A stretch of DNA of 64,000 nt from Escherichia phage FEC14. Positions 1-64,000 of the stretch are shown here, one piece after another. The position numbers and the translations under genes are program-made. The notes beneath the pieces were generated by a model. The model had not been told where the DNA came from. It worked only from the letters and a program-made list of their open reading frames with translations, and made no database searches. Within the stretch, counting starts at the first letter, position 1, and the number at the start of each line of letters is the position of its first letter. The stretch is from sequence record MG383452. One strand, given 5' to 3'.

Positions 1-20
1 GTGGGTTATTGAAGAAGTAA

Positions 21-36
21 AGGGGCTTTTGCCCCT
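21..36 (-). terminator. GC-rich hairpin (AGGGGC-TTTT-GCCCCT) with flanking T-run, just 3' of the 50..688 gene
   Basis: Inverted repeat read in sequence; lies immediately downstream of the minus-strand stop at 50; shares the TTATTGAAGAAGTAAA flank with the hairpin near 35245. Confidence 0.4.
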
Positions 37-49
37 TTTATTGAATATT

Positions 50-688
50 TTAAGGTGTTGGATTGACAACGGGAATATGGAACCTGATTCCAGAGACAAT
101 GTCCTTCAGCTGAGGCTTCCAGCCGTCCACCAGGCGGGACAACGCGTTAGAACCAGGATAGACAATAATGATGTCGCTTCCGGTTACATTATGTTGAGGG
201 AATTGTGACATGTATTGCTCCATCGTCACCCCTGGGTCTATCAACACAGGACCGACATCCGAAGATGCATATGTTGCCCCCAAACCGTCGACGCCCCATG
301 CTAGTATTCCATAATCAGGAATATTGGCTTCAGAAGTTATGGTGAATCCGAAGATACGATTCAGCGCAGAAAAATCATACACGCCGTGAGCACTGTCATA
401 TGTCAGATAACCCTTTGACAGCATATCAGCGAATATCGCGTCTGTGTCACCAGTTGCCGGAGTCGGTATGGTAAACAATAACTCACCAGCAGGAGGGGAT
501 GGATACGTGCCGAGCGCATAAAGGCACCAAGCGTCAATGCATTTCTTGATGAATGCTTCAGGCGCGACATAATCCGCAAGGCGCATTGTACCGGAATATT
601 CTGAAGTAATGATCCCTTCCTTCGCGCCCTGAATGGCCAGAAATACCATTATGTGTTCATATCCGGTCTGAGATGGAGTGATATTCAT
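50..688 (-). CDS. hypothetical protein (212 aa), translationally coupled to the upstream transglycosylase gene
   Basis: Long minus-strand ORF co-oriented with neighbours; start overlaps stop of the 688..1305 ORF; no motif recognised. Confidence 0.5.
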   Translation of the reverse strand: MNITPSQTGYEHIMVFLAIQGAKEGIITSEYSGTMRLADYVAPEAFIKKCIDAWCLYALGTYPSPPAGELLFTIPTPATGDTDAIFADMLSKGYLTYDSAHGVYDFSALNRIFGFTITSEANIPDYGILAWGVDGLGATYASSDVGPVLIDPGVTMEQYMSQFPQHNVTGSDIIIVYPGSNALSRLVDGWKPQLKDIVSGIRFHIPVVNPTP

Positions 689-1305
689 TATCTGGTCCTC
701 TTGAGTTTCTCAATCGTGCGCTTATTCATGGCGATCACTCCTGGGTCGACCTTTGGGTTTATTGCCATGCCTTTGAAAGACACACATCGTTGAAGATATT
801 TAGCCTTCTTCACGACGTCGGCTGCATAAGAATTGGATTTCTGGTTACGATTGAACCCAGCATTGTAAGAGGAAAGGGATTTGCGGATGTTTTGGTTATG
901 ATATTCTAGCCAGAAATTCATTTCATCAAGGGCAGCATTGGCAGCATATTCTTGATTGACCAGTAATTTGATCGCCACGTTGGCGTAACACTTCTGTGTT
1001 TTGCATCCCTCCCGTTTCCCGACGGTTTGGACGCGATTTTGAAATGCCCCCATATTAGCCGATTTGAGGTTATTCCGCATGGATACAACATCTTCTCCAG
1101 CGCGGCTTTCCCTCCATGATATTGCGGCGAGAGTGAAACCAAGGTCTTGTTGTTTTCCCACGTGATAGGCTGTGGCCATGGTTGAAAGTTGTTGATCAGA
1201 AAACTCATAATCACATTGGGTGGTACTTTGGGAAGCGTGCACACTCCCGCTGGCAATGGTAAAGGTCACGGACAAGGCCATGGCCTTCAACGTTGTCATC
1301 GTCAT
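688..1305 (-). CDS. secreted lytic transglycosylase (SLT-domain, lysozyme-like)
   Basis: N-terminal signal peptide (MTMTTLKAMALSVTFTIASGSVHA); SLT catalytic motifs ES (ISWRESRAG), GAFQ and SYNAG read in the translation; AAGGAA RBS upstream. Confidence 0.6.
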   Translation of the reverse strand: MTMTTLKAMALSVTFTIASGSVHASQSTTQCDYEFSDQQLSTMATAYHVGKQQDLGFTLAAISWRESRAGEDVVSMRNNLKSANMGAFQNRVQTVGKREGCKTQKCYANVAIKLLVNQEYAANAALDEMNFWLEYHNQNIRKSLSSYNAGFNRNQKSNSYAADVVKKAKYLQRCVSFKGMAINPKVDPGVIAMNKRTIEKLKRTR

Positions 1306-1371
1306 GATGGCGTTCCTTATGTGTTTGTCGACTTGCAGCTCGCTGGAGCCTCCTGACAGGGTTAAAAGATA

Positions 1372-1397
1372 AAGGGCACTTGATATTTAGTGCCCTT
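1372..1397 (-). terminator. hairpin AAGGGCACT-loop-AGTGCCCTT followed by T-rich tract; loop contains a CTAAATA motif
   Basis: Inverted repeat 3' of the 1402..1686 ORF and about 80 nt 5' of the transglycosylase gene. Confidence 0.4.
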
Positions 1398-1401
1398 CAC
1401 C

Positions 1402-1686
1402 TTATTCGTAGATCAGATGGTATGATTCCTCGATGCATTCCAACCAACCGTAGACAAATTCCATAGGATCATCCCAAGCTGTATTGGAAGCAATAGTGAA
1501 ATCCCCGTCCAAGATTTGCATGTCAGTATATTTGTTGAAACCTAACACGGCATCAACGACTATTAAGCCACCTTGCTCTAGATAACGCTTTGGGGTCAAC
1601 GTCACCTGATAATGTTTGTTTCGCTGATTCCATAACTCGACAGCGATATCACAAGCAATCTGAATTTCATCTTTCTCTTCTGACAT
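1402..1686 (-). CDS. hypothetical protein (94 aa)
   Basis: Minus-strand ORF in co-oriented gene array; no motif recognised. Confidence 0.4.
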   Translation of the reverse strand: MSEEKDEIQIACDIAVELWNQRNKHYQVTLTPKRYLEQGGLIVVDAVLGFNKYTDMQILDGDFTIASNTAWDDPMEFVYGWLECIEESYHLIYE

Positions 1687-1996
1687 ATGTTTGTCTCAAA
1701 TATTCAGTAAAAGATTTACCCAACTTACGGAATAGTTTAATACGACCGATCACTTTGACATAAACATCTCCATGACATGGGCGCGGCTTACACCAGCATC
1801 CCAAGGTCTTTCCATCTAATTCAAGGAGTTCATCTTCGGTGATATCCCCTTCAATCAGGCGCACATACAAGTCGTCTTCAAACAACTCAATACAGTTTCC
1901 CCGCCCGTGGTCTTTGACCTCGAACGGGTTTCCCCATTTGCCAGGACGGCCAATGTAGACGTCGTGTGGTTCCTTCTTGAAGTGGACGACTTTCAT
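1667..1996 (-). CDS. conserved small phage protein with GNPF and C-x-C...C-H Cys/His motif (DUF4326-like, recalled from memory)
   Basis: Motifs GRPGKWGNPF and CWCKPRPCHGD read in translation. Confidence 0.4.
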   Translation of the reverse strand: MKVVHFKKEPHDVYIGRPGKWGNPFEVKDHGRGNCIELFEDDLYVRLIEGDITEDELLELDGKTLGCWCKPRPCHGDVYVKVIGRIKLFRKLGKSFTEYLRQTYVRRER

Positions 1997-2147
1997 ATGA
2001 TTGTATCAGCTAACCAGTATGCTGCCCAAACGCTTACACCACCGTACATAAAACCATAGATAATTTCTCCAGAGTTTATGTGGCGTAAACACATATTCAC
2101 AGAACAAATTGTGATTAAAATCAAAAATACCAAACAAATAGTAGCCA

Positions 2148-2462
2148 TCATGACATATCCTCATAATTAGATAGATTGATCAAGAAGGGCAGGTTCCGGT
2201 CATATATGAGGTCAATGGCCTTGCGGCTACCCACAGCCTCACATGTCCAATAACTGTAATTCCCTGCGATCTTCAATGCTAGTCGGACGACATGACGCCT
2301 CATATTGTACTGAGCCAACTGATATCGGGCGCGTGTCTTCTTGCGCCAGCATTGATTCTCCGCTTTGTACTTGTAGAGGATCATCAGGCGAACGGCTTTG
2401 TACAGGCGCTTTTCAGCGCCCTTGGATTTCTTTGATACACGAATCAGGCTACCCATGATCAA
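2148..2462 (-). CDS. hypothetical basic protein (104 aa)
   Basis: Minus-strand ORF abutting gp46 stop; Lys/Arg-rich; no motif recognised. Confidence 0.35.
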   Translation of the reverse strand: MIMGSLIRVSKKSKGAEKRLYKAVRLMILYKYKAENQCWRKKTRARYQLAQYNMRRHVVRLALKIAGNYSYWTCEAVGSRKAIDLIYDRNLPFLINLSNYEDMS

Positions 2463-4792
2463 TCCTTCTTAATCACTTCGGTCATGCCATTACGCAGACC
2501 ATAACGAATGTTATGTTGGAAATATTCTTGGAACTCCTGTTCACGCTGACTGATGACAAACAGATTGTTCCCACCAAATTTATGTTTCAGCATCTCAACC
2601 GATTCTTGTACGCCACGCTCGCTCATGTTCTCAAGGATTTCATCTAACACAAACAGGTTACATTGCACCGACGCCTTGAGGTTGGCCACGTCCCGTAGGG
2701 CTAATGTCACAGCCAGATTGAGTCGGCTGCGTTGTCCTGTAGACAGGGAGAATATGCTTTGCCCTTTACGACCTGCAGCGCTCATGGTGATTTCAAATGT
2801 ATCATCAACAGCAATATCCAAGAACATATTGAGTGCTTCAAGATACTCGTTTATTTTACTATTGAGGAAAGGCAAATACAGGCTGATAATTCGAGCCTTG
2901 GTCTGATCATCTTTTAGGAAGAACAGAAGATGGTTCAGGTCTTGCAATTTCTCATCCAACTCTACGCGCCGCGCATTCAGATCTTCCATTAATGCCGTGA
3001 TGCGAGCGATCTCTCCTTCCAGGGCTTCAGTTGGTGTCGGCTTAACCGCCAATTTACGCTCTAAATCGGCAATGGATGCCTCTAGAGGGGCACGGCGTGA
3101 TTTCAGGCTGGTGAGTTTATCAGCCGTGTCGTTGATACTCTTAGAGAGCTGCTCACGCGCTTGACGGATTGACGTCGTGATATCTTCGTAACGGGTGTCT
3201 ACGGCCTTGAGGACGTCGTTAATTTTGGACTGTTGTTCCCGCTGTAAAGATGTTTTCTCAACAGCAGCGACATCATAGAATCCTTGGATGTCGCGTTTTA
3301 ATGTAGCGATCGCCGATTCCGCTTCTCGGATTTCATTGCGCAAAGCATCCAGTTCTTTGTCAATAACCGAAATCTGAGAAGATAATTCTGAATCTCTGAC
3401 ATTGTAATTCTCAATCAGGGAATTCACTTCTTCTAGGGCTGTATCAACCTGAAGAATCTTGTCAGTCAGTTCACTGATTTGTGGATAATATTGACTTTCA
3501 ATGCGTGATTTGGTATCGTCCGACACTAATTGCGTACACGTAGGGCAAGTGCCCATATCGTGGAAACGTTTGATGGCAGATTCATGTCCTTCCATTTCTG
3601 TTACGAATTTGATACGGAAGTTCTCACCCTGCTGACGCCGCGCTAATGCTTTGTTCAGTTCATCCAGGTTAGCATTCCGTTGGCTGACCAGATCATTTTT
3701 ACGTTCCGCGACTACCGCCATTCTCTCCCGAATTTCTTGTAATGAACGTTCGCCATCAGACACCTCGATACGTTCATAGTCTTCAGCCTTGGTATCAGCA
3801 TCATCCTGAACTGCTTGGATTTTGGCCGCATACTCTTCATTGATGGAATCGATATCCACCTTCATTTCAGCGTTCAGGCGATTACGGACTTCTGATAATT
3901 CAGTTTCTAATTTAGAATCTTGGGCACGGAATTCCGTCAGTTCGTCTTGAGAAGCACCAATATCTGAATTCAAACTATTCAGACGTTCCTTCTCTTGGAC
4001 AAGGATATCAGCAGATTGTTGCTGGATCATCGCATTGGAATTATTGATCTGTTCCAACTGCGCTTGCTGGCCTTTTAAATTTACATCATGAAAGGCGTAA
4101 TCATTGGTGACCGTCGTGAGTTCATTCGTTACTGTCTTGATAGATGCTTTTACATCTTCATTCATCAGACTGAAGAACCCCAAATCCCAGATTGTCTCTA
4201 CCATAGCGCGACGGTCGGCAGTGTACATTTCCGTGAATGGGATGAACTTCTCTTTGCCCAGAACCAGGGAGTTCTCAAACATCTTCTGGTCCACGCCAAT
4301 CAGGTTCACAATATATTTGTTCATGTCGGCTTTGGCCGCATCATTCACGACCTTCTTCCACTCACCGTCTACCATCTGATAGACTTCTACGAAATCAGGT
4401 TTGATACCACGACGGACTTTCCATTCACTTCCTCGAGTGGAGAACTCAACTTCACCCACGCATTCCTTTTTGTTTTGGGAATTGACTAATCCGGCTTTCT
4501 TTTCTTTCTTGCTGTATGTGTCATTATACAGAACGAAGAACAGCAGCCAGACAAGCATGGTGGATTTACCAGCGCCATTGTCATCGGATGTAACCAAGGT
4601 TGCCGAATTGCGTTGGTAATCAATTTCCATGAATTCATTACCGATAGAACGGAAGTTTTTAGCGCGACCGCGATGGAAAGTCAGTTTGTGGGTAATTTCC
4701 CCACGAATTTCAAATGGTACTTCAACAGAAACAGGAGTGTCCGCTTCTTTCAACAGCGAACCAAATTTTGATAATAGGTCTACATTGTTCAT
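2459..4792 (-). CDS. 46: recombination endonuclease ATPase subunit gp46 (Rad50/SbcC-like)
   Basis: Walker A GAGKST near N-terminus, long central coiled-coil, C-terminal LFVLDEILE...NLFVISQREQEF matching T4 gp46 C-terminus (LILDEVFD...VFIISHKD); immediately downstream of the gp47 gene as in T4. Confidence 0.9.
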   Translation of the reverse strand: MNNVDLLSKFGSLLKEADTPVSVEVPFEIRGEITHKLTFHRGRAKNFRSIGNEFMEIDYQRNSATLVTSDDNGAGKSTMLVWLLFFVLYNDTYSKKEKKAGLVNSQNKKECVGEVEFSTRGSEWKVRRGIKPDFVEVYQMVDGEWKKVVNDAAKADMNKYIVNLIGVDQKMFENSLVLGKEKFIPFTEMYTADRRAMVETIWDLGFFSLMNEDVKASIKTVTNELTTVTNDYAFHDVNLKGQQAQLEQINNSNAMIQQQSADILVQEKERLNSLNSDIGASQDELTEFRAQDSKLETELSEVRNRLNAEMKVDIDSINEEYAAKIQAVQDDADTKAEDYERIEVSDGERSLQEIRERMAVVAERKNDLVSQRNANLDELNKALARRQQGENFRIKFVTEMEGHESAIKRFHDMGTCPTCTQLVSDDTKSRIESQYYPQISELTDKILQVDTALEEVNSLIENYNVRDSELSSQISVIDKELDALRNEIREAESAIATLKRDIQGFYDVAAVEKTSLQREQQSKINDVLKAVDTRYEDITTSIRQAREQLSKSINDTADKLTSLKSRRAPLEASIADLERKLAVKPTPTEALEGEIARITALMEDLNARRVELDEKLQDLNHLLFFLKDDQTKARIISLYLPFLNSKINEYLEALNMFLDIAVDDTFEITMSAAGRKGQSIFSLSTGQRSRLNLAVTLALRDVANLKASVQCNLFVLDEILENMSERGVQESVEMLKHKFGGNNLFVISQREQEFQEYFQHNIRYGLRNGMTEVIKKD

Positions 4793-4794
4793 TA

Positions 4795-5910
4795 TTATGC
4801 ATCCAATGTGTTCAAACGTTGTTGGGCAGCATTATAAAATTGTTCTGCAAGTTTGCAAACATTTTCAGGGCGCTGGATATTGTTGGCTGCGCGGATATCA
4901 TTTTTCAAGACTTCTACAGCATCAGTAGCCACCATCTCTTCAGTGACTTCTACCTTCTCGGAAGCAACAGTAATCGTCCGATCGATGAAGTTGTAATCGA
5001 TGCATTTACAGCGCTTCAATGCGTCACAGAACTTTTCATAATGCTTGGCATTGTCACGGTTCTGTACAATCACCTTAACGATTTGCCCTTCAATACCCAA
5101 AACATTGTTTAACCAATCGGGGTCGATCCAATTACCTTCAGTATCAGAAGACATTTGTGTGTAGTCGTATTCCACGAACCGGAACAACGTTTGTTGTTCG
5201 TTGTTGGGGATAAACAATTCCCCGCCATTCATGTCGTCTACATAGAATCCTCGGTTCGTCCCGTCTTTGTGGTCTTCCCAGGTAAGATGATAAGGAGTCC
5301 CAATATACTGAATGTTACCTTCCATCGAACGGGTATGGAAATGTCCGGTATCCACGCGCTCGAATTTCGAAAGGAGCGCCAAGTCGATCTGACCTTTATC
5401 ACATACAGAGGACTGGTACATTTTGAACCCTGCCAACTCCAGATGCGCAAAACAGTACTTGGCGTCTGTATCTTGTATCGCTTTAATGGACGCATCATAG
5501 TTCTCTTTGTTAATCCACGGCAGTAGGAGGGTCTTGACACCTTCAATCATTACTTCAGTTGGTTCGCTGTAATAATGATAAACATCCGGTGCCAATTCAT
5601 TAAGATAAGAAGGCCAGTTAATGCGATTGGACTCTTCTAACGTGATATCATGGTTTCCAACGATGCCATTCCATTTGATACCCGCCTTTCTCAGGGCTGG
5701 CGTTAATTCATCTTTCAACCAATCTTTATCGCGACCATACATGAATTTGCGAACATCAAACGTATCACCAAATTGCCACACTTCTTTAATATCGGCGTCA
5801 ACCAATTCTGGAATAAAATAATTGATGAGATAATTCTTTATGAATTCTCGAACGTAACGGGAACCATTACGGCTCCCGATATGTAAATCGCCAATTTTAG
5901 CAATCGCCAT
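4795..5910 (-). CDS. 47: recombination nuclease subunit gp47 (Mre11/SbcD-like phosphoesterase)
   Basis: Phosphoesterase motifs GDLHIG, GDTFDVRK, VGNHD, GHFH align with T4 gp47 (GDWHLG, GDIFDVRK, VGNHD, GHFH). Confidence 0.9.
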   Translation of the reverse strand: MAIAKIGDLHIGSRNGSRYVREFIKNYLINYFIPELVDADIKEVWQFGDTFDVRKFMYGRDKDWLKDELTPALRKAGIKWNGIVGNHDITLEESNRINWPSYLNELAPDVYHYYSEPTEVMIEGVKTLLLPWINKENYDASIKAIQDTDAKYCFAHLELAGFKMYQSSVCDKGQIDLALLSKFERVDTGHFHTRSMEGNIQYIGTPYHLTWEDHKDGTNRGFYVDDMNGGELFIPNNEQQTLFRFVEYDYTQMSSDTEGNWIDPDWLNNVLGIEGQIVKVIVQNRDNAKHYEKFCDALKRCKCIDYNFIDRTITVASEKVEVTEEMVATDAVEVLKNDIRAANNIQRPENVCKLAEQFYNAAQQRLNTLDA

Positions 5911-6703
5911 TATTTTGTTGCTCCCGTTCTAATGCTCGTTTCTTTGCTTCTTCCCAATCTGGTTCCATAGAACATATTTCGTCTTCCAGATTGAATTGAG
6001 TAGAGCCGAAGTCATAGTCTGAATTATCTTCGGCGTCGGCGGTAATGGTATTTTCACTCTTTGTGAGACATTGAAGTATACCGCGAGGAATTTTCTTATT
6101 CTTTTCCTCTTCTTTGATGGCGATTTGCTTTTGGCGTTCCTTTTCGCGCTGTGCTTCTTTCTTAGTTTCAAAATTTCCGATACGCTCACGGAAGTCCATT
6201 GTTATACCAGTGCTGTCTACGAATGTCTGTTGCTGGAAGTCTGGGTCATCTGATAATGCAGCGAAACCACCTGCTTCTTCAAATGAACGCAACTTGATAT
6301 AATTGTGTTCTTCTTCACTGGTGAGTTTCTTGGCGAATGAACGATCGGCGCACATCGTTACCCAAGAGAAGAAATTGATTTTTCCTTTCTTGCCGATATG
6401 ACTGACGTCAAATGTATGGAGGTAACGAAGAATGTTAACAACGGCCTCACTGACCATGTCTTCGCGGTATGGATAATCACGATAGTTGTAGCGCATACTC
6501 ATGTTCTTAATAATCATCTGAACATTCATGGCCACATAATTGGGGATTCTTGGTAGGGGTGTTCCTTCGGCCAAAGCCTTTTTGCGAGCCGGAATCCAAT
6601 CTCTCAATATTCCAACAACACGGTCATTATCTTCGTCTGTGAAATATTTGGTGACGTTATCACCCCTGTCTACAAAATTCATACCCATCGTGATAATCCT
6701 CAA
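5897..6703 (-). CDS. 55: late-transcription sigma factor gp55-like, with extended charged C-terminal tail
   Basis: Central region (YNYRDY...LHTFD...FAKKLTSEEE) parallels T4 gp55 (FNFSGY...LHNFD...QRIKKERKE); sits directly upstream of gp47 as in T4 (55, alpha-gt, 47, 46). Confidence 0.55.
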   Translation of the reverse strand: MRIITMGMNFVDRGDNVTKYFTDEDNDRVVGILRDWIPARKKALAEGTPLPRIPNYVAMNVQMIIKNMSMRYNYRDYPYREDMVSEAVVNILRYLHTFDVSHIGKKGKINFFSWVTMCADRSFAKKLTSEEEHNYIKLRSFEEAGGFAALSDDPDFQQQTFVDSTGITMDFRERIGNFETKKEAQREKERQKQIAIKEEEKNKKIPRGILQCLTKSENTITADAEDNSDYDFGSTQFNLEDEICSMEPDWEEAKKRALEREQQNNGDC

Positions 6704-7242
6704 ATACCAATGAATTCATTGAAAGAACCAACGACTTTCTTGACCGAGAAACGGTTATTTTCAAGAACCATTGAACTATCTTCTTTGGCTCTAACGCTCC
6801 ACTGATCCGCAATTTCGTTGCCCATCGTTCCTGCATGACCTTTCACCCATTTTAATTCAAGTTCACAAATTGAACAAACTTTGTCATAATAATCGAACAA
6901 CTCGAGCAGAAGTTCTGTGTTCTTAGGCGGCATTCCTTCATATTCCCATTTACGACGCCACTCCAAAACGCTATTGATAACATATTGGCTGTCGGATATG
7001 ATGCGGGCTGGGGGAATGCAGCGTTCACCGCAATTAGAGAATTTCCATAGGATCTTCATTGCGTTTATAACCCCGAGTAACTCAGCTATATTGTTCGTTG
7101 ACGGCGGGGGTAAATACCCATAAAACACTTTCCATTGCTCTCCAGTGATTGGACTGATGGCAAATGCCCAACCAGCGGCTCGTGTCTTCTGAGGGGATGA
7201 TGCCCCGTCAGTGTATATTTCAATCATGTATAAGTATCCCAA
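6700..7242 (-). CDS. ribonuclease HI (bacterial RnhA-type)
   Basis: RNase H motifs IYTDGAS, NNIAEL, SDSQYVIN, VKGHAG..GNE.AD align with E. coli RnhA (IFTDGSC, NNRMEL, TDSQYV, VKGHAGHPENERCD). Confidence 0.8.
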   Translation of the reverse strand: MGYLYMIEIYTDGASSPQKTRAAGWAFAISPITGEQWKVFYGYLPPPSTNNIAELLGVINAMKILWKFSNCGERCIPPARIISDSQYVINSVLEWRRKWEYEGMPPKNTELLLELFDYYDKVCSICELELKWVKGHAGTMGNEIADQWSVRAKEDSSMVLENNRFSVKKVVGSFNEFIGI

Positions 7243-7269
7243 ACTGGTTTTATCGATGAGGAACGAATC

Positions 7270-8037
7270 ATGTCAGAACGCGCATATCGTTTCAGTCTGA
7301 CCGCCCCAGAAATTGAGCGTTTGCTCTTGTCTATAAATGATTCCATACAAAAGCTGGACATCATTTATGACTACACGGCGGGTGGGACTGAAGGTCAAGT
7401 CGCAGCTGCGTCAGCTGTCAAAAACATGTGGCTAAAACTTAATGAGATGGTCACAGGTGAAGGTCTTAAAGACGCAATCAATGCAGCTAACGACAGCAAC
7501 GTATTCACCGATTATTATAAGTCTATTTTAGATCGCGAAACTTGGAAATTTATTGGTTCTCCGGCAGATTTATTAGCAAGGGACGATATAGACACTTCCA
7601 ATTTTGAAGGCGGTGAAGTAATCCTCCTACAAAAGAACGCTTCGGGCAACCCAGAATTCCAATACTGGAAAAGAACTCCTGTGGCAGGAGGTGATCCAAT
7701 ATTTGGTTGGGAATCTGTTTATGAAGGAAACTCCAACGACTCTTCTATTGATATTCCGGTTGTTGGGACCAGCATACTGAAGACAATCCCAAAAGCATTG
7801 TTTCATATGGTCGAATTCAGAGTACACGCTCGAGAGTCTACCCTCGGTCATTGGCAGGACACTGATGGCAAAATCGGTTATCGTGGTGAAGATCTGATTT
7901 ATAGCCTGTATAATCATGTTCAAACCAAACCGATCGCAAATATATCTTTCAGCCAAGATGTGGACAATATGATTATCACGATAACGACACTTGAACCAAA
8001 TATCAAGTGCCATTTATCGTTTATTGCGGGTTATTAA
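7270..8037 (+). CDS. hypothetical protein (255 aa), one of the few plus-strand genes
   Basis: Long plus-strand ORF in the gap between two minus-strand genes, GAGGAA RBS before ATG; stop overlaps the DinG stop convergently. Confidence 0.5.
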   Translation: MSERAYRFSLTAPEIERLLLSINDSIQKLDIIYDYTAGGTEGQVAAASAVKNMWLKLNEMVTGEGLKDAINAANDSNVFTDYYKSILDRETWKFIGSPADLLARDDIDTSNFEGGEVILLQKNASGNPEFQYWKRTPVAGGDPIFGWESVYEGNSNDSSIDIPVVGTSILKTIPKALFHMVEFRVHARESTLGHWQDTDGKIGYRGEDLIYSLYNHVQTKPIANISFSQDVDNMIITITTLEPNIKCHLSFIAGY

Positions 8038-9755
8038 ACCTCAAACACTGCATCGGTGAACCAGGTTGGGAAGAATTCTGGGTTGCGCATCATAAGAGAT
8101 TCAAAGGATGAATCAATGATGTATGTCGCAGCCCAGTCATCAACACCCCTGACCGAACGCCCACACATTTGAACAATGCGCAGTACTGCATTGCGGAAAT
8201 ATGCCGACGGATCCACTGAATTGATATGTGCTATCAGTGGATCGCCCAGATAATCATAAGGGACTTTGATCAGTATTTGGAAACGGCTGTAATCCCCTTT
8301 GAAATCATAACCTTCTTCCATAGCCGGACTGGCAATGACGCATGGGGACTTTGTTCTAAAAGCATTTTCCATAATATCCATCAACGCCTTTCGGGTGCGC
8401 GGAACATGGATAAAATTCTGATATTTACTGAATTTTTGTATTGCCAAGGCGCGATCATAACTCACTGTATGGATAATGCCGGACTGACCTGGGTGGAACG
8501 CGATTATTTCATCAATATATTCCGTCAACCTTTTCATTTCATAGTCGCCCATATTGTTAGTCATCTTCACTATGGGCATATAGTTGACTTTTCTGTTTTC
8601 AATTGGGATAGGGTTGCCGATCTGAATGGAATGATAATCCCCCTGTCGAATACCCAATGAACGAGCATAAGAATCTATGCCGCAGATCGTTGCTGACATA
8701 TGAACGTGATAATCGGCTTTTCGGAATAACCCGAATTCGCTTACATCAGAAGGCATAACAGGTTTAAACCGGATAAAATCTTCCCCCTTTTCTTGCACAA
8801 TAAATGTACTTGCTTGGGTTTGTGACATAATACCGCAATAATCACTCAAGTTATGCAAGACATCTATAATGTCTGCGAGTTTCATCACTTGGCTTTCACT
8901 CAAGCGATCATCTTCGACCAATTCTTCAAGAACTTCCAACAAATTTTCTACTTTGAGATGGAGGTCTTCAAACATTGAATGTAGTTCACCAGACAAAGAA
9001 TATAACTTGCCCAGGACATAGTCCTTGGTGCGTTCTACGATATCACCAATGGTAGAGACGATCTCCTTGCCCTCAGGGATAGAACGCAGCCCCTCCACGG
9101 CCTTTGTATTGTATTCCATGATCGTGTGCTCTAGGAGCGTAGAGGGCATTTTATGGCACTCGTCAAGGATCAGCATATCGGAACGGTTTTCGGGCTTCAT
9201 GCAGATGGTTGTACACATTTCGATCATCATGGCAGCATTAGTACAACGCAATGATGAAATATCCGTCCACAAATTACGCGCCTGTACATAAGGACAGCGG
9301 CGTTTGCTACAATGCCCGTCACGGCATGCTATACGGCATTGGACAGCATTGTAATACACATCTGGATGTACGTGGCAACGATAGTTCTTCTTGCCTTTTA
9401 GGATGTCTATCGCCACCGCCTTTTCAGCAGCATACTGATCTTGCAGACCTTTGGTCGGGGTGCTGATAGAAGTGCGAAATTGCCCATAAGGATCAGCCTG
9501 TAAAACTAGATGGCGAATCACTTTATGAATGGTAGTGCCAATCAAAGATTTACCGACACCTGTCGGAGCTTCAATGATGACATGTTTAACCTTTTTGTTG
9601 ATAAGCGCATCTATGGCTTCGACGATGCATTCCATCTGGCCTGGGTTCGCTTTGTCATATGGGAATTCATCTTTGGTAAGGCGTTGTATTTCTTCCACAG
9701 GAACCTTACGGCCTATGGCGTCAATCGCCTTTCGGTGTTGATTAAATGCTGTCAC
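8034..9755 (-). CDS. DinG/XPD-family (Rad3-like) DNA helicase with Fe-S cluster cysteines
   Basis: Walker A APTGVGKS, DEAH box LILDECH, four-Cys cluster (CHVH...CRIACRDGHCSKRRCPY) typical of Fe-S helicases; AGGAGGAA RBS. Confidence 0.8.
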   Translation of the reverse strand: MTAFNQHRKAIDAIGRKVPVEEIQRLTKDEFPYDKANPGQMECIVEAIDALINKKVKHVIIEAPTGVGKSLIGTTIHKVIRHLVLQADPYGQFRTSISTPTKGLQDQYAAEKAVAIDILKGKKNYRCHVHPDVYYNAVQCRIACRDGHCSKRRCPYVQARNLWTDISSLRCTNAAMMIEMCTTICMKPENRSDMLILDECHKMPSTLLEHTIMEYNTKAVEGLRSIPEGKEIVSTIGDIVERTKDYVLGKLYSLSGELHSMFEDLHLKVENLLEVLEELVEDDRLSESQVMKLADIIDVLHNLSDYCGIMSQTQASTFIVQEKGEDFIRFKPVMPSDVSEFGLFRKADYHVHMSATICGIDSYARSLGIRQGDYHSIQIGNPIPIENRKVNYMPIVKMTNNMGDYEMKRLTEYIDEIIAFHPGQSGIIHTVSYDRALAIQKFSKYQNFIHVPRTRKALMDIMENAFRTKSPCVIASPAMEEGYDFKGDYSRFQILIKVPYDYLGDPLIAHINSVDPSAYFRNAVLRIVQMCGRSVRGVDDWAATYIIDSSFESLMMRNPEFFPTWFTDAVFEV

Positions 9756-9890
9756 GTTGTTCCTCCTTTGGATTCTGTTATAGTTTACCCGAATCCCAAC
9801 AACGAAAAAGCCGAGGCATTAACCTCGGCTTCTCCTTTTAGCCTTGCGCCGCTGCACTGCAGACATGCGCTGGGCCGACGCCTGGTGTGA

Positions 9891-10169
9891 TTACTGGCCG
9901 TTGGCAGCAGCTTTCAGACCTTCACCGACTTTGAATTTAACTACATTTTTCGCTTCGATCTGGATCTGTTGTCCGTTCAGCGGGTTGCGGCCAGTGCGCG
10001 CTTCCTGATGTTTAACTTCGAACGCGCCGAAGCCTACGAATTGGACAGATTGGCCAGCCGCGACTGCAGTTTTCACGCCATTGATAAAAGATGCAACGAT
10101 TTTCTCAGCTTCGCCTTTGGTCATACCCTGGGTTTGAGCGATGTGAGCGATAAAATCAGTACGGTTCAT
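9891..10169 (-). CDS. HU/IHF-family DNA-binding protein
   Basis: From internal Met (MNRTDFIAHIAQ...) aligns end to end with E. coli HU incl. FVGFGAFEV and RTGRNPLNG arm motif; track ORF has a 12-aa N-terminal extension judged spurious. Confidence 0.8.
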   Translation of the reverse strand: MNRTDFIAHIAQTQGMTKGEAEKIVASFINGVKTAVAAGQSVQFVGFGAFEVKHQEARTGRNPLNGQQIQIEAKNVVKFKVGEGLKAAANGQ

Positions 10170-10252
10170 TCGGATTACTCCAGTTAGTTGTTTACGATGT
10201 TTCACTACAAGAGGACTACAGCTTACCTAACAAATACTATTGAATAAAGCGT

Positions 10253-11047
10253 TTATTTGCCGACGTTTAGCATTTTACTTGAGCCTGAACCATCAACAAT
10301 CAGAGTACATTTCCCGCTGTTGGCGCAAGATTGCAACACCATGTTATATTCGTGTTGTAAATATTCAGGTGTCAGAGATGTCGTCAGTTTCTGATTCGCC
10401 CTGGCTTCTTGGTCTCGAATTTCAACGTTCTTTCTTGCTGTATCCAAACGTTTGTCGGCCATGACATTATCACGGATAGATTGCTCAATCGAAGGATCTG
10501 TCAGCGCCTTTTTGACCAACACGCGTGTGATTGTGAACATGCCAGGTGCAGCTGTTTCTAATTGCTGCTGGGTGCGTTCCTTGATCATCTTTTCTAACTC
10601 AGCCCGTTGGGTGTGAATTGTCATAGAATCCAAAGAGGAAACGGCGTCCATCGTTGAGGATGCTGCGGCGGTTTTAACCAGGTTGAATCCCACCGCTATC
10701 GTGCCGTCACCGAGTTCAGCGCTCTGACCTGCAAATTTGGTATGGAACCAAGGAACCTTCGCGACGTTCGGTGTGTAATAAACGTCCACATCCAGATCTT
10801 CCAAGGTCAGGTTGTCTTTGGCCTTTGGCGTCATTTTCGTCAGACTCACAACGGCTTCTTTGGTCGTGTAAACATCCACGCTTGAAACAAAGCTGGTGTA
10901 GATCCCCGCTGTTACAGGGTTCATGTCTACTTCACCCCATTGGGTGCGAACGCCGACATTACCTTCATCGATAACGCCACCACAACCAGAAAGTAGACTT
11001 GCAGCCAGAACCATAATTGCACCAAACACCAATTTCTTGAACATCAA
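10253..11047 (-). CDS. lipoprotein (264 aa), possible SPFH/band-7-like
   Basis: Signal peptide with lipobox LLSGC read in translation; downstream fold assignment is a guess. Confidence 0.55.
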   Translation of the reverse strand: MMFKKLVFGAIMVLAASLLSGCGGVIDEGNVGVRTQWGEVDMNPVTAGIYTSFVSSVDVYTTKEAVVSLTKMTPKAKDNLTLEDLDVDVYYTPNVAKVPWFHTKFAGQSAELGDGTIAVGFNLVKTAAASSTMDAVSSLDSMTIHTQRAELEKMIKERTQQQLETAAPGMFTITRVLVKKALTDPSIEQSIRDNVMADKRLDTARKNVEIRDQEARANQKLTTSLTPEYLQHEYNMVLQSCANSGKCTLIVDGSGSSKMLNVGK

Positions 11048-11262
11048 TGTACCCCTTCAAAAATGTAGATATATGCACCCAATGTGAGTGCAGTTATTGT
11101 AACCGAAGAAATCAGCAGTAGGAAAGTTACTCTCACCCGTTTGCGCCAACGTTTACTTCGGTAGATTTTAGTCTCTTTCAAGTATTTGAAAAAGAAAAAT
11201 AAAATGAATGTTGAAATTACGAATATGAACAGATAACGGATTAACCCGATCATATTTCCCAC
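11044..11262 (-). CDS. small membrane protein (72 aa, two predicted TM segments)
   Basis: Two hydrophobic stretches separated by a basic loop (KRWRKRVR); overlaps lipoprotein start. Confidence 0.4.
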   Translation of the reverse strand: MGNMIGLIRYLFIFVISTFILFFFFKYLKETKIYRSKRWRKRVRVTFLLLISSVTITALTLGAYIYIFEGVH

Positions 11263-11570
11263 CCTGTGCTACGCAGATGATCAAAATAATCGTTGAGTTC
11301 GTCAATATCTTCGATATCAACCCAACGATCATCCAGACCCATATCATTTAGATCTTCTTCAGTCAGATCATGTTGGTATATTTGAACGCCGGAAGCATTA
11401 CAATAATCCGGCTTGATGTTATTGTTATACTGAAACAGGTCGTAATCAGCCAGAGTATTCTTCAGGCGCTGCGCTTCTTCAAATGTTGGAACCTCAACAT
11501 GAAAAGCGATCCCAGGAACCTGGGGAATATGCCAAACGCGAAATTTAAGTTCAAACGGTTTATTCGACAT
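11250..11570 (-). CDS. hypothetical acidic protein (106 aa)
   Basis: Minus-strand ORF in co-oriented array. Confidence 0.4.
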   Translation of the reverse strand: MSNKPFELKFRVWHIPQVPGIAFHVEVPTFEEAQRLKNTLADYDLFQYNNNIKPDYCNASGVQIYQHDLTEEDLNDMGLDDRWVDIEDIDELNDYFDHLRSTGWEI

Positions 11571-11889
11571 GGGGTTCTCCCTGAGACAGTATGGTTTTCA
11601 TCTGTTCACGCGTGATAATTGTTTCAACAAGATTCTCGTCAATCATCATTTCGTTTAACAGTTCACAACCCAGCACGTGTGGTCGCGCCATATACGGCAT
11701 CGTGTTGAGTTTTTCTTCTATGTCAAGAACGCGCTTGACAGTCAGACCCATAGAAGAAAAGGGAACAGGATAAAAGAATGAAATGATCTGATTATCCATC
11801 CCGTTTGAAAATCTTACCAACAATACATCACACCATACGCCGGACATATTACACCTCCAGACGGTTACAATGAGAAAGCGCGTTATCAA
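11560..11889 (-). CDS. hypothetical protein (109 aa)
   Basis: Minus-strand ORF in co-oriented array. Confidence 0.35.
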   Translation of the reverse strand: MITRFLIVTVWRCNMSGVWCDVLLVRFSNGMDNQIISFFYPVPFSSMGLTVKRVLDIEEKLNTMPYMARPHVLGCELLNEMMIDENLVETIITREQMKTILSQGEPHVE

Positions 11890-12538
11890 TCTGTTCCCGA
11901 GACAGATATTCCAACGGGTTGCGAGAATACGCGTCTAACAGCAGCAGTTGGAGCACAGCGCGATTACGAGTTTCACTCTCCATCATGATACCGTTCATAT
12001 GTGGTGAACGGGCTGTCCATACAACATACTGACCTAAATCGTCGTTGGCAGTCAGGCTAATGCGAAACTGATTACACAATTTGTCGATTAACGCATAATC
12101 ATATGTGAACGTCCCTTCAGTTTTCCAGCTTGATTTCTTCACCTGAAGAGCTTCACCACGAGTTCTGAATTCTAACGTCACTCCATGAGTTTCATTGTCG
12201 AAATGAACAACTCTCTGAGTTTCATTTTTCAGAGTCCGGTTCATATTATGTACGAAGAAACGGGCGTCGATCTCCCTATTGCTCATGGAATTAAAATCGA
12301 TCGGCCAAAAACGAGCGCGCATAATCGCGCCTTCTGGCAATACAATTAGTCCATTTTCACGGGAGACATAGCAAAGACGTTTAACTGCAGGGTCAGGATG
12401 TTCCACACAATAAACGGAAATTCCAGTGGGAAGGATAGCGTGGGCGACAACACCAGATCTTTCAAAATATAAATTACCCTGGTCAGCCCCGATGATAATA
12501 CGGCTCTTGTTGTTCATAATACGGCTCTTGTTGTTCAT
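11849..12538 (-). CDS. hypothetical protein (229 aa) with duplicated N-terminus MNNKSRI-MNNKSRI
   Basis: ORF begins inside a perfect 21-bp tandem duplication that includes the ATG. Confidence 0.5.
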   Translation of the reverse strand: MNNKSRIMNNKSRIIIGADQGNLYFERSGVVAHAILPTGISVYCVEHPDPAVKRLCYVSRENGLIVLPEGAIMRARFWPIDFNSMSNREIDARFFVHNMNRTLKNETQRVVHFDNETHGVTLEFRTRGEALQVKKSSWKTEGTFTYDYALIDKLCNQFRISLTANDDLGQYVVWTARSPHMNGIMMESETRNRAVLQLLLLDAYSRNPLEYLSREQIDNALSHCNRLEV

Positions 12539-12541
12539 AAT
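12495..12541. repeat. perfect 21-bp tandem duplication (2 copies plus partial) spanning the start codon of the 11849..12538 gene
   Basis: ATAATACGGCTCTTGTTGTTC repeated head-to-tail, read directly. Confidence 0.7.
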
Positions 12542-12560
12542 ATAGATCTCTCAAATAAAA

Positions 12561-12581
12561 GGCGGTTTAATAATAACCGCC
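12561..12581 (-). terminator. hairpin GGCGGTT-loop-AACCGCC followed by U-run on minus strand
   Basis: 3' of the 12596..13390 ORF. Confidence 0.45.
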
Positions 12582-12595
12582 CTAATGTTATTGAA

Positions 12596-13390
12596 TTATT
12601 TTATATCACCGACATACATGTTCAAACTTTCATCCCATTCTAAACGAACACGAATAGTGCCAGAATCGTTTGGGAAAGACAATTTGTCGCACATATGACG
12701 ATTTGCATATGTTCCGCTCTTATTAACAGGATAATCTTTACCTTCACCGATTGCGAATCGTTTGAAGTTCCGACTCACCATCATATTGATGTTAGGCCAC
12801 TGCAATTGTTCCCGTAGGGTTTTGCACAATATAATCTTCCCATTAGACCGGAAAGACACGAATAAATCATTTGGTGAAGAAAATCGCCTTTCTTGCGGGC
12901 ATAATTGCCTGATTGAAATAAATTCAGATTCTTCTTTATTCTCAACTGGAGACTTCACGGGTTCTTCTTTTCGTTTTTCTGCATATTGCTCAACAGCCTT
13001 TTGGCTGACAGGCGGCAGATCAATAGAAGGGGAGATGACTGCGGGCTTAACGACTGGTGAAGTACGAGCAGCAACAAGTTTTTCCTGAGCTTCCAGAATT
13101 CTCTCTTGGCGAGATTTTGGTCGAGTATCAACCTTGGAGCTGAAATCACAAACCGTAACCCAATCACCCTGATCATTGCGCTTGGCAACCAGAGTCAGTT
13201 TATAGATGATGCCCTGCAGCTTGCTTTCGCGCATAGTGTCTGCGAACCAGAAAGCACAACCCTGCTCGAACTTTTCAGCGAAGATGACGCGTCCGTCTTC
13301 GTGAATCAGAATGACCTTTGCTTTGTTGGGCGCGAACATCTTATTCTTTTCAATGATCGATTCGGCGATCTTTTTGGTAATAATCATCAC
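12596..13390 (-). CDS. hypothetical protein (264 aa)
   Basis: Long minus-strand ORF; no motif recognised. Confidence 0.5.
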   Translation of the reverse strand: MMIITKKIAESIIEKNKMFAPNKAKVILIHEDGRVIFAEKFEQGCAFWFADTMRESKLQGIIYKLTLVAKRNDQGDWVTVCDFSSKVDTRPKSRQERILEAQEKLVAARTSPVVKPAVISPSIDLPPVSQKAVEQYAEKRKEEPVKSPVENKEESEFISIRQLCPQERRFSSPNDLFVSFRSNGKIILCKTLREQLQWPNINMMVSRNFKRFAIGEGKDYPVNKSGTYANRHMCDKLSFPNDSGTIRVRLEWDESLNMYVGDIK

Positions 13391-13437
13391 GAAGTATTTC
13401 CTTTCAGTTCAATGGAAGTTAAATTTTAACCTGAAAA

Positions 13438-13758
13438 TTATCTTTGATTTCCAACGAAATTAGTCGCTATTTCCCGACACATAGTCAGATCTTTGATCGT
13501 CTGTTTGCTATTGTCGGCAGCGGACTCCATCATTGGCAAATCCAAAGCATTCTCTATTTGATCCACGCTGTAGAGATCAAGGCGTTTCAACTCACCTTCA
13601 TAATCTGATAAAAGGATGGATGTATCTTTATCATCAGGGTGAAATTGTTGATAAGTAGACAACCAGGCCGCACACATATTCAATTTGCTAGCCGGAGTTG
13701 CCACAACTTGGAATGATGCCAACATAGAAAAGAATAACAAGAATATTATGTTTCTCAT
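13438..13758 (-). CDS. small secreted protein (106 aa, signal peptide)
   Basis: N-terminal MRNIIFLLFFSMLASFQVVA signal-like sequence. Confidence 0.5.
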   Translation of the reverse strand: MRNIIFLLFFSMLASFQVVATPASKLNMCAAWLSTYQQFHPDDKDTSILLSDYEGELKRLDLYSVDQIENALDLPMMESAADNSKQTIKDLTMCREIATNFVGNQR

Positions 13759-14444
13759 CTTTCGTTCTCCTTCATCATATTATCACAGTCAATTCTTGTT
13801 TGCTTGAGTTCACGGGCAAGCCTGGGATCATCAAGATTGACAGACAAATTAGTGGAAAGATCTTTCAAACCATTCTGAACACGGTCTTCATAATAATGAT
13901 CATTTTCCACCAGCCATGCTCTCAGGCCAAGGGCGCGAGTCCGCCATTCCTTTTTCAAACGTCGATCTGATTCTTGATCAGCACTGTATTCAAATACTCG
14001 GATACATTGGTTGCCATCATTGATGAGATCCAGCTGACGTCGGCCAACCTGCACACCTTTTTGTAATGCTGGAGAAGGAAGAGAACGGCACTGTCTTACG
14101 GTCATTCGTCCTTGTGTGCCCATACGACCAGTCATGATGAGATCGCCAGCCTCCATGCCTCCTCGATTAAATTCTTTGTCGTTCATATATCCTTTCAGGT
14201 TGAACGCGCCTTGCTTATATCGATTAAACTCAATACCAGCATTTACAACGGCATCTGTGACATTACCTGTGGCCCAGAGTTCAGCAAAGTTCTCTATGGA
14301 ACCAGTTTTGTCTATAGCGACGGCTTGGGAGAACCCAGCACAGTAGGAAAGATCAGACCACAGTTTTTCACCTGTGGAGTTCAGCTTGGCGGTGGCAGGA
14401 AGTGCCAGACCAGCCAGCACAACCCCGATGATTAAACGTTTCAT
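13755..14444 (-). CDS. secreted protein (about 229 aa from internal Met MKRLIIGVVLAGLALPATA)
   Basis: Signal peptide begins at internal Met preceded by GGAGA RBS; track ORF 13755..14609 has a 55-aa extension that overlaps the upstream gene. Confidence 0.5.
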   Translation of the reverse strand: MKRLIIGVVLAGLALPATAKLNSTGEKLWSDLSYCAGFSQAVAIDKTGSIENFAELWATGNVTDAVVNAGIEFNRYKQGAFNLKGYMNDKEFNRGGMEAGDLIMTGRMGTQGRMTVRQCRSLPSPALQKGVQVGRRQLDLINDGNQCIRVFEYSADQESDRRLKKEWRTRALGLRAWLVENDHYYEDRVQNGLKDLSTNLSVNLDDPRLARELKQTRIDCDNMMKENER

Positions 14445-14523
14445 GGTGATTCTCCTTATTTCATTGGATAAAATGATAGGGCTGTCACCATGTTGAGTAA
14501 AGGGTTTCAATAAACTATCGTAT

Positions 14524-14973
14524 TCAGAAACGGGTATCGCTGACCGTTCTGTATCGCACACCCTGAAACTGTTTAGCGAGTTTAACAAATTCCATCGCTG
14601 GCAAATCAACTTTGTAGACCTTCATGCGCTGTTTGCCGTCCATGTTCAACGCAGCGACAAATCGGTGAGACCCGTCAACAACGTAATTGTCAGAAGACAC
14701 CCAAACTCGACCCATGGGCTTCTTATTTCTGATCTGCTTCATAATCTTCCAGACCTTCATTTTATTGATTTCGTTCTGGGTAAGACGAAGCATTTTGATG
14801 GGCACTTGCGCAGCATCTATGGACACGCCGTTGTCTTCAAGATATTTGTGAAAATCTTCTTGTTTGTCGGCATCGATTTGCGGCATAGAAGAACGAGAAA
14901 GCCCGAGGTTCCCAACAGGAATCCTCAGGCCATTTATGATATTCATCCAGTCAATAAAGGATGTAAGGAACAT
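14524..14973 (-). CDS. hypothetical protein (149 aa)
   Basis: Minus-strand ORF. Confidence 0.45.
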   Translation of the reverse strand: MFLTSFIDWMNIINGLRIPVGNLGLSRSSMPQIDADKQEDFHKYLEDNGVSIDAAQVPIKMLRLTQNEINKMKVWKIMKQIRNKKPMGRVWVSSDNYVVDGSHRFVAALNMDGKQRMKVYKVDLPAMEFVKLAKQFQGVRYRTVSDTRF

Positions 14974-15010
14974 GACACACCTCGGGATATAGGGTTATCC
15001 CTTAGTTAGT

Positions 15011-15289
15011 TCATTCGGACTTAAACAGCAATTCGCGAACAGAAGTCCCAACGATATTTTGGGCGTTCAACAAACGAGTTAAATCATCCATGTCGTATGC
15101 TGAATTGGTGACATGGCCCAAGATAATCGCCAACATTCCCTCCAGCGCTCTCCGATTGTTATTCTCTTCAATGTCAAACTTAATTTCAACAAATCGAGAT
15201 AGCATTCTGGATTGAGCATGAGTTTCGTTGGTTTTGCTCTGTATAATATCTTTGATTTCCGAACGAGCAATACTTCTTTGATCTGTCAT
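15011..15289 (-). CDS. hypothetical protein (92 aa), MTDQ N-terminus
   Basis: ORF preceded by conserved GAAGGAA RBS cassette shared with the next gene. Confidence 0.45.
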   Translation of the reverse strand: MTDQRSIARSEIKDIIQSKTNETHAQSRMLSRFVEIKFDIEENNNRRALEGMLAIILGHVTNSAYDMDDLTRLLNAQNIVGTSVRELLFKSE

Positions 15290-15312
15290 GATATAGTTCC
15301 TTCATTTCAAAT

Positions 15313-15334
15313 GGGCGGGGCAAAGATACCCCGC
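15313..15334 (-). terminator. hairpin GGCGGGG-loop-CCCCGCC within a repeated 5'UTR cassette
   Basis: Inverted repeat between the 15342..15848 and 15011..15289 genes; near-identical copy near 15862. Confidence 0.4.
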
Positions 15335-15341
15335 CGTGGGT

Positions 15342-15848
15342 TTATAGGGTAACAAGTGATACGGTAAAAACCATCGTCCCATCTGTTGCCATTTTTCTTG
15401 AAACTGGGAAGACGCGAGGCTGACAGAATATCCATTCTTTCTCCATGGACGCCAAGTCCAGCATATCCATTTCTGATTCATCGCCTTTGTTCACAAATTT
15501 TTCTAGAGAACCAAAGACATTAAGCCCCTCTGGGAGTCCGTTTCGATGTTTATAACAAATGCGGGCAACAGCTTTGGTTCCATACGATTTAGAAAATTGT
15601 TTGGCCACATGCTTCAGTTCGCTGAAACTAAGACAAGAATCCCATGTCTGAAACATGTCTCCTCGTTCAAACATCATCTCCAAACGCGCAACGTCCTCTT
15701 TAGGCAACCCGCGATAAAGTGTGGTCATCTGCGGTTCGCGTAATTCTTGCACCAGACCACGGATGGCAGGGGAAACAGTGCCAGGGCGCATGATGTGGGA
15801 CTTATCATGGACGAGGTAAAATAAATCTTGAATTTGTTGATCGGTCAT
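15342..15848 (-). CDS. hypothetical protein (168 aa), MTDQ N-terminus
   Basis: Minus-strand ORF with the same upstream cassette as 15011..15289. Confidence 0.5.
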   Translation of the reverse strand: MTDQQIQDLFYLVHDKSHIMRPGTVSPAIRGLVQELREPQMTTLYRGLPKEDVARLEMMFERGDMFQTWDSCLSFSELKHVAKQFSKSYGTKAVARICYKHRNGLPEGLNVFGSLEKFVNKGDESEMDMLDLASMEKEWIFCQPRVFPVSRKMATDGTMVFTVSLVTL

Positions 15849-15861
15849 GATGTATTTCCTT

Positions 15862-15884
15862 CATTTCAAATAGGCGGGGTAATC
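15862..15884 (-). terminator. hairpin GGCGGGG-loop-CCCCACC, second copy of the repeated cassette
   Basis: Inverted repeat 3' of the 15908..16147 ORF. Confidence 0.4.
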
Positions 15885-15907
15885 ATACCCCACCCTAAGT
15901 TATAGAA

Positions 15908-16147
15908 TTAACTGATGTGCTTCAGAAGAGCGAAGAGGATCGCGGCCTTGGCTTTCACCTTTCCGACGACGCCTGTTTCGACGTCGACTTCTTCGGCAAC
16001 CCAATCTTTTCCCTTCTTGCTGATGATAACATCGCGGCGCTGGGCATATACTTCTTTGGTCGCATACACACGACGGAACCCTTTAGCGCGGAGCAAGCCC
16101 CAATTACGATCAATCTCCACTGAAGTTTCTACCATTTTGTTCTTCAT
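15908..16147 (-). CDS. hypothetical protein (79 aa)
   Basis: Minus-strand ORF. Confidence 0.4.
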   Translation of the reverse strand: MKNKMVETSVEIDRNWGLLRAKGFRRVYATKEVYAQRRDVIISKKGKDWVAEEVDVETGVVGKVKAKAAILFALLKHIS

Positions 16148-16237
16148 GATATAATCTTACCTTTCAACCTGGTGAACCCATCGTTCGCCAGTTATTGAAT
16201 AATACGCATTTGCCTTATAGAAGTAAACCCCTAAAAG

Positions 16238-16263
16238 TAAAAATCCCCAACGTTTGTTGGGGA
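16238..16263 (-). terminator. hairpin ATCCCCAAC-loop-GTTGGGGAT followed by TTTTTACTTTT on the minus strand
   Basis: Strong inverted repeat plus U-run directly 3' of the ACP-like gene. Confidence 0.55.
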
Positions 16264-16270
16264 TCTTCAG

Positions 16271-16603
16271 TTACTTGCGCAGGGCAACCACGTATTCGGC
16301 AAGTTCACCCATGGTCGGGTCGTCGCCTTTACCGCCCAGCCAGCCATCAGAGATCTCGACATTGAACTCTTCTTCTAGTTCCATGACGATTTCGATGGCA
16401 TCAAGATCGTCGCCGCCGAGGTCTTTCTTGGTGCGGAGGCCAGCCAGTTTATCCAGGGCGTCATTCATAATCACTTCCGCGTCGACGATGCCTTTGATGC
16501 TGCTCTTGTCTTCGTCACTGACTTCCAGGTTCAGATTGTCAGTGGCGTACTGAGCCAGGTGACGCATTACTTCAACATAAGTTGGTTTGTTTGACATAAG
16601 CAT
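16271..16603 (-). CDS. acyl-carrier-protein-like protein with Asp in place of the phosphopantetheine-attachment Ser
   Basis: DLGGDDLDAIEIVMELEEEFNVEISD aligns with E. coli ACP [26 protein letters not shown]; the conserved Ser is Asp here. Confidence 0.6.
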   Translation of the reverse strand: MLMSNKPTYVEVMRHLAQYATDNLNLEVSDEDKSSIKGIVDAEVIMNDALDKLAGLRTKKDLGGDDLDAIEIVMELEEEFNVEISDGWLGGKGDDPTMGELAEYVVALRK

Positions 16604-16606
16604 ATC

Positions 16607-16626
16607 TCAAAATGAAGGCGGGTTTC
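16607..16626 (-). terminator. hairpin GGCGGG-loop-CCCGCC 3' of the vWA gene
   Basis: Inverted repeat between the vWA stop and the ACP-like start. Confidence 0.4.
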
Positions 16627-16640
16627 CCCGCCAGTTGAAT

Positions 16641-18893
16641 TTAGATTTTGACTTCTTTTTCAGCCAGTTCGGCAGTGACAGTGTATTTCACCCCATCAAC
16701 TTCCACATCCATAGTGGATTCTTCCAAATCCAGGTCGGTAAACCAACCATGGCCTGCAACAATCCCATAAACTACCTTGGACAGCGTTTTGTTCAGAGAT
16801 CGAACTTCGTTGATAGCTGCTTTTGCTGCATCACCAATCCAACTTTCGATCAGCTTTTTCTGAGTCTCTTCCGGTACGCTGGTGATCATCGGCGATTTAA
16901 CAAACGCATTGTATTCGGCCAGGGCATTAGCGATCAGCTGATCAGCGACATTCAGTTTTTTACCGTCCGTCTGTTTTTTGATAACAGACGCGATGCTCGG
17001 CAGTGAAGATGCGCCTTTGATTTTCACATTCAATTCACGACTCATATAGACATCGGTTGATTCTACAGAAGAAGTCTTCGGTGAAAATCCATAGTCGCGA
17101 ATGCCGTTTGCTGACAGGAAATCAGCCGCTTCTTTGCCATATTTTGAAGCCAGACCAGTAGCGTTGCCTTTGCCAACCAGTTCATCACGGTAGAATTTCA
17201 GAACTTTTTGCTTTGCCTTCAATGCTTCACGGCGCACATTGTCTGCAAAGAATTCAGCAGCACTGATATTCTTTGTCATGGCGCGGTTAACCATTGGGAC
17301 ACTTTCCAGATTTACAATGAAGACTTCCGGCCCACCAAACACATGAACACCCATGGCAGTCAAATCCTGTGCCACCTTAGCCCGAATAATCGGAGAATCT
17401 GCAGTGATAGGCATTGTTTTCAGGTTGATGATACCATCCTTGACAATGGTGTAATTGCGATAACGCCAGGTTCCCAGCTCTTCAGGAAGTTCATATTTCT
17501 TCTGTACAAACTCAGGCACAACAACCGTTCCGTGTTGAACTGTCTGCACACTGATGTTAGGACGTTCTGAATTGTAGACCAAATTGCTGATCGGGACAAT
17601 CCCTTTATCATCTGCTGGATTGAATTCGGGGGTCCAATCTTCGTGCTCGGCCAGTTTGAGCGCCAGGGCTTTACGCTCTTCTTTAGAAGTCGCATTCGCA
17701 ATCTCTTCGGCCAACTTGTCTTCGGTGTCATCAACTTTCTGTACAGTACCGCGCCCAATGCTCTTGTAAGAGAATAGCGGATGCTTAGTGACAATAGAGA
17801 CATCTGCTTCAGCCAGATACGTCAGAACATCAACAATGGTGGTGGCGTCTTCAGCCGGAACCATATTATAATCGATGCCATCAACTCCTCGCAGAGATTC
17901 GTCTACGATAGCCTGGGTCAGATCGACTTTGATGTTGGAATAGTCCTGCTTGGTGAAACAGTTGCTGTATTGTTTGATGAAGCGGACGTCACCCGTTTTC
18001 TTCAGCGCAGCCCAAACCAAATCTGCGTCCATGGTATACACGCCGTAAAATGCCAGCACGTATGCCGCTTGGATGTCTGCCAGATTATCCAGCTGGTCGA
18101 TCATGTTGGGGTTTACAACCCACAGCTGAGAAACGCTTTCAGGGATGCTGACGTGGCCAATAGGGTGCTCTTCATCAGGATGCACAGCTAAAACAGTCGC
18201 CACGCCATTTTCAACATAAATGGCATGGGTGTAAACCAGGGGAACATCGACCACCACTTTCGGTGAAGAAGTTTTTAGCACGTTTTCCAATTCGGTCTGA
18301 TATTCATTCTGGCCTTCGGCGAATACGTGGGTCGCACCAGAACGTTCTGCCATTAGCGCCAGCAGTTCGCGATTACAATACCAACCGTATTCGATGAAGG
18401 TAATGTTATCAAACGCTTTGGGCAGTACTTCAGCGGCATCCAGGATTTCATTAGAACGCCAGCAGTTGTCATATCCGTCAGTCATGAATGCCAGGTTATT
18501 AACATAACCAGGTTTATTCAGGCTAATGGCAGTTTCCGCAGCCAATTTCAGCGGCTCAACAAAACCAGTACAACCAGAAGGCTTCAGGAAACGGTCAATT
18601 AGATTATTGATCTCAGTGAGATCAGTTGCACTGTTAATCTGACGTCCGGCAAATACCGTTCCGAAATCACCGCGAGATGAAAAGTAAAGGATGCTCACAG
18701 TATCTTCCGGTTTCACCAGGGAAGGCAGGTTCTCCTTCAGATGCTTACGGACTTCTGGAAGTGAACGATACATGGAACCGGAGATATCCACAACGATTAC
18801 ATGGTTAGACGGCGCGACGGTCGCAACCGCATTCTTAAATGTTAATGATTCAATCATCGTTATTACCTTCTTTAGTGGTATGGACGGCTTCAC
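16641..18893 (-). CDS. von Willebrand factor A (vWA) domain protein (about 740 aa)
   Basis: N-terminal MIDAS-type motif VIVVDISGSM plus downstream Thr/Asp positions typical of vWA; likely true start at MIESL (about 18857), coupled to an upstream small ORF. Confidence 0.65.
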   Translation of the reverse strand: MKPSIPLKKVITMIESLTFKNAVATVAPSNHVIVVDISGSMYRSLPEVRKHLKENLPSLVKPEDTVSILYFSSRGDFGTVFAGRQINSATDLTEINNLIDRFLKPSGCTGFVEPLKLAAETAISLNKPGYVNNLAFMTDGYDNCWRSNEILDAAEVLPKAFDNITFIEYGWYCNRELLALMAERSGATHVFAEGQNEYQTELENVLKTSSPKVVVDVPLVYTHAIYVENGVATVLAVHPDEEHPIGHVSIPESVSQLWVVNPNMIDQLDNLADIQAAYVLAFYGVYTMDADLVWAALKKTGDVRFIKQYSNCFTKQDYSNIKVDLTQAIVDESLRGVDGIDYNMVPAEDATTIVDVLTYLAEADVSIVTKHPLFSYKSIGRGTVQKVDDTEDKLAEEIANATSKEERKALALKLAEHEDWTPEFNPADDKGIVPISNLVYNSERPNISVQTVQHGTVVVPEFVQKKYELPEELGTWRYRNYTIVKDGIINLKTMPITADSPIIRAKVAQDLTAMGVHVFGGPEVFIVNLESVPMVNRAMTKNISAAEFFADNVRREALKAKQKVLKFYRDELVGKGNATGLASKYGKEAADFLSANGIRDYGFSPKTSSVESTDVYMSRELNVKIKGASSLPSIASVIKKQTDGKKLNVADQLIANALAEYNAFVKSPMITSVPEETQKKLIESWIGDAAKAAINEVRSLNKTLSKVVYGIVAGHGWFTDLDLEESTMDVEVDGVKYTVTAELAEKEVKI

Positions 18894-19020
18894 CTTCCGG
18901 CTTCGCCAGCATGTGTTCTATGAATTCGCGATTAGTTTCAATCTGTTGGATTAAAACTTCGCTGGGTTTAAACTGTGAGTCAAGAGAGTCAACTCCTGAA
19001 CGCAAAAATGGTTTGGTCAT
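18856..19020 (-). CDS. small ORF (about 55 aa) whose stop overlaps the vWA start (ATGA); not in the supplied track
   Basis: Hand translation MTKPFLRSGVDSLDSQFKPSEV...; boundaries approximate. Confidence 0.3.
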
Positions 19021-19021
19021 A

Positions 19022-19381
19022 TCAATTCCCTTTCACTTCCATGACACCAGAAATATTCTTCAGGGCTTCACGGACTTCCGACGCCTTATCTTTCTTTACA
19101 ATCACAACAATGAAAGAAAAGTTCTTTTTCTTACGCCAATTCTTGAAATGAGTGACCAACTGGATATCTTTCTCTTCAGCACCACTTTCTCCAGCTACAG
19201 GGATATAAACTGTGCCTGACTCAATTACGACATCAGCATCGTCTGGAATATTTTCATCGAGTTCTTCACGGTATTCTCCATTAACTTTGACGCAATGATC
19301 ATCGTGCCAAGCACCCTTTTCCCAATATTCGTCATCGTTATAGTAGGCGTTGAATTCAACACCTTTCATTTTTACGGACAT
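19022..19381 (-). CDS. hypothetical acidic protein (119 aa)
   Basis: Minus-strand ORF. Confidence 0.45.
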   Translation of the reverse strand: MSVKMKGVEFNAYYNDDEYWEKGAWHDDHCVKVNGEYREELDENIPDDADVVIESGTVYIPVAGESGAEEKDIQLVTHFKNWRKKKNFSFIVVIVKKDKASEVREALKNISGVMEVKGN

Positions 19382-19481
19382 GATTTCCTCGCTTTACAAT
19401 TGGACCATTATACCTTGGCTTGTTAATTGAAACGCCCAGCAATTTGCCGGACGTTATTGATTTTGAAAGACTTTTGAAGAA

Positions 19482-20207
19482 TTACAAGTAGGACACCACG
19501 ATGGCTCTATACAGCGCCCCCACGGAATCATCAGGTTCGGCTTTCGGATCTAACAAGAATTTCTTAACACGATCACAAGCTGCTTGGCGTTTGTCTTCTG
19601 ATAGGTCACACCACGGATAATCCCCTGAAGCAGCATTACACGTTTTCGCCAAACGCAAGACAAGTTCAGAATTTAGTTCTTCAGAAGTCATGAACGAGCG
19701 AAGATACGCTTCCACCAAAGATCTTGCTTCACCATTACGTCGTTCGTTATAACGTTCATTATCGGTGCGAACAAATTCAACTCGAAATCCCCGACTTGGA
19801 TCCTTGGGATGACGAAACACGACGGATTGTCCTTTACCCTTAAGGAATTCAGAACCACCCATCTCATGTATCGCTTCCCTTTCTGACACATATTCATCAA
19901 TGTTGATCTTAGCATCTTTGACGGACACATCGATGATCTGCTTTTCTACCATCGCGCGATATGCTTCTAGTTCCCACAGCTGGGAGAAGGTCTTTTCATA
20001 GGCCAGTTTCTTACCCAACTCTTCATCAAAGTTGGCTGGGTCGATAGAAGTTGAACTATTCTTACCCCACACAACGAACCCATTGTCCATCTTGAAATGG
20101 CATGTAATGACGCGGTGACCACCAACTTCACGGTCTTCATAAATCACTTCAGCAATATGTGACTTCAGAAGTTCTGGTGTGAGTTTAATCCCTTCACGAT
20201 TACCCAT
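19482..20207 (-). CDS. hypothetical protein (241 aa)
   Basis: Minus-strand ORF. Confidence 0.5.
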   Translation of the reverse strand: MGNREGIKLTPELLKSHIAEVIYEDREVGGHRVITCHFKMDNGFVVWGKNSSTSIDPANFDEELGKKLAYEKTFSQLWELEAYRAMVEKQIIDVSVKDAKINIDEYVSEREAIHEMGGSEFLKGKGQSVVFRHPKDPSRGFRVEFVRTDNERYNERRNGEARSLVEAYLRSFMTSEELNSELVLRLAKTCNAASGDYPWCDLSEDKRQAACDRVKKFLLDPKAEPDDSVGALYRAIVVSYL

Positions 20208-20451
20208 TATTCACCCCCACTTTCACCAAACGATCCAGTAATTGGTAAATCTTGCGGGGACAACGCCTTAAATCTTCATCCGACAGATATAGCACTTCGG
20301 TCTGAATATCTTTAAAAGTTGAAAGGTTATTCAACTCAGATTCGACGACGGTTTTCAATTGCGTATACGCTTCATCGCAATAATTTCGGCGGTTGCAATC
20401 GGTCATTACCTGAGATAACTTTTCAAAAGATTCTTGTATTTCCTTTGACAT
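20200..20451 (-). CDS. hypothetical protein (83 aa)
   Basis: Minus-strand ORF. Confidence 0.4.
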   Translation of the reverse strand: MSKEIQESFEKLSQVMTDCNRRNYCDEAYTQLKTVVESELNNLSTFKDIQTEVLYLSDEDLRRCPRKIYQLLDRLVKVGVNNG

Positions 20452-20860
20452 CGTTTGACACCTCTAGTTGGTCACACACAGATATTACTTTACGGCACGT
20501 GTCGATATCGAATAAACCGATATGGCAGTCGCGTTTCTTGATCCCCAGATTATGAGCCAGCCAGCTGTAAGCATCACTCCTGCTCCTCTGCCCACTTTTC
20601 CAGATAGGGTCAAACGACCTATGAGCTTCCTGCTTAGCAGCACGGAGAGCGGCATTCGCCATCCTTCCCAGAGGTTGTCTACCATCCCCATGGGTATGGC
20701 AACCCACACGAGCGTCGCATGGCGAGCATACCCAAAACTTCAGTTTGTGTAGATCTGGGCGATGAGGGTAGAGTACATCACCCCCGACGTATTTGGCAGG
20801 AAGGCCGCAGTAATCACAGATGACAGGTTTCATATTCTTTGTCCAAAAGAAACCCCGCAC
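20423..20860 (-). CDS. Cys-rich zinc-ribbon protein
   Basis: Paired Cys motifs CDYCG...CSPCDARVGCH...C...C. Confidence 0.4.
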   Translation of the reverse strand: MRGFFWTKNMKPVICDYCGLPAKYVGGDVLYPHRPDLHKLKFWVCSPCDARVGCHTHGDGRQPLGRMANAALRAAKQEAHRSFDPIWKSGQRSRSDAYSWLAHNLGIKKRDCHIGLFDIDTCRKVISVCDQLEVSNDVKGNTRIF

Positions 20861-20892
20861 ACGGCGGGGTTGCTCAGGCCGGAGCCGACAGA

Positions 20893-21264
20893 TTATTTCA
20901 ACAGAGCTTCCAGTTCTTCAAGAGATTTACCTTCAAGCTCCTGCTGTTTCTTACGCTGGATCAGTTCCAGAATAACCTGGTTGTTCGCTTTACGTTCGGC
21001 GGCGGTTGCGCTTTCGTCACGTTCTTTCAGTTTAACACCGATGATCGCTTTCACGATATCGAAACGCAGTTGTAACTGAGAGTCGACTGCGCTTTTCACG
21101 CCGATGAAATCTTCTTCATCGCTGGCGGCTTCCTTCACCTGACGGCTGAGGTCTTTCGCCAGTTCGTTTAGGGCATTCAGGTTCAGATCCCAAACCTGCT
21201 CAACAGATAGCAGACCTTTGTTAGAGTTGAAACGCAGTTTTAAACGGGTTGCTTGATCAAACAT
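20893..21264 (-). CDS. hypothetical coiled-coil protein (123 aa)
   Basis: Minus-strand ORF; heptad-like charged sequence. Confidence 0.45.
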   Translation of the reverse strand: MFDQATRLKLRFNSNKGLLSVEQVWDLNLNALNELAKDLSRQVKEAASDEEDFIGVKSAVDSQLQLRFDIVKAIIGVKLKERDESATAAERKANNQVILELIQRKKQQELEGKSLEELEALLK

Positions 21265-21301
21265 TTCATTGTTCCTTATTACGAATTTGTGGTCAAATCA
21301 A

Positions 21302-23320
21302 TTAGAAGATGACTTTTACAGTACGGTTAAACGCGCCGGACACTTTGACGAACACGTGGTTGCGTTGCGTCGTTGAGAATCCCAGACCGGACAGTTGGTT
21401 TTCATTCGGCTGGACTTTCATTTTACTACCCAACATTTCAAAAACCTTACGATGTTTATCCAGTTCCGGCTTCAGATATTCGTTGTAGAAACCACGAGTA
21501 CCTTCAGGATTAGCACAGCCTTCAAGAATGAAGAACACATGCTTGTTACCAGTTTGCTCCCCATCCCAATGGTTTGGTGAATTCAGAACCAGCTGTACTT
21601 TCTGGAAGGTCGCAGTCTTGATACCCCAAACTTCTTTAGACTTATCAACATTAGCCAGTTCGGACTTAATGCTAACGACTTGTTTGTCTTTAACAGTCAG
21701 GATGACTGCAGTGATACGCCCCTGATCTTTCAGGCCAGGATGGCTGAAACGATGCGTTGCGCCTTTGTATTCTACTTCGACTTCAAACCCTTCGTCGATC
21801 TTTTCACGTTGATTGTAGTTGTGGATTTCGAAACGGTATTCACCATCGCGCAGCTTGCTTTCATCTGTAAAGATGATATTTTCCACCGGAGCGCGGTTTG
21901 GATCAATACCATCCATACCGTTCATATCGATATCCAGATGGGCACCTGTCATAGAGCGACGATCACGGAAGTACACGTGCTCCATATTGTTAAAGAACAT
22001 ATGAAGATCGAGGTCGTCGTTATTGTGCCACGCCAAGGAAACGCGCAGATACCCGTCAACTTTACCACCAGCAGCCTTTACACGTTCTTTAATGGAATCG
22101 GTCACTTCACCGTTGTAAGACCAGGAGAACCCGTTGTTCCACTTGAACAGGTTAGGCGCATCTGGGTTCGCCGGAGCAACCAGGGACATCAGGTTGCTAG
22201 TATGAGAATTCTCTACAAGCACTTCCATTGAATGCGCTTTTGGCAGAACATTGCTCAGGAAATCATCAACGCTGATCTCTTCAACTTTTTCCAGGGACTT
22301 GGTCGGAGTTTTCACTTCGGCGGCCAGCTGTGCAAACGGATCCATCGCTTTCTGAGCAGCCAGATCTGCGAACAGAACGTTGTTGATTGTCAGATCATCG
22401 TAAACCGCATAACGACGCGCCAGTGAGTCTTCCAAACCCAGAGCAATAACTTCTTTCTGAGCGTTTTCGATCATGGATTTTGAAACCAGCGCTGTCGGAC
22501 GTTTGTAGTTCGCCGGAGCAACTTTGGATTCAAACGATTTAACAGCCTTTTCCAGTTCCACGCCTTCGCTGATATCTGTCAGCAGAGTGCCGATAACTGT
22601 GTTACGGATGCCGTGTGGAACATGATTGTTTGAACGGTATCCAGTATGCCATGCCCACAGAGAACGGGCTGATTCGGGGATTTGTTCATACGCTTTTTTG
22701 GTTTCAACAAATCCCTTCACTGCTGCTTTGTGTTCTGCGCCGCGATACAGAGAATTCTGGTCAATCAGTTCCAGAACGATTTCAGCTGATTCCAGAGTAA
22801 TTTCACGCAGACCGCGTTCAAACAATTCAATAGCCTGGCGGATTTCACCTTTTTTCGAAGCGATTGCGTCCGGACGCAGAACATAGCTACCCAGCAGGTC
22901 GGTGTGGAAGTGGTTGTAGGTGCGGACATTGCCGTCTTTCATTTCGTGATTCGACTCAACACCGACTTTCTTGGTATCGTTGAAGTACACGTCGACGATT
23001 ACGTGTTGCTTGACATACGCAGACAGCGCCGCAGCCACCACGTCATATTCATTACCCAGATCAATGTTGTCCCAGATAGAAATTACGTTCAGGTCGGAGT
23101 CGATGGTGATCACACCGCCGATGTTACGGATGAATTGTTTACAGCAGGTGCAGTCGTGCTCAGTACGCTCACGGTAGAGCGGGTTGGTACCAGCAGGGAA
23201 AGATGCCAGATACAGATCCCAAAGAGCATCTTTATCGATATTGGTCATGAACAGACCAGTTGCGGACATCGCCAGCACGTTGTTATTAACTGCCGTTGCG
23301 AAGGGTTTGAATTCTGCCAT
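21302..23320 (-). CDS. large uncharacterised protein (672 aa)
   Basis: Long uninterrupted minus-strand ORF; no family recognised by eye (no polymerase B, ligase or Walker motifs). Confidence 0.6.
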   Translation of the reverse strand: MAEFKPFATAVNNNVLAMSATGLFMTNIDKDALWDLYLASFPAGTNPLYRERTEHDCTCCKQFIRNIGGVITIDSDLNVISIWDNIDLGNEYDVVAAALSAYVKQHVIVDVYFNDTKKVGVESNHEMKDGNVRTYNHFHTDLLGSYVLRPDAIASKKGEIRQAIELFERGLREITLESAEIVLELIDQNSLYRGAEHKAAVKGFVETKKAYEQIPESARSLWAWHTGYRSNNHVPHGIRNTVIGTLLTDISEGVELEKAVKSFESKVAPANYKRPTALVSKSMIENAQKEVIALGLEDSLARRYAVYDDLTINNVLFADLAAQKAMDPFAQLAAEVKTPTKSLEKVEEISVDDFLSNVLPKAHSMEVLVENSHTSNLMSLVAPANPDAPNLFKWNNGFSWSYNGEVTDSIKERVKAAGGKVDGYLRVSLAWHNNDDLDLHMFFNNMEHVYFRDRRSMTGAHLDIDMNGMDGIDPNRAPVENIIFTDESKLRDGEYRFEIHNYNQREKIDEGFEVEVEYKGATHRFSHPGLKDQGRITAVILTVKDKQVVSIKSELANVDKSKEVWGIKTATFQKVQLVLNSPNHWDGEQTGNKHVFFILEGCANPEGTRGFYNEYLKPELDKHRKVFEMLGSKMKVQPNENQLSGLGFSTTQRNHVFVKVSGAFNRTVKVIF

Positions 23321-23433
23321 GGTATAGTCTTCCTGTTTCAGTTCAAAGTGAGCGCCCTTATCGGGGCGCGTCGTTAAAGTGAGGTCAATATATACGTTGA
23401 AAAAGTTATTGAAGAACGAAGTAACGCGATTCT

Positions 23434-24690
23434 TTATTCAGGTTTCTTCAAACGATCTAATAAATTGACCGATCCGCGATTGAGGACAATTTCATCGCAT
23501 CGATTTTTGTATCTCCCGCCTCCATCATAACCGACCTTGCCGCGTGGCTTTTCCCCTCTCTCGATAGCCTCAACACAGCGGGTGTACTTGCTCAATTCAC
23601 AGAACATGTTCTCCAGCTGCATGACGTTCATGCACTGATCTTCCGGCGCTTCGGCTGACCAGAACTGCTCTTGGACATAACCATACTGAGCAAACAATTG
23701 ATACTGATGATCACGAACCCAGAATATGCATTCTTCATGAGTCATGCCGTCCTTATCCAGGAACATCAGGTCAATACCCGCACGGCAACCTGGACCAGCA
23801 ATAGTGAAATGATTCTCACTGAATGGATATTCATCGATGTATGTAAAATCAACCCAAATCTGGTATGCCAAGAATGGTCCAAGCCCCTCAATGTCGTCAT
23901 ACATCGCCTGGTAAACAGAGTCGGGACGGCTAAATTCCCTGAGGCGATCAAAGTAATGAGGGTGTTTGTTGACGAATGCCTTCAAAGAGCGAATGACTCG
24001 CATCGGCATGTATGGTTCCCAGCCTTCTATTTTGTATTCACCAGGATTATCTTCGGCCAGCTTCTTGGCAACCTTGTAATCCATTTCATCTATAACACCA
24101 CCCACCCGATGGACTTTTACCTTCATGCCGCCAAAGCGTTGCTCCTTATGGTTGACAACCAGTTCAGGGAAAGCTAGGCATTGTTTCAGACCGCCTGTAT
24201 TAAACGCATTGGTGAAAACTTTGCCACCTTTAGATTCGAATTCCTGAAGAACATCTCGACACCATTCAAGATTTATGTTTCCGAATTCTTCGATCGTCCA
24301 TGGACCACCCAAAGCCTGTATAGGTTCCCACATGTTGTACATGCGGAACAATACACAGTTAAACATTTTGTCAGATAGCGTGAGATCCTGATCGAGGATG
24401 ATATTATTGATCAAATTTCGAGACTGCCTATCGTGCTCTCTCCGGACGTTACAGAACTTGACCTGCCGTAGTATGGGATTATCCGTCCAAGGAGCAGGAA
24501 GACGCTGGACGTCCTTTCTCACGTGGATCTTATAACGCTCGCTCATCCATTCGTATGCGAGTTGTTTATGGAATGGGCTTAACATGGGATGTGCAGATTT
24601 AATTTTAACTTCCCGAACACCGCAATAAGGAATGTCACACGGTTTATCTTTCATGGTATCCTCTCTAGAATACAAAAAAACAGAGGCCAT
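23434..24690 (-). CDS. uncharacterised protein (418 aa)
   Basis: Long minus-strand ORF; no family recognised. Confidence 0.6.
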   Translation of the reverse strand: MASVFLYSREDTMKDKPCDIPYCGVREVKIKSAHPMLSPFHKQLAYEWMSERYKIHVRKDVQRLPAPWTDNPILRQVKFCNVRREHDRQSRNLINNIILDQDLTLSDKMFNCVLFRMYNMWEPIQALGGPWTIEEFGNINLEWCRDVLQEFESKGGKVFTNAFNTGGLKQCLAFPELVVNHKEQRFGGMKVKVHRVGGVIDEMDYKVAKKLAEDNPGEYKIEGWEPYMPMRVIRSLKAFVNKHPHYFDRLREFSRPDSVYQAMYDDIEGLGPFLAYQIWVDFTYIDEYPFSENHFTIAGPGCRAGIDLMFLDKDGMTHEECIFWVRDHQYQLFAQYGYVQEQFWSAEAPEDQCMNVMQLENMFCELSKYTRCVEAIERGEKPRGKVGYDGGGRYKNRCDEIVLNRGSVNLLDRLKKPE

Positions 24691-24725
24691 TATAGCCTCT
24701 GTTGTTTAGTGAATAACGGATTATA

Positions 24726-25682
24726 TTAATCGAAGCGAGAGAGGTGTGTCACAGTGTTTTGAACAGGTGCGCACGCGTATACACGAACATTAGCACCCCA
24801 CACCCCACACAGCTTAGGCATATTGGTATCGTTAATGATATACGCTGGCACATAACTTTCAATTTGGCCGTTAACATCTACGGGTCGAGAAGATTTTTCA
24901 ACTGCCATAGAAAGAATTATTTCCAACGTTTTTGGAGATACCAACGCCACGCCGTTCAAATCATCAACAAATACCTGACCTTCTTCAATTGCCATGCTGG
25001 CAACGATGTCATTGATCTGACGGGAAGGGGTATTCGTCAGCATATCAGAGAAATCAGGCTCTTTGAACACAGCCATGTTTTTCAGGAATTTTCCTTTCGG
25101 ATATTCTTTGCCATTCCACATCACAGTCTCATTCACTTTGATGCATGCCTGAGGGAATTCACCTTCAACACGTAACTGGCCATCTGGGAAACCGCGTGAA
25201 TAATAATATTCCAGTGCCGGACCGACTTCATCTTCTGAGCGAATAAATTTGCTCATGTTGGAGGCATAAACACGCTGCAAGCACTCATCGCCGTTGAAAC
25301 CAGCAATGTGTGCCACGCCGTCATTGACTGTTGTGATGTCGCCCTGAGCGTCCAAAATCTGGCGCATAATGTCTTTGATGTCGACAACAGCAGGTTCTTT
25401 CAGGACTCGCGGAGATGCAGTGAACTCAATTTTCACCTCGTGGTCGAAATAAGCCGCTTCCAGTAATTCGCGGGTCTCTTCCAGAACCAGTTTGGCCTGA
25501 TTGCGAATTTTACCGAAGTCAGGGGCTGTAATATCTCCAGCCGCATTACCAAAAGCCAAATTCAATCTCACGTTTTTATTAAATGTAGTTGTCATAATAT
25601 AGCGACTCCAGTTATTCGCTTTTTGCCCGACTTGGGCGAATAGTGTATTTTGGAACCAATTTCCACTCAGAAACTTGGTCAT
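24726..25682 (-). CDS. uncharacterised protein (318 aa), N-terminal region weakly resembling all-alpha NTP pyrophosphohydrolases (MazG/dCTPase-like)
   Basis: KLVLEETRELLEAAYF segment resembles the E-x-x-E-L-L-E helix of MazG-like enzymes; weak. Confidence 0.5.
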   Translation of the reverse strand: MTKFLSGNWFQNTLFAQVGQKANNWSRYIMTTTFNKNVRLNLAFGNAAGDITAPDFGKIRNQAKLVLEETRELLEAAYFDHEVKIEFTASPRVLKEPAVVDIKDIMRQILDAQGDITTVNDGVAHIAGFNGDECLQRVYASNMSKFIRSEDEVGPALEYYYSRGFPDGQLRVEGEFPQACIKVNETVMWNGKEYPKGKFLKNMAVFKEPDFSDMLTNTPSRQINDIVASMAIEEGQVFVDDLNGVALVSPKTLEIILSMAVEKSSRPVDVNGQIESYVPAYIINDTNMPKLCGVWGANVRVYACAPVQNTVTHLSRFD

Positions 25683-26076
25683 GTTTTACAACTTTGATCC
25701 GAGACATGTCAGCCACTTCGGTTATTTGTTCCGGATGCAAGATCTTAACCATATTCCATTGCTCCAGAAGCCGTATAATCCGATTCATACGCAGGACATC
25801 TTCACGCGTAAAGCCGTTGTAGTGCCCATCTAGCATGAACAAATGCTTGAAATGCACGATGTGATATCTGCCAAATTTATGCAGGATATGGCACGTTTGA
25901 TACAAGGTGTTAGGCTCTTGACGAGTGTTAACCCCTATCCGACTCAGCGTTTCCTTGATACCCAGGAAAATCCCTGGTTTGTCTTGGTTCAATTGAACTT
26001 CAACCATACAGTCAACAATGCTGGCCTCATCGTTGACAGCTGAAAGTTTTAAGATGTCCAGCGTATTACGCGCCAT
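25612..26076 (-). CDS. regA: translational repressor RegA
   Basis: IKETLSRIG...LYQTCHILHKFGRYHIVHFKHLFMLDG...SEWKLVPKYTI aligns with T4 RegA (VKETLTRMG...LYQSCHILQKKGLYYIVHFKEMLRMDG...HEWKLVPKYTI); true start may be the internal Met at about 26007. Confidence 0.75.
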   Translation of the reverse strand: MARNTLDILKLSAVNDEASIVDCMVEVQLNQDKPGIFLGIKETLSRIGVNTRQEPNTLYQTCHILHKFGRYHIVHFKHLFMLDGHYNGFTREDVLRMNRIIRLLEQWNMVKILHPEQITEVADMSRIKVVKHDQVSEWKLVPKYTIRPSRAKSE

Positions 26077-26105
26077 GACTCATACCCCTTTAACAATTAT
26101 TTGAA

Positions 26106-26528
26106 TTACTTAGCCTTGCGCGGTTTGGCTTTTTCGTTGCTGTTGGAACGTTCGACCTTCGCCTTGATTTCAGCCAGGACTTCTTTCGGCAGGAATCGAA
26201 CATATTCTGAAGCCTTTTCAGGACTGATGTAATAATACTCAGAAATCAATTTCACATCAGGATCCATAGCTCCCTTCTTAGACCACTTGTCATAGCGACG
26301 TTTTGCCGGAATGCTATGAAACGCCAGGTTCCATTGCATCCAAGGAGTAATGGCATGGAAGCGGTTCATTTGTTCGGCAACCACAAGCGTGTCTTTACTC
26401 TGAGCAAGGCCGCGCCGAGTCATGAAAGGATCAAATGCCTTTCTGATTTCGGGGTCTTCGGTCATCAACAGATTCTCTTTGGTGCTATTCAACGCACCGA
26501 GGTAATCGAACAGTGACGGAGCGGCCAT
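26106..26528 (-). CDS. 62: clamp-loader small subunit gp62
   Basis: PAKRRYDKWSK matches T4 gp62 PRGKRYGKWAK; position between gp44 and regA as in T4. Confidence 0.6.
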   Translation of the reverse strand: MAAPSLFDYLGALNSTKENLLMTEDPEIRKAFDPFMTRRGLAQSKDTLVVAEQMNRFHAITPWMQWNLAFHSIPAKRRYDKWSKKGAMDPDVKLISEYYYISPEKASEYVRFLPKEVLAEIKAKVERSNSNEKAKPRKAK

Positions 26529-26532
26529 AATA

Positions 26533-27522
26533 TTACTTCCATTTGATGTTGAGCATGACGTTAGTCAAGAAGTAAACGCCGTGTAACCAGACGTCGCCGA
26601 CGGAACGATGTTCAATCTGAGACTGACCACAGACGCATACCAGATCAGGGATTGACTCGTTTTGAATCAAAGGAGTCTTTTCCTTGTTCTGGGGAACGCA
26701 GAAATGGAAGAAACGGGAATAAAAATCTTCAGTGATGTAGTTTTGGTTGTCGGTCACCCACTGCTTCATCCCAGCCCAATCATTGGTTTTCAGGAAATCA
26801 ACCAACGCTTGGAATTCCCCTGCTTTAACCTGTGCCAGAGCGCGTTCATCGATTTTACCAAACGTGGTGGCATTATCCTGAAGAGTTCCCATAATTTTGC
26901 GATTATCTGGGAAATATGATTTCACAATGGAAGCAATTACACCAGCTTCATACGGAATGCCTTCCTCTGTCAGGATAGTTGCGCAACGACGCATGAATTG
27001 GAGTTTAACTTCATCTGCTTCCTTTTCAGACCAGATAAAATCAATTTCACGACAGCGGGAACGCAGAGGTTCATTAACGCGCTGTTTCGCATTAGTCGTC
27101 AGGATGAAGGAGCAGTTTTTGGAGACTTTCTCTACGATGCCTTTCAGGGATTCCTGTGCCGCCATGGAAAGTCGCTCAACTTCATCAAGGATAACGACTT
27201 TGCGGCCACCGAAAACACTGACGCCAGTTGCGTATTGAATAACGCGGTCACGAATGACATCAATGCTGTTATCCAGTGACGCATTGATCATCAACGGTTT
27301 GATACAACCGATTTCGTTACACACAGCCAGAGCAGAAGTAGTCTTGCCCGTACCAGGCTGAGGGGAATAGAACAGCATTGAGGGGATGTTTCCATTGCCT
27401 GATGTAACATAGCCATGGATTTTTGCACGGACGTCTGAAGGGAGGACGATCTCATCCAGATTGTCAGGGCGATATTTGTTTTCCCACGCATATTGATCTG
27501 TGACGATAGTGATGTTAGACAT
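26533..27522 (-). CDS. 44: clamp-loader AAA+ ATPase gp44
   Basis: KYRP...LDE...P-loop PQPGTGKTT, DEVERL (Walker B), SRC motif (RSRCREIDF); adjacent to gp45 and gp62. Confidence 0.85.
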   Translation of the reverse strand: MSNITIVTDQYAWENKYRPDNLDEIVLPSDVRAKIHGYVTSGNGNIPSMLFYSPQPGTGKTTSALAVCNEIGCIKPLMINASLDNSIDVIRDRVIQYATGVSVFGGRKVVILDEVERLSMAAQESLKGIVEKVSKNCSFILTTNAKQRVNEPLRSRCREIDFIWSEKEADEVKLQFMRRCATILTEEGIPYEAGVIASIVKSYFPDNRKIMGTLQDNATTFGKIDERALAQVKAGEFQALVDFLKTNDWAGMKQWVTDNQNYITEDFYSRFFHFCVPQNKEKTPLIQNESIPDLVCVCGQSQIEHRSVGDVWLHGVYFLTNVMLNIKWK

Positions 27523-27552
27523 TGCAGCCTCTTTAGATAAAACGTTTCAAAG

Positions 27553-27569
27553 GGCGGGGAAACCCCGCC
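27553..27569 (-). terminator. hairpin GGCGGGG-AAA-CCCCGCC followed by U-rich tract on the minus strand
   Basis: Inverted repeat 3' of gp45, 5' of gp44. Confidence 0.45.
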
Positions 27570-27599
27570 ACCGATAATAAAGCACCGAATCGTTATTGA

Positions 27600-28283
27600 T
27601 TAATCCAGCTGCATGCCGACGTAATAGTTGATGGTGCCGTCTGCGGATTGGAAGTTAACCAGTTGCATTTCGGCACAGGCGCGGATCACATAGTTGCCTT
27701 CGATCATTTTCAGGTTGACCACATCAACAGGCATAGCAAAATCACCCAGAGTTGTTTCACCCAACTCAACAGTGTAATCGTTGGAATTGTCGATAGTAGT
27801 AGTCGTGCCCACCAGACGAGTTTTACCGCCGCTGGCAACCAGACGTACAGTTTTGTGGCCCAGAGTAGAACAGGCGCGGGTCAGCTCTTTCATTTTTTCA
27901 GGAGTGACTGTTGCTTCAAATTCTACAGACGGGAGATCGATGCTGTCTGCCGGAACGACAGTCAGTTCTTTAGCGGAACGCCAGAATTGCAGTTGGGAGT
28001 TTTCACCTTTCAGCAAAATGTGGTCTTCCGACATTTCAATTTTACCGCCTTTAAAACTCGGCAGACGCTGGATTGCCAGCAATTTGGTCAGATCCAGAAT
28101 CGGGAATTCGAACGGGAAGTCTTCGTCAATGTCGGCAATAGCGATAACTGTACTGGAATCGTTAACAGTGCGCAACTTTTTACCAGGTGCCAGAACGATA
28201 GAGGGGCAGATGGTTTCAAAGTTAGCCAGCAGTTGTAAAGTGCGTTCGGAGAGAGTGATCTCTTGCATTAGTTGTATCCTCAA
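27600..28283 (-). CDS. 45: sliding clamp gp45
   Basis: 227 aa (T4 gp45 is 228 aa); N-terminal LQLLANFETI matches T4 TALLKNFATI; gene order 45-44-62. Confidence 0.8.
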   Translation of the reverse strand: MRIQLMQEITLSERTLQLLANFETICPSIVLAPGKKLRTVNDSSTVIAIADIDEDFPFEFPILDLTKLLAIQRLPSFKGGKIEMSEDHILLKGENSQLQFWRSAKELTVVPADSIDLPSVEFEATVTPEKMKELTRACSTLGHKTVRLVASGGKTRLVGTTTTIDNSNDYTVELGETTLGDFAMPVDVVNLKMIEGNYVIRACAEMQLVNFQSADGTINYYVGMQLD

Positions 28284-28607
28284 AATATAGTGGGGTTCAA
28301 GTCATATTTGACGCAAATTAGTATCGCGTGTTTGTAGTTATAGAACAAGTGATAAATTGCCCTACGCGCGATAAATAAATGCCTGACGGCATTTATAATA
28401 TTCTGTTTTAATAAAACCTTTCTTTATCAGTCTACTCGCTTCGCTCGTGATAATACTCGTTGCTCGCAAAGCTCACAACTCGTATATTACGCACGGATTG
28501 TTCAACAAGAAAGCGATTTTTATTCAACAAGTAAAATATTTTATTTGGTCTAAACAGAGCATGACATTATTATGTAGCCAAGTTTGCTAACACGTGAGAA
28601 ATAATAT
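28284..28607. promoter_or_regulatory. AT-rich non-coding region (about 320 bp) upstream of gp45, divergent from a plus-strand ORF
   Basis: Longest ORF-free AT-rich stretch in the window; probable promoter cluster; function not resolved. Confidence 0.4.
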
Positions 28608-28973
28608 ATGAAGCAATTTGTTGGTTTATACGCAGTAGGGGAAGACCAAGAAGCAATTCTTTCCATATCAGAACAACGTTCGTCATTAAAAGGCGTTTAT
28701 TTACAAAGCCTTTTCTGTACATCGGGGTTTATTGTGTCACCGATGTTGGTGATACCATTACTCCCAAATAACAAAGGTCTGTATGTTGGCATTATTCAAC
28801 AAGGCCAGGCGCGGGAAGTGAAAGTTGTTCCACTGCTGGCATCTAATGAAGAATTGTTTTCTCAGATTCTTGAGCCGAAAGTGCTACAACAATGTATTGG
28901 CACGATCGACTGTTTATTTGGTTCCAACAAAGAAGGCGAGGCAACCCCCGCCTATGTGAATCAAGATATTTGA
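28608..28973 (+). CDS. hypothetical protein (121 aa), plus strand
   Basis: Plus-strand ORF filling the gap before uvsW; weak RBS. Confidence 0.35.
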   Translation: MKQFVGLYAVGEDQEAILSISEQRSSLKGVYLQSLFCTSGFIVSPMLVIPLLPNNKGLYVGIIQQGQAREVKVVPLLASNEELFSQILEPKVLQQCIGTIDCLFGSNKEGEATPAYVNQDI

Positions 28974-28978
28974 AATGG

Positions 28979-30481
28979 TTAGAGCGCCACTTTTTTCATT
29001 TTAACAGGGTGGCGCTCCATAAGATAAAATTTATATCTCTCATGAGAATGCCTGAGAGCATGGTTGTAGGAACCGTTGTAACGCAGGTTGTCTACCAGGT
29101 CCCAGATTCGCGCAACATCCTTAGAGGAATGCTGACGCATCAAACGCCCCAATGTCTGTATAACACGGATATAAGATTTGCTGGGATGGGCCAATATCAG
29201 ATGATGGAGTTTTTTGATAGATACGCCCTGTTGCATAGTACCATATGATGCTAACAGTGTTATATCTTCCCCTTCTTCCATAGCAGCCTGAATCTGTTTA
29301 CGAACTTCTGTCTTGACTTCCCCGTTGATGACGAATACGTTTTTCTTGACTGCCGATAGCATTTCATAAACCAACATCATGTGTGCATCGATACGTTCGA
29401 ACATGACTGCGACGTTCCCTTTCAAAGATAGAGCCATTCGGGCTATCAATTCATTGCGGCGTTCGTTAGCAATGAGGAATTCTATTTCCTTTTGATACTC
29501 AGCACCGTGCATTTCAATACAGTCTGCCATAGGATGTATGACTTCAATCATATTAACATTGATGTCTGCCGCATATCCTAGATCGATTAAATCGCGCGCT
29601 GTAATAATTTTATGATATGCGCCAAAGTGAGCAACGACTTGTAACCCTGCGACCTTTGTATTCGCCAGGGTTCCGGTTACTCCCAAACGTTGATCAGCGT
29701 TAATACAGTTGTTCAAGATGTAAGACAATTTATCTGATTTTGATGTATGTACTTCGTCAACGACGATATCTCCAAATTGATGGAACCACTCTTTGGGTTG
29801 GTTCTGGATACCTTGCCAAGTTGAAATAACTATGGGTTTGAAAATCTCTTTCGTTGCCCCTTCGTATATTGTCTGGACGTTCATCAATGGCTTCCATTCT
29901 GTCCCGTGGCTATATTCTTCGAAGTTGTCATACAACTGAGTCACCAAATGAATGGATGGTACAACAATTAACGTCCTCAGATTACTTTCGAGGGCATCTC
30001 TGCGTTGCCTGTAGTAACGCGCCATGATGTACAAAATAAAGGATTTGCCAGCACTCGTGGCAGCTTCGAGGACACATCTGCTTTGGCGTATTGCTGTGGC
30101 AACAGAATCAAATTGATAATCGCGGACAATCGCTTTTTGATATTGTTTGTTTTCGTCTCGGTACACCGCATTCAATGTATCGATGAACGCATGAATTTCT
30201 TCATCCGGAATGTCTTGAATATATTTTAAGGCCGGATCTAATTTGATGGTGTAACCGTTCATCTTACAGAATTTGAACACCTCAAATAACAGGCCGATGT
30301 CGATAAGCCCAGAACTCTTTGTGAACAACCGCACTACGCCGTCCCATTTACTGAACGGATTCGGTTGGAAATTAGGATCTTCAAATTTGAAGTAATCGTT
30401 GAGTTCTTCACGGATATAATCCTCGGCAAGGATCCGCATTCTAACTTCGTTCACTTTGACTATTTGGATCTCAGACATCAC
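28979..30481 (-). CDS. uvsW: UvsW SF2 DNA/RNA helicase
   Basis: ATSAGKS (Walker A), DEVH box, length 500 aa and overall colinearity with T4 UvsW (PTSAGRS, DECH). Confidence 0.85.
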   Translation of the reverse strand: MMSEIQIVKVNEVRMRILAEDYIREELNDYFKFEDPNFQPNPFSKWDGVVRLFTKSSGLIDIGLLFEVFKFCKMNGYTIKLDPALKYIQDIPDEEIHAFIDTLNAVYRDENKQYQKAIVRDYQFDSVATAIRQSRCVLEAATSAGKSFILYIMARYYRQRRDALESNLRTLIVVPSIHLVTQLYDNFEEYSHGTEWKPLMNVQTIYEGATKEIFKPIVISTWQGIQNQPKEWFHQFGDIVVDEVHTSKSDKLSYILNNCINADQRLGVTGTLANTKVAGLQVVAHFGAYHKIITARDLIDLGYAADINVNMIEVIHPMADCIEMHGAEYQKEIEFLIANERRNELIARMALSLKGNVAVMFERIDAHMMLVYEMLSAVKKNVFVINGEVKTEVRKQIQAAMEEGEDITLLASYGTMQQGVSIKKLHHLILAHPSKSYIRVIQTLGRLMRQHSSKDVARIWDLVDNLRYNGSYNHALRHSHERYKFYLMERHPVKMKKVAL

Positions 30482-30507
30482 TAATTTCCCCCAATATTAT
30501 GGAGTAT

Positions 30508-31281
30508 TTAGCGATCCGCCCAGATTCCTTTCTGTTCTTTACCCATTTTGTGATACAGACGGACACGATCAAACATTTTAGAAATAACGTCTTTGCGATC
30601 GAATTCGATTATGGTGGGAACAAGGGCATTTTCGTTGGATATAATATTGATTAAACGCTCTATCTTGACATTAAACATTTGTTGAAACATGACTGAGTAT
30701 AGACACAATTGAATACTATAATCTTCTATCATGCTTCGAGTTTTTAGGGTGTTGGATGTTTTGAAATCGATTATGCTTGGAATTCCTTCGTAAACCCCGA
30801 TGAGGTCAACACGACCAGCAAGACCCAGGACTTCGCTATATAATGGAATCTCTTGTGCATATATCTTGCTCATTTTGTTAAGGTAGGGGAAAACCTGTTT
30901 GAACATAAACACGTATTCCCCTGCAGCTTCCAGAACTTCCTTCATTGGTCTGTTTTTGAGATACAACTCACAAGCCAAATGAAGTTTTTCCCCACGGTCT
31001 GCGCAACGATGTGTTTCTATATCAGCAGCTTCATGTCCCAACTTGTCCCGCCAGGCTTCTAACCATGTGTGGTCACCAGTACGCCCTAACATGGTCGTCA
31101 CTGAAGTTAGTTTGACTCCAGTGGGGGAAACATAGTGACGACCATTTTCGGTAGTTACGCAAGTCAGTTCCTTAAACGGCAAGGAATATTGCTGAAATGT
31201 GTGATGACGATTTTCAAAGTCATTAAGTTTGCGCAAAGCCTGTAGAGAAACCATTACATCCCATCCAAATATTTTCGCCAA
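30508..31281 (-). CDS. putative PD-(D/E)xK nuclease
   Basis: GRVDLIGVYEGIPSIIDFKTS fits D...(D/E)xK catalytic motif; located between uvsW and uvsY. Confidence 0.45.
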   Translation of the reverse strand: MAKIFGWDVMVSLQALRKLNDFENRHHTFQQYSLPFKELTCVTTENGRHYVSPTGVKLTSVTTMLGRTGDHTWLEAWRDKLGHEAADIETHRCADRGEKLHLACELYLKNRPMKEVLEAAGEYVFMFKQVFPYLNKMSKIYAQEIPLYSEVLGLAGRVDLIGVYEGIPSIIDFKTSNTLKTRSMIEDYSIQLCLYSVMFQQMFNVKIERLINIISNENALVPTIIEFDRKDVISKMFDRVRLYHKMGKEQKGIWADR

Positions 31282-31709
31282 TCAATAGCATTCTTCACTT
31301 CATATCCGAGTTTGTTCAAACGATCTAAGCAACTTTCGATGAACTTGACTTTGGCTTTCTGCTCTTGAAGCATGCTAGACAATTCGATATAATCATCATC
31401 TGCTTTTACCCATACGTCTATATCAGATTTCAGGGGGCGAACTTTTAATGGACGTTCAACATAAACGTTGGGTGGCAATTCCCCTGCATAAAATCGGCGT
31501 AAATAGAGATCTATTTGGCGGAATTTGCCAGTTAGATACTCCAGATATCTTCCTTCACGAATATAATGGCGTTGCACAGTCATCCACGAACGACCAATTT
31601 TCAATGACATTTGGTCTAAGTTCATGTCTTCAGGATTTACCGAAATAAGAGGCTCCAATTCTGCCATTATATCTTCGGTTTTCATCGTTTCAAGTTTTGT
31701 TTCGCTCAT
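31254..31709 (-). CDS. uvsY: recombination mediator UvsY
   Basis: Size and C-terminal half (YLRRFYAGE...) resemble T4 UvsY (RLDYYSGRGDG...); neighbourhood with uvsW. Confidence 0.55.
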   Translation of the reverse strand: MSETKLETMKTEDIMAELEPLISVNPEDMNLDQMSLKIGRSWMTVQRHYIREGRYLEYLTGKFRQIDLYLRRFYAGELPPNVYVERPLKVRPLKSDIDVWVKADDDYIELSSMLQEQKAKVKFIESCLDRLNKLGYEVKNAIDWRKYLDGM

Positions 31710-31762
31710 GATTTATTCCCTGCTGTTTCAACTCTCTGTATTATAACTCTCTGTATTATAAC

Positions 31763-32260
31763 TTATTGTTTATCAATTTCGCGGGTGACGCGAGTCGGAG
31801 TCAGTTTCAAATATTTGAACGTGACAGTCGTGACCAGTTGGGGAACCGCAGCATCCACATCCACCAATACGTTGTCCAAAGCTGTGGGACGGGCTTCTTC
31901 CAACAACAATTGTAGACCAACAGGGCGATTCATGTTATTAAGAAGGTCGATGGTGATGTCACGGCTAACAGCTAAATCAGATCCAGCATTGGACGCAATC
32001 CAATTGTAAATCTGTTCCCAGTTGTACCAACTCTCATCGATAACGAACGTAAATACGATGGGGTCATACGTGAGACGTTCTGAAGGTATGGAGTTGAGCA
32101 CATCGCCAGGGGATGGACCCTCGATACCTTCAGAATACACTCCAGGAATACTGAAGTCATGTATTGAACGAGTAAGCAATATCAGGTCTCCGATAGTTAA
32201 GCGCCATTTATCGGAAGCCGCGAAATTAGGATTTTCGTTTTTGAATTGTACACCTGTCAT
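31763..32260 (-). CDS. hypothetical protein (165 aa)
   Basis: Minus-strand ORF. Confidence 0.45.
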   Translation of the reverse strand: MTGVQFKNENPNFAASDKWRLTIGDLILLTRSIHDFSIPGVYSEGIEGPSPGDVLNSIPSERLTYDPIVFTFVIDESWYNWEQIYNWIASNAGSDLAVSRDITIDLLNNMNRPVGLQLLLEEARPTALDNVLVDVDAAVPQLVTTVTFKYLKLTPTRVTREIDKQ

Positions 32261-32290
32261 GTTAGCACCTTTGCTGTGGAGAACGTTTTA

Positions 32291-32944
32291 GTGTTCCTGA
32301 CACGCGGATTCAGAAAATGGATCATGACGATGATAATGGTGCTTGCACTCACAAGTTGCCGTATCTTTGTCACGTCCGTCATTTCTGTAACCGACCTCTG
32401 GGATCCTGAAATCAGAACCATACCTGTTAACATCTCAGCCGACATTGATAAATGCAATAAAAATATTCTGAATCAAGTAGTATCTGATTTTCAGAACTTT
32501 CAGACTCTTCAAGCTGTTGGTTGTTTTGATGATAACAACCAGTCACTGAGACCATACTGGAAAACCACGATTCCCCTATTGAGGAAAGGTGACGAAGGAA
32601 AGATCCCATATCTATCCGCAAGTATTTATTACTCTCAGAATAATAGCATCATAGCGACTTTCAACCCTTCTTTCTTTGACAAACTCAGAAGGAATACTCA
32701 AGCAAGGGACGTAGAAATCACCAGAGACGTTGCAATATCATTTCAGATAGTTAATAACACCAAATCTCCGATCCGAATTGCCACTCAGGGTGTTTTCGTT
32801 AATGGATCTGCTGTAGGTAATGAAATGAACATCTATGAAATAAGACCAGGCGGTAAAGTATGGATTCGAATGAGTGATGTTGGGGTGAACTCCCTGGTGA
32901 TGGAAGGTATCGAACCAGTGGGAGTTCTCCCCGCTAGACATTGA
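32291..32944 (+). CDS. plus-strand lipoprotein (start likely GTG giving MFLTRGFRKWIMTMIMVLALTSC signal with lipobox)
   Basis: Lipobox LTSC after a hydrophobic segment; GGAGA RBS before an in-frame GTG; track ORF 32246..32944. Confidence 0.45.
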   Translation: MFLTRGFRKWIMTMIMVLALTSCRIFVTSVISVTDLWDPEIRTIPVNISADIDKCNKNILNQVVSDFQNFQTLQAVGCFDDNNQSLRPYWKTTIPLLRKGDEGKIPYLSASIYYSQNNSIIATFNPSFFDKLRRNTQARDVEITRDVAISFQIVNNTKSPIRIATQGVFVNGSAVGNEMNIYEIRPGGKVWIRMSDVGVNSLVMEGIEPVGVLPARH

Positions 32945-33673
32945 TTATTTCAGGGACTCTTTTAATTCTGGAGTCCCTATTTTATCAATAACGCCTCCAG
33001 CACAGAGATCTTTGGCCCATTCTTCAAGAACATTCGCAAAAGAGAAGTTTAGACATTCTTTGATCATACTTTCAATATGAGCAAGTTCTGCAGCTATCCC
33101 ATCGGTGATATCGTTTATAACTCCATTGACGGCGGTTATTGCCTCATTGATATGTCCTGTTACTTCAGCAGCCAATTGCTGTAGTTTTGCCATCTCTTCT
33201 GAGGCACCTTCCATAATCATGTCATACAATTCCGATATCTTGTTTGTTACGGTCTGTAGAGCACCTTCCATAGCATTCAGCCATTGGCGTCCTAAATCCT
33301 GAACAACACCAAAAGCCTTGTTGATCAAATCACAATTGTTTGGCTCTCGTGATATACCCTTCAGACCTGATTTGTATGACACGGAAGTACCGATGCGAGA
33401 ATACGCGTCATTGATACTTTGGTCGCCATATGTGTTCAGTGTCGTTATCCCCGTGTTGGCGGTGCTATACATGGTGGTGGCTGCTGTGAGTTTTTCTGGT
33501 GTTAGTCCACCAGCCGCCATAGCCGCCTGCATCTCCGGAGTCGCGTTGGCAGTTATCAATGGTATATTGGTACTACCACTGGTGATTAAATCCTGTGAGG
33601 GTCCGGAGAGGGACGGAAGCGGGTTGCTAAATGCATTACCAGAGGAAAGGACATCGTAGATTTGTGCGTTCAT
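32945..33673 (-). CDS. hypothetical protein (242 aa), Gly/Ser/Thr-rich N-terminus and helical C-terminus
   Basis: Minus-strand ORF. Confidence 0.5.
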   Translation of the reverse strand: MNAQIYDVLSSGNAFSNPLPSLSGPSQDLITSGSTNIPLITANATPEMQAAMAAGGLTPEKLTAATTMYSTANTGITTLNTYGDQSINDAYSRIGTSVSYKSGLKGISREPNNCDLINKAFGVVQDLGRQWLNAMEGALQTVTNKISELYDMIMEGASEEMAKLQQLAAEVTGHINEAITAVNGVINDITDGIAAELAHIESMIKECLNFSFANVLEEWAKDLCAGGVIDKIGTPELKESLK

Positions 33674-33704
33674 AAAATACCCCCAATTTTGGGGGTATTT
33701 ATAA

Positions 33705-33875
33705 TCACGGAAGATGATAGATAAAATTCTCGCAGAACTTTTTGGTGTATTTCTTTAGAAATATAAATTTAGGTTCGCGTGGTGTATCTTTCAGATCATT
33801 TAGTGTGATATAACTGATTCGCGCCAGAAAGTACATGGTAAAAGCGACACAAAGAATCAAAATTAATTGCAGCAT
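33705..33875 (-). CDS. possible small hydrophobic membrane protein (about 56 aa)
   Basis: Internal Met of track ORF 33705..33965 preceded by GGAG; single TM-like segment LQLILILCVAFTMYFLA. Confidence 0.25.
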   Translation of the reverse strand: MLQLILILCVAFTMYFLARISYITLNDLKDTPREPKFIFLKKYTKKFCENFIYHLP

Positions 33876-33909
33876 AGCTAACTCCATATGGGTGTGAAGG
33901 CAAACATAT

Positions 33910-34332
33910 TTATAACAATCGTTTGGTTTTGGGTTTGCCCATGAGAGTGATATTGACATTGACACCTGCTTTTTTCATGCGGGTAATCATGTCTTGCGTC
34001 CCAGTAGACGAACCATCCCATAATGCAATTCCAAAGACCTCAAGACCTTTTTGTTTGGCCAGGGTTGTAGCTTTGTCTAACATATCTTTGTTACGTTGGT
34101 TTCCTGCGCCTTTCCCATATATCGTGTGATAATTCTTAGGGATCTCCATTGGTGTAACATGAACATAATTGATTTCACACCAATCACGAGATATCAAGTC
34201 CACACCAACCGCTTCACCTTCTATAAAAGTTTCGATCTCGTGGGGATCTAACAGTTCATCCAGTTTGGCGAAGATTTTATCCCGCTCGGTTATTGAGCGG
34301 GAACCTGTAATGAGCACGACATATTTCTTCAT
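33910..34332 (-). CDS. SLOG-family Rossmann-like protein (DUF2493-like, recalled from memory)
   Basis: From internal Met MKKYVVLITGSR...; motifs ITGSR, GEAVGVD, YGKGAGNQRNKDMLD. Confidence 0.45.
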   Translation of the reverse strand: MKKYVVLITGSRSITERDKIFAKLDELLDPHEIETFIEGEAVGVDLISRDWCEINYVHVTPMEIPKNYHTIYGKGAGNQRNKDMLDKATTLAKQKGLEVFGIALWDGSSTGTQDMITRMKKAGVNVNITLMGKPKTKRLL

Positions 34333-34337
34333 AGAAC

Positions 34338-34655
34338 TCACAGCGCCCCAAGATTGCTGATGACGTACAGGCTGCACAAGGGAGTCCCTGATGAACGAGG
34401 TTCTATGCTCATTCCCGAGAGGCGGATCAGTTCCAGCAAACCGTCGGTGGTCTGATACGCACGAGTCGAACCGTTTGGACGATATAGCTCCAACTCGGTT
34501 CGCCCTTCCTTTAATGCGTTACGGATGCGAGTGAACACACTGTGGGCTTGATATTTTTGACGTAGAATATCTAAACGGGTGATGAGATTTCGACTGCGGC
34601 TGCGACGTCCCGTTGACGAAACAACTAATTTCATTTCTGGTGTTTTACAAGCCAT
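34338..34655 (-). CDS. hypothetical protein (105 aa)
   Basis: Minus-strand ORF. Confidence 0.35.
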   Translation of the reverse strand: MACKTPEMKLVVSSTGRRSRSRNLITRLDILRQKYQAHSVFTRIRNALKEGRTELELYRPNGSTRAYQTTDGLLELIRLSGMSIEPRSSGTPLCSLYVISNLGAL

Positions 34656-34723
34656 GTTATAGTCCTCTATTTGTAGGGGTCGGGTATGATTTTAACATAC
34701 CCGTTCAAATGGTTTAGAACAAA

Positions 34724-35188
34724 TTACAGATCTTGGCACTGATCGCAATATTCGTCGTATGTGAATGTCTCATCACACAGACCGTCACGCATCATATTGG
34801 CCTTGGCTTCGCCAAATATTTTCAGGGTGATAACGTTGCCGCCTAAATCTTTACGAAGTTCGTTCGGCTTGGTTTCTATGAAGTCGAACACCACAAAGAA
34901 CCCTTCGGTGACATATTTGATGGTTTTGTTGCTCAGCTTACGAATGCCACCGTTCTTTTTGAAGATAGAGGTGCGGAGGTTTTCGAATTCAGCCAGGTTG
35001 TCATCGTGATTCTTGATAGCGTTCAGCATTGCGTCAAGGTCGATTTCAGGACGAAGCATTTTGACCTGATCTTCGCGGTCATAAGAAGTGAAAGATTCTA
35101 TGTTGGTGATGCCCAGAGCGTTCTTAACAAACGCGTCAAATTTGGTGAAATTGTTGAATGCCCAGACGGAGATTTTTACGGTTGTCAT
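34724..35188 (-). CDS. hypothetical protein (154 aa)
   Basis: Minus-strand ORF. Confidence 0.5.
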   Translation of the reverse strand: MTTVKISVWAFNNFTKFDAFVKNALGITNIESFTSYDREDQVKMLRPEIDLDAMLNAIKNHDDNLAEFENLRTSIFKKNGGIRKLSNKTIKYVTEGFFVVFDFIETKPNELRKDLGGNVITLKIFGEAKANMMRDGLCDETFTYDEYCDQCQDL

Positions 35189-35244
35189 GGTGTAGTTCCT
35201 TCATTTCAGAGTCAGTGTTGTGCTGCTTATGGAATGAAGTATAC

Positions 35245-35271
35245 GGGGTTTATTGAAGAAGTAAACCCCGT
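35245..35271 (-). terminator. hairpin CGGGGTTTA-loop-TAAACCCCG with the TTATTGAAGAAGTAAA element
   Basis: Inverted repeat 3' of the 35292..35546 ORF; element also found at window start. Confidence 0.4.
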
Positions 35272-35291
35272 TTATTGAATAAATTTTAAAT

Positions 35292-35546
35292 TTATTTGAA
35301 GCGATCAGGAAGAGTGTCGTGAACCTCAGCGCTCAGCACCAGGAACTTGCCGTCTTTAGTAGGGAAGCAGTAGTCTTTCTTGATGTGGCGCATGTGTTCA
35401 GCCGTAGCCGCTACACAGTCGTTAGTCACGTCGGTCTTCTCACCTACCCACATACTGGTTTTGGTATTCAATGTACCTTGGAAGATAGTGCCCGTCAACG
35501 GGCTTGCTCCAATCTTTTTGATTCTCATAATTTCTCCCAAGTCCAT
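35292..35546 (-). CDS. hypothetical protein (84 aa)
   Basis: Minus-strand ORF. Confidence 0.4.
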   Translation of the reverse strand: MDLGEIMRIKKIGASPLTGTIFQGTLNTKTSMWVGEKTDVTNDCVAATAEHMRHIKKDYCFPTKDGKFLVLSAEVHDTLPDRFK

Positions 35547-35899
35547 GTTTGCGCCTTGGCTTTTCCGACTACTGGAACGTTACGGTGCATGTTTCTGAAG
35601 CTGCCTGTCTGATAAAAACAGATCCTGATGCGTTCATTTTCGGTATGCTGTGCCCAAACATGATGACCGTCTGGGTATGGGTCGTGACCAGCGCTACCTC
35701 CTTGTAGAGCTGTTTTGGTAACGACATAATGCCCTTGCATGTAACCGAAGAATCCCTCAGGGGTGATATAACCAGAGTCCGTTTGCCAATCTCCCTTGCA
35801 ATTAGAATACAAGAAATGCTTAGGCACCTGAGTTTCAATGGTCATTTCTTCTGTGAGAACGAACACATCGCCGACTTGAAGCAGTGGTAAATTGCTCAT
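35525..35899 (-). CDS. hypothetical protein (124 aa)
   Basis: Minus-strand ORF. Confidence 0.45.
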   Translation of the reverse strand: MSNLPLLQVGDVFVLTEEMTIETQVPKHFLYSNCKGDWQTDSGYITPEGFFGYMQGHYVVTKTALQGGSAGHDPYPDGHHVWAQHTENERIRICFYQTGSFRNMHRNVPVVGKAKAQTWTWEKL

Positions 35900-35910
35900 A
35901 TATTAATCTC

Positions 35911-36357
35911 TCACATGTTGCTGATTTTAAATAAAGTCGGAACATAGCACGGGTGTTGTTCACAGGACATGAAGGTATCAAAACGGGAACCTTTAACCAA
36001 GCCAGGCAGTTCGCCTTTCTTCAGGAGATCACGCACTAACTCTTGCGTGTCATACCAACTTTTTGCTGGATTGGATTGGGCTTCTGAAACTCGGATTTTC
36101 AACTCCCCAGTCGAATAATATTTACCGCTTTCCTTCATATAATAAAGGTTGACGGTCAGATATTGAGGAGAATCTATTTCTTCCCAACCGTTATCAACCA
36201 AGTCTTGGCGGTCATTGTCGTGACTTTGATAATCAATGTCACCGCTGGCCAATTTATAGCATTTGAAAATGCGAAAACCTTCGATAGGTGTATCGATGTC
36301 GCTACGAAAAAACTGGGAACGTCCTGGACTAATAAAGATATAATTTTGTTTAGACAT
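35911..36357 (-). CDS. hypothetical protein (148 aa)
   Basis: Minus-strand ORF. Confidence 0.5.
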   Translation of the reverse strand: MSKQNYIFISPGRSQFFRSDIDTPIEGFRIFKCYKLASGDIDYQSHDNDRQDLVDNGWEEIDSPQYLTVNLYYMKESGKYYSTGELKIRVSEAQSNPAKSWYDTQELVRDLLKKGELPGLVKGSRFDTFMSCEQHPCYVPTLFKISNM

Positions 36358-36432
36358 GATGTAGTTCTCTCTTCAAAGTGTTATGTTGTGACAGTTGGGT
36401 AATGATGGTTCATTACCCATTTATTGAAAACA

Positions 36433-36747
36433 TTAACAATTATCTTTAGACTCGTCTTCACAATTTGGGTGATAAAACGTTCCCAGTTTAGTATGGATGA
36501 CGTCCATGTGAGCATTGATTCTATCGATGAAATCGTCCTGCTCTCCTTGTATGTTAAGGATAGCACCAACAAGACCTGGATTGTGTGTTGATTTTTCTTC
36601 AGAATCAGATTCGGGAAATTCACCATCTAATTGTCGACGAATATTGATCACATTAGTGAGGATGTCAAAAAGACGTTCTTTTTGGGTGCGGGAATTAATG
36701 AGGATTTGTGACACGGATTGTTCAGAGGTAATATTTCGGGTTGTCAT
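36433..36747 (-). CDS. hypothetical protein (104 aa)
   Basis: Minus-strand ORF. Confidence 0.45.
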   Translation of the reverse strand: MTTRNITSEQSVSQILINSRTQKERLFDILTNVINIRRQLDGEFPESDSEEKSTHNPGLVGAILNIQGEQDDFIDRINAHMDVIHTKLGTFYHPNCEDESKDNC

Positions 36748-36834
36748 GACTGATACTCCTGTTGTAAGAAAGTTATATCGTACAACAGGAATTGTTATTG
36801 AACTATTCGCGTATTAAATCGTTACGATAAACAA

Positions 36835-37071
36835 TCACGTATTTTGAGAAACATATTTCAGATATGCGTATTTGTAACCTTCCTCGGTGAGTACACACAG
36901 ATGTGTATCTCGACCTTTTGGTACGTTTTTAACATCAACTCGTTTACAAAACCCCAGGGAGGCCAATTCGGCTTCTCCAGATTTAGCAGGTATTTCCCCA
37001 GCTTCACGAGGTCCAAACCAGAAAAGAACGAATAGAGTATCGACTGCACCGCCAGATAATTGATGAGACAT
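36835..37071 (-). CDS. small protein (78 aa from internal Met MSHQLSGG...)
   Basis: Strong AAAGGAGG RBS before the internal ATG; track N-terminal extension runs through the gp23 terminator. Confidence 0.45.
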   Translation of the reverse strand: MSHQLSGGAVDTLFVLFWFGPREAGEIPAKSGEAELASLGFCKRVDVKNVPKGRDTHLCVLTEEGYKYAYLKYVSQNT

Positions 37072-37126
37072 TTTAACCTCCTTTGATAAATGAGGCTTTA
37101 TTATCTTACATATCCCTATAAAGAAA

Positions 37127-37146
37127 AACCCCGCCGAAGCGGGGTT
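37127..37146 (-). terminator. intrinsic terminator AACCCCGCCGAAGCGGGGTT with flanking T/A runs, 3' of gp23
   Basis: Perfect GC hairpin with tetraloop; identical 20-mer recurs near 43483 and 63717. Confidence 0.65.
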
Positions 37147-37165
37147 TGTTATCAAAACCTGTCGC

Positions 37166-38488
37166 TTAGAACAGAGATTTGATCAGACCTTTGCGGAAAT
37201 ACGGGTTGCTGTCTTGAGCAATACCGTCAGCAGTCACGTAAACCTGCGGGTCTTGGTTAGCCGGAATCTGTACGAACGGGTTAGCACAGATGCCGTAACG
37301 GGTTTTGAACGCCATACGCGGAGCGAAGGTGGTTTCACCCTGGGTGCGGTACATTTCCAGCGGCACATACGGTGCGAAGAAGATACCGGCATCCAGCGCA
37401 GTTGCGCCTTTGTATGCCAGGGTGATATATTCTGCTACAGCATACGGGTCAACATAGACGCGCATGCCGTTGGACAGAACACCAGCGAAGGTCTGGCCAG
37501 TCGGGTCAACAGCCAGTTTAGTGTTTTCCTGCAGAACCGGAGCATAGTCCAGCATGCCAGACATCGCCAGAGCGGATGCCACGTTCGGAGAACACAGAAC
37601 ACGGTTGCCTTTACCACGACGGGTGTCAACACCGATACCGTTCGCTTCAACTTCCAGCATGAAAGTCAGGAACTTCCATTTTTCCAGCGCCCAACGACCG
37701 GAGATGTCCTGCGCGATATCAACAACACCGTTGGTGCCGAATTTTTTGAAGCGAACAGCACTGAAGTTCATGGTACGGATGAATTCACGGTTCATTTCCG
37801 CCTGAATTTCAGTTACCATCACGTCAGACAGGATATTATCCACGTCTTCGCCGTGAATTGCCATCATGTCCTGACGCAGTTCATGGCTGTAATCAGCGTA
37901 CAGGCCGCGAGACTTGGCAGTAACAGTCGCTTTCTGAACAGTGATACCAACACGCGCCCAAGGGTTGGTGGTAGTACCCAGCAGTTCAGCATCACTTGAC
38001 GGCATACCTTTACCGATAGTGGTCACGCCAGAGCCGGAACCTTCGATCTCAGCCTGACTAAAGCCAGACGGGTCGCCAGCCTGTACAGTACCATCACCGG
38101 AATAGCCGGAATCGGCTTCCTGCATGAACAGTTCTTTACGAGACTGTGCGGTGTTGGAACTGTCACCAACGCCCTGGCGAGCGCGCAGTGCAAAGATCTG
38201 ACCGTCAGGACCAGACAGCGGCTGAACACCGAAGAAGTCCATCGCGATGTTGATCGGCGCCAGACGTTTTGCCATGTCGATCAGAACTGGCTGCCATTTA
38301 CCGACAGTGCTGTTCACAGAACCAGGTGCGTCAGATTCGCCCAGGTTTTTTGCGTTCCATTCAGCCTGGTTCTGCATCAGACGGATGGTTACGTTTTCGG
38401 CAGACAGAGGTTGAATAGCTTCAGATTCTTTTTGGAGAACTGGCAGCCACTGTTTGCGCATTTCTTCGGTTACAAGTTTCTTAGTCAT
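37166..38488 (-). CDS. 23: major capsid protein gp23
   Basis: Region FFGVQPLSGPDGQIFALR and C-terminus MAFKTRYGICANPF align with T4 gp23 (ICGVQPMNSPTGQVFALR, MGFKTRYGIGINPF); AAGGAA RBS. Confidence 0.95.
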   Translation of the reverse strand: MTKKLVTEEMRKQWLPVLQKESEAIQPLSAENVTIRLMQNQAEWNAKNLGESDAPGSVNSTVGKWQPVLIDMAKRLAPINIAMDFFGVQPLSGPDGQIFALRARQGVGDSSNTAQSRKELFMQEADSGYSGDGTVQAGDPSGFSQAEIEGSGSGVTTIGKGMPSSDAELLGTTTNPWARVGITVQKATVTAKSRGLYADYSHELRQDMMAIHGEDVDNILSDVMVTEIQAEMNREFIRTMNFSAVRFKKFGTNGVVDIAQDISGRWALEKWKFLTFMLEVEANGIGVDTRRGKGNRVLCSPNVASALAMSGMLDYAPVLQENTKLAVDPTGQTFAGVLSNGMRVYVDPYAVAEYITLAYKGATALDAGIFFAPYVPLEMYRTQGETTFAPRMAFKTRYGICANPFVQIPANQDPQVYVTADGIAQDSNPYFRKGLIKSLF

Positions 38489-38546
38489 GATGCTCGTTCC
38501 TTACATTGATATTCAGTTAAGTTGAAATTACTTAGTAGTTCAAAAT

Positions 38547-38568
38547 CAAGCCCCCTTTCGAGGGCTGT
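38547..38568 (-). terminator. hairpin 3' of gp22 followed by TGATTTTG on the minus strand
   Basis: Imperfect inverted repeat AGCCC...GGGCT between gp22 and gp23. Confidence 0.35.
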
Positions 38569-38579
38569 GGCTGCTAAAA

Positions 38580-39419
38580 TTAGCCGTTCAGCAAAGCACT
38601 GATCTGGCGACGGACGGCTTCGTTGACTTCTTTGCCAACTTCGTCTTTGTCGTCATCGTCATCGTCATCATCGTCGGCTTCACCTTCTTTCTTCGGTTTT
38701 TTACCTTCTTTGATGTCTTTTTCAGACTTGTCGCCATCCGGCTTGCCTTTTTCATTGTCTTTGCCGACTTTATCAGAGAAGTCATCTTTGCCTTCTACCA
38801 GGTTACGGAAGGTGCGCACACGGGATTCAAATTCAGACTCGGTCTGGAATTCAATACCTTCCAGCAGGTTGACAACAGTGTCTTTCTTGGTGTCAACCAT
38901 GCCTTCACAAATGCGATCAATTACGTCGGTGCGCTGGCGTTTAGTCTCGCTTTCTTTGAGCTGAGCCAACTCTGTATTAGCCATATTGGCGCGTTGTTCT
39001 GCTTCAGCAAGGCGACTGGTGAGGGCGGCAATCTGACCGTCTGGGTCAGTAGCGAAACTCACACCTGCTTCTTTCAGCACGTTGGAGAAACCAGTGAGGA
39101 AGCGTTCAGCAGCTTCAGTTTTGATCTGAGCGTCAATAGCTGGGGCATTTTTGTTAGCCCATTCTTCAACCACCGCGTTGAGGAATGAGTCAACTTTCCC
39201 AGCCAATTGCAGAATGAAATTTTCTTTCAGGTCGGCGATTTCTTTCTGGTGAGATTCTACCAAATTCAGGCGCTCGACGTTGCCAGCTGCTTCGGTTTCT
39301 TGGATAGCTTTCAGACGAGCCGCTTCAACTTTCGATTCCAGCAAATTGGATACTTTATCCAGGAAATCTGGGCTGATGCCGTTAACGCCTTCAAACAGAT
39401 TTTGCAATTCAGGTTTCAT
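38580..39419 (-). CDS. 22: prohead core scaffold protein gp22
   Basis: Position between gp21 and gp23, helical Ala/Glu-rich sequence, poly-Asp acidic tail (DDDDDDDDKDE), size near T4 gp22. Confidence 0.7.
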   Translation of the reverse strand: MKPELQNLFEGVNGISPDFLDKVSNLLESKVEAARLKAIQETEAAGNVERLNLVESHQKEIADLKENFILQLAGKVDSFLNAVVEEWANKNAPAIDAQIKTEAAERFLTGFSNVLKEAGVSFATDPDGQIAALTSRLAEAEQRANMANTELAQLKESETKRQRTDVIDRICEGMVDTKKDTVVNLLEGIEFQTESEFESRVRTFRNLVEGKDDFSDKVGKDNEKGKPDGDKSEKDIKEGKKPKKEGEADDDDDDDDDKDEVGKEVNEAVRRQISALLNG

Positions 39420-39447
39420 GATAGTTTCCTTCTGAACGATTTTTCAG

Positions 39448-39454
39448 TATTTAG
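39448..39454 (-). promoter_or_regulatory. candidate late promoter CTAAATA (minus-strand sense) about 30 nt upstream of gp22
   Basis: Motif recurs upstream of several late structural genes. Confidence 0.45.
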
Positions 39455-39465
39455 TGAGCTGAAAT

Positions 39466-40134
39466 TCAGCCCAGATGATTCAATGCTGCATCAAGGCGGC
39501 GCAGGAAATCGTCTTCAACCTGGATATTGGTTTTCACCAACTGGTCTACAACTTTCCCTTTAACATCACGAGGCATCCAAATACCCGAAGCCTCATCAAG
39601 CTGCCATTCAACAGATTCACTCACAGCCTTAACATAACAAACTTGTCCAGAAGGACGGTCGACTGCATCAACAGCGGTGAGCATAAAGCCAGGCTGAACG
39701 TCATCATAACCGTTTACTGACTTGGTCTCACCCAGGCCACGTGTAGACACGGCCAGATTGAAGTCTGCTTCGGCCAATGCACGTATGATTTGGCCTTTTG
39801 GTGTATTTAAAATTCGCGCCCGACCGATGGCATTAGTGCCTTCCCAGCGAAGGGATTCGGTTTTGAGCGCTGCTTCCACCAGATTAGGGAAAGGATAGTC
39901 AGGATGTGTGACTTCACCGATTGCGCGACGATCTTGGATATACTCTTTGTCGTATGCTTCGACAGCAGGAATACCCACTTTCTGCAGATCATAGTTACGC
40001 CCGTTACGGTTGACTTGGTTACACATCACAAACGGACCTTCGATGAACATGGCCTTCCCACCAGTTGAGGTTGTGGCCTCACCGATTTGAAGATCCTTCC
40101 CTATCGCTGTGATCTCACGCAACAGTTTCATCAT
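39466..40134 (-). CDS. 21: prohead protease gp21
   Basis: Size (222 aa vs 212 in T4) and position between gp68 and gp22. Confidence 0.75.
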   Translation of the reverse strand: MMKLLREITAIGKDLQIGEATTSTGGKAMFIEGPFVMCNQVNRNGRNYDLQKVGIPAVEAYDKEYIQDRRAIGEVTHPDYPFPNLVEAALKTESLRWEGTNAIGRARILNTPKGQIIRALAEADFNLAVSTRGLGETKSVNGYDDVQPGFMLTAVDAVDRPSGQVCYVKAVSESVEWQLDEASGIWMPRDVKGKVVDQLVKTNIQVEDDFLRRLDAALNHLG

Positions 40135-40141
40135 AAACTCC

Positions 40142-40459
40142 TTACTTGTTCTTACTCAGTCCCATCATTTTGCGGAACTTCATAGCCTTTTTCTTGCGGC
40201 GCTCGATTTTACGTTGATAGCCCATTCCCATACGCTTTTTAGAGCGGAGAGCTTTGCGGTTGCCGATCTTGCGAACACGACGTTCGCTGGCGTCCATAAC
40301 TTCACAACGTGAACCATCAGCCGACAATTTGAACCCAGGGGCACATTTCAAGCGGCGGCGGCGTTTACCACGAGCGTTCACTTTATCGATGACTCGCTGC
40401 TCGTCCATACGAGAGGCCAGGAAATCAGCGAACGTGGCGATCTCTGTGATTTCCATCAT
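40142..40459 (-). CDS. 68: prohead core protein gp68-like (basic C-terminus)
   Basis: Position between portal and protease; highly basic C-terminal half. Confidence 0.45.
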   Translation of the reverse strand: MMEITEIATFADFLASRMDEQRVIDKVNARGKRRRRLKCAPGFKLSADGSRCEVMDASERRVRKIGNRKALRSKKRMGMGYQRKIERRKKKAMKFRKMMGLSKNK

Positions 40460-40466
40460 GCATCTC

Positions 40467-40638
40467 CTTACTGGCCGTTGTTGTTTGAATTCATATCAGC
40501 TGCGATAGAATCCAGAACATATGCTGTGCCTTGGTTTAATAGTTCTTGACTACGTGCATCAAGTTCCATGTTGCATTCTGCAACAGCAGTTTCAGTGTCA
40601 CCGTCAATTACTGCACGAACGATATCAATTGCGCTCAT
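40467..40638 (-). CDS. 67: prohead core protein gp67-like small ORF (about 56 aa), not in the supplied track
   Basis: Hand translation MSAIDIVRAVIDGDTETAVAE... preceded by GGAGA RBS and a CTAAATA motif; boundaries approximate. Confidence 0.4.
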
Positions 40639-40665
40639 GATTTTGATCTCCGAATTAATTTTCTA

Positions 40666-40672
40666 TATTTAG
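40666..40672 (-). promoter_or_regulatory. candidate late promoter CTAAATA upstream of the gp67-like ORF
   Basis: Motif about 28 nt upstream of ATG. Confidence 0.4.
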
Positions 40673-40679
40673 TTGAACT

Positions 40680-42362
40680 TTAAATACTATCGTCTGTTGA
40701 ACCGGAGAATGGGATAGTCTCAGGTTTAAACTTCAACGGACTAACATCTGAACCGCTATAATTGCCAGTTTCATCTGCTTGAACCTTCGGATAGAGACCT
40801 TTCTTCTTCTCTTCCGCGATCTTCGTTTGTTGTTCTTTAACTTCTTCATCAGACATACGCAATACATTTCTCATGACGTAGTCTATGGAGAAAATGGAAC
40901 CAACAAATGGCTCAACAGTGTTCAATGAAGCCAGACGATCATTCAAGATAGCGTTTTCTTGTTGTTCACGAATGTAACTATCGGATGTGAATTCAAACTT
41001 TATAAACGGTTTGATCTTCTCATTCCAATCCTTTTCATCCGTAACGCCTTTCAAAATTAACTGGCGGCGCAAGAATTCCATGAAGAAATGGGAGTAACGG
41101 CGTCGTAACCCAGCACAGAACTTGCTGAAGCGCAGCTCTTCCTGTGTAATCTCCGCAAGGTTAGAACCCCCAATGTTAATAGATCCTTCCTCTTGGAGGC
41201 GGCTCTTAGGGATCATTAGAGCATCATAGAGTTTTTCACGGAAATAGTTCACGTGATCCATTTCGCCCAATTGATTCCCACCCCCAACAGTCGCAATCTC
41301 TGTAGCATTCTGACCTTCGCGGCGCGGCAACCAATAATCCTCTGCAATACCCATAAGATGGGCATTACCTGTTATCTTACCAGTGGTGCGGTCATATGCG
41401 TTGCGGTTTTTGAATTTACCCATCATCATGGTCATGTATTCTTCAGCAGATTTCTTACCGAGAGTACCGACGTCAAGATAGAATGCGCGTTTCTCAGGGG
41501 CGCGAGTGATGGCATAAATTACAGTCGCATCTTCAGTCGTAACCAGGTTGTTCAACGGACGGATAGCAGGATTTAAAAGGCCTGGGACAATACCATTGGC
41601 CAATGGCTCTTCACCACTATCGATGTAAACAATGCTTTCGTCATCGAATACGAGTTCTTGCTGTGAAGGCTGGAAGTTCTGGGAAGTACCAGATTGGCCA
41701 GTGAATTGGTTTCGATTATAATTCGGGTTGTAATAATACTTCAATGTTACAGATTCTATTGCTTCAATACCGCCTTCACGCATCGCCTTCTCAACGATAT
41801 AGACAGGACGAATGCAACGAGAATCAAGCATAACCAATTTCTTGATCCCGCCTTTTTTATTCGTGGGATCAACGATGACATGATATGCTTGTCGACCGTC
41901 AACATACCATTTCCGGATCTTCTGATATGCTGTATTGTCAAAGTCCATCAAGTGCATAACTTCTTTGAAGCATTCGGTGATAGATTCTTTAACAGTATCA
42001 GATATCCCTTCAACTTTGTCAAGGTTTACTGTCACTGGAGTTTCATCTTCCTCACAGGTGACAACGTCATTAACAATGATGTCCACAGCTTTGCGGATTT
42101 CTGGCTGCTGGGCCATGGACTGATATTCTTCCACAACTGTTTTAACGCTGAGAAGTTCACTCTCAACGCCAACATAGTTGTAGGTGTTTGCACCGCCCTG
42201 AAGGATTATAGAACCGTCTTGAGCATCGTCCAGAGCAACAACTGTCGCCTTGGTGAGCAACAATTCATCTTGTTTTTGGGCTAACTTATCGGTGTCGACT
42301 TTGGCATTGACTAAACCGCCGCCGCCAAACAAACCGAAGAACCCTGTGCCGTATCCAGCCAT
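40680..42362 (-). CDS. 20: portal vertex protein gp20
   Basis: 560 aa; position between tail tube gp19 and prohead core genes as in T4. Confidence 0.85.
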   Translation of the reverse strand: MAGYGTGFFGLFGGGGLVNAKVDTDKLAQKQDELLLTKATVVALDDAQDGSIILQGGANTYNYVGVESELLSVKTVVEEYQSMAQQPEIRKAVDIIVNDVVTCEEDETPVTVNLDKVEGISDTVKESITECFKEVMHLMDFDNTAYQKIRKWYVDGRQAYHVIVDPTNKKGGIKKLVMLDSRCIRPVYIVEKAMREGGIEAIESVTLKYYYNPNYNRNQFTGQSGTSQNFQPSQQELVFDDESIVYIDSGEEPLANGIVPGLLNPAIRPLNNLVTTEDATVIYAITRAPEKRAFYLDVGTLGKKSAEEYMTMMMGKFKNRNAYDRTTGKITGNAHLMGIAEDYWLPRREGQNATEIATVGGGNQLGEMDHVNYFREKLYDALMIPKSRLQEEGSINIGGSNLAEITQEELRFSKFCAGLRRRYSHFFMEFLRRQLILKGVTDEKDWNEKIKPFIKFEFTSDSYIREQQENAILNDRLASLNTVEPFVGSIFSIDYVMRNVLRMSDEEVKEQQTKIAEEKKKGLYPKVQADETGNYSGSDVSPLKFKPETIPFSGSTDDSI

Positions 42363-42396
42363 GATCTAAGTCCTCAACATTTTCTTGTAATTAGTG

Positions 42397-42416
42397 AGGG
42401 GGAATAACATTCCCCC
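42397..42416 (-). promoter_or_regulatory. strong hairpin GGGGGAAT-loop-ATTCCCCC between gp19 and gp20
   Basis: Perfect 8-bp GC-rich inverted repeat; no clear U-run, so may be a processing or attenuation element, not a terminator. Confidence 0.35.
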
Positions 42417-42429
42417 AGCACCGAGGACA

Positions 42430-42963
42430 TTACAATGACTTGTCAGAAACGGCTTGGAAATAACGCAAGTCGACAGTGAACTGTGTGTAAGAGTCCATTG
42501 CCGACATATCGAGTTCCAATTGGCCGAGGTTTTGAGGCCAGCCACCCTGCAAAGTCCATGTCTTAGTCACGTTGTCATTCGCGTCCAGAAGTTCCATGAT
42601 GATATCACGGAAATAATCATCTGGATTCGCGCTGGCGCGGTTGTTTTCACTACCGTTGATGAATTGCTGCCACACTTCAAAAGCATTGTATGGAGCGTTG
42701 TTCACCACGTTAATGAACGTCACAGGAAGCGCTTCGAAACGACGATCCCCTGGGAACGGAAGTTCACGACCACCCCAGGGCACCAGAATTTCGCCCAGCT
42801 GACCTGTTGGGGTGTTGGTGGTTACAGCCAGCAAGGACACGTCACGAATTGTGTCGGAACCAGCAACAAAAGAAGGAAAGTTTACAGTCACACGCCAGCG
42901 GTGTTGGCGTTGTACGCCGCCCCCTCGTGACATGGCTGCGCGAAACTCATTGACTGTCGCCAT
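42430..42963 (-). CDS. 19: tail tube protein gp19
   Basis: 177 aa, position between sheath and portal. Confidence 0.75.
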   Translation of the reverse strand: MATVNEFRAAMSRGGGVQRQHRWRVTVNFPSFVAGSDTIRDVSLLAVTTNTPTGQLGEILVPWGGRELPFPGDRRFEALPVTFINVVNNAPYNAFEVWQQFINGSENNRASANPDDYFRDIIMELLDANDNVTKTWTLQGGWPQNLGQLELDMSAMDSYTQFTVDLRYFQAVSDKSL

Positions 42964-42993
42964 TTTTATATCTCCAAATAAGAGTACACAATT

Positions 42994-43452
42994 CTAATTA
43001 GTCGTCAATCTTTTAATCTTCATGGAAGAAAGATCGAAACCATGATGAACATTACTTGAAACAGGTTCGATTTCACACAATTCCCAACGGGGATCTATGA
43101 GAGAAACAAGACCAATGTGTTCACCTGTGGATGTCAATTTTGCTGCAGTTTTACCCAGCATATGACTTCCATCATTACCGCCTTTATTCATGTTGTAACC
43201 CATCTCATAAGAATTATATTGAGCGATGAGTTGCTTCTCTAATTCCCATTTATGGACTTCATCGGTCTGAGCAATTACAACGAAAGTAAATCCAGATGTT
43301 CCATACTTACGCATAGCATCATACAATTCACTTTGGACTCCATGATGAAAAGCATTCGCAAAATGCTGATCATATCTTCGTTGTGGGTCATTGGTCACAC
43401 CGATGTAGACCTTTCCATTAGTTATCGTTTCAATTTTGTATGCGTATATCAT
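42994..43452 (-). CDS. GIY-YIG homing endonuclease (free-standing)
   Basis: N-terminal IYAYKIE...GKVYIGVT...RRYDQH is a canonical GIY-YIG motif; inserted between gp18 and gp19. Confidence 0.8.
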   Translation of the reverse strand: MIYAYKIETITNGKVYIGVTNDPQRRYDQHFANAFHHGVQSELYDAMRKYGTSGFTFVVIAQTDEVHKWELEKQLIAQYNSYEMGYNMNKGGNDGSHMLGKTAAKLTSTGEHIGLVSLIDPRWELCEIEPVSSNVHHGFDLSSMKIKRLTTN

Positions 43453-43482
43453 TCAATAACTCAAATCAATAAGACAAAGGAA

Positions 43483-43502
43483 AACCCCGCCGAAGCGGGG
43501 TT
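43483..43502 (-). terminator. intrinsic terminator AACCCCGCCGAAGCGGGGTT 3' of gp18
   Basis: Same 20-mer hairpin as after gp23; followed by T-rich tract on the minus strand. Confidence 0.6.
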
Positions 43503-43510
43503 GGTCATTT

Positions 43511-45406
43511 TTATGAAGCAGCAACGATGCCGCCACCGGATTCGATTTCGCTGAACTCCATATCTGGTCGAACTGCAGCAAAATCCAAATAAATCCAGTT
43601 AATGCTGTACTCAGGCTTCAACCAAATACCAGCAACCATTTGGTTTGCCGCAATGATATCAGCAGTGTTGTTGTCTTCATCACATTTGACTTTACCATCG
43701 TAAATCGCGCCCATATTTGCCAGCTGGCGAATATATGGACGAACCGCATTGCTGAACAGACCACGTGTAAACGCGTCATTGTTCTCACCAAGATAGTATT
43801 TGGCGATTGCGGCGATGTTCTGCTCAGCCATGATGAACAGGCCACGAACGTTGATACGGTCAAACGCCGACGGGCGGGTCAGGCCAGTTTTGTCACCATA
43901 CAGGACGATGCCTTCATTGGAGAAGGTTACGATGCTGTTGATCTGGTTGCGGTACAACACAGCACGTTCATCAGAAGATGCAGACCACGCCATTCGATTA
44001 TAGTTGTTGTATTTACCACGGTTGTGGAACGCCGGAGATTTGTAGATACCCGCGATTTCAATGCTTCGCGCCCAAACACCTGCGGTGCCACCACAAGCCG
44101 GAATCCAACGCATTTTGTCGTTGTACTTGTCGTACACATATGCCCAGTTATCATCCATGAAGAAATAAGAAGAGTCGCGAACAAGGCTTTCACGCCAAGC
44201 AACGACATCATCCATTTCACGACCACGGTTGCCAACAACCGTATCACGGAGCGGGGATACGAAAGATACCGTATCTTTTCGCTCAGTAGATAAGTCGATC
44301 AATGCTTGTTGCTCAATCAGTTCTTCACAGTACGCAAATACTGGCTTCGCATCATATGCTTCAGCATTGTTCAAGACTTGGATAGCTGCCACGCGGTTGA
44401 TGTTATAATCGTCTACGCCGCCTTCTAATTCAACAACACCTGCGGCCAGAGCGGTAGCGAAGGTGTACACCCAATTTGATGTATCATTGATGACATCTTT
44501 GAAGTACGCATTCGCGCCATCGGACTTTTTGGAACCCTGTGTGTTCTGCATGAGTTCGTATTTTTCGATAATAGAACCAGATGCGCCAACAGTGGTAATC
44601 ACGGCGGTTGCAGTCAGCCCCTTATCATCTGGAACAATAGCAGTAACTGTCTGGGGACCAATAGCTTTATGGGTCACGATGACAGTGTTGGACTTCACGA
44701 CAACAGAAGAATAAACACTTGTCAGGGAAGTTAGTGCTGTACCGATTTTGGTTGCCAAATCGGCTGGAGTATCAGTATCCAGATATGCGATATCTTCACC
44801 TGCCACACTGATGGTGCCAGCAGCAGTAGCCGTACCAGAAACGGAGATACGGTCAACCTGACCGACCGCGCCAGCAGAGTCGGTAATGCGACCAACTTTG
44901 TCTACGACAACTACATGGAATTCACCAGACTGAGGTGCGTATGCAAAGTTATTACGGAATTCCCAAGTTGAGAATCCAGCAGCATCACAAACATTGATAG
45001 CAATATCATTACCCAGGGAACCTGGATAACGACCAGTCCAAGTGATGGACGCCGAAGGACTTGCTGTTTCAAAATCCAGTTTGTTTTTGATCGCAATCGC
45101 TGTCTGACCTTTGGTAACAGAGTTCTTGGCCAGAGGACCAACAACACGGGTCACCCATGCCATAGAGCTGTAAGACAAAAAGTCCGCGATTACGAGAAAA
45201 TCGGTCGCAGTACTGTCGTTGGGTTTGAAGAATTTCTTCACCAAACCTGTCTCACCACCAGTCACCAGCACTGGAAGTTCAACTTCACCCCATTGAAATT
45301 TTCCGACGGTCGCGCCCTGAACAACAACGGACGGGGACGTCTGAAGCGTGGCATCACGCTCAGTCCACTGAACGGACGGCGCAACGCTGAAGCTTTGAGT
45401 TGCCAT
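43511..45406 (-). CDS. 18: tail sheath protein gp18
   Basis: GKFQWG motif near N-terminus matches T4 gp18; true start taken as internal ATG (MATQSF) with GAAGGAA RBS, since the track start at 45439 appears to be a non-ATG codon. Confidence 0.9.
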   Translation of the reverse strand: MATQSFSVAPSVQWTERDATLQTSPSVVVQGATVGKFQWGEVELPVLVTGGETGLVKKFFKPNDSTATDFLVIADFLSYSSMAWVTRVVGPLAKNSVTKGQTAIAIKNKLDFETASPSASITWTGRYPGSLGNDIAINVCDAAGFSTWEFRNNFAYAPQSGEFHVVVVDKVGRITDSAGAVGQVDRISVSGTATAAGTISVAGEDIAYLDTDTPADLATKIGTALTSLTSVYSSVVVKSNTVIVTHKAIGPQTVTAIVPDDKGLTATAVITTVGASGSIIEKYELMQNTQGSKKSDGANAYFKDVINDTSNWVYTFATALAAGVVELEGGVDDYNINRVAAIQVLNNAEAYDAKPVFAYCEELIEQQALIDLSTERKDTVSFVSPLRDTVVGNRGREMDDVVAWRESLVRDSSYFFMDDNWAYVYDKYNDKMRWIPACGGTAGVWARSIEIAGIYKSPAFHNRGKYNNYNRMAWSASSDERAVLYRNQINSIVTFSNEGIVLYGDKTGLTRPSAFDRINVRGLFIMAEQNIAAIAKYYLGENNDAFTRGLFSNAVRPYIRQLANMGAIYDGKVKCDEDNNTADIIAANQMVAGIWLKPEYSINWIYLDFAAVRPDMEFSEIESGGGIVAAS

Positions 45407-45448
45407 AATATCATTCCTTCTCGGTAGAGTTTCGCTCAATTTGAAAGA

Positions 45449-45455
45449 TATTTAG
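45449..45455 (-). promoter_or_regulatory. candidate late promoter CTAAATA upstream of gp18
   Basis: Motif about 40 nt upstream of the proposed gp18 ATG, just after the gp17 stop. Confidence 0.45.
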
Positions 45456-45458
45456 TGA

Positions 45459-47669
45459 TCAATTCTTAAACCACTCATCCATGGTCATCCCTGACATTTC
45501 GTTGAAAACTTGAATACCCCCGAAACCAGGCAAATGCTCAGTTTCGGATGGGGTGTCTCCAACGACTAAACCACCAAATGGGAATACCTGCTGAGATTCA
45601 GTTGAAGACATTCGGTTTCTCATGTCCTGAGAAATACTTGTAGATGTCAAATCACTGAACCATTCTTGTTTAACTGCCCAAGAATATAAGACCAACGGCA
45701 TGACACAGTCATCGTGACAACCGTCATCGGCTTCATACCGAGCGCCTTTGAACACAAATGTACTGAGTTCATCTATCGTGTCCTGGTCTTCTATCACCAA
45801 CATTTCTTTCTCAATGAGCGCTTTCAGGTTAGCACAACCGATAGATCGGACTTTTCTGTTGGTATTGATACCAGGTTCCGGTTTACGTCCACCAATCCGT
45901 TTCCCCGTCCCTTTGTTATCTGTTGATGTGAATATGATTTCTGGATATTCTATCTCTTGATAAAGAATTGTAATAACCTGACCGCCGACGTCGTTGTTTG
46001 TTTCAACAAGGACAGGGCATTCCCCGTATTCGGTGCACATATCAGCTATCGTGTATGCATACATCATAGGAGGTATCGTGTTATTCCTGTACTTGGCTGC
46101 TATAACATGCGGATATTCAGTTATATCCAGAATTGTTAAGACGGAATAATCTCCTTCCACCCCCTTCCCAGTGTCCGCAATCCCAAAGTAGAGACGTTGT
46201 GGGTCGTATTCCTTATAAATCTTGGTGAATTCATTAGGTTCCCGATACAACTTGGACGTCATTTTATCTAAGCATTTGGCCGGAATCAATGAACCCACGG
46301 AACCACGGAACTTAATGCCAAATTCTTGATCGAAACGAGCATCCCCCAGACGGGCACGTTGTTTGGTTTCCCAATCTGGATCTTTGGTATATGCCGGAAC
46401 CTTATACCATGGGACTTCAGTTAGGTGGAAGTCGTTGTATTGTGGATGGCGCGGATCTGCTTTGGTGACAATATCATAGAACAACCCTCGCTGGCCTTTC
46501 GGAGTACTTGTCAAAATACAGCGTGATGTATCGGCAGATGCAATGGCTGGGAAAGTTGATTCCCAAAATTCAAAGTCGTTTTCGATAAACGCGACTTCGT
46601 CAACGTACAAGAGCGATACAGAACGACCACGGATGGAGTCCGAAGACGTGGCATAAGCGTATATCTTAGAACCATTCTCAAACTCTATCAGGGTAGAACC
46701 AAACTTCTCACAACCCTGCTGAAGGAAGAATGGGAGGTCCTGATACGCCTTCCTGATACGGTCAAGAATTTCAATCGCTTGTTTCTCTTTGTTTGCCAGT
46801 ACCGCGATTTCTTTGTCTGAGTGGAACATCGCATACCAAAGAAGAAACGCAGCCACGACCGTGGTATTATGGCTGAGGAACCCATTCGTGTAATAACGTT
46901 GATCGCTGGACTTGACTTGCAAGTCATACATGTGGTGGTACTCACCAGTCTCCCAGATCTCAGAGATGAATTCTATTCCCTCCTGGGTCATTATGGCATC
47001 TCCGGCCTCCATGTCTTTAGCAAATACTTCGCGCCCATATTCATTGAAGAACATGTGCTCATCTGCGACATGAATTGTGCGTCCGGTTTCAGTCCTGACA
47101 ACGTATTCAGCGTATTCTTTCGTTTTATGAGCGGCAATAACCGGAACCCAGCCAGTGTCGGACTCAACAAAATATCGTTTCCCGAAACGGCTGTCTACAA
47201 ACTTATTGTGGTTGCCAATGGTATTCAGTGGCACAGCATGGTTCGGTCCTTCGAAGCGCTTGTGAAGCTCTTCTATGGTGAGATGCAACTCTTGTTGACT
47301 GATTGTATCATAGACATAAACAAGAGTATCACCACGGACGCATTTACCGGACTGACGAGCCTGGACGACCGCATTGAATCGATAGTCCTGAAAGTCGTGG
47401 AACAACTGCTTCTGATAATCATGCATATCGAAAAGGATAAAGCCCTTATCGATCGTGGTTATCTTGTAATAGTTGGCGGCGAAGTAGTGTGCATCCATAG
47501 AACATTCAACGAATTCGTCTTCTTGTTCATCTGTCAGCATTAACTCGACTCGAGGAGCACGCACAGAAGGTTTGCGCATGAACGTTTGGTCCATACGCAA
47601 TTTCACATCGTCTATTTTGAACCCCGTTTTAATTGGGGCATATTCTATATCACGCTTCTGATACGCCAT
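45459..47669 (-). CDS. 17: large terminase subunit gp17, interrupted by an in-frame mini-intein
   Basis: N-extein ends QARQSGK and C-extein begins TTVVAAFLL, together reconstituting Walker A (T4: SRQLGKTTVVAIFL); 736 aa total. Confidence 0.9.
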   Translation of the reverse strand: MAYQKRDIEYAPIKTGFKIDDVKLRMDQTFMRKPSVRAPRVELMLTDEQEDEFVECSMDAHYFAANYYKITTIDKGFILFDMHDYQKQLFHDFQDYRFNAVVQARQSGKCVRGDTLVYVYDTISQQELHLTIEELHKRFEGPNHAVPLNTIGNHNKFVDSRFGKRYFVESDTGWVPVIAAHKTKEYAEYVVRTETGRTIHVADEHMFFNEYGREVFAKDMEAGDAIMTQEGIEFISEIWETGEYHHMYDLQVKSSDQRYYTNGFLSHNTTVVAAFLLWYAMFHSDKEIAVLANKEKQAIEILDRIRKAYQDLPFFLQQGCEKFGSTLIEFENGSKIYAYATSSDSIRGRSVSLLYVDEVAFIENDFEFWESTFPAIASADTSRCILTSTPKGQRGLFYDIVTKADPRHPQYNDFHLTEVPWYKVPAYTKDPDWETKQRARLGDARFDQEFGIKFRGSVGSLIPAKCLDKMTSKLYREPNEFTKIYKEYDPQRLYFGIADTGKGVEGDYSVLTILDITEYPHVIAAKYRNNTIPPMMYAYTIADMCTEYGECPVLVETNNDVGGQVITILYQEIEYPEIIFTSTDNKGTGKRIGGRKPEPGINTNRKVRSIGCANLKALIEKEMLVIEDQDTIDELSTFVFKGARYEADDGCHDDCVMPLVLYSWAVKQEWFSDLTSTSISQDMRNRMSSTESQQVFPFGGLVVGDTPSETEHLPGFGGIQVFNEMSGMTMDEWFKN
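46866..47342 (-). mobile_element. mini-intein (about 159 aa) inserted in the Walker A P-loop of gp17
   Basis: Insert starts with Cys directly after GK, ends with His-Asn, followed by Thr; no homing-endonuclease domain (too short). Confidence 0.7.
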
Positions 47670-48336
47670 CGTCTTCTTCCTTCACATCAACTGTTTCACC
47701 ATCAATGATTTCATCTTCTGGTTGTTGTGCGGCCTTTGCTTGTGCTCTTTCTTCAGCGCGGCGGCGTGCATCTTCGATCGTCTTCAATAAATCGCGAGAA
47801 GATCGCGCCTTTTTCCCAACCGATACTGTTGTTGTTCCGTCTGGTGAAGTTGTAACATCCACTGTCGTGTCATCAACAGGTGGTTCTTTATCACCTGTTA
47901 CTGCCTTGATGGTTTTCTGGTTTTCCATCAAGTCTTTATTCAGACCTCGCATGAGTTCACCCAATTCACGGAAAACAGAAAATGCTCGCGGAGCTTCTGT
48001 GGATGCAGCCAATTTAGCGGCTTGTCCCATCATGAACATTGTGGCTTCTTGCATGGCATATGTTGTGTCGCGTATCCGTTTGTAATCCGTTGTAGCATCA
48101 GTGTCCGCAAACTCAGGTACTTTGGATTCCTTGGAAGCAATATCCTCCAATGAAGGCGGTTCAGGAATCGGCTGATACCCTTCCGGACGTTCACCAAACC
48201 ATTCACCTGTATTTTCATCGAAGTCAATACCTGGACGAGGGGCGACAGCCTCCATTGCCTCCTTCCCAACTTCGTCTCGGGCAGTCACCGCATCAAGTGT
48301 GGCGAGTAACCTTTCTGACATATTGCTCATGATCAA
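47650..48336 (-). CDS. 16: small terminase subunit gp16
   Basis: Located immediately upstream of and overlapping gp17; central region resembles T4 gp16. Confidence 0.65.
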   Translation of the reverse strand: MIMSNMSERLLATLDAVTARDEVGKEAMEAVAPRPGIDFDENTGEWFGERPEGYQPIPEPPSLEDIASKESKVPEFADTDATTDYKRIRDTTYAMQEATMFMMGQAAKLAASTEAPRAFSVFRELGELMRGLNKDLMENQKTIKAVTGDKEPPVDDTTVDVTTSPDGTTTVSVGKKARSSRDLLKTIEDARRRAEERAQAKAAQQPEDEIIDGETVDVKEEDDGVSEA

Positions 48337-49031
48337 TCCTCCGGATGATGTATGCCGTCTTTATCAACTCGGAACCATTCAGGAAGTTCCGACCATGGCA
48401 TGTTCAAATCATTAGACATTTCAATAATTATCTCTTTGATGACGTTTGGATCCCCACCGCCCGAACCATCATCAACCCAATAATCTTCTCCATAGATGTG
48501 ACCATGTAATTGAAAATTGAATGAACAATCTATGTGTGGTGATTCTGTTGCGTCTCCTTCCCAGTTGTCAGAAATCGTGTGATTTACCAACATTATCTTC
48601 ACGTTCTGATCTTGAGATAAAGTGTCGTTGTCCTTTATCTGACAGTCAACAGAAGGAGTGAACACAGAATAAATTTGTTCCAACACCTGTAGCATTTCGA
48701 CCAGTTTCTTCGTTCTGATGTTATATTCAAAATCTATAATGATCGGAATTCGTTGTTTGGACCGCGCAGTTGCAGTCGATATCTGATTATGATACGACTT
48801 GGTCACCTGTTTATTGATTTCGAACTGACCAAAGGACATTGTTGCAAATGGCAGCATATTGGCTGGCACGTTCCTGTTGAGGTCATTACGGCGGCCAATG
48901 GCCATATGCAGCGGGATTTCCATCAAGCCACGTTCGGTTTTGACTTTTAAATCCGACATGATAGCGTTGAAAACATGGATATATTTCAACAACGATTCAT
49001 GGTAGAAATATTTTTCAAATGGTCTGGCCAT
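48333..49031 (-). CDS. 15: tail sheath stabiliser / tail completion protein gp15
   Basis: N-terminal region parallels T4 gp15; position between gp14 and gp16. Confidence 0.6.
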   Translation of the reverse strand: MARPFEKYFYHESLLKYIHVFNAIMSDLKVKTERGLMEIPLHMAIGRRNDLNRNVPANMLPFATMSFGQFEINKQVTKSYHNQISTATARSKQRIPIIIDFEYNIRTKKLVEMLQVLEQIYSVFTPSVDCQIKDNDTLSQDQNVKIMLVNHTISDNWEGDATESPHIDCSFNFQLHGHIYGEDYWVDDGSGGGDPNVIKEIIIEMSNDLNMPWSELPEWFRVDKDGIHHPED

Positions 49032-49033
49032 GA

Positions 49034-49675
49034 TTATTCCCCGAAGTCTATCTTCATTTTATTGGGCGAAAGATCTTTCTCTATTTCGTCCGCAAATTGG
49101 TTATCCGTTTGCAGGCTGGCGTCTTTGTACACACCGTCTCCTTCCAGATCCTGCAATCGTTTATCGATATCGTCTATTTCAGATACACCTGTATCGAAAT
49201 CTTCGTTACCGTATTGGAACAACGTACATGGTAGGGAATATGTGTACCATTTCCCAAATTGCATGAATTCTTCATCGTTGTTCGGGTTATTCACTTTAAA
49301 TATTTTGTTAGCCATAGGCAGATATATCAAATCACCTTCTTGAGGCATTTGTTCAAGGCCTGGACCATTACCAATAACTTCTGAAAAACGACGACGAGCA
49401 ATAGTGAAGGTCACTTCATCTTGTAATTGGATACCGCCGAACTTTTCCCACATCTGTGTGTTGAAGCCTTGATAATCCTGCATATACACTTCGATGTCAA
49501 ACGCTTGGTCGAATTTGTGTTCGGCCTCGTTTAAAATTGGGTATTTTTCAACAATAGAACGTGGGATATACTTGACGTCAATCCCACGCAATTGTATCAT
49601 CTCGACCACCAAGTCATCAATTAATTTTTGAGTACCTTGATGTGCTGTATAGTTGAAATATTTTGAAGTAGCCAT
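49034..49675 (-). CDS. 14: neck protein gp14
   Basis: Position between gp13 and gp15; MAT... N-terminus; preceded by CTAAATA motif and GAGGG RBS. Confidence 0.55.
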   Translation of the reverse strand: MATSKYFNYTAHQGTQKLIDDLVVEMIQLRGIDVKYIPRSIVEKYPILNEAEHKFDQAFDIEVYMQDYQGFNTQMWEKFGGIQLQDEVTFTIARRRFSEVIGNGPGLEQMPQEGDLIYLPMANKIFKVNNPNNDEEFMQFGKWYTYSLPCTLFQYGNEDFDTGVSEIDDIDKRLQDLEGDGVYKDASLQTDNQFADEIEKDLSPNKMKIDFGE

Positions 49676-49698
49676 GACTTTACCCTCAATTTTGAAGG

Positions 49699-49705
49699 TA
49701 TTTAG
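49699..49705 (-). promoter_or_regulatory. candidate late promoter CTAAATA upstream of gp14-gp17 operon
   Basis: Motif about 25 nt upstream of gp14 ATG. Confidence 0.45.
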
Positions 49706-49736
49706 TCAATCATTAATTCTTTTGAGGAATTGATAA

Positions 49737-49949
49737 ATGAAGGTTGAAGATATTAAAGAAACTCGTGACGGAAGGCGTGTGAGAATTATCTGTGTAGATG
49801 CTAAAATCGCCGATGGTTCATATAACATTGTGGGTCTTATCAAAGGCGAAAAGGATAATGATTTTATTGAATGGTGGGACGAAAAGAACGTGGTTGATGG
49901 TTATATTCTAGCAAATTCAGATCCTTCCGGACGCGACATCAAGTTATAA
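49737..49949 (+). CDS. small plus-strand protein (70 aa) embedded in the late operon
   Basis: GAGGAA RBS 9 nt before ATG; followed by a bidirectional hairpin. Confidence 0.45.
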   Translation: MKVEDIKETRDGRRVRIICVDAKIADGSYNIVGLIKGEKDNDFIEWWDEKNVVDGYILANSDPSGRDIKL

Positions 49950-49954
49950 AAAGA

Positions 49955-49972
49955 AAGGCGGGATAACCCGCC
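49955..49972. terminator. bidirectional hairpin AGGCGGG-ATAA-CCCGCCT between the plus-strand small gene and gp13
   Basis: Inverted repeat between convergent genes. Confidence 0.45.
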
Positions 49973-49977
49973 TTCTC

Positions 49978-50787
49978 TTATCCCATCATAAAATCGATAG
50001 GGTATTGCTGACCAGTACGCAATTCTTCCTCCAGCCGCTCTATCTCGGTCTCGGCCTCACTGAACATACTATCACCATCCAGTTCGATACCACCAGGGAG
50101 ACGGATGCCTCTTGCCTTCTTAAGCACCTCTGCCCAACGGCGCTTGACCAATGCAGTCGCATACGCTTTCAACCACATATCATTCCATGCTTCAGCGTTT
50201 TCTTCCGATTCGGGGTCGATATTTTGATAACAACGAAAAGCCAGAGTTTCATCAACAATGGCAGCAAACTGCGGGTAAAGGCGTCGCTGGAACTTCTTGT
50301 ACACAAAATTACGGCGAACATTTAAGACGCTTGTGATATCCGACAGGCGTTGTTGCATGGAAACATAATCAATGAGACGAATAGAAACCAGCGCTGCTTT
50401 GGGGACAAGCATTGCTTGAGCCATTTGCCATTGAGGAGTTGCCCAGTTTCCGATTGACTCAATAGGAGGTCCAGGGATAACTTCAATCACATCGTCAATA
50501 TCATCGGGAAATTCTATATATCCCTTGTCGATATCTTCTTGTTTAACTTGGTACAGGAAGAACGCATCTTGGCTACCATCACGATGATATTCCCAAAATT
50601 TCTGCAGAGCATCATCGACTGCATCTTCGACTTGTGAACTGTCAAGGTTAATTTGGATCACAGGAGCGCCCAATTTACGCAAGACATAATTCATAAAAGA
50701 TTTTTTGTCTCGAATCTTATTGACGGCCATTGTTATTCCCCTTTTGCTGCAAATCAGATACAGTAATCCGCAGTGTGCGAACATCAT
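49978..50787 (-). CDS. 13: neck protein gp13
   Basis: Position upstream of gp14 in the T4 order 13-14-15-16-17; 269 aa. Confidence 0.55.
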   Translation of the reverse strand: MMFAHCGLLYLICSKRGITMAVNKIRDKKSFMNYVLRKLGAPVIQINLDSSQVEDAVDDALQKFWEYHRDGSQDAFFLYQVKQEDIDKGYIEFPDDIDDVIEVIPGPPIESIGNWATPQWQMAQAMLVPKAALVSIRLIDYVSMQQRLSDITSVLNVRRNFVYKKFQRRLYPQFAAIVDETLAFRCYQNIDPESEENAEAWNDMWLKAYATALVKRRWAEVLKKARGIRLPGGIELDGDSMFSEAETEIERLEEELRTGQQYPIDFMMG

Positions 50788-51058
50788 CTGAAAGACTGCT
50801 GCTATTGAGTTTTAACTCAGCCATGTTTTGTTTGACATATGCGAGGTCAGTATTCATGATCGCCATACGTTCACTCATGTCATTCACTTTCTGAAGAACT
50901 TGATCCATCTTGTTGGAATCTCGTTCCAATACATTCACGCGCGTTTCCATCCCGCCCATGAACCAAAGGAACGATGCTGCCGAGACCAATGCAGAAGCCA
51001 CGACGGCAGTTAAGATACCACGGATGTCAAGCCCCGTTCTTTCAGCTTGCGTCGCCAT
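50717..51058 (-). CDS. membrane-anchored coiled-coil protein (113 aa)
   Basis: N-terminal TM segment ILTAVVASALVSAASFLWFMG followed by heptad-like sequence. Confidence 0.4.
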   Translation of the reverse strand: MATQAERTGLDIRGILTAVVASALVSAASFLWFMGGMETRVNVLERDSNKMDQVLQKVNDMSERMAIMNTDLAYVKQNMAELKLNSSSLSDDVRTLRITVSDLQQKGNNNGRQ

Positions 51059-51329
51059 TCTGACCTCCTTCGGGGATTTCGATCCCCAACTTTTCGGCCA
51101 TCATTTTGATTGTCGCCTCCAGATTAGATATCTGGTTTGATTGTTCAACAATGGTGGCTTCACGAGTTTCATTGCGTTGACGGGCTTGCAATGCAGCCAT
51201 GCCAGCGGCGTGATCGGTGCAAATAATCGCGCCAGGGCAAGAACTGCTTCTCAACATGGATGCGTGCCCCTGTACTTTCACTCCACGCATATCTTTATCC
51301 TCTATTGGTTTGGTGGGCTTTACGCCCAC
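51042..51329 (-). CDS. hypothetical protein (95 aa)
   Basis: Minus-strand ORF overlapping the next gene start. Confidence 0.35.
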   Translation of the reverse strand: MGVKPTKPIEDKDMRGVKVQGHASMLRSSSCPGAIICTDHAAGMAALQARQRNETREATIVEQSNQISNLEATIKMMAEKLGIEIPEGGQNGDAS

Positions 51330-51342
51330 CTTTCAACATTAT

Positions 51343-54300
51343 TTATGCCAGAGCAATAAGACGGAAGTCTTTAAATGAAGGAGGAGCAACGCGGTTCCCC
51401 CGTACAAGCGCTCGGACTTTCAGGCCAACAAACGGGTTATTGCTCGCCACAGTCTTGTCATACTCATATTCAAAGAATGTGGAACCGTCGTTAACCAGAG
51501 GCGAAGTTGGGGTGACGTCTTCCCAAGCCACACTATCCATCTCTTGCCCTGCTCGTAGAAGTTTCACCTGCACCTTCATCGAAGACTGAGATGGGAGCAT
51601 TGCACCAAAGAACAACTTCACAGTAGAACACGGATTATCAAATCCGATGTCCTTTGTCACGTATTTGAAGACATCTTCAAATGGATCCACACCGTATGAG
51701 TTGAAGATTACGCTCAGGTCATCGCCATCAATCATTGGAGCAGTGTACACGTTGTTTTCACTACGCGTCATGGTGGCTCGGATTTGGAAATCCCCGACCT
51801 GACGATAGATACCTTCAGTCGGCAATGCCACGTCAGTGTCAGTTTCAAACTCAGCCCAATCAGACATAGAATTTGAAGTGGCATCGCGATAACGGTATTC
51901 CAATTTCAGAATTGAACCTTCCAGAGCCGAATTGGTAACGCTGGCATAGAACATATCAACCAGATAATTGCCCAAGAAAGAAGCATTATCTCCACCGATT
52001 TGTCCATTGCTGTCTGCTGCCGTACCGACGTCAATCTTGAATGAAGTATAGCTCGCATCTGTCACAGTAAACGTTTTGTTAAGTTGTTCAGGAGTAAAGC
52101 CACAACCGCCTGTCAATTCAGAAAGAGTGACATTGTTCCCAGCAACCAAACCATGACCAGGTGCAAACACAGTCACAACAGAAGACCCGCTTACGCAGTT
52201 CAGAGTGTTCAATCCCAACGGACGTTGTTTTGGCCCGAGCTTCGGATCAAATGTTACAACGTTCTGTCCAGCCGCAAAGTTGCAACGATATATGCGGAAT
52301 TTCATATCGGCCATTTGGTTCGGAGACCATGTAGAACCGTTTGAAGAAGTGAAGAACACCCCTGTATACGGTTGTTTGGCGATATATTCGTTGGACAGAA
52401 GGTTTTTCTTGCCCATTTCCGCGATATACGCGTTGTAATCCTGAGTATTCGCCAACAAAACGATAGCAAACTCAGTCGATGCTTGCAGATACACCGGATA
52501 ATCAAAGGTGAACTTCGTACCGCCGGAAGAGTCTGTAGAGATCGTCACTTCAGACGGGTTCAAAGTTTTACGAGTAATGACTGTATGAGAAGGTAAGCCA
52601 TTCTCCATCTCGCGAATTTCCAGAGTGATCGGAACATCACGTGACTTGGTAGAGAAGAATACTTCCACGCCTTCGATATACTCGCCGCCATTCTTAGTCG
52701 CCACCATAAACGATTGGGCAATCGGATCACGCCATTGATCAACAACCACTTCAGAAGTAGAAGTTTCGGTGCGAGTACTAGCAGTGTAACCCAGGACACG
52801 AGTGTTGACAAAGGTCTTTTGAATACCTTGTTTCTTACCGAAAGATTTATGAACAATTTCTGCATTGGTCAGTGTATCATCCGCAGATTTACTGTCAACA
52901 GGGCTATCCGTTAAGCGGAACACGTTGTCACCTGTGTTGAACTTGATTGTATCGTTCTGTGGAACGCGGAATACACCTTTAACAGCACCATTGGCATCAG
53001 TGGTGATTGGGTCACCGAAATTACCACCATTCGGTTTGCAATACAGATTGACGTCACGACCAGAGAAGAACGCATACATACGAGTGAAAGGTCGCAGTCC
53101 AGATGCGTCGAAAGAAATATCGATCTCGCGCATGTATGGGATAACTTGCGTCTCCACAATCTGTTCGCCAGTCATGGTCGTGGTTGTTTTGTCCGTGTAT
53201 GTATATGTGGTGACATCACGGGCAGAAACAGTCGTGCGGTAACGATATCCCCACCACACACCACCAGCACCATGCGGCTCCCAAACACGATCAGAAACAG
53301 AAACAGTCCGCCATGTTCCGTACACTGAACCTTCTTGTACAGTACCACGGGTGTTGATCGTTTCATTGATAATACGCGGTGCAACATAATAGTTTTCGAA
53401 CCAGTAGTCTGTGGTCGGGTTAATCTTCAAGAAACCTTCCCAATTGAATACTGCATACGGGTTAACGTTGATCGTCGTCGTCGCATATTCTTGGTTCACT
53501 GAGATTTCAGGCGTGTAATTGCAAACCACCATCCCATCCATCACTTTGTTCCAGCCAACAGGAGTCATGTCAACAACGTTCTGTTGTACAAACGGGCGTA
53601 GACGTCCGTTTTCGGTATCGATAGAACCCATCCAATCTTCAGACAAGTCATCAATCAACCGGAAGTCTTTGAACGGATCAGCTGCAATACCATTTTTGAA
53701 ACGAGGATTACCCGTGATGGGGTCAAACACTTGCTGTGTCATCGCTGAAGATTCCAGCTGTGACAGAGAGGTATAGTATTCAACATTGGAAATACGGGTT
53801 TCCAGTTTACCGATATCGCGCATTGTATAACGACGATTATCAATAGTTCGAATTTGGATATCATCAATATTCGGTGTATACGGCGGGATCAACAATTCAT
53901 ACAAACGCATGGCGTTCGCTGGGATTGCTGGAGAAGCCAGATTATTAGAACTGATGCCTCGAGCCACACCAAACACGCCGTTGTCTGCCAGATAAATCGC
54001 GTCGATACGCGGCAGATAATATTCTGTGTCCAGAATAACTGCAGTGTTTGGACGTACCATATCTGTGTCAGAAGTTCCGTTGGTGATTTTCGGACGGAAA
54101 TCTAAACTATCTGCCAGGCCGTACACCGCGCCTGATGTAGAAGATGTATAATTCGGGATATCTTTATAATCCATCGAAGTATACGAATCAGCAGAGAAGA
54201 AATCACCGGAACTGTGGGCGAAGTATTGATACACCACTGTATACGTCCCTGAGATTGCTCCAGCGCTGGATAACAAGTTAGACTTGTAATACCCTGCATC

Positions 54301-56181
54301 ACGCTGTCCGCCATCTAGGACGAAGCTGGAGGTCACGTCTGCGCCAGTATCGTTTTTGACCGATACCAATTTCCAACCATCGTGATTCGCCAAAGGACGG
54401 CTGGTCTGCGATGTGAACGTCACTGTTTCAGTTGTTTCAGTGATGGTCTTCGTTTTAATTGTGGCCGTGGTACGAATCATCAGCGCCAGCAAATTGATTG
54501 ACTGGTTAGCATTACCACTACCCAGAGAAATCTGCAGCGCCGAACCGACCGGAGAACCAGTCAAAGACAAAGAGCCAGAGATATCGAACTGCGCTTCCGA
54601 ACCATCTGATTTCGCTGCAGAGTACAACGAAAATTCTGGGGAAAAACTATATCCCAGCGGGGCTGAAATAGAACCAGAACCGCTGCTGTCTAGCGTCACC
54701 TTATAAGTTCTGAGGACTGTGTAGTTGATATCCACGGAACCTGTTGGCGCTAATGTTTTAACACCGAAGACCGGAAGAGAGAAGATCAGGTCTACCATAG
54801 AACTCTGGTTAAACTGGTTGGATTCCAGTTCAGCAGAAAACATGGTGATCCCACTTTCTTCATAAGACACTTTGGTGATAGTGGACGCGTCCCCAGTCAC
54901 AACTAAATCACGCATATACAGGCGGAATTCAGTTGAATTGCGTTCAGCGGATATACACAACGCCGTGGCTTGAGTAGCGCCGGATGCGTTCAATAACTTG
55001 TATCGCACAGTGCGAGATATTACTGGAACACCTTTGGAGTTCTTGGTGACCAGATAATTCCCTGTAGCAACTGCGACAGGCGTGTTATTCAGGACATCGG
55101 TATCCCGTGCCTTGTCAACGATCACCAACTCTTCCCCGACGTTTTCGATACGACGACCGCGAACATAGGAAATACCTGGTTTCATTACAGACACGAATTT
55201 ACTTTCGTCGCCGCCATCAGCAGCATTGAATACACCACCGTTGTTATTGACTTTCAGGTGTTCGCGGATGTCGATCTGATGCGTTGAAACGTTGTAATCG
55301 CCGTTGGTTTCATACGTCCGTTGAGCCAACGTGTCTTCCAGAATATTATAGGTGGACTGAGTCACCATAGACTGGATTTTACCATCACGAACTTTGGCCA
55401 GTTCAACAAAGTCTTCAACCACAGCATCATAATCAAATCGAGATAAGACCAGATCTATTCGAAGACGATGAGCGCCTGGGGCTTTGGAGTTAATCGTTCC
55501 CTGAGCATTTGAATAAAGGGATTCGTCTTCAGATTCAGTCACGATGGTTTCAGTGACTTTAAATCCGACGCGGTGGGAAGACGTGTTCGAAGTTTTATCA
55601 ACGATAAGAGTCGCGTCATCAACGTCTAGGAACATCCCACGAATGAAGTAAACGCCTTTCGTCATACGAGCAACGATAGAACCAGTTACAGCAGCCGCGA
55701 TCCCATAACCAATACGAATGAAATTATCATTCACGTCGTAAGTCTGGAAATACAGATTATCGTTAACATGGAATCCGTCAGCATTACCCGCTTCAGTCAT
55801 CTCAAGGATGGCCAACATCGTATCAGGAGCAGACAGATCACGTTCAAGAGACAACACACGCGCTTTGGCGTTATTGTCTTTCCCCAAAACGTAGAGTTCA
55901 GAAATACCTTCCAGATCGGTGAATTCAGTACCACCCGCCAAAGTGAATTTCAAAGAGACTGCGGCATTGGTGATCGTCAGACCGCCAGGGATAACCATAG
56001 AACCATCTTTGAACAGATGGTTGCCCAGTTTTTCAATTTGATCCTGAAGAATAGTCTGCATCTGGTTCAGTTCGCGAGTCTGAACCTTGATAGGCATCGG
56101 ACGAAAAAGAATCCGTGAAAAACGTTTCCCAGGATTCCAGTCATCCCAATACGGGCGACGGTTTAAATTTGTAGATTGCAT
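51343..56181 (-). CDS. giant virion structural protein (1612 aa), probable tail fibre / baseplate-associated
   Basis: Longest ORF in the window, preceded by CTAAATA motif and GGAG RBS, sits within the tailspike/neck block; N-terminal RPYWDDWNPGKRFSRILFRP motif vaguely recalled from phage structural proteins. Confidence 0.65.
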   Translation of the reverse strand: MQSTNLNRRPYWDDWNPGKRFSRILFRPMPIKVQTRELNQMQTILQDQIEKLGNHLFKDGSMVIPGGLTITNAAVSLKFTLAGGTEFTDLEGISELYVLGKDNNAKARVLSLERDLSAPDTMLAILEMTEAGNADGFHVNDNLYFQTYDVNDNFIRIGYGIAAAVTGSIVARMTKGVYFIRGMFLDVDDATLIVDKTSNTSSHRVGFKVTETIVTESEDESLYSNAQGTINSKAPGAHRLRIDLVLSRFDYDAVVEDFVELAKVRDGKIQSMVTQSTYNILEDTLAQRTYETNGDYNVSTHQIDIREHLKVNNNGGVFNAADGGDESKFVSVMKPGISYVRGRRIENVGEELVIVDKARDTDVLNNTPVAVATGNYLVTKNSKGVPVISRTVRYKLLNASGATQATALCISAERNSTEFRLYMRDLVVTGDASTITKVSYEESGITMFSAELESNQFNQSSMVDLIFSLPVFGVKTLAPTGSVDINYTVLRTYKVTLDSSGSGSISAPLGYSFSPEFSLYSAAKSDGSEAQFDISGSLSLTGSPVGSALQISLGSGNANQSINLLALMIRTTATIKTKTITETTETVTFTSQTSRPLANHDGWKLVSVKNDTGADVTSSFVLDGGQRDAGYYKSNLLSSAGAISGTYTVVYQYFAHSSGDFFSADSYTSMDYKDIPNYTSSTSGAVYGLADSLDFRPKITNGTSDTDMVRPNTAVILDTEYYLPRIDAIYLADNGVFGVARGISSNNLASPAIPANAMRLYELLIPPYTPNIDDIQIRTIDNRRYTMRDIGKLETRISNVEYYTSLSQLESSAMTQQVFDPITGNPRFKNGIAADPFKDFRLIDDLSEDWMGSIDTENGRLRPFVQQNVVDMTPVGWNKVMDGMVVCNYTPEISVNQEYATTTINVNPYAVFNWEGFLKINPTTDYWFENYYVAPRIINETINTRGTVQEGSVYGTWRTVSVSDRVWEPHGAGGVWWGYRYRTTVSARDVTTYTYTDKTTTTMTGEQIVETQVIPYMREIDISFDASGLRPFTRMYAFFSGRDVNLYCKPNGGNFGDPITTDANGAVKGVFRVPQNDTIKFNTGDNVFRLTDSPVDSKSADDTLTNAEIVHKSFGKKQGIQKTFVNTRVLGYTASTRTETSTSEVVVDQWRDPIAQSFMVATKNGGEYIEGVEVFFSTKSRDVPITLEIREMENGLPSHTVITRKTLNPSEVTISTDSSGGTKFTFDYPVYLQASTEFAIVLLANTQDYNAYIAEMGKKNLLSNEYIAKQPYTGVFFTSSNGSTWSPNQMADMKFRIYRCNFAAGQNVVTFDPKLGPKQRPLGLNTLNCVSGSSVVTVFAPGHGLVAGNNVTLSELTGGCGFTPEQLNKTFTVTDASYTSFKIDVGTAADSNGQIGGDNASFLGNYLVDMFYASVTNSALEGSILKLEYRYRDATSNSMSDWAEFETDTDVALPTEGIYRQVGDFQIRATMTRSENNVYTAPMIDGDDLSVIFNSYGVDPFEDVFKYVTKDIGFDNPCSTVKLFFGAMLPSQSSMKVQVKLLRAGQEMDSVAWEDVTPTSPLVNDGSTFFEYEYDKTVASNNPFVGLKVRALVRGNRVAPPSFKDFRLIALA

Positions 56182-56214
56182 TTTGATGCTCCATCTAGTG
56201 CCATTTTATAGAGA

Positions 56215-56221
56215 TATTTAG
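56215..56221 (-). promoter_or_regulatory. candidate late promoter CTAAATA upstream of the 1612-aa gene
   Basis: Motif about 35 nt upstream of ATG. Confidence 0.45.
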
Positions 56222-56320
56222 TATACAGCCAACAAACAGATAGAAATAAAAACCCAGTTCCTCCACCTGATAGTTTTGAACTTCCAGTTCCTGTCAGGTT
56301 AACGAGACATAGCAAAAGAA

Positions 56321-56339
56321 AGCCCCCTTATTGGGGGCT
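56321..56339 (-). terminator. hairpin AGCCCCC-TTATT-GGGGGCT followed by TTCTTTTGC on the minus strand
   Basis: 3' of the 744-aa tailspike gene. Confidence 0.5.
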
Positions 56340-56345
56340 TGTATT

Positions 56346-58580
56346 TTAGATTGTTACGTTAGCAATACTTTCCGTGAACCAACCAGATGGAGTCTTAACT
56401 AAAGTAACCATCATCTTAGTTGCATAGTCTACCCTCAAAGCAGTAAAGGCTCCTGCCACATTAAAGTGGAATCTGTCCGTTACAGTAGGCAATGTTGTAT
56501 CAGCACGTTTAAGCACTACCCCACCACCAGATGAATCAGAGATAACTGTCACACGCTGGCCCATATATCCACCGCTAAACCCACTAAGGGTAAGAGTAAT
56601 ACCGGAACCAGTGACTAATACAATATCAACACCATCTACAGGAATAGATGCTAGGGTCTGAGTTGTAGTGTACTTATCAACAGCATTCTGACTAACCCCC
56701 AATTGCTGAATCTTAACTGGAGTACCGTTGCGGTTGAAGTTAATTAGGTTGGAGTCTTTGTTTACGTAAAAAGAGTAGTTAGGAATAGCGCCGGATGCGA
56801 GCATTGCTGTTTCATCTACTGACTCTAATTCTCGCAACTCTTTGTGATAGCGGTTGTAGTTTCTGTTCTGGATATACTTAGCATTCCATTGAGTAAACCA
56901 AATACCACCAAAACCACCTGATTCAGATGTAGAGATTACATAACCATCATCACCACCAGGCATTGATGCGATGTACCCAACAGAATCACTTGTGTTGATA
57001 TCCCCAGTAGGAGCTAACCCCCAAGTAACTAGGTCACGACTAATCCATACTCGGTAGTTAGTACGACCAATAGAATTATCACCTACACCATTAGCACAAG
57101 TAAACGCCCAAGTAAGAACACCATTAACCCCATCAAAAATAGGAACCAGGTCACCCTTACTATCCGATGTAACTAAATCAGATAAGTGCTGCCAGTTCTT
57201 AAACTGATGATCACTGATATAGAATTTCTGAAGCCCTTTAAGGTCTGTGGTGTGGTAAGCACGAGAGTTCATCACCATACGACCATCCGGCAAAAGGTTC
57301 AGTCCGACTTCCCCACCAGATTCTTCGGAACTAAGTACGTAGTCCATGCTGTACTTAATGTCATACTTCATGATGGTAAGGAAAGAATCAACCCGTGAAC
57401 CAGTGACGGTAGACACAATCATTGCCATCTTACCATCCGGTAAAACAACTGGTTTAGTTGGTGAAGTCCAGATAAAATCTGCCGTTGCTGGCTTAAGGGT
57501 AGCAGTAATGTTAGCTGGTGTACGCCATATAGTAGGAGCTTCCGCATCACAGTAGGTAACATATATCTGGGATGATGTATTAGGGTCATTGCCTGGCTGT
57601 GAGTATCCCCAACCCAACTGGCCTTTGCAGGAAGTAAAGTAACAGTATACCCGACCATCTACTGGGTTATACACAGCAGCAATCTCACCGTTCTGATACG
57701 TAGCCCCAAAGTTAGCTACCACTACCTTAGCCGACCAAGACCACCCATTATCAATGGAGTATTTCATAACGATATTACATTGCTGATCTGGAGTAGCACC
57801 AATATCTGTATTGTTACCATGCAACTCATTACAGAAAATCATCAGAGTACCATCACCAGTTTTAACAATCTGGGGCATACGGTAGAAGACGGTATCCGTA
57901 GGGTTAAGTTTATCAATAGCAACGTCTGGAGCAGACCATGCTAAGTTTTTACCAGAGTGACGCTGAACGCCACGGATATGGTGATAAACATTAGGAATAA
58001 CGGTTCTCACCATATTCTCTTGGTTCTGCCATGCAGCTTCTTCGGCAAATTCTTCTTCAATGGTTTTGCCATTAGCCAGTACTACCATGGATGCACCACT
58101 GGTACTGTTAAGCTGTTCCTTCAGATAAGAAGCACCCAAGCCAATCCAATTATCATCACTGGATGGTAAAGAGTTCTGAGGTACAACTTTAGGTAATGAA
58201 CCATTCCAACGATACTGGATACCATTGTGGGTAAGTACATCATTCTTTGTGGATACTATTGCACCAGTAGTAAAAGAACCAGGTAATACATTATATTCAT
58301 TGCGTTGGGAAGCTAGTTCGCCCAGGTCTACAGAACCCCCAGAGTGTACAAGCAGAGCACTGGCGCTAAGGCTAATAGCCGTGGTTCCTGCTGGAATATC
58401 TACAGGCAAGGAATACGCTCTCTGTGTTTCCTTGTCATAAATAACCTTATATCCAGACAAGGACTGTCCTGATTTCGCATAAACGACTTCCGACTTTTTA
58501 CACCCAAATTTACGAGCAATACTGTCTTTGTTCGATTCTTTTGAAGTAGAACCTTTTGGTTGAGCAAATTGCGGATTCAT
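56346..58580 (-). CDS. tailspike protein with sialidase-like (BNR/Asp-box) beta-propeller domain
   Basis: Asp-box YSIDNGWSWS and FRIP-like YRMP read in translation; N-terminal about 150 aa shared with the 710-aa tailspike. Confidence 0.7.
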   Translation of the reverse strand: MNPQFAQPKGSTSKESNKDSIARKFGCKKSEVVYAKSGQSLSGYKVIYDKETQRAYSLPVDIPAGTTAISLSASALLVHSGGSVDLGELASQRNEYNVLPGSFTTGAIVSTKNDVLTHNGIQYRWNGSLPKVVPQNSLPSSDDNWIGLGASYLKEQLNSTSGASMVVLANGKTIEEEFAEEAAWQNQENMVRTVIPNVYHHIRGVQRHSGKNLAWSAPDVAIDKLNPTDTVFYRMPQIVKTGDGTLMIFCNELHGNNTDIGATPDQQCNIVMKYSIDNGWSWSAKVVVANFGATYQNGEIAAVYNPVDGRVYCYFTSCKGQLGWGYSQPGNDPNTSSQIYVTYCDAEAPTIWRTPANITATLKPATADFIWTSPTKPVVLPDGKMAMIVSTVTGSRVDSFLTIMKYDIKYSMDYVLSSEESGGEVGLNLLPDGRMVMNSRAYHTTDLKGLQKFYISDHQFKNWQHLSDLVTSDSKGDLVPIFDGVNGVLTWAFTCANGVGDNSIGRTNYRVWISRDLVTWGLAPTGDINTSDSVGYIASMPGGDDGYVISTSESGGFGGIWFTQWNAKYIQNRNYNRYHKELRELESVDETAMLASGAIPNYSFYVNKDSNLINFNRNGTPVKIQQLGVSQNAVDKYTTTQTLASIPVDGVDIVLVTGSGITLTLSGFSGGYMGQRVTVISDSSGGGVVLKRADTTLPTVTDRFHFNVAGAFTALRVDYATKMMVTLVKTPSGWFTESIANVTI

Positions 58581-58611
58581 AATAAGAATCTCCTGTTTTT
58601 CTCTAGTAAAT

Positions 58612-58630
58612 ACCCTCCGAAGAGGGGTAT
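58612..58630 (-). terminator. hairpin ACCCTC-CGAAGA-GGGGT between the 926-aa and 744-aa tailspike genes
   Basis: Inverted repeat immediately 3' of the 926-aa gene; AGGAGA RBS of the next gene follows. Confidence 0.4.
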
Positions 58631-58634
58631 ATTT

Positions 58635-61415
58635 TTAAATAGAAGAATCCAATATACGGTAACTAATTAACTTAGTAGGGTCTACAGGATTAATCAGGTT
58701 GTAGTACCGTGAAGCTACATAATCATTCTCAGAAGAGAACATACCAACATACACTTTAGCACCTACACCAGAACAGGCATCCCCACCAGCATTGCTATCC
58801 GAGAAGAATGTTAATGAAGAAGTTAATCCGAATATAGAATTAAATGGTACAGCTAAATAAGCGCCTCGGAATGACCGTCTGATTCTCTTACCCGTCTGAA
58901 TATTAAGAATACTCCACCAGAAATATCCAGGTTTAGCACCAATAGCTATATGATATGGCACACCACTTTGTAGTTTAAGGTCGTTAGGTAAATCCCCAGA
59001 TAAAATTTGGGTTGTACCATCGCCCCCCAATAGCAAAGCAATTGTTTGTTTTCCAGAAGCGTCTATAACTAATTGAAGATGAAGACTGTTGGATGTATCA
59101 CTAAACCCTGAACCAATGGCCATGAAGTTAAATACTTCAGCTCCAGATATGGTGGGTACTACAACAGCAGCCATGGTAATACCTTCTGGACCTGCTGTTC
59201 TTGAATACAGTAATTTATCTTTGTTGGCTTGTGATAGTCTCAGACCATTTACTTGCCCTACAGAAGATGGGACACTTACATAAACAGGTGTAGTGCTAAC
59301 ACCATCAAATGTAGGGGTCTCGTTCATGGTTTGCAAACCAGTCTTGGAATAATTAACCAATCCGTTAATGCTCAGGTCGGAATTGGTGGGGTTGATAATA
59401 TTGTTATCACCAATAAAGTTAATGCCCATATAACCAGTCTCAACCACACCATTAATGGTGACACTACAATCATTAGACAGGAACTGAAAATTGCCTGCAC
59501 TAGAGTTAGCACCTGAACCACTATTCGCGGCATAATTGAGTCCTACGAATCCGTTGATAACTGCATCACTTTTGTTAAATACGATGTTGTAGAAAGTGTT
59601 GTTAGCATTGATGCCGTTACGATTGGTGTTCAATCCGTTCATGGAAATTGAATATGACTCGCTAATCTCAATACCATTCCCGCCACAATCTTGTACCTCA
59701 ATACCATTAATAACCATATTCTGGCTGTTATTAATAGTAATGCCTGGAAACTGTCCTACTGTACCATAAGGTTGCCAGTTAGCCCAAATGAATTTACCGC
59801 CAATAATACGACCATTACCACAACCATCAAGAACTAGACATTGTTTACCGCAGGTATTAACCTGGATATTTGTCCAAGTCCAATCAGTAGTAGCACAACG
59901 GACACCCACCTGATTGATGTGGTTGACTAAAAGAGAATCTGTAGTAACACTAAAGTTACCACTATCAATATTTAACCCATATTCATCAAAACCTGCTATA
60001 TGGACCTTAGAAATACACAAGTCCCGTCTTGGGTCTGCGGTAGTGTGGAACGGATAATCGGCTGAGAGACCTGAAGGAGTTTCTACATAGATACCTGTTG
60101 TGCCCGCAGTAAATGACGTGCCTTGTTGTGCACCTGTGCCATATACCCCAAAGGCGTCTAATACAATAAGGGAGCATGTATCTTTTATGGTAATACAATT
60201 CCCAGTAGCAGAAGGCAACTGATGCAACCTTGAGTAATGTAATCCAGACCCATAAATAGACGACGTATTATATTTTAACTGGATATTGCTAACGTAATGT
60301 ACACCAGTTAATTGTGTGGCCTTACCACTATCCACACAAGATTGTACTGGAATAGTATCATCATTAGAACCACCCAAAGCACCAAACATGAATGGGTTAA
60401 CTCTATCAGCATTAACACGTAACCATGCTGCGCCGCCAACAGTTTTGATCACAGTACCGTTATTATCAGTCTTTCCTGTACCATCAATTAACGCACGGAA
60501 TACCCCTCCACCAAGAAGAGTACCCGCAGTGTGTTGCTTAAGAATAATGCGTTGTCCATCCATAGTGGGTTCAGTATTCCTGAGATCAGCAACAGAATGG
60601 CATTCTCCAATATACTTGGCACCATCATTGCGCCCCAGAGTGTTTATCACATTAATAAATGAATCTTCTAAAGGCAACAAATCAACCTGCACATCACCTG
60701 GGTTGTAATTCAATTTCCCAGCAGATACAGAAGAAATGACAGAACCATCAGGAATGGTTGGTAAACCATAACTGGTTTGCGTCGCTATATCATAAACAAC
60801 TTTCTTCCCATCCAACAAAGATATGGTGTCCGTACTAACGATGACTTCAGAGTCTTTTACATTAGCAGAACGGGCGATTTCTTGAATACTTCGGTCAAAC
60901 GCCGGACTGATATTCGGTTGTTTAACAGACATTTCAGCGACTACCCAAACGCCTGCAGTCAGTGCAGTTTGCAAAGACACTTTCCCTGTCGTGCTGTTAT
61001 AGGAATATTCAATTTCGGGTGTTTTGTACTCGCCACCGATATAAAGAGATTGGACACCATAGGATGTGAAATCAGGAGTGAACTCGGTTTCACCCCCTAC
61101 GGCTTGAAATTTGTATATGCGGATACCTTTGGCTGTATCTTCTGGCGAAAGAATTTTATCGAATAAGCAATACACAACATCGCCTTTGGACAATGCGCGC
61201 CCGAGATTCAACGTATTTCCTTCGATTTCAAAGTTGTCTAACGGAACTTGCATACCACCGTTGATTGTGACTACGCCAGTGACAGGATAGAACGGCAAGG
61301 AAAGGAAAGTTTCTCCACCAACATTTGATTTATACGTGAAAGGAATCTGGTGGGGAGCTGTGATTACGCCGCCGAATAATTCTTCTACATTTCTGGTCAT
61401 TTGAAAATACCCCAT
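58635..61415 (-). CDS. tailspike protein with parallel beta-helix (depolymerase-like) domain (926 aa)
   Basis: Repetitive Asn/Gly/Ile-rich rungs (e.g. NGIEISESYSISMNGLNTNRNGINANN) typical of right-handed beta-helices; distinct N-terminus from neighbours. Confidence 0.7.
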   Translation of the reverse strand: MGYFQMTRNVEELFGGVITAPHQIPFTYKSNVGGETFLSLPFYPVTGVVTINGGMQVPLDNFEIEGNTLNLGRALSKGDVVYCLFDKILSPEDTAKGIRIYKFQAVGGETEFTPDFTSYGVQSLYIGGEYKTPEIEYSYNSTTGKVSLQTALTAGVWVVAEMSVKQPNISPAFDRSIQEIARSANVKDSEVIVSTDTISLLDGKKVVYDIATQTSYGLPTIPDGSVISSVSAGKLNYNPGDVQVDLLPLEDSFINVINTLGRNDGAKYIGECHSVADLRNTEPTMDGQRIILKQHTAGTLLGGGVFRALIDGTGKTDNNGTVIKTVGGAAWLRVNADRVNPFMFGALGGSNDDTIPVQSCVDSGKATQLTGVHYVSNIQLKYNTSSIYGSGLHYSRLHQLPSATGNCITIKDTCSLIVLDAFGVYGTGAQQGTSFTAGTTGIYVETPSGLSADYPFHTTADPRRDLCISKVHIAGFDEYGLNIDSGNFSVTTDSLLVNHINQVGVRCATTDWTWTNIQVNTCGKQCLVLDGCGNGRIIGGKFIWANWQPYGTVGQFPGITINNSQNMVINGIEVQDCGGNGIEISESYSISMNGLNTNRNGINANNTFYNIVFNKSDAVINGFVGLNYAANSGSGANSSAGNFQFLSNDCSVTINGVVETGYMGINFIGDNNIINPTNSDLSINGLVNYSKTGLQTMNETPTFDGVSTTPVYVSVPSSVGQVNGLRLSQANKDKLLYSRTAGPEGITMAAVVVPTISGAEVFNFMAIGSGFSDTSNSLHLQLVIDASGKQTIALLLGGDGTTQILSGDLPNDLKLQSGVPYHIAIGAKPGYFWWSILNIQTGKRIRRSFRGAYLAVPFNSIFGLTSSLTFFSDSNAGGDACSGVGAKVYVGMFSSENDYVASRYYNLINPVDPTKLISYRILDSSI

Positions 61416-61434
61416 AAAGGATTTGCCAATATGG

Positions 61435-61441
61435 GGTATTT
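61435..61441 (-). promoter_or_regulatory. candidate late promoter CTAAATACCCCAT upstream of the 926-aa tailspike
   Basis: Part of an about 50-nt module nearly identical to that upstream of the 710-aa tailspike. Confidence 0.45.
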
Positions 61442-61505
61442 AGGCTGAACTAATAAAATTTATAATAAGATCCCCCCGCTTTTGGCGAGGAGGGATGGTT
61501 GTTAA

Positions 61506-63638
61506 TCATATCAATCCGTAAATGACATTGTGTATTGCGATACCACCAACAATAGAGGAAACATTGAAATTAATTTCAGCTTTGTAAGCTCCTGGCGGAA
61601 CGCAATCCACCAAAGCATAAAAGTTGAACGTGTTTCCTACTGGGATGTTATATCCTATGGAATCCGCGACAGCATTTCCTTGCTGGTCCAGGAATCTAAT
61701 TGATGCCAGGGTGGTGGTTGTATTTTTAGCCCAAAAACCAAGTTGAAAATAACGCCCAGGCTCACAGTCAATGATTGTCTGGGTGAAATTAGCCGCTGCA
61801 CCCACTGATGGTACGGATAAGACAAAAGAAGTTGAAAACATTAAATCATTAGGGACATCATTTCCTACAGTAGCGGTGACAACGCCGGATCCAGTTTGTG
61901 ACAGCGCCCAGTTAGATATATTATTAAACTGTCCTGAACCGTTACTAATACTGTTTATATGAGGGCTTACAATGCATCCTAAATCCCAGTTACTTGTGAT
62001 AAATCCTGCGCGTGGATAGCAACCTCTAGACATTACTTTTTTACTTAATCCGCCTATCAACTGCCTTGTGGCAAATCCAGTAGCAATCGTTGTATTCCCA
62101 TAGAGTGGTAGCGAACAATTATTTAGAATAACAACCCCATCCCCGTTGTTTACAATAGGTACTGTAGAATAATCATTTGGCAACAGTATCGTCGAATCAC
62201 TGATGCTTAATCGTGAACTACCATCCACAGTAAACCCAACGAAACTCTGACCTGGTTGATACTCAATGTTACCGTTTGTGAAAACCATAGTTGCGTTATC
62301 AGATAACGCGACAACAGGGTCAAAATATCCTGATTTTTTACCTGCTGGCAGAGAGCAGCTATCGAATATAAATTGACCATTAACAAACGTGAAAGGTCCA
62401 CCGTTGTCAACCATCCAACAATGATTAAATTTTATAACCTCACCGGAATTCGCTGGTGAATTGAAAATAACAGAATTTGTAAAACTTCTGGACAACGTAC
62501 ATTTATCAAAAAGAATACGATATGCATTATCAAGAAACTCAATTCCGGCAGTTGAGATAAACCCGCAATTAGATATTCTTAACTCTGAGACTTCTCCACT
62601 GGTAGAACCACCGATCGCCAATTTCCTGGTCCCTTTTCCAACAAATGACACTCCAGTCATTAACGCAGTTGCGTTAATTACATCTCTATTGGTGTAATCC
62701 GTGTCTGTATTAACAATGGTTAGATAGTAGCCGCCCGTTGCAGATGCAGATTCTATTAGAGTACATTTATTTTTTCCAATAAGTGCACCTTTTGCTATAT
62801 CAAAAATAATCGGTGTTGTTATCTCACCAGAAACAGGGACTACACAGTCAAATCCGACGGCATTTATTTTATTGATGAATATAGCCAAATCTCCGGTTCC
62901 TGTATAACCAGCTTCGTACACATCCACCACACCGTTGAATAATTTCCTTTTCCAAACGACACCATTGCCTTGGAAAGTAACGATATTATCTACCACAGTA
63001 TCTGAGTTAACAGCCACCATAACACCGCCACCAAGATTAAACCCGTCAACATACGAATCAAGAATTATAGAATCACCAATTAATCCTGCTATTGATGATA
63101 ATTCAGAAACTGATGATACGGTTCCTATATAAGATAAGCCATTCGGTTTATTTAAATTACTTTTCAGAGATGCAACACCAACACTCAACCATGCACCTAA
63201 ACCAACGCCACCAGATGTTTCAGGTGTTGAGCCAGCATCGACAGTTTTAGGAAGTGAACCATCCCATCGATATTTTTTATCATCGTGAACAAGAAGTTCA
63301 TTTTTCACATTAATGATATGGCCGAAATTAAAAGAACCAGGTAAAGTCACATATTCTTCGCGGCTTACTGCTAATTCCCCAAGGTCAACAGAGCCAGCGG
63401 AATGAGTGAGGATGGCTTGTTCGTTCAGGCTTATCGCAGTCGTTCCTGAAACAATACCCGAAGGAAGAGAATAAGCCCGTTGGGTAGACTCATCATAAAT
63501 TACTTTAAATCCACCGAGATCAATACCGACAGTGAAATAAATGACTTCGTCTTCTTTGACACCGAAATTTCGAGCGATAGATTGTTTGTTAACTTCTATG
63601 GAAGTGGAGCCGCGTGGTTGATTGAATTGAGAAATCAT
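61506..63638 (-). CDS. tailspike protein with beta-helix domain (710 aa), sharing N-terminal anchor domain with the 744-aa tailspike
   Basis: N-terminal about 150 aa about 60 percent identical to the 744-aa protein (QPRGSTS...KVIYDESTQRAYSLP...GSVDLGEL...YRWDGSLPK). Confidence 0.7.
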   Translation of the reverse strand: MISQFNQPRGSTSIEVNKQSIARNFGVKEDEVIYFTVGIDLGGFKVIYDESTQRAYSLPSGIVSGTTAISLNEQAILTHSAGSVDLGELAVSREEYVTLPGSFNFGHIINVKNELLVHDDKKYRWDGSLPKTVDAGSTPETSGGVGLGAWLSVGVASLKSNLNKPNGLSYIGTVSSVSELSSIAGLIGDSIILDSYVDGFNLGGGVMVAVNSDTVVDNIVTFQGNGVVWKRKLFNGVVDVYEAGYTGTGDLAIFINKINAVGFDCVVPVSGEITTPIIFDIAKGALIGKNKCTLIESASATGGYYLTIVNTDTDYTNRDVINATALMTGVSFVGKGTRKLAIGGSTSGEVSELRISNCGFISTAGIEFLDNAYRILFDKCTLSRSFTNSVIFNSPANSGEVIKFNHCWMVDNGGPFTFVNGQFIFDSCSLPAGKKSGYFDPVVALSDNATMVFTNGNIEYQPGQSFVGFTVDGSSRLSISDSTILLPNDYSTVPIVNNGDGVVILNNCSLPLYGNTTIATGFATRQLIGGLSKKVMSRGCYPRAGFITSNWDLGCIVSPHINSISNGSGQFNNISNWALSQTGSGVVTATVGNDVPNDLMFSTSFVLSVPSVGAAANFTQTIIDCEPGRYFQLGFWAKNTTTTLASIRFLDQQGNAVADSIGYNIPVGNTFNFYALVDCVPPGAYKAEINFNVSSIVGGIAIHNVIYGLI

Positions 63639-63670
63639 GATAATACCCCATAAAGGATGACCAATATGGG

Positions 63671-63677
63671 GTATTTA
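63671..63677 (-). promoter_or_regulatory. candidate late promoter CTAAATACCCCAT upstream of the 710-aa tailspike
   Basis: Second copy of the shared upstream module. Confidence 0.45.
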
Positions 63678-63708
63678 GTCTGAACTAATCAAATTTATGA
63701 ACAAAGGT

Positions 63709-63744
63709 ATAATAAGAACCCCGCCGAAGCGGGGTTCTTATTAT
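63709..63744 (-). terminator. extended palindrome ATAATAAGAACCCCGC-CGAA-GCGGGGTTCTTATTAT
   Basis: Third copy of the AACCCCGCCGAAGCGGGGTT hairpin, here with longer palindromic arms; 3' of a truncated upstream gene. Confidence 0.55.
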
Positions 63745-64000
63745 GATTCTATAATTTTATAGGATAGAGAAACATTACCATCAACTGGAGCAGCATCGAT
63801 TCCTGTCGGTCTTGTTGCGGTCTTAACCATGACACCAGCGATAGTTTGTCCAGCAGTTGCACCAATATACTTAGAGCAATTTACTGAATAAAATAATTGC
63901 CTGTATTCAATATTACCTTGAACCTCACTTAGAACAACATAGGCCGCACCAGCATTAACTGAACAGTTTGTGTGTATGTTTACCTTCTCCCCTGTGGACA
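63742..64000 (-). CDS. 3' end of a further minus-strand gene, probably another tailspike/tail fibre (5' part lies beyond the window)
   Basis: Hand translation of the open frame ending ...APVDGNVSLSYKIIES; C-terminus loosely resembles that of the 926-aa tailspike. Confidence 0.4.

What the first reader, a model, noticed from the sequence alone, without database searches (positions are those of the whole stretch)
32291..32944. Plus-strand lipoprotein gene inside a minus-strand block
One of only four credible plus-strand genes; it sits between a hypothetical gene and a Gly-rich protein gene and appears to start at a GTG preceded by GGAGA, giving a good lipoprotein signal (lipobox LTSC). Its orientation and export signal suggest a moron-like accessory gene.
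Basis: partly seen in the sequence, partly recalled or inferred. Interest (0 to 1): 0.4.

Follow-up and report, generated by a model that had tools for sequence, protein, structure and literature searches.

The report
Conserved phage outer-membrane lipoprotein gene
This is a real gene for an exported, lipid-anchored protein of unknown function (family DUF7424). Almost every phage of the Ackermannviridae family carries it, so it is a fixed family gene and not a recently acquired accessory one.

Summary
The window is a Kuttervirus-like Ackermannviridae phage. The ORF at 32291-32944 (+) starts at a GTG eight bases after GGAGA and encodes a 217-aa prolipoprotein with lipobox LTSC (Cys23, +2 Arg). 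It matches Pfam DUF7424 (E 1e-60).

It is under strong purifying selection. Homologs occur in 347 phage records, against about 353 records with a family-level capsid match. In every genus examined it sits opposite-strand right after the gp3-like tail-completion gene, including Vibrio phages at 22-25% identity. The start codon, the lipobox cysteine and a second cysteine pair are conserved. A terminator-like hairpin follows the stop codon.

Two published virion proteomes detect both neighbours but not this protein. A pLDDT-94 model has no match among solved structures.

The "moron" reading is not supported for this phage family. However, distant DUF7424 homologs in Pasteurellaceae prophages are classical promoter-gene-terminator morons inside tail operons.

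My best inference (about 0.4) is an outer-membrane-anchored periplasmic protein that modifies the infected cell envelope to block entry of further phage, a role like T5 Llp or T4 Spackle but without homology to them. [quoted passage not shown]

The gene is already annotated as a putative lipoprotein. Interest is modest.

The parts
32278..32282 (+). Shine-Dalgarno GGAGA, 8 nt before the GTG start
   Evidence: Read directly. GGAGA plus GTG is conserved in six Ackermannviridae lineages.
32291..32944 (+). CDS of the DUF7424 prolipoprotein (217 aa, GTG start, TGA stop)
   Evidence: Pfam PF24199 at E 1.1e-60, 205 bits against a cut-off of 27. phrog_3832 at E 4e-113. pN/pS shows purifying selection. 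99% identical to proteins annotated 'putative lipoprotein'.
32291..32356 (+). Signal peptide (residues 1-22): basic N-region R5, R8, K9 followed by a hydrophobic core
   Evidence: The same architecture is seen in all homologs.
32348..32359 (+). Lipobox L20-T21-S22-C23. Cys23 is the predicted lipidated first residue of the mature protein, and the +2 residue is Arg.
   Evidence: Cys23 is invariant in alignments A1 and A2. 174 of 205 family members pass the strict PS51257-type rule, and most failures are truncated gene calls.
32453..32524 (+). Stretch bounded by Cys55 (32453-32455) and Cys78 (32522-32524), the only other cysteines. They are a probable disulfide pair of an exported protein.
   Evidence: Invariant in Ackermannviridae homologs and at least 90% conserved in distant homologs.
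32952..32985 (+). Terminator-like hairpin (9-bp stem 32952-32960 / 32970-32978, 9-nt loop) followed by ATTTTAT. It lies inside the last codons of the convergent DUF7217 gene.
   Evidence: Energy -18.3 kcal/mol, z -4.4, 0 of 200 shuffles fold as well. Comparable hairpins follow the orthologs in Erwinia, Serratia and Vibrio phages. A terminator is annotated at this place in Klebsiella phage May, although no stable hairpin folds there.
31763..32260 (-). Divergent neighbour: T4 gp3-like tail completion / sheath stabiliser gene, only 30 nt from the lipoprotein start
   Evidence: Annotation of relatives. phrog_45 tail. Detected in virions of LIMEstone1 and Sajous1.
32945..33673 (-). Convergent neighbour: DUF7217 virion protein, whose stop codon abuts the lipoprotein stop. 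An exact TATAAATA lies at 33696-33703 upstream of it.
   Evidence: PF23854 at E 2e-101. Confirmed structural protein in LIMEstone1 (ORF129) and Sajous1 (gp166). Motif.

Best explanation
The ORF is a genuine, family-wide conserved gene of Ackermannviridae phages. It encodes a prolipoprotein of the DUF7424 family.

Shown or strongly supported:
- Translation starts at GTG 32291.
- The N-terminus is a Sec/SPase II signal with lipobox LTSC.
- The mature protein of about 195 aa (about 22 kDa) starts at a lipidated Cys23. It has a conserved cysteine pair typical of an oxidised, exported protein.
- It folds into one compact alpha/beta domain that begins immediately after the lipid anchor.
- It was not detected in purified virions.

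Inferred:
- Because the +2 residue is Arg/Lys and not Asp, the Lol pathway should deliver it to the inner leaflet of the outer membrane. The globular domain would then sit tight against the membrane, facing the periplasm.
- Mechanism I think most likely: it is made in the infected cell from its own transcription unit. There it alters the envelope so that further phages of similar type cannot complete entry. It could do this by occupying a conserved outer-membrane or periplasmic component needed for tail penetration, or by binding the incoming tail tip. A related benefit would be protecting progeny from wasting themselves on debris. This is functionally analogous to T5 Llp, phi80/N15 Cor or T4 Spackle, but with an unrelated and apparently new fold.

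Confidence that it is a real, conserved lipoprotein gene is about 0.95. Confidence in the exclusion or entry-blocking mechanism specifically is about 0.4.
For: Gene reality and start:
- DUF7424 hit.
- pN 0.18 against pS 0.74 versus Klebsiella phage May, with the GTG and GGAGA conserved.
- 347 phage records hold a homolog, against about 353 with a family-level capsid match.
- Synteny and orientation are conserved out to Vibrio phages and an uncultured viral contig.

Lipoprotein status:
- Invariant lipobox Cys and conserved C55/C78.
- 174 of 205 family members pass the PS51257-type rule, and the +2 residue is K or R in 136 of 174.

Not a virion part:
- LIMEstone1 mass spectrometry found ORF127 and ORF129 but not ORF128, the ortholog, which is annotated 'signal peptide present'.
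- Sajous1 mass spectrometry found gp166 and gp168 but not gp167.

Independent unit: opposite strand, with terminator-like hairpins after the stop in four lineages.

Exclusion-type role:
- DUF7424 homologs in Pasteurella multocida and Haemophilus haemolyticus prophages lie inside tail/baseplate operons. Each has its own sigma-70-like promoter and a strong intrinsic terminator. This is the classic position and architecture of lysogen-expressed exclusion lipoproteins, by established knowledge of cor and llp.
- Other homologs lie in integrase/resolvase islands beside other exported proteins and a KAP NTPase.
- Those prophage contexts argue against a role tied to virion assembly or to Ackermannviridae-specific lysis.
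Against: - There are no functional data at all: no paper mentions DUF7424 or phrog_3832.
- No promoter could be recognised upstream, so the timing of expression is unknown.
- Known receptor-blocking lipoproteins are small (60-80 aa), sit next to the receptor-binding gene and co-vary with it. This protein is three times larger and lies far from the tailspike cluster. It is conserved across phages whose tailspikes target entirely different hosts, so any target must be a conserved host or phage component.
- There is no sequence or fold similarity to any known exclusion protein or defence family.
- Outer-membrane sorting is inferred from the E. coli +2 rule only. 16 family members have Asp at +2.
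Confidence: 0.4

Rival explanations
1. Host-envelope takeover of another kind. The lipoprotein would bind and inhibit or redirect a conserved periplasmic or outer-membrane host machine, such as envelope stress sensing, peptidoglycan-outer-membrane tethering, vesiculation, polysaccharide export or an envelope-based defence. The benefit would be to the current infection, not the blocking of later ones.
For: The protein is conserved across phages of Salmonella, Klebsiella, Dickeya, Erwinia, Serratia, Vibrio and Aeromonas, which fits a conserved host target. Family members are fused to, or sit next to, secreted ankyrin-repeat proteins and other lipoproteins, which suggests periplasmic protein-protein interaction modules. 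The protein is absent from virions.
Against: No similarity to any characterised inhibitor. The prophage moron context is more typical of lysogen protection. No target can be named.
Confidence: 0.25
2. Lysis factor. DUF7424 would be the outer-membrane component that lets these phages breach the outer membrane. It would act as an atypical o-spanin-like partner of a distant inner-membrane protein, or as a new type of outer-membrane disruptor.
For: The spanin survey of Kongari et al. 2018 (PMC6139136) lists Vi01, SFP10, Maynard, SJ2, SJ3, CBA120, ECML-4, PhaxI, phiSboM-AG3 and Dickeya RC-2014 as 'spanin-less'. It notes orphan lipoprotein genes in 31 such genomes. The gene annotated 'Rz-like spanin' in relatives (window 13438-13758) has LNMC in place of a canonical lipobox. 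DUF7424 is a canonical, family-wide outer-membrane lipoprotein.
Against: There is no adjacent or overlapping type II membrane protein gene, and the gene is not near the endolysin or putative spanin genes. The mature domain is a 194-aa compact fold, not a short proline-rich tether. There is no C-terminal transmembrane segment, so it is not a u-spanin. Homologs occur as morons in the tail operons of temperate prophages and in non-phage islands, where a lysis role makes little sense.
Confidence: 0.12
3. Recently acquired moron or accessory cargo gene of this particular phage.
For: Opposite orientation inside a minus-strand block, an export signal and its own terminator-like hairpin. The family does occur as true morons in Pasteurellaceae prophages.
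Against: The gene is present in about 98% of Ackermannviridae-like records, at the same locus and in the same orientation. Its divergence parallels neighbouring core genes. Its G+C is like the rest of the window. No recognisable sigma-70 promoter was found.
Confidence: 0.03
4. Virion or assembly component, for example a tail or baseplate accessory protein, as its position between two structural genes might suggest.
For: It is flanked by the gp3-like and DUF7217 virion protein genes. Homologs lie in prophage tail modules.
Against: The conserved Sec/lipoprotein signal removes it from the cytoplasm, where tailed phages assemble. It is not detected in two virion proteomes that detect both neighbours. 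It lies on the opposite strand to the structural genes.
Confidence: 0.03
5. Non-coding shadow ORF of the opposite strand.
For: None beyond its position in a minus-strand block.
Against: The minus strand has only ORFs of 67 aa or fewer here. pN is far below pS. The Pfam family hit is strong. Protein-level conservation extends to 22% identity with motifs retained. The fold prediction is confident at pLDDT 94.
Confidence: 0.01

Closest known systems
Pfam DUF7424 (PF24199) / PHROG 3832, annotated 'putative (conserved) lipoprotein' in Salmonella phages Marshall, Maynard, bering, moki and others
   Same: Full-length match well above threshold. 96-99% identical to these proteins. Same locus and orientation.
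   Different: Nothing differs. This is a member. The family has no assigned function, and many records mis-call the start (bering 204 aa, Serratia 3M 102 aa) or omit the gene altogether (Erwinia phiEa2809).
Receptor-blocking superinfection-exclusion lipoproteins: T5 Llp (FhuA) and Cor of phi80/N15/HK022
   Same: Phage-encoded outer-membrane lipoprotein that is not a virion part. Like llp, it is transcribed divergently from neighbouring structural genes (background knowledge; PMC9586334 was listed by the search but not read). Family members are morons in prophage tail regions, like cor.
   Different: No sequence or fold similarity. About three times larger. Not adjacent to the receptor-binding (tailspike) genes. 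Conserved across phages with different host receptors. Exclusion activity is untested.
T4 Spackle (Sp), a periplasmic inhibitor of the gp5 tail lysozyme
   Same: It would be an exported protein of a large T4-related myovirus acting in the periplasm of the infected cell against incoming tails (background knowledge; PMC7677548 was listed by the search but not read). This is one concrete way a conserved phage-side target would explain conservation across hosts.
   Different: Spackle is a small soluble helical protein with an SPase I signal and is not a lipoprotein. No homology was detected.
Spanins: o-spanin Rz1 and u-spanin T1 gp11
   Same: N-terminal outer-membrane lipoprotein signal in a phage of Gram-negative hosts. 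Ackermannviridae were classed as spanin-less.
   Different: No linked i-spanin gene, no C-terminal transmembrane segment, a large folded domain and no location in a lysis cluster.
Morons of temperate phages (promoter-gene-terminator units such as lambda bor and lom)
   Same: Distant DUF7424 genes in Pasteurella and Haemophilus prophages have exactly this architecture. The window gene has its own terminator-like hairpin.
   Different: In Ackermannviridae the gene is fixed, syntenic and compositionally ordinary, and these phages are strictly lytic.

Membership tests
Pfam DUF7424 (PF24199) | Score above the curated gathering threshold over the full domain | tested here: met
   205.2 bits against a cut-off of 27, residues 26-216 on profile positions 2-195 of 196
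Bacterial prolipoprotein (SPase II substrate, PROSITE PS51257-type) | Basic residue in the first 7 positions, uncharged hydrophobic stretch, [LIVMFWSTAG]2-[LIVMFYSTAGCQ]-[AGS]-C with Cys at position 15-35 | tested here: met
   R5, T13-L18 uncharged, A19-L20-T21-S22-C23. The Cys is invariant across homologs.
Bacterial prolipoprotein (SPase II substrate, PROSITE PS51257-type) | Actual diacylglyceryl modification, globomycin-sensitive cleavage and outer-membrane localisation | not testable with these tools
   Needs palmitate labelling and membrane fractionation. Outer-membrane sorting is inferred from Arg at +2.
Moron (autonomous accessory unit in a phage genome) | Own terminator directly downstream | tested here: met
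   Hairpin at 32952-32978 plus a T-tract, z -4.4. Also present in Erwinia, Serratia and Vibrio phages.
Moron (autonomous accessory unit in a phage genome) | Own recognisable promoter directly upstream | tested here: inconclusive
   No conserved sigma-70-like or TATAAATA motif in 200 nt upstream in eight lineages. The promoter types of these phages are poorly defined.
Moron (autonomous accessory unit in a phage genome) | Present in some close relatives and absent from others, often with atypical composition | tested here: not met
   347 records against about 353 family-level capsid matches. Same locus everywhere examined. G+C is ordinary.
Two-component spanin, o-spanin subunit | Outer-membrane lipoprotein signal | tested here: met
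Two-component spanin, o-spanin subunit | Gene embedded in, overlapping or adjacent to a type II inner-membrane i-spanin gene, usually near holin and endolysin genes | tested here: not met
   The neighbours are the gp3-like and DUF7217 genes on the other strand. The annotated endolysin and 'spanin' genes lie about 18-21 kb away.
Two-component spanin, o-spanin subunit | Short, largely unstructured periplasmic domain | tested here: not met
   A 194-aa compact alpha/beta domain at pLDDT 94
Unimolecular spanin (T1 gp11 type) | N-terminal lipobox plus a C-terminal transmembrane segment | tested here: not met
   The C-terminus ...MEGIEPVGVLPARH is not hydrophobic. The model ends in a helix and a strand of the globular domain.
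Llp/Cor-type receptor-blocking lipoproteins | Sequence or fold relationship to Llp, Cor or other known exclusion proteins | tested here: not met
   Only DUF7424 is hit in Pfam at E <= 0.01. No PADLOC, NCBIfam, PDB sequence or Foldseek PDB match.
Llp/Cor-type receptor-blocking lipoproteins | Expression renders cells resistant to the cognate phage by inactivating its receptor | not testable with these tools
   Needs plating-efficiency and adsorption assays
Virion structural protein | Detected in purified particles | tested here: not met
   From published data read here: absent from the LIMEstone1 and Sajous1 virion mass-spectrometry lists, although both flanking proteins are present

The most novel reading that the evidence does not exclude
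DUF7424 is a new class of phage envelope effector with a fold not yet seen in solved structures. In the most novel version it is the missing outer-membrane-disruption component of the 'spanin-less' Ackermannviridae. A less radical version is a new kind of exclusion factor that blocks penetration by contractile tails at the inner face of the outer membrane.
Probability: 0.12. Interest if true: 0.65.

Novelty: already known. Interest (0 to 1): 0.3.

Why it matters
Ackermannviridae (Vi1-like phages) are widely used for biocontrol and therapy against Salmonella, E. coli O157, Klebsiella and Dickeya. What they do to the host envelope, and how they lyse cells without recognisable spanins, is largely uncharacterised.

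This gene is one of very few exported proteins conserved across the whole family. It has a confidently predicted fold with no solved relative. The same family moves as a moron in prophages of Pasteurellaceae pathogens.

If it turns out to be an exclusion or envelope-remodelling factor, it would affect the design of phage cocktails, because of cross-exclusion between co-applied Kutterviruses. It would also define a new family of phage lipoproteins.

As it stands, it is a correctly spotted but already annotated conserved hypothetical lipoprotein.

Tried and rejected
- Shadow-ORF or artefact reading: rejected by pN/pS and conservation.
- The Sajous1 'gp214-217 ferrojan-horse operon' paper looked as if it might report this protein in virions. 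The GenBank record shows that gp214-217 are a different, co-directional locus. The true ortholog is gp167, which is not in the mass-spectrometry list.
- Promoter search upstream found nothing convincing or conserved. I tried a sigma-70 scan, the T4-late TATAAATA motif (exact and with one mismatch), and inspection of eight orthologous upstream regions. TATAAATA with one mismatch is not enriched in the window at all (58 found against 61 expected).
- Profile searches against PDB sequences, NCBIfam and PADLOC found nothing.
- The search for related loci with the divergent alignment failed for lack of a conserved stretch. P0085 gave no viral contig.
- Literature searches for DUF7424, PF24199, phrog_3832 and for Kuttervirus or Ackermannviridae transcriptomes found nothing relevant. 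The KP1/KP12 Klebsiella phage paper is not about Ackermannviridae.
Full report
WHAT IS THERE. The window carries a plus-strand ORF ending at 32944. The longest version starts at a TTG (32246) that would overlap the divergent neighbour. The in-frame GTG at 32291 lies 8 nt after GGAGA (32278-32282) and gives a 217-aa product, MFLTRGFRKWIMTMIMVLALTSC|RIFV.... The opposite strand has only ORFs of 67 aa or fewer across this stretch.

WHAT THE WINDOW IS. Bases 31000-34500 are 98.5-98.9% identical to many Salmonella and E. coli phages of the genus Kuttervirus, family Ackermannviridae: SenALZ1, bering, Se-J, SFP10 and others. In phage bering the same gene is annotated 'putative lipoprotein'. It lies between the T4 gp3-like 'tail completion and sheath stabilizer protein' and a 'putative structural protein'. 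The 'Gly-rich protein' is a DUF7217 virion protein with 8.3% Gly and 11.2% Ala.

IS IT A REAL GENE, AND WHERE DOES IT START?
- The protein matches Pfam DUF7424 over its full length (E 1.1e-60) and phrog_3832 (E 4e-113).
- tblastn finds it in 347 phage records from Salmonella, Vibrio, Klebsiella, Escherichia, Dickeya, Serratia, Shigella, Erwinia, Enterobacter and Aeromonas phages.
- The major capsid protein of this phage finds 353 records at 60% identity or more, which roughly delimits the family. The gene is therefore near-universal in Ackermannviridae and absent from the T4-like phages beyond.
- Against Klebsiella phage May, pN is 0.18 and pS is 0.74. Against the near-identical bering, dN/dS is 0.07.
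- The GTG start and the GGAGA box are conserved in Taipeivirus, Limestonevirus, an Aglimvirinae coliphage and in Erwinia and Serratia phages.
- Several GenBank records use a later ATG (bering, 204 aa), annotate only the C-terminal part (Serratia 3M) or miss the gene entirely (Erwinia phiEa2809).
- In every lineage examined the order is helicase, exonuclease, UvsY, gp3-like gene, then this gene on the opposite strand. This includes Vibrio phages at 22-25% identity and an uncultured 145-kb viral contig.
- Its divergence (70, 63, 37, 35 and 24-26% identity to the Klebsiella, Dickeya, Erwinia, Serratia and Vibrio phage orthologs) is somewhat faster than gp3, UvsY and the exonuclease, and similar to DUF7217.

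IS IT A LIPOPROTEIN?
- From the GTG start, the N-terminus meets the PROSITE PS51257-type rule: R5, R8 and K9, an uncharged hydrophobic stretch, A-L-T-S-C, and Cys at position 23. From the bering start it fails.
- Cys23 is invariant in alignments spanning the family.
- A profile search of 1.84 billion representative proteins finds 236 clusters at E <= 0.001. Almost all are 190-240 aa and align from the signal peptide onwards. Those inspected all carry a lipobox.
- 174 of 205 family sequences pass the strict rule. Most failures are N-terminally truncated gene calls.
- The +2 residue is Lys or Arg in 136 of 174 and Asp in 16. By the E. coli Lol-avoidance rule (established knowledge) this predicts outer-membrane sorting for the window protein. 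This step is inference.
- The only other cysteines, C55 and C78, are invariant in Ackermannviridae and at least 90% conserved in distant members, as expected for a disulfide in an exported protein.

TRANSCRIPTION UNIT.
- Only 30 nt separate the start from the divergent gp3-like start. The stop codon abuts the stop of the convergent DUF7217 gene.
- Eight bases after the stop there is a 9-bp hairpin (32952-32978) followed by ATTTTAT. Its energy is -18.3 kcal/mol with z -4.4.
- Equally strong hairpins with T-tracts follow the orthologs in Erwinia, Serratia and two Vibrio phages (z -3.6 to -6.0). None follows those in Klebsiella May, Dickeya phiD3 or coliphage ZQ1. May's authors annotated a terminator there nonetheless.
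- I could not find a promoter. No sigma-70-like site is conserved in the 200 nt upstream in eight lineages.
- The T4 late motif TATAAATA occurs only twice in 64 kb. One copy lies just upstream of DUF7217 at 33696-33703. With one mismatch allowed the motif is not enriched at all. Expression timing is therefore unknown.
- I found no Ackermannviridae transcriptome in the library.

STRUCTURE.
- AlphaFold2 with 18 sequences gave pLDDT 80.8. With 52 diverse family members and the mature sequence it gave pLDDT 94.1 and pTM 0.88.
- The model is a single compact alpha/beta domain whose first strand begins at the residue after the lipidated cysteine. There is no flexible tether, so the domain would sit against the membrane.
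- Foldseek against 350,542 PDB chains found nothing with either model. The best E-values were 0.09 and 0.12.
- BFVD returned only DUF7424 proteins.
- A profile search of PDB sequences, NCBIfam and PADLOC found nothing.

NOT A VIRION PROTEIN.
- The LIMEstone1 virion proteome lists ORF127 (gp3) and ORF129 (the 25-kDa unknown structural protein, DUF7217) but not ORF128 (PMC3296691). The GenBank record shows that ORF128 is the ortholog, on the opposite strand, noted 'putative signal peptide present'.
- The Sajous1 virion proteome lists gp166 and gp168 (8 spectra each) but not gp167, the ortholog (PMC10892097).
- The 'gp214-217' operon discussed in that paper is a different locus.

THE WIDER FAMILY.
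- Distant DUF7424 proteins (confirmed by Pfam) occur in bacterial genomes.
- In Pasteurella multocida and Haemophilus haemolyticus they lie in myovirus prophages, inside the tail/baseplate operon. They sit near the tape measure, Dit-like, Pam3_gp18 and E217_gp41 genes, but at different insertion points.
- Each is preceded by a sigma-70-like promoter in the short upstream gap and followed immediately by a strong intrinsic terminator. This is the textbook moron architecture.
- A third prophage has the gene between the tape measure and Dit genes, together with a repressor, ORF6N genes and a small DUF6694 lipoprotein.
- Others lie in integrase/resolvase islands between a secreted ankyrin-repeat protein and another lipoprotein, or next to a KAP NTPase.
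- One member is fused to ankyrin repeats.
- The family is therefore a mobile, exported module that temperate elements carry as cargo and that Ackermannviridae have fixed.

THE LYSIS QUESTION.
- Kongari et al. 2018 (PMC6139136) list Vi01, SFP10, Maynard, SJ2, SJ3, CBA120, ECML-4, PhaxI, phiSboM-AG3 and Dickeya RC-2014 among 'spanin-less' phages. They note that 31 such genomes have a lipoprotein gene with no linked i-spanin candidate.
- In the window, the pair annotated 'i-spanin / Rz-like spanin' in bering (about 13755-14444 and 13438-13758, minus strand) encodes proteins with N-terminal signal-like segments. The second has LNMC where a canonical lipobox would be.
- DUF7424 cannot therefore be excluded as an outer-membrane lysis component. 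However, it lacks every spanin hallmark except the lipobox. It has no linked type II membrane gene, no C-terminal transmembrane segment, a large folded domain and no lysis-cluster location. Its occurrence as a moron in temperate prophages and in non-phage islands also argues against a lysis role.

HOW IT MOST LIKELY WORKS. Shown: this is a conserved, selected gene with a conserved lipoprotein signal and cysteine pair, a compact exported domain, absence from virion proteomes, an autonomous terminator, and moron relatives. Inferred: it is an outer-membrane-anchored periplasmic protein made in the infected cell.

I judge the most likely role (about 0.4) to be blocking the entry of further phage, or protecting progeny from being lost on cell debris. 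It would do so by engaging a conserved envelope component or the incoming tail tip. The closest functional analogues are T5 Llp, Cor and T4 Spackle, from background knowledge and papers PMC9586334 and PMC7677548, which were listed but not read. The main support is the prophage moron context in tail operons. The main weaknesses are the complete lack of functional data, the unknown timing, and the differences in size and location from known exclusion lipoproteins.

The rivals are another kind of envelope takeover (0.25), a lysis factor (0.12), a recently acquired moron (0.03), a virion part (0.03) and a non-coding ORF (0.01 or less).

VERDICT. The 'moron-like accessory gene' interpretation is only partly right. 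The gene is already in databases as a putative lipoprotein of family DUF7424, so it is not new as an object. Its function is unknown and no paper in the searched library names the family. Interest is 0.3. The upside lies in the apparently new fold and in the open question of how these phages handle the outer membrane.

Noticed in passing
window 13438-13758 (-) and 13755-14444 (-): The pair annotated 'Rz-like spanin' and 'i-spanin' in phage bering encodes proteins with N-terminal signal-like segments. The supposed o-spanin has LNMC where a canonical lipobox would be. Kongari et al. 2018 class most Vi01-like phages as spanin-less, so how this family disrupts the outer membrane looks unresolved.
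   Followed up: partly
window 10253-11047 (-): A single 264-aa ORF encodes an SPFH/band-7 protein with a canonical lipobox (LLSGC). In bering the equivalent is split into a 57-aa 'lipoprotein' and an 'SPFH domain' CDS. It is followed by a 72-aa two-transmembrane protein (11044-11262). This is a second conserved lipoprotein in the phage. [quoted passage not shown]
   Followed up: partly
window 33696-33703 (-) and 33907-33914 (-): These are the only two exact T4-type late promoter motifs (TATAAATA) in 64 kb. The first lies 23 nt upstream of the DUF7217 start. Transcripts from it that read on to the gp3-like gene would run antisense across the whole lipoprotein gene. One-mismatch versions are not enriched, so late promoters of this phage probably differ from those of T4.
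   Followed up: partly
GenBank OR844942.1 (hit H31): A record named 'Enterococcus phage Efm 3-10' (111 kb) encodes a protein 99.5% identical to this Kuttervirus lipoprotein. It is probably a mislabelled or contaminated record of a Salmonella/E. coli Ackermannviridae phage.
   Followed up: no
L002 (Erwinia phiEa2809) 2980-3651; L003 (Serratia 3M) 2989-3654; L001 (bering) 7277-7930; L007 (Klebsiella May) 1495-2154: The ortholog is unannotated in phiEa2809, annotated only as a 102-aa C-terminal fragment in Serratia 3M, and given a late ATG start that removes the signal peptide's basic region in bering and May. This is systematic mis-annotation caused by the GTG start and the tight divergent junction.
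   Followed up: yes
L004 3580-4905 and L005 3627-4931 (Vibrio phages K476, D509): In the Vibrio relatives the DUF7217-to-capsid block of small genes is replaced by a 440-aa homing endonuclease gene between the lipoprotein gene and the major capsid gene.
   Followed up: no
P0018, P0020, P0021: Near-complete Ackermannviridae genomes (157-161 kb contigs) are deposited inside Salmonella enterica genome assemblies. This suggests carrier-state infection or contamination of the sequenced cultures.
   Followed up: no
L013/L014 7294-9241; L022/L023 (metagenome contigs): In integrase/resolvase islands the DUF7424 gene is sandwiched between a secreted ankyrin-repeat protein and a second, unrelated lipoprotein. 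One family member (P0117) is a DUF7424-ankyrin fusion. This may be a recurrent periplasmic cassette.
   Followed up: partly
window 43453-43510 versus bering 28825-29613: The opposite-strand GIY-YIG homing endonuclease gene that sits between the tail sheath gene and the next GIY-YIG gene in bering is absent from this window. Only about 58 nt separate the two flanking ORFs.
   Followed up: no

Follow-up and report, generated by a model that had tools for sequence, protein, structure and literature searches.

Intrinsic terminators capped by a UUCG tetraloop were first described in the intercistronic regions of phage T4 (Tuerk et al., 1988, PNAS 85:1364, as relayed in PMC3972237). T4-type phages also carry promoter-early stem-loop (PeSL) cassettes, whose crossovers have been mapped inside or beside the stem-loop (Arbiol et al., 2010, PMC2839356; Comeau et al., 2014, PMC4122927). 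In Kuttervirus, the receptor-binding modules of the tailspikes are themselves swapped, TSP1-1 and TSP4-7 being 92–100% identical, and the 5′ junction of the swapped module lies at the TD1 motif GTTAVSL (Sorensen et al., 2021, PMC8432352).

The window analyzed here, a stretch of 64,000 nucleotides, belongs to a Kuttervirus with approximately 98% identity to CBA120, that is, a CBA120-like Salmonella/E. coli phage. As the original prediction had it, the 20-mer AACCCCGCCGAAGCGGGGTT (plus strand as written) occurs verbatim three times, at 37127–37146 (site 1), 43483–43502 (site 2), and 63717–63736 (site 3); a search of the window permitting up to three mismatches returned the same three matches and no more. 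With the same tolerance, 100 dinucleotide shuffles gave a chance expectation of 0.00, which refutes the notion of a short GC-rich word repeated by accident. The minus strand carries every gene that flanks the three copies. The initial plus-strand reading, with a CGAA loop, was thus mistaken and is ruled out, given the minus-strand orientation of all the neighboring genes and a T-run that sits next to the UUCG reading of the loop. At all three sites, the transcribed hairpin is instead the reverse complement of the 20-mer, AACCCCGC-UUCG-GCGGGGUU, followed by a U-rich tail. We consider it highly probable that the copies are minus-strand Rho-independent terminators, each a generic near-optimum under purifying selection with no recent spread, and that site 3 additionally forms the edge of a module. 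An Rfam scan of the whole window returned no family at gathering score.

The genes upstream of the three hairpins are those originally named, namely, gp23, gp18, and a tailspike gene, except that the last is not biologically truncated but simply cut by the edge of the window. Site 1 follows the major capsid protein gene (gp23 homologue; CBA120 major head protein; 37166–38488, minus strand), whose stop codon occupies 37166–37168. Starting 18 nt downstream of the gene, the hairpin (37126–37147, minus strand) consists of AAACCCCGC-UUCG-GCGGGGUUU with a 9-bp stem, and its U-rich tail, UUCUUUAUAG, extends to 37116 on the same strand. At site 2, 8 nt separate the tail sheath gene (gp18 homologue; 43511–45439, minus strand; stop codon 43511–43513) from the hairpin (43483–43502, minus strand) and its U-rich tail (43482–43473, minus strand), downstream of which lies a GIY-YIG homing endonuclease ORF (42994–43452). 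Site 3 sits at the 3′ end of the TSP4-position tailspike gene (63738–64000, minus strand, open to the window edge), which has a CBA120 TSP1-type C-terminus. The extended palindromic arms anticipated there are real: AUAAUAAGAACCCCGC-UUCG-GCGGGGUUCUUAUUAU forms a perfect 16-bp stem over 63709–63744 (minus strand), and the tailspike stops, TAA TAA (63743–63738), fall within its 5′ arm.

All three hairpins are therefore in sense orientation, 18 and 8 nt past the stops at sites 1 and 2 and overlapping them at site 3, and all three pass a terminator pattern test on the minus strand. Folding of the flanks, proposed at the outset as a check, yields the hairpin from minus-strand RNA at each site. The stems comprise 8–9 bp (16 bp at site 3) with 6–7 G–C pairs; the isolated minus-strand hairpin RNA folds at −15.5 kcal/mol (z = −4.2), and the site 3 fold reaches −28.7 kcal/mol (z = −7.3). 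The last bases of each stem are UU(U), with UUCUUUAU directly following at site 1, UUCCUUUGUC at site 2, and a weaker CUUAUUAU at site 3. The RNA reads GC-UUCG-GC across the loop at all three sites, placing it in the class of the C(UUCG)G tetraloop, which is exceptionally stable. At the sequence level, every hallmark of the predicted terminator hairpin is thus present, including the GC stem, U-rich tail, position, sense, conservation, and an existing GenBank feature: "regulatory: terminator" is already annotated at the orthologous gp23 position of phage Mutine (RefSeq NC_049428).

As polymerase exits gp23, gp18, or the tailspike gene at the TSP4 position, the nascent RNA would fold into the 8–9 bp stem closed by the C(UUCG)G tetraloop, and the U-rich tract directly next to it would promote transcript release. 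A hairpin at the 3′ end should also guard these abundant late mRNAs against 3′ exonucleases. Sequence, strand, fold, position, conservation, and recurrence were computed or observed directly, and it is from these that we infer termination and mRNA stabilization in vivo; a literature search found no transcript 3′-end mapping for Ackermannviridae and no Kuttervirus transcriptome. Termination efficiency at site 3 may be only partial, because its U-tract, UUCUUAUUAU, is interrupted and pairs with the A-rich upstream arm.

The expectation that the element is conserved is borne out. The hairpin keeps its place across genera of Ackermannviridae, and the stem AAACCCCGC/GCGGGGTTT lies 3′ of gp23 in nearly all members examined. 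This stem is kept in Kuttervirus, Taipeivirus, Limestonevirus, and Agtrevirus-like genomes, which differ in spacer, loop, and downstream flank. In Erwinia phage Bue1, the gp23 stem has been replaced (GCCCUC/GAGGGC) and the UUCG retained. When the hairpins of the family are pooled, two-sided compensatory changes appear at four of eight pairs, and the closing C–G pair is invariant. A signal acting as DNA, such as a protein-binding site, a cruciform, or a replication or packaging signal, would fit a 20-mer that is almost perfectly palindromic and the 36-bp palindrome at site 3. It is nonetheless extremely unlikely, given that all nine perfect-stem hairpins with TTCG/CGAA loops in the full CBA120 genome give UUCG when read with the gene beside them and that the T-runs are one-sided, neither of which is expected of a symmetric DNA site. 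Furthermore, the sites are always just past stop codons, and the 20-mer is equally common among unrelated bacteria.

If the hairpins act as RNA terminators, the exact identity of the three copies still calls for comment. Identity among them stops at the 20–22 nt hairpin, beyond which the flanks are unrelated; with nothing common outside the hairpin, the copies do not resemble a mobile repeat of the MITE or REP type. Gene conversion could in principle hold the copies identical through concerted evolution, and the window and CBA120 indeed have three exact copies each. However, the third CBA120 copy is located elsewhere, after TSP1, and sites 1 and 2 often hold unlike hairpins inside one relative's genome, for example, gp23 followed by a CAUGU loop where gp18 has UUCG, or gp23 followed by CCCCGC where gp18 has AUGCCCUC. 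Such mixed hairpin types within single genomes argue against concerted copying, which we reject as very unlikely. Unrelated flanks and differing hairpins leave the suggestion of a mobile module mostly unsupported, with partial merit retained at site 3, where the hairpin coincides with a module boundary. The identity of the copies would rather reflect a near-optimal generic sequence maintained by purifying selection, site by site.

Recurrence of the 20-mer far beyond this genus speaks to the same point. At least 120 viral contigs in IMG/VR contain an exact match, as do at least 120 contigs of bacteria belonging to several phyla, with approximately 3 viral loci related to the window among the IMG/VR matches listed. 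These matches represent at least 74 viral and at least 65 bacterial independent flank contexts, and this recurrence indicates, at the level of sequence, convergence on a generic optimum. Read in the UUCG orientation, the 8 nt that follow contain at least five T residues in 67 of 74 viral contexts and in 57 of 65 bacterial ones; an A-rich upstream flank accompanies the 20-mer in just 11 of 74 and 9 of 65, respectively. Across 103 distinct IMG/VR flank contexts among the matches listed, the T-run is the sole common extension. The polarity of the arms, with C residues in the 5′ arm, is excluded as the cause of recurrence by a different, G-first UUCG design, GGGGCC-UUCG-GGCCCC, which is as common as the 20-mer. 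Composition in turn only partly explains the preference for CCCCGC, in the sense that any GC stem would do, because a control stem of the same composition, CCCGCC, is at least eight times rarer, with 14 IMG/VR matches.

Engineers have reached the same solution. The iGEM terminator BBa_B1002 (cgcaaaaaaCCCCGCTTCGGCGGGGttttttcgc) contains a 16-nt stem-loop, CCCCGCTTCGGCGGGG, that is identical to that of the phage, and the phage stem-loop is likewise found in ccccgcttcggcggggttttttt, a synthetic terminator designed independently; an A-tract and a T-tract flank the stem-loop. A hairpin identical to the phage one thus already serves as a working synthetic terminator, although the phage copies are natural and have interrupted T-runs in place of the synthetic T6–7. 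The phage copies confirm the CCCCGC hairpin with its UUCG cap as a natural optimum that is widely reused. The practical weight of the terminators themselves is small: they mark where the transcription units of gp23, gp18, and the tailspike end in a group of phages used for biocontrol and detection.

The window holds further hairpins on the minus strand. The same stem with another loop, AACCCCGC-CGUGU-GCGGGGUU followed by UCUUUUGG, is found at 20851–20871, and a terminator-like AAGGCGGG-UUAU-CCCGCCUU with UCUUUUUAUA at 49955–49974, its loop inverted (AUAA) in CBA120. The additional GC hairpins reported after gp45, the vWA gene, and the MTDQ genes were all located: GGCGGGG-UUU-CCCCGCC lies 31 nt past the gp45 clamp gene (27553–27569), GGCGGG-GAAA-CCCGCC with UUCAUUUUGA follows the vWA-like gene of 16641–18893 (16617–16632), and GGCGGGG-N8-CCCCGCC falls between two genes whose products start with MTDQ (15314–15335). 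The first and last of these have weak U tails. Within the tailspike cluster, a CCCUC-UUCG-GAGGG hairpin stands after the gene at the TSP2 position (58613–58626), and AAGCCCCC-AAUAA-GGGGGCUU with UCUUUUGC after that at the TSP1 position (56320–56340), which is where CBA120 has the 20-mer.

Downstream of the site 3 hairpin, an inter-tailspike linker (63640–63708, minus strand) contains a late-promoter-like motif, CTAAATACCCC, at 63678–63668 and, immediately ahead of the TSP3 ATG at 63638, the inverted repeat AATACCCCATA/TATGGGGTATT. Both the TSP4/TSP3 and the TSP3/TSP2 junction have this composite of hairpin and CTAAATACCCC, the second copy following the TSP3-position gene (61416–61492, minus strand; motif at 61443–61433). 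There, the hairpin is imperfect, CTCCTCGCC-AAAAG-CGGGGGG (61492–61472, minus strand), and is a loop-flipped form of the hairpin at the TSP4/TSP3 junction of CBA120. The motif in the linker resembles a late promoter of T4 type and not the sigma-70 early TTGACA-N17-TATAAT; the motif CTAAATAYCYC fits better than the T4 late promoter TATAAATA, which the window matches just twice, both times away from the three terminator sites. A motif search found the late-promoter-like sequence absent beside sites 1 and 2, and no strong sigma-70 promoter match at any of the three sites.

The same junctions bear on whether the hairpin and linker act together as a PeSL-like recombination cassette, offering 3′ homology for the shuffling of genes or receptor-binding modules, with the copies alike because such exchanges spread or maintain them. 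Positions 63711–64000, spanning the receptor-binding C-terminus and the hairpin, match CBA120 118878–119167 (orf210, TSP1 3′ end and hairpin) with 95.9% identity, and the match terminates at the hairpin. In phage Se-E, moreover, the TSP4 gene is chimeric, joining the N-terminus of CBA120 TSP4 to a TSP1 body, and the donor and recipient junctions of the TSP1-type module share the 23-nt stretch AAAAACCCCGCTTCGGCGGGGTT alone. The duplicated linker, the similarity among relatives at sites 1 and 2 that often stops approximately 10–20 nt 3′ of the hairpin, and the mapping of PeSL crossovers to stem-loops all point the same way. Against this, a terminator naturally ends any gene cassette, so adjoining breakpoints are expected without any role in recombination, and a 23-nt patch of homology is short. 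Sites 1 and 2 also lack the promoter motif, have flanks unlike each other and unlike site 3, and carry hairpins that do not co-vary within genomes. The coincidence of the module boundary with the hairpin and its common 23 nt is compatible with a crossover and does not prove one, and we regard the recombination cassette as a possible but doubtful explanation.

On the terminator reading, the site 3 hairpin would serve as an ordinary transcription stop that at the same time bounds, on the 3′ side, a receptor-binding module that has been shuffled among tailspike positions. We advance only tentatively, and would not expect it to hold, the further idea that the hairpin is a 3′ recombination anchor for tailspike modules, complementing the TD1/GTTAVSL motif at the 5′ end and constituting a late-gene analogue of the PeSL. 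Such an anchor, if true, would let receptor-binding modules pass from one of the four tailspike positions to another and from phage to phage. The hairpin and linker, as a 3′ crossover zone, would then provide a ready-made homology arm and a boundary worth preserving when the host range of Kuttervirus is retargeted.

The terminator feature is real and already known in kind. In their C–G-closed GC stem, UUCG loop, U-rich tail, sense orientation, and position after highly expressed phage genes, the Ackermannviridae hairpins are counterparts of the UUCG terminators of T4 with no essential difference, termination here being predicted. The PeSLs are composites of a terminator stem-loop and a promoter, repeated between genes and bordering swapped genes; the present linkers likewise join a hairpin to the promoter-like motif CTAAATACCCC at two junctions. 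In contrast, the promoters of PeSLs are sigma-70 early ones and the genes beside them are ORFans in hyperplastic regions, whereas the promoter-like motif here is of late type and the genes are tailspikes; of the three copies of the 20-mer, only site 3 belongs to such a linker. Finally, the TSP1-type module at the TSP4 position corresponds to the TSP1-1/TSP4-7 similarity of Sorensen et al. (2021, PMC8432352). That study is silent on the 3′ junction, containing none of the words intergenic, terminator, or hairpin, and the 3′ edge at the hairpin is added by the present analysis. What is mildly new is thus that the site 3 hairpin forms the 3′ edge of a shuffled receptor-binding module, within a repeated linker that combines a terminator with a late-promoter-like motif.

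The threefold repeat of the 20-mer AACCCCGCCGAAGCGGGGTT is real and far beyond chance. As originally noticed, it occurs verbatim at 37127-37146, 43483-43502, and 63717-63736, in positions and contexts that agree with the raw sequence; no other copy exists in the window with up to three mismatches allowed, and dinucleotide-preserving shuffles of the window give zero expected matches. The region is ~98% identical to Kuttervirus phages of the Ackermannviridae (CBA120, Se-E, JN03, Mutine, and others), and from 30 to 64 kb every substantial ORF lies on the minus strand, where these ORFs match the major head protein, tail sheath, and four tailspikes of CBA120. The reading that matters is therefore the reverse complement, AACCCCGC-UUCG-GCGGGGUU. 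In this minus sense, the site 1 hairpin (37127-37146) begins 18 nt past the stop codon of gp23, the major capsid gene, and is followed by UUCUUUAUAG, and the site 2 hairpin (43483-43502) begins 8 nt past the stop codon of gp18, the tail sheath gene, and is followed by UUCCUUUGUC. At site 3, after the gene in the fourth tailspike position (TSP4), the extended palindromic arms form a perfect 16-bp stem (63709-63744), and both stop codons of the gene (TAA TAA, 63743..63738) fall inside its 5′ arm. The G at 63737, an A in Se-E, turns an A·C mismatch into a G-C pair that completes this stem; it may have arisen by chance or as a one-sided compensation following recombination. Beyond the hairpin, the three copies share no common flank except the T-rich downstream side.

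Once the strand is corrected, the reading of these copies as terminators is right. A consensus scan places all three sites among the minus strand's best terminator-like candidates, and folding of the flanks, the check proposed with the original prediction, returns the expected hairpin in context. The isolated hairpin folds at −15.5 kcal/mol with its UUCG loop and slightly worse, at −14.6 kcal/mol, with an inverted CGAA loop on the same stem. A catalogue of every perfect GC-rich hairpin in the whole CBA120 genome (joined from four pieces) holds nine with TTCG/CGAA loops, located after ligase, the ssDNA-binding protein, NrdA, orf111, gp23, gp18, TSP1, TSP2, and orf234. In all nine the loop is UUCG when read in the direction of the neighbouring gene, an outcome with a probability of 1 in 512 under random orientation. 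When the UUCG-type hairpins of the family are pooled, two-sided compensatory changes are found at four of the eight pairs of the consensus helix, and the loop-closing C-G pair is invariant. In the RefSeq entry for phage Mutine, a "regulatory: terminator" feature already stands at the orthologue of window 37120-37144. No Rfam family matches the element, as expected of a bare terminator, and a literature search found no 3′-end mapping for any Ackermannviridae phage; termination itself therefore stays inferred. Related GenBank records annotate the element already, and its class, that of intrinsic terminators with C(UUCG)G tetraloops, is thoroughly known; T4 is where such terminators were noted first, according to a passage of PMC3972237 that cites Tuerk et al. 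(1988).

The same 20-mer recurs outside the phage, with at least 120 exact matches in IMG/VR and at least 120 in species-representative bacterial genomes. The IMG/VR matches listed represent 103 distinct flank contexts in at least 74 loose clusters, and only about three of their contigs are related to the window; bacterial carriers among the matches listed include Pseudomonadota, Bacteroidota, Cyanobacteria, Verrucomicrobia, and Elusimicrobia. Among the matches listed, at least five T residues occupy the next 8 nt in the UUCG orientation in 67 of 74 viral and 57 of 65 bacterial contexts, and an A-rich upstream flank is uncommon (11/74 and 9/65, respectively). Human designers converged on the same stem-loop sequence, which is present in the iGEM terminator BBa_B1002 and in one independently designed synthetic terminator. 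The control hairpin GGGGCC-UUCG-GGCCCC is as abundant as the 20-mer (at least 120 matches), and thus the latter is not alone as a popular generic terminator hairpin but one of several. A second control, CCCGCC-UUCG-GGCGGG, has only 14 matches in IMG/VR despite its close similarity to the window's stem.

Across 22 Ackermannviridae gp23 loci (gp23 identity 79-100%), the stem AAACCCCGC/GCGGGGTTT and a T-run follow gp23 in nearly all, with variable spacer and downstream sequence and with loops of UUCG, UCCG, CAUGU/CAUAU, or, in two genomes, flipped CGAA. Erwinia phage Bue1, the most divergent member, has another stem (GCCCUC/GAGGGC) with the UUCG loop kept, and more distant T4-like contigs place other GC hairpins at gp23, several with UUCG loops. 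At gp18, two hairpin types, CCCCGC-UUCG-GCGGGG and AUGCCCUC-UUCG-GAGGGCAU, alternate in a mosaic distribution even where gp18 is 98-99% identical. Concerted evolution of the copies is excluded because the gp23 and gp18 hairpins are often unlike within a single genome. Similarity to relatives stops just 3′ of the hairpin in 14 of 22 cases at gp23 (37109-37124) and in 10 of 20 at gp18 (43473-43481); conservation in each core gene thus reaches as far as the terminator, and the DNA beyond it is variable. At site 1 this variable DNA holds small ORFs, and at site 2 it holds the gene of a GIY-YIG homing endonuclease (42994-43452), which is flanked by the gp18 terminator and gp19 and is variably present among relatives. 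The original prediction of a "conserved or mobile" module thus stands as to conservation, each site being kept in place; mobility finds no support at sites 1 and 2, whose flanks are unrelated, and is only arguable for site 3, at the 3′ edge of a tailspike module.

In CBA120, another terminator hairpin family, (A)AGCCCC-UUCG-GGGGCU(U), is also used three times, at 41455-41474, 59271-59288, and 143424-143441, and a small UUCG hairpin repertoire is therefore generally reused in these genomes. Palindromic terminator loops are also found swapped for their exact reverse complement between genomes otherwise 97-99% identical: UUCG versus CGAA in the gp23 terminator (window 37131-37142; loci L126 and L138), UUAU versus AUAA (window 49955-49974, CBA120 112587-112606), and UUUUG versus CAAAA (window 61472-61492, CBA120 126104-126122). 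Each flip looks like the product of a single event inside the hairpin, either an inversion or a template switch, and not of several point mutations.

The other GC hairpins first reported are likewise present: GGCGGGG-UUU-CCCCGCC (27553-27569), 31 nt past the sliding-clamp gene gp45; GGCGGGG-N8-CCCCGCC (15314-15335), between two genes with products beginning MTDQ; and GGCGGG-GAAA-CCCGCC (16617-16632), after a gene whose 750-aa product has a VDISGSM MIDAS-type motif and is taken as vWA-like. They follow genes outside the late structural cluster. Their U-tracts are poor and their arm polarity is the opposite, the 5′ arm being the G-rich one (GGCGGGG...CCCCGCC); they may act in attenuation or RNA stability rather than as efficient terminators. 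Between gp45 and the upstream helicase gene, ~700 nt (28284-28978) contain no convincing ORF (only one of 50 aa on the gene strand), no Rfam match, and a terminator-like hairpin at 28953..28934; the CBA120 equivalent is without annotation. The motif TTATTGAAT is enriched in the window (six matches versus 1.3 expected: 38-46, 12588-12596, 16192-16200, 35272-35280, 43451-43459, and 49864-49872), five of the six being on the plus strand, that is, ATTCAATAA in gene sense, and several adjoin terminator hairpins. Two entries matching Kuttervirus sequence, OR844942.1 ("Enterococcus phage Efm 3-10"; ~98% over 8.5 kb) and MN871475.1 ("Pseudomonas phage Pa-sanjiao"; 88.5% over 120 nt), are, judging by these alignments, probably mislabelled or contaminated.

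Tailspike modules are permuted relative to CBA120 at the TSP3 and TSP4 positions (61506-64000), the TSP4-position gene having a CBA120 TSP1-type receptor-binding body, and a host range differing from that of CBA120 is therefore implied. The window's last 290 nt, hairpin included, have their match, at 95.9% identity, in the 3′ end of CBA120 TSP1 (orf210) and its hairpin, not in CBA120 TSP4, and the alignment stops at the hairpin. CBA120 too has three copies of the 20-mer, the third after TSP1 and not at the TSP4/TSP3 junction. Se-E, 99.7% identical to the window at site 3, continues past the window end, and its TSP4 gene joins the N-terminal part of CBA120 TSP4 to nearly the whole TSP1 body. 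In the window, the end of the TSP3-position gene resembles that of CBA120 TSP4 and has that gene's hairpin, loop flipped, and its shorter linker variant.

When the junctions are aligned, both TSP4/TSP3 and TSP3/TSP2 have a composite linker: the hairpin comes first, followed by TTCTTATTAT(ACCTTTGTTC)ATAAATTTxATTAGTTCAGA, then the motif CTAAATACCCC, and lastly an inverted repeat ahead of the start codon; the copies with CTAAATACCCC span 63640-63708 and 61416-61471. The inverted repeat, AATACCCCATA(N12-13)TATGGGGTATT, stops a few nt short of the start codon, and its 3′ arm spans a G-rich stretch, the expected place of the ribosome-binding site. CTAAATAYCYC, which we take to match the late-promoter consensus proposed for Viunalikevirus, occurs nine times in the window with at most one mismatch (2.8 expected), eight times on the gene-sense strand and mostly a short distance 5′ to a large minus-strand ORF. 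The linker may combine a late promoter with a translational control hairpin. AAAAACCCCGCTTCGGCGGGGTT is the sole sequence common to the donor (TSP1) and recipient (TSP4/TSP3) contexts.

Module swaps between TSP1/TSP3 and TSP4 have been published with the TD1 motif GTTAVSL as the proposed 5′ site, in a paper that is silent on intergenic regions, terminators, and hairpins (PMC8432352). Our sole addition, a modest one, is to place the 3′ boundary of the shuffled modules at the hairpin and linker. That they supply a 3′ crossover zone for the swaps is plausible but unproven; a terminator is the natural end of a gene cassette anyway. A precedent is provided by the promoter-early stem-loops (PeSLs) of T4-type phages, terminator-promoter cassettes that mediate modular shuffling (PMC2839356, PMC4122927) and whose crossovers have been mapped in or beside the stem-loop.

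Follow-up and report, generated by a model that had tools for sequence, protein, structure and literature searches.

A short, probably homing-type GIY-YIG endonuclease gene between the tail sheath and tail tube genes of Escherichia phage FEC14

Introduction

I-TevI, encoded by the td intron of phage T4, comprises 245 aa and carries a Zn finger and a minor-groove helix (NUMOD3) in its C-terminal DNA-binding region. A Zn finger in the linker and a C-terminal HTH have been described for this enzyme (PMC10448857), and the characterised GIY-YIG homing endonucleases are presented as being built from two domains, of which the C-terminal one binds DNA (PMC3664794). In mixed infections, the spread of Seg proteins takes flanking markers along, which is referred to as 'intronless homing' (PMC2330249, PMC2988022, PMC1564403).

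The PhiSH19 genome paper lists a GIY-YIG endonuclease gene (PMC3220722), annotated in 2011 at 107,416-107,874c, with a product of 152 aa and in the same sheath-tube position as the ORF of Escherichia phage FEC14 analysed here. CBA120 orf195 ('putative homing endonuclease SegD'), its counterpart in Vi01 and Det7 gene 6 represent the same gene (phrog_5123). The annotated copies in Kuttervirus share 95-100% identity and equal length with the FEC14 protein, nothing of substance differs between them, and no experiment is reported in any of these records. We take the label SegD to be the depositor's wording and do not rely on it; apart from the domain that the two have in common, none of our observations supports orthology to T4 SegD. 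As PhiSH19, CBA120 and many further records annotate the same gene, it is already known, with a GIY-YIG or homing endonuclease annotation in >150 published genomes. Our finding therefore adds nothing to the existing annotation, and the gene is a routine item in Kuttervirus genome records. New detail is provided on the insertion slot as a hotspot, a conversion tract in phage Mutine, the shortened acidic form of the protein, its purifying selection and its low divergence within Kuttervirus.

Results

The analysed window is a stretch of 64,000 nt (MG383452) from a Kuttervirus (Ackermannviridae, ViI/CBA120-like); ViI-like phages contain hypermodified thymidine in their DNA. The free-standing GIY-YIG endonuclease gene is located at 42994..43452 on the minus strand and comprises 152 codons and a TAG stop codon, with an ATG start. 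Coordinates and length agree exactly with a preliminary description made from the sequence, which was silent on the strand. The locus is 99.5% identical to that of Salmonella phage FrontPhageNews, whose 'putative GIY-YIG endonuclease' shows 100% protein identity to the ORF product. A profile search with the 152-aa protein returned Pfam GIY-YIG (PF01541) with E=2.5e-11 and 44.1 bits (curated cut-off 22.6 bits), in which aa 2-87 align to positions 2-78 of the 78-position profile, and phrog_5123, 'homing endonuclease with GIY-YIG motif', with E=8.1e-94 (aa 1-152 aligned to all 152 profile positions). Judged by these scores, the GIY-YIG match lies far above chance level. The motifs quoted in the preliminary description, IYAYKIE (aa 2-8), GKVYIGVT (aa 13-20) and RRYDQH (aa 25-30), were all recovered, and its domain assignment was borne out by both profile matches and by a complete active site.

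The catalytic GIY-YIG domain (43174..43452, minus strand; aa 1-93) was delimited from the alignment with I-TevI, the family alignments and an AF2 model. Alignment to 1LN0/1MK0 revealed that Y5, Y16, R26, H30, E72 and N87 pair with I-TevI Y6, Y17, R27, H31, E75 and N90, and these six residues are invariant in family alignments of 9 and 64 sequences, down to 54% identity; the loss of catalytic residues, named beforehand as an observation that would speak against a GIY-YIG enzyme, was not seen. The AF2 model, built from the 64-sequence alignment, reached a mean pLDDT of 84, with values >90 over aa 1-90, while an earlier prediction from 9 close homologs was unusable (mean pLDDT 58.8) and was dropped. 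Foldseek returned the I-TevI catalytic domain (1MK0/1LN0) as the top PDB matches to the model (E=1e-5; target-normalised TM-score 0.82-0.84, rmsd 1.7-1.9 Å), followed by UvrC N-terminal domains. The model suggests that the protein has an I-TevI-like GIY-YIG alpha/beta fold. At an identity of only about 26%, the likeness to I-TevI extends to the catalytic fold, all catalytic residues and the modular arrangement of nuclease domain and linker; unlike I-TevI, the FEC14 protein is free-standing, acidic and devoid of the Zn finger, NUMOD3 helix and HTH. With T4 Seg proteins, e.g. SegB, it shares the free-standing, intergenic location, flanked by conserved genes that follow a T4-like order. The GC content of the gene amounts to 0.38 vs 0.46-0.52 in its flanks, which is read as foreign composition, and tblastn detected no paralogs in the rest of the 64,000-nt window.

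Beyond the catalytic domain, the protein carries a 55-aa extension that begins with a linker (aa 94-98) disordered in the model. It is followed by a single 'DPRW' module (43057..43155, minus strand; aa 100-132, GKTAAKLTSTGEHIGLVSLIDPRWELCEIEPVS), a unit of ~33 aa that recurs as tandem arrays of 3-7 copies elsewhere among predicted phage nucleases, where the arrays stand behind SegE-like GIY-YIG and HNH nucleases (consensus G.xAAxxxxTGExLGxVxxxDPRWxTGEI). The module was modelled as three short beta strands (pLDDT about 85), and aa 96-132 show a dN/dS of 0.06 against the ortholog of a Klebsiella phage. No Pfam family was matched by the repeat, comparison with solved structures gave nothing but a chance 14-residue match to amine dehydrogenase, and a literature search on NUMOD2 found nothing. 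The module is not basic; that it may bind DNA is suggested by its association with other nucleases. The protein ends in a short basic tail (42997..43056, minus strand; aa 133-152, net charge +2, low model confidence) with a dN/dS of 0.11, in which V135, F139 and R148 are invariant in the 9-sequence family alignment. The Pfam search of the 152-aa protein yielded no NUMOD or HTH match.

Long relatives of 230-245 aa (Madison/P0010 type; allotria, pertopsoe, S118 orf152) reside in the same slot and on the same strand as the FEC14 gene, and the 3' end of each of these ORFs enters the same conserved motif, ACTAATTAGAATTGTGTA, as does that of the 152-aa gene. Over aa 4-131/137, a stretch that takes in the DPRW module, they are 59% (P0010) or 42-44% (allotria type) identical to the 152-aa protein. 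They carry ~90 extra residues with a NUMOD3-like GxxNxxAK and an HTH-like LGL..S.L..YI..G signature, and the 152-aa protein stops short of this region. While the long relatives are basic (pI 8.5-9.2), as are the repeat-array nucleases (8.6-10.0), the FEC14 protein has a pI of 6.4 and its orthologs of 5.4-5.8, which is unusual for an enzyme that locates a specific DNA site alone. Thus, the 152-aa form appears to be a C-terminally shortened, acidic derivative of a ~230-aa ancestor that lost the NUMOD3/HTH-like region. Since the NUMOD3/HTH-like DNA-binding region is missing from this form, 'active homing endonuclease' denotes here a presumed activity, which we infer from the sequence.

On the coding strand, the tail sheath gene (gp18-like, 631 aa as annotated in relatives; 43511..45406, minus strand; phrog_23, E=1.9e-113) lies upstream and the tail tube gene (gp19-like, 177 aa; 42430..42963, minus strand; phrog_45, E=6.1e-57) downstream of the endonuclease gene, in line with the intergenic gp18-gp19 position proposed for a free-standing gene. 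The gp18 terminator said to flank the ORF was likewise located directly upstream on the coding strand (43473..43502, minus strand; stem AACCCCGC/GCGGGGTT, loop TTCG, T-rich tail). Its hairpin (43483-43502) consists of 8 pairs, 6 of them G-C, and lies 3' of the sheath stop codon. The record of phage Matapan annotates a terminator at the equivalent place; in Ag3, allotria and pertopsoe, the hairpin has another stem (TGCCCTC/GAGGGCA) and the same TTCG loop. The 23-nt leader from the terminator tail to the ATG (43453..43475, minus strand) offers just a weak GAG Shine-Dalgarno remnant, and the Matapan annotators marked a 3-nt RBS at the same leader position. Neither ACTAAATA nor ACTAATTA, both late-promoter-like motifs, was found in this leader. 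Occlusion of the start codon by long-range RNA pairing was considered as well and rejected, as the signal is too weak (z = -2.1).

The conserved motif ACTAATTAGAATTGTGTA (42985..43002, minus strand) is located 32 nt upstream of the tube start, includes the endonuclease stop codon and delimits the insert on its downstream side. The motif is present in a single copy in the 64,000-nt window, is kept in Ag3, where the slot is empty, and in allotria, pertopsoe and LIMEstone1, and likely serves as the tube gene's late promoter. Of the related motif ACTAAATA, the window contains 7 copies, always on the minus strand, vs 1.74 expected, and the inspected copies lie in gaps upstream of structural genes; ACTAATTA was found upstream of the portal gene, too. 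The ACTAAATA copy upstream of the sheath gene (45449..45456, minus strand) is probably a late promoter whose read-through transcripts would reach the endonuclease gene. The T4-type late promoter TATAAATA was matched 2 times vs 2.19 expected; as this count is no higher than expected, it is not used here. A role of CTAATTAGAATTGTGTA as a repeated element or duplicated target site was ruled out by its single occurrence in the window.

Comparison with relatives that lack the insert, as suggested in the preliminary description, showed an empty slot in Shigella phage Ag3, with 78 bp from sheath to tube. Salmonella phages allotria and pertopsoe carry a 232/235-aa GIY-YIG homing endonuclease gene (HEG) in the slot, Klebsiella phage Madison a 230-aa GIY-YIG form, and S118 a tandem pair of a 245-aa and a 152-aa HEG. 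In LIMEstone1 and Mutine, the slot is filled by a Hef-like HEG of 591-596 aa on the opposite strand; this gene, F-LimVIII in the Dickeya phage LIMEstone1, belongs to an unrelated family, and the LIMEstone paper names the tail tube gene as F-LimVIII target or downstream gene (PMC3296691). LIMEstone1 also retains a remnant of the 230-aa form, reduced to 'MIT' and the last 36 codons, which seems to represent a degeneration stage of the same element. These slot contents indicate that the sheath-tube slot is a hotspot for HEGs. HEG DNA was detected in 153 Salmonella and Escherichia records vs 191 records with the tube gene, in 44/45 Klebsiella and 11/11 Serratia records, and in 0/19 Dickeya and 0/6 Shigella records. 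About 20% of Kuttervirus records are without the 152-aa HEG and have the slot filled by other HEGs. By these counts, the 152-aa HEG appears to be the usual slot resident in Kuttervirus and to occur in Taipeivirus and Miltonvirus, too.

The Hef-like HEG of Mutine is accompanied by ~240 nt of tube sequence of the LIMEstone type (87-95% identity to LIMEstone1), and the rest of the Mutine tube and sheath genes is 98-100% identical to the FEC14 stretch. This pattern represents a clear co-conversion tract at the slot, left by an HEG other than the GIY-YIG type, and suggests that homing does take place there. In S118-type genomes, a full-length HEG is inserted directly beside the short form, which is evidently no bar to invaders.

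Against the Klebsiella phage ortholog (82% aa identity), the 152-aa HEG shows a dN/dS of 0.086, with 0.087 for the catalytic domain, 0.077 for aa 96-150 and a range of 0.06-0.11 across the protein parts. These values (about 0.09) indicate that the short HEG is under purifying selection, and its ORF is intact in 11/11 sampled Kuttervirus genomes as well as in the Klebsiella and Serratia phage orthologs. At aa 9-11, the FEC14 copy reads TIT in place of MVC, a minor allele, and minor variants are likewise present at residues 132, 136 and 141.

Among 10 Kuttervirus genomes, the HEG has a mean synonymous difference per site (pS) of 0.069, compared with 0.223 in sheath codons 1-571 and 0.162 in tube codons 41-177, and in the Matapan-S118 pair the HEG dS is 0.011 vs 0.27 (tube) and 0.44 (sheath). 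All Kuttervirus HEG copies are at least 96.3% identical to that of FEC14, while flank pieces of equal length show tails of 80-95%. Within Kuttervirus, the HEG is several-fold less diverged than most flanking genes, which suggests recent spread or homogenisation. The last 60 sheath codons are hyper-variable at synonymous sites among Kuttervirus (pS 0.414 vs 0.223 in the remainder), whereas tube codons 1-40 have a pS of 0.012 vs 0.162 for codons 41-177. Base-by-base alignment revealed that the first ~120 nt of the tube gene are near-invariant in the sampled Kuttervirus with either the 152-aa or the 232/235-aa HEG. As this invariant tube 5' end is common to carriers of another GIY-YIG HEG, the low-diversity tract cannot be credited to the 152-aa HEG alone. 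No fixed nucleotide differences between HEG-plus and HEG-minus genomes were found in the tube 5' end (17 sequences), and one such column in the sheath 3' end is unconvincing as a target or immunity mark with 17 sequences. Between genera, pS is about 0.6 for the HEG and its flanks alike, and this tracking of the flanks would fit long vertical residence as well as homing.

A further selfish element had been proposed in the terminase. Indeed, the large terminase gene (45459-47669) contains a 159-aa mini-intein (46866..47342, minus strand; TerL aa 110-268) that splits the Walker A P-loop (GK/CVRGD...FLSHN/TTVVA, slashes marking the junctions) and matches solved inteins, namely gp41-1 and an engineered consensus intein. 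The extein downstream aligns to T4 gp17 'GKTTVVAIFLAHF', and the Pfam Intein_splicing match is weak (27.3 bits, under the 35.8 cut-off). Of the claim of two selfish elements in the structural block, the presence of both HEG and intein stands; the total of two was examined just at the sites of two extra GIY-YIG genes of FrontPhageNews, the nearest relative. Sharing of these genes had been assumed from the close kinship and was ruled out, both being absent from FEC14 at the equivalent sites.

Discussion

We consider it probable (about 0.6) that the ORF represents a free-standing gene for a GIY-YIG homing endonuclease of the I-TevI/Seg kind, whose product is composed of a catalytic domain, a linker, one DPRW module and a basic tail and was shortened from a ~230-aa ancestor. 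This reading is favoured by the domain and family matches, the fold and the invariant active site, by the polymorphic slot and patchy distribution, by purifying selection and low diversity within Kuttervirus, and by the Mutine tract, the foreign GC content and the LIMEstone1 remnant. The missing NUMOD3/HTH-like region, the acidic pI and the non-basic DPRW module count against it, as do the tracking of the flanks between genera, the neighbouring insertion in S118 and the shared invariant tube end. Activity or site-specific cleavage of the 152-aa protein is not reported in the literature searched.

Without a late promoter of its own and with a weak RBS, the gene would be expressed late and at a low level via transcripts that run past the sheath terminator. 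During co-infection, the DNA of a relative would then be cut by the enzyme near the slot, and the low-diversity tract may point to the tube side for the cut. Recombinational repair of the break, with the HEG-carrying genome as donor, would copy the gene and some sheath and tube flank into the recipient. We infer each of these steps, namely read-through expression, cutting and recombinational repair.

That the protein has remained an active minimal site-specific nuclease, with the lone DPRW beta module as its DNA-recognition element and as a member of an undescribed class of nuclease-associated modular DNA-binding repeats, is a tentative suggestion that we regard as rather doubtful. A domesticated nuclease, which no longer recognises a specific homing site and is kept for its use to the phage, constitutes a serious if unlikely alternative. 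Such a protein may nick or cut competitor or host DNA, stimulate recombination around the tail genes or partner another DNA-binding protein. The loss of the basic NUMOD3/HTH-like C-terminal region and the acidic character of the remaining protein (pI 5.4-6.4) would agree with domestication, as would the strong purifying selection over long divergence and near-fixation in three genera, which is not expected of a purely selfish element after fixation. The flank-like divergence between genera, suggesting vertical descent, and the ability of a second HEG to insert next to the short form point the same way. However, synonymous diversity within Kuttervirus lies several-fold under that of most flanks, as spread by gene conversion predicts, and about 20% of Kuttervirus records manage without the gene, so that it is dispensable. 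In addition, the DPRW module, which is common to other nucleases, and the basic tail could still provide site recognition.

Decay of a longer HEG into an inactive leftover that is heading for deletion might be suspected from the length of the protein, which falls short of the 230-245-aa relatives, from the unmistakable deletion remnant of the long form in LIMEstone1 and from Ag3, which lost the whole element or never had one. With a dN/dS of 0.06-0.11 in all parts of the protein, six catalytic residues invariant down to 54% identity and ORFs that are intact in each of the 11 Kuttervirus genomes sampled as well as in the orthologs from Klebsiella and Serratia phages, a pseudogene is very improbable and close to refuted. 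Even less credible, to the point of being practically negligible, is a conserved tail structural or assembly protein that merely resembles a nuclease. Its location between sheath and tube and its occurrence in most Kuttervirus, Taipeivirus and Miltonvirus genomes would suit such a role, but the gene is missing in Ag3, in the Dickeya phages and in about 20% of the Kuttervirus records, whose slot is vacant or occupied by unrelated nuclease genes; the conservation in all relatives that had been named beforehand as the mark of a structural protein is not found. The I-TevI-like fold with its complete active site, the low GC content, the weak RBS and the absence of an own promoter motif likewise speak against a structural protein. 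Both the pseudogene and the structural-protein readings were therefore rejected.

Conclusions

The gene is an ordinary one, save for a form that is unusually short and yet maintained by selection. If this short acidic form is active as a homing endonuclease, it would show how small a GIY-YIG homing enzyme can be and define a small DNA-binding repeat; with the DPRW module as its recognition element, the protein would then be the smallest known GIY-YIG homing endonuclease, equipped with a new, programmable-looking repeat. The locus could serve as a compact natural system for the homing cycle, as it offers a 78-bp slot between two essential tail genes whose states in sequenced relatives include the empty slot, a full-length HEG, a shortened HEG under selection, two HEGs in tandem, an unrelated HEG that took over the slot and left a visible co-conversion tract, and a deletion remnant. 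In genomic work for phage therapy, slots of this kind account for local mosaicism within structural genes that are conserved elsewhere.

Gene neighbourhood and prior annotation

The open reading frame at 42994..43452 (minus strand; ATG start, 152 codons, TAG stop) can be assigned with near certainty to a GIY-YIG nuclease gene derived from a homing endonuclease gene (HEG). Along the coding strand, the gene order reads large terminase (TerL, 45459-47669), tail sheath (43511-45406), terminator hairpin (43483-43502), endonuclease gene, tail tube (42430-42963) and portal (40680-42362), all on the minus strand, and the location, flanks and sheath terminator proposed in the preliminary description were recovered. 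The GIY-YIG motifs quoted there are present in the ORF, and the domain was confirmed by Pfam PF01541 (E=2.5e-11; 44.1 bits against a cut-off of 22.6), while the whole 152-position profile of phrog_5123, 'homing endonuclease with GIY-YIG motif', was matched with E=8.1e-94. The GC content of the gene is 0.38 and that of its flanks 0.46-0.52. For the neighbouring sheath gene, the mechanical ORF begins at TTG 45439, 11 codons upstream of ATG 45406 (window 45407-45439); the latter, preceded by GAAGGAA and used in all annotated relatives, is likely the true start (631 aa).

The finding of a GIY-YIG endonuclease is correct and already known, as the PhiSH19 genome paper (2011) lists a 152-aa GIY-YIG endonuclease in the tail tube/tail sheath interval (PMC3220722). 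The protein is 100% identical to the 'putative GIY-YIG endonuclease' of Salmonella phage FrontPhageNews and 98% identical to CBA120 orf195 ('putative homing endonuclease SegD'), Det7 gene 6, PhiSH19 and others; the name 'SegD' was given by the depositor of the CBA120 record, and no weight should be placed on it. The 3.2-kb region shares 99.5% identity with FrontPhageNews and 98-99% with CBA120, SFP10, moki and many other Kuttervirus (Ackermannviridae) genomes. A literature search for experimental work on the gene found none. RefSeq gives lengths of 110 aa in SS9 (L011 695-1027) and 134 aa in phage 38 (L013 695-1099); the full 152-codon ORF is intact in both, and the short annotations are start-site inconsistencies, not truncations. 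OR844942.1 ('Enterococcus phage Efm 3-10') and one 'Pseudomonas' record show ~99% identity to the Kuttervirus region and probably reflect a wrong host label or phage contamination of the isolates.

Active site, predicted fold and C-terminal repeat

Alignment of the catalytic domains paired Y5, Y16, R26, H30, E72 and N87 with I-TevI Y6, Y17, R27, H31, E75 and N90, respectively. None of the six residues varies among family members as distant as 54% identity, nor among the wider relatives in an alignment of 64 sequences; a loss of catalytic residues on careful alignment was not seen. An AlphaFold2 model built from the 64-sequence alignment (mean pLDDT 84; catalytic domain above 90) has the I-TevI catalytic domain as its top match among solved structures (target-normalised TM-score 0.82-0.84, rmsd 1.7-1.9 A). 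In the model, aa 94-98 are disordered, three short beta strands lie within aa 100-130 (pLDDT about 85), and pLDDT is low over the final 20 residues. The domain, the active site, the modelled fold and the occurrence of an empty site are those expected of the HEG class. Where that class has a C-terminal DNA-binding domain, the protein has a linker and a 55-aa extension, in which no NUMOD or HTH match was detected.

An exhaustive profile search identified aa ~100-132 (GKTAAKLTSTGEHIGLVSLIDPRWELCEIEPVS) as a single copy of a repeat, termed DPRW, that occurs in 3-7 tandem copies in other predicted phage nucleases. Such arrays follow SegE-like GIY-YIG domains in the proteins P0012, P0016, P0023 and P0028, and an HNH domain in P0019 (phrog_12434). 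In these metagenomic nucleases, and also in P0032, P0056 and P0108, the 3-7 tandem 'DPRW...TGEI' repeats of ~33-40 aa look like a modular array. Comparison of the repeat with Pfam and solved structures yielded neither a family nor a relative. Because it is attached to two unrelated nuclease folds, the data suggest a modular targeting domain. The repeat is not basic; the 152-aa family is acidic (pI 5.4-6.4), while longer relatives have a pI of 8.5-9.2 and repeat-array nucleases one of 8.6-10.0.

The nearest longer relatives, of 230-245 aa, occupy the same sheath-tube slot. P0010 and the protein of Klebsiella phage Madison show 59% identity across aa 4-131, and those of allotria, pertopsoe and S118 orf152 show 42-44% identity to the 152-aa protein. 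According to the alignment, the longer proteins carry ~90 extra residues, which include a GxxNxxAK stretch resembling NUMOD3 and a segment of HTH-like character (HTH matches weak), whereas the 152-aa protein ends ~20 residues past the DPRW module and is a shortened form.

Contents of the sheath-tube slot

Comparison with relatives lacking the insert, as the preliminary description had proposed, revealed an empty slot in Shigella phage Ag3, where 78 bp separate sheath and tube. On one side the insert is bordered by the terminator tail, on the other by the conserved motif ACTAATTAGAATTGTGTA; the empty site, too, retains this motif. Other genomes hold a 232/235-aa GIY-YIG gene (allotria, pertopsoe), a 245-aa gene in tandem with the 152-aa gene (S118 and several others), or, on the opposite strand, an unrelated Hef-like HEG of 591-596 aa (LIMEstone1, Mutine). 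LIMEstone1 additionally contains a deletion remnant of the 230-aa form, with ATG-ATT-ACC joined to the last 36 codons. This remnant, which carries no annotation, spans 39 codons (MIT and the final 36; L002 ~1175-1291, minus strand) between F-LimVIII and the tube gene and is 92% identical to the 230-aa P0010-type HEG; ahead of it, the hairpin sequence of the sheath terminator occurs a second time. The slot of Mutine also holds a 120-aa hypothetical gene and a second terminator.

In a DNA search whose record counts include some GenBank/RefSeq duplicates, the 152-aa gene was found in 153 Salmonella and Escherichia phage records, against 191 with the tube gene, in 44/45 Klebsiella and 11/11 Serratia records, and in 0/19 Dickeya and 0/6 Shigella records. 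With these absences, it is not conserved in all relatives as a structural protein. Judged from these gene contents, the slot is a hotspot for HEGs. This agrees with what Barth et al. describe for other phages, in which HEGs replace one another at a single position and lie at the borders of exchanged segments (PMC10448857).

Expression signals

The motif ACTAAATA occurs seven times in the window, always on the minus strand (1384, 39448, 40666, 45449, 49699, 56215 and 63672; 1.74 expected; 0/100 shuffles reach 7), with variants at 42388 and 42995. The four sites checked (39448, 40666, 45449, 49699) lie in gaps between structural genes, the copies inspected precede structural genes, among them scaffold and sheath, and the variant ACTAATTA is found 26-32 nt before the start of the portal and tube genes. 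We infer that these motifs are late promoters and regard ACTAAATA as a candidate core of such promoters in Ackermannviridae. The window shows no enrichment of the T4 late consensus TATAAATA. The endonuclease stop codon falls within the presumed tube promoter. As no late-promoter-like motif (ACTAAATA/ACTAATTA) was found for the endonuclease gene, which directly follows the sheath terminator and has a Shine-Dalgarno sequence reduced to GAG, it is likely expressed at a low level from transcripts reading through the terminator. Such expression is common for free-standing HEGs.

Selection, diversity and probable gene conversion

Compared with the ortholog of Klebsiella phage 0507-KN2-1 (82% aa identity), dN/dS is 0.086 overall and 0.087, 0.061 and 0.109 for aa 1-95, 96-132 and 133-150, respectively; near-saturated synonymous sites make these ratios rough, yet they lie clearly well below 1. 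The gene is under purifying selection, and its ORF is intact in 11/11 sampled Kuttervirus genomes.

Across ten Kuttervirus genomes, the mean synonymous difference per site (pS) is 0.223 for sheath codons 1-571, 0.414 for the last 60 sheath codons, 0.069 for the endonuclease gene, 0.012 for tube codons 1-40 and 0.162 for tube codons 41-177. All Kuttervirus copies of the endonuclease gene are at least 96.3% identical to that in the window, whereas the identity tails of equal-length sheath and tube pieces reach down to 80-95%. A trough over the endonuclease gene and tube start beside a peak at the sheath end is what repeated gene conversion at the slot would produce. However, the trough is not attributable to the 152-aa gene alone, because phages with the 232/235-aa HEG share the invariant 120 nt at the start of the tube gene. 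Between genera, the endonuclease gene and its flanks show similar synonymous divergence, which is in keeping with vertical residence over a long time. Over the last ~60 sheath codons (window 43511-43690, minus strand), pS is about 2x the gene average (maximum 0.685) and as high within Kuttervirus as between genera. This pattern suggests that foreign sequence was brought in repeatedly along with HEG exchanges, or that the variation reflects escape at a target site.

Over most of its sheath gene, and typically also from about nucleotide 300 of the tube gene onward, Mutine shares 98-100% identity with the window. Its Hef-like HEG is accompanied by about 240 nt of LIMEstone-like tube 5' sequence (87-95% to LIMEstone1, 78-83% to the window), and the last ~180 nt of its sheath are also diverged. 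Positions 1125-4030 of the Mutine locus (L009) bear a co-conversion footprint, a direct example for another HEG.

Terminase intein and further exchangeable sites

The second selfish element of the preliminary description, a terminase intein, proved credible: a 159-aa mini-intein (46866-47342, minus strand) within TerL splits the Walker A loop (ARQSGK/C...SHN/TTVVAAF). The insert matches solved inteins in its C-terminal part, and the extein downstream of it can be aligned with T4 gp17; an endonuclease domain was not evident in the insert. With 736 and 733 aa, the terminases of Ag3 and LIMEstone1 are of nearly equal length, so the intein may be a fixed feature of the whole family. A tblastn search of the window found no further GIY-YIG gene of the 152-aa type, and the two additional GIY-YIG genes of FrontPhageNews, its nearest relative, are absent.

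Between two neck genes, FrontPhageNews has a plus-strand gene for a 309-aa 'GIY-YIG nuclease family protein'; the corresponding site in the window (~49695-49715) is empty. An ACTAAATA motif (49699-49706) lies at this junction, which marks a second HEG slot beside a presumed late promoter. Directly downstream of the major capsid gene, 1.6 kb of the window (35529-37120; ORFs of 106, 104, 148 and 124 aa, function unknown) is unrelated to the 1.2-kb counterpart in FrontPhageNews, which encodes a 214-aa GIY-YIG HEG and a small nucleotide-binding protein. This segment is likely another replaceable cassette of the structural block.

Proposed mode of action

That the gene encodes a structural protein is the least probable reading, and a decaying pseudogene is also very improbable; both are contradicted by the selection data and the presence/absence pattern. 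With dN/dS well below 1 and the ORF intact in all sampled Kuttervirus genomes, we conclude that the gene is not a pseudogene. In the main rival, the protein, now shortened and acidic, has ceased to home and is retained for a different function as a nuclease; we regard this as possible but distinctly less probable than homing.

As a whole, the data are best explained, with a probability of roughly 0.6, by a free-standing homing endonuclease of the Seg/I-TevI type, likened in its mode of working to the T4 Seg proteins and I-TevI. Such an enzyme would cut the DNA of co-infecting relatives near the slot, and recombinational repair would then copy the endonuclease gene in, together with some flanking sheath and tube sequence. 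Only the DPRW repeat, seen as a module associated with nucleases, and the idea that a single copy is enough are possibly new.
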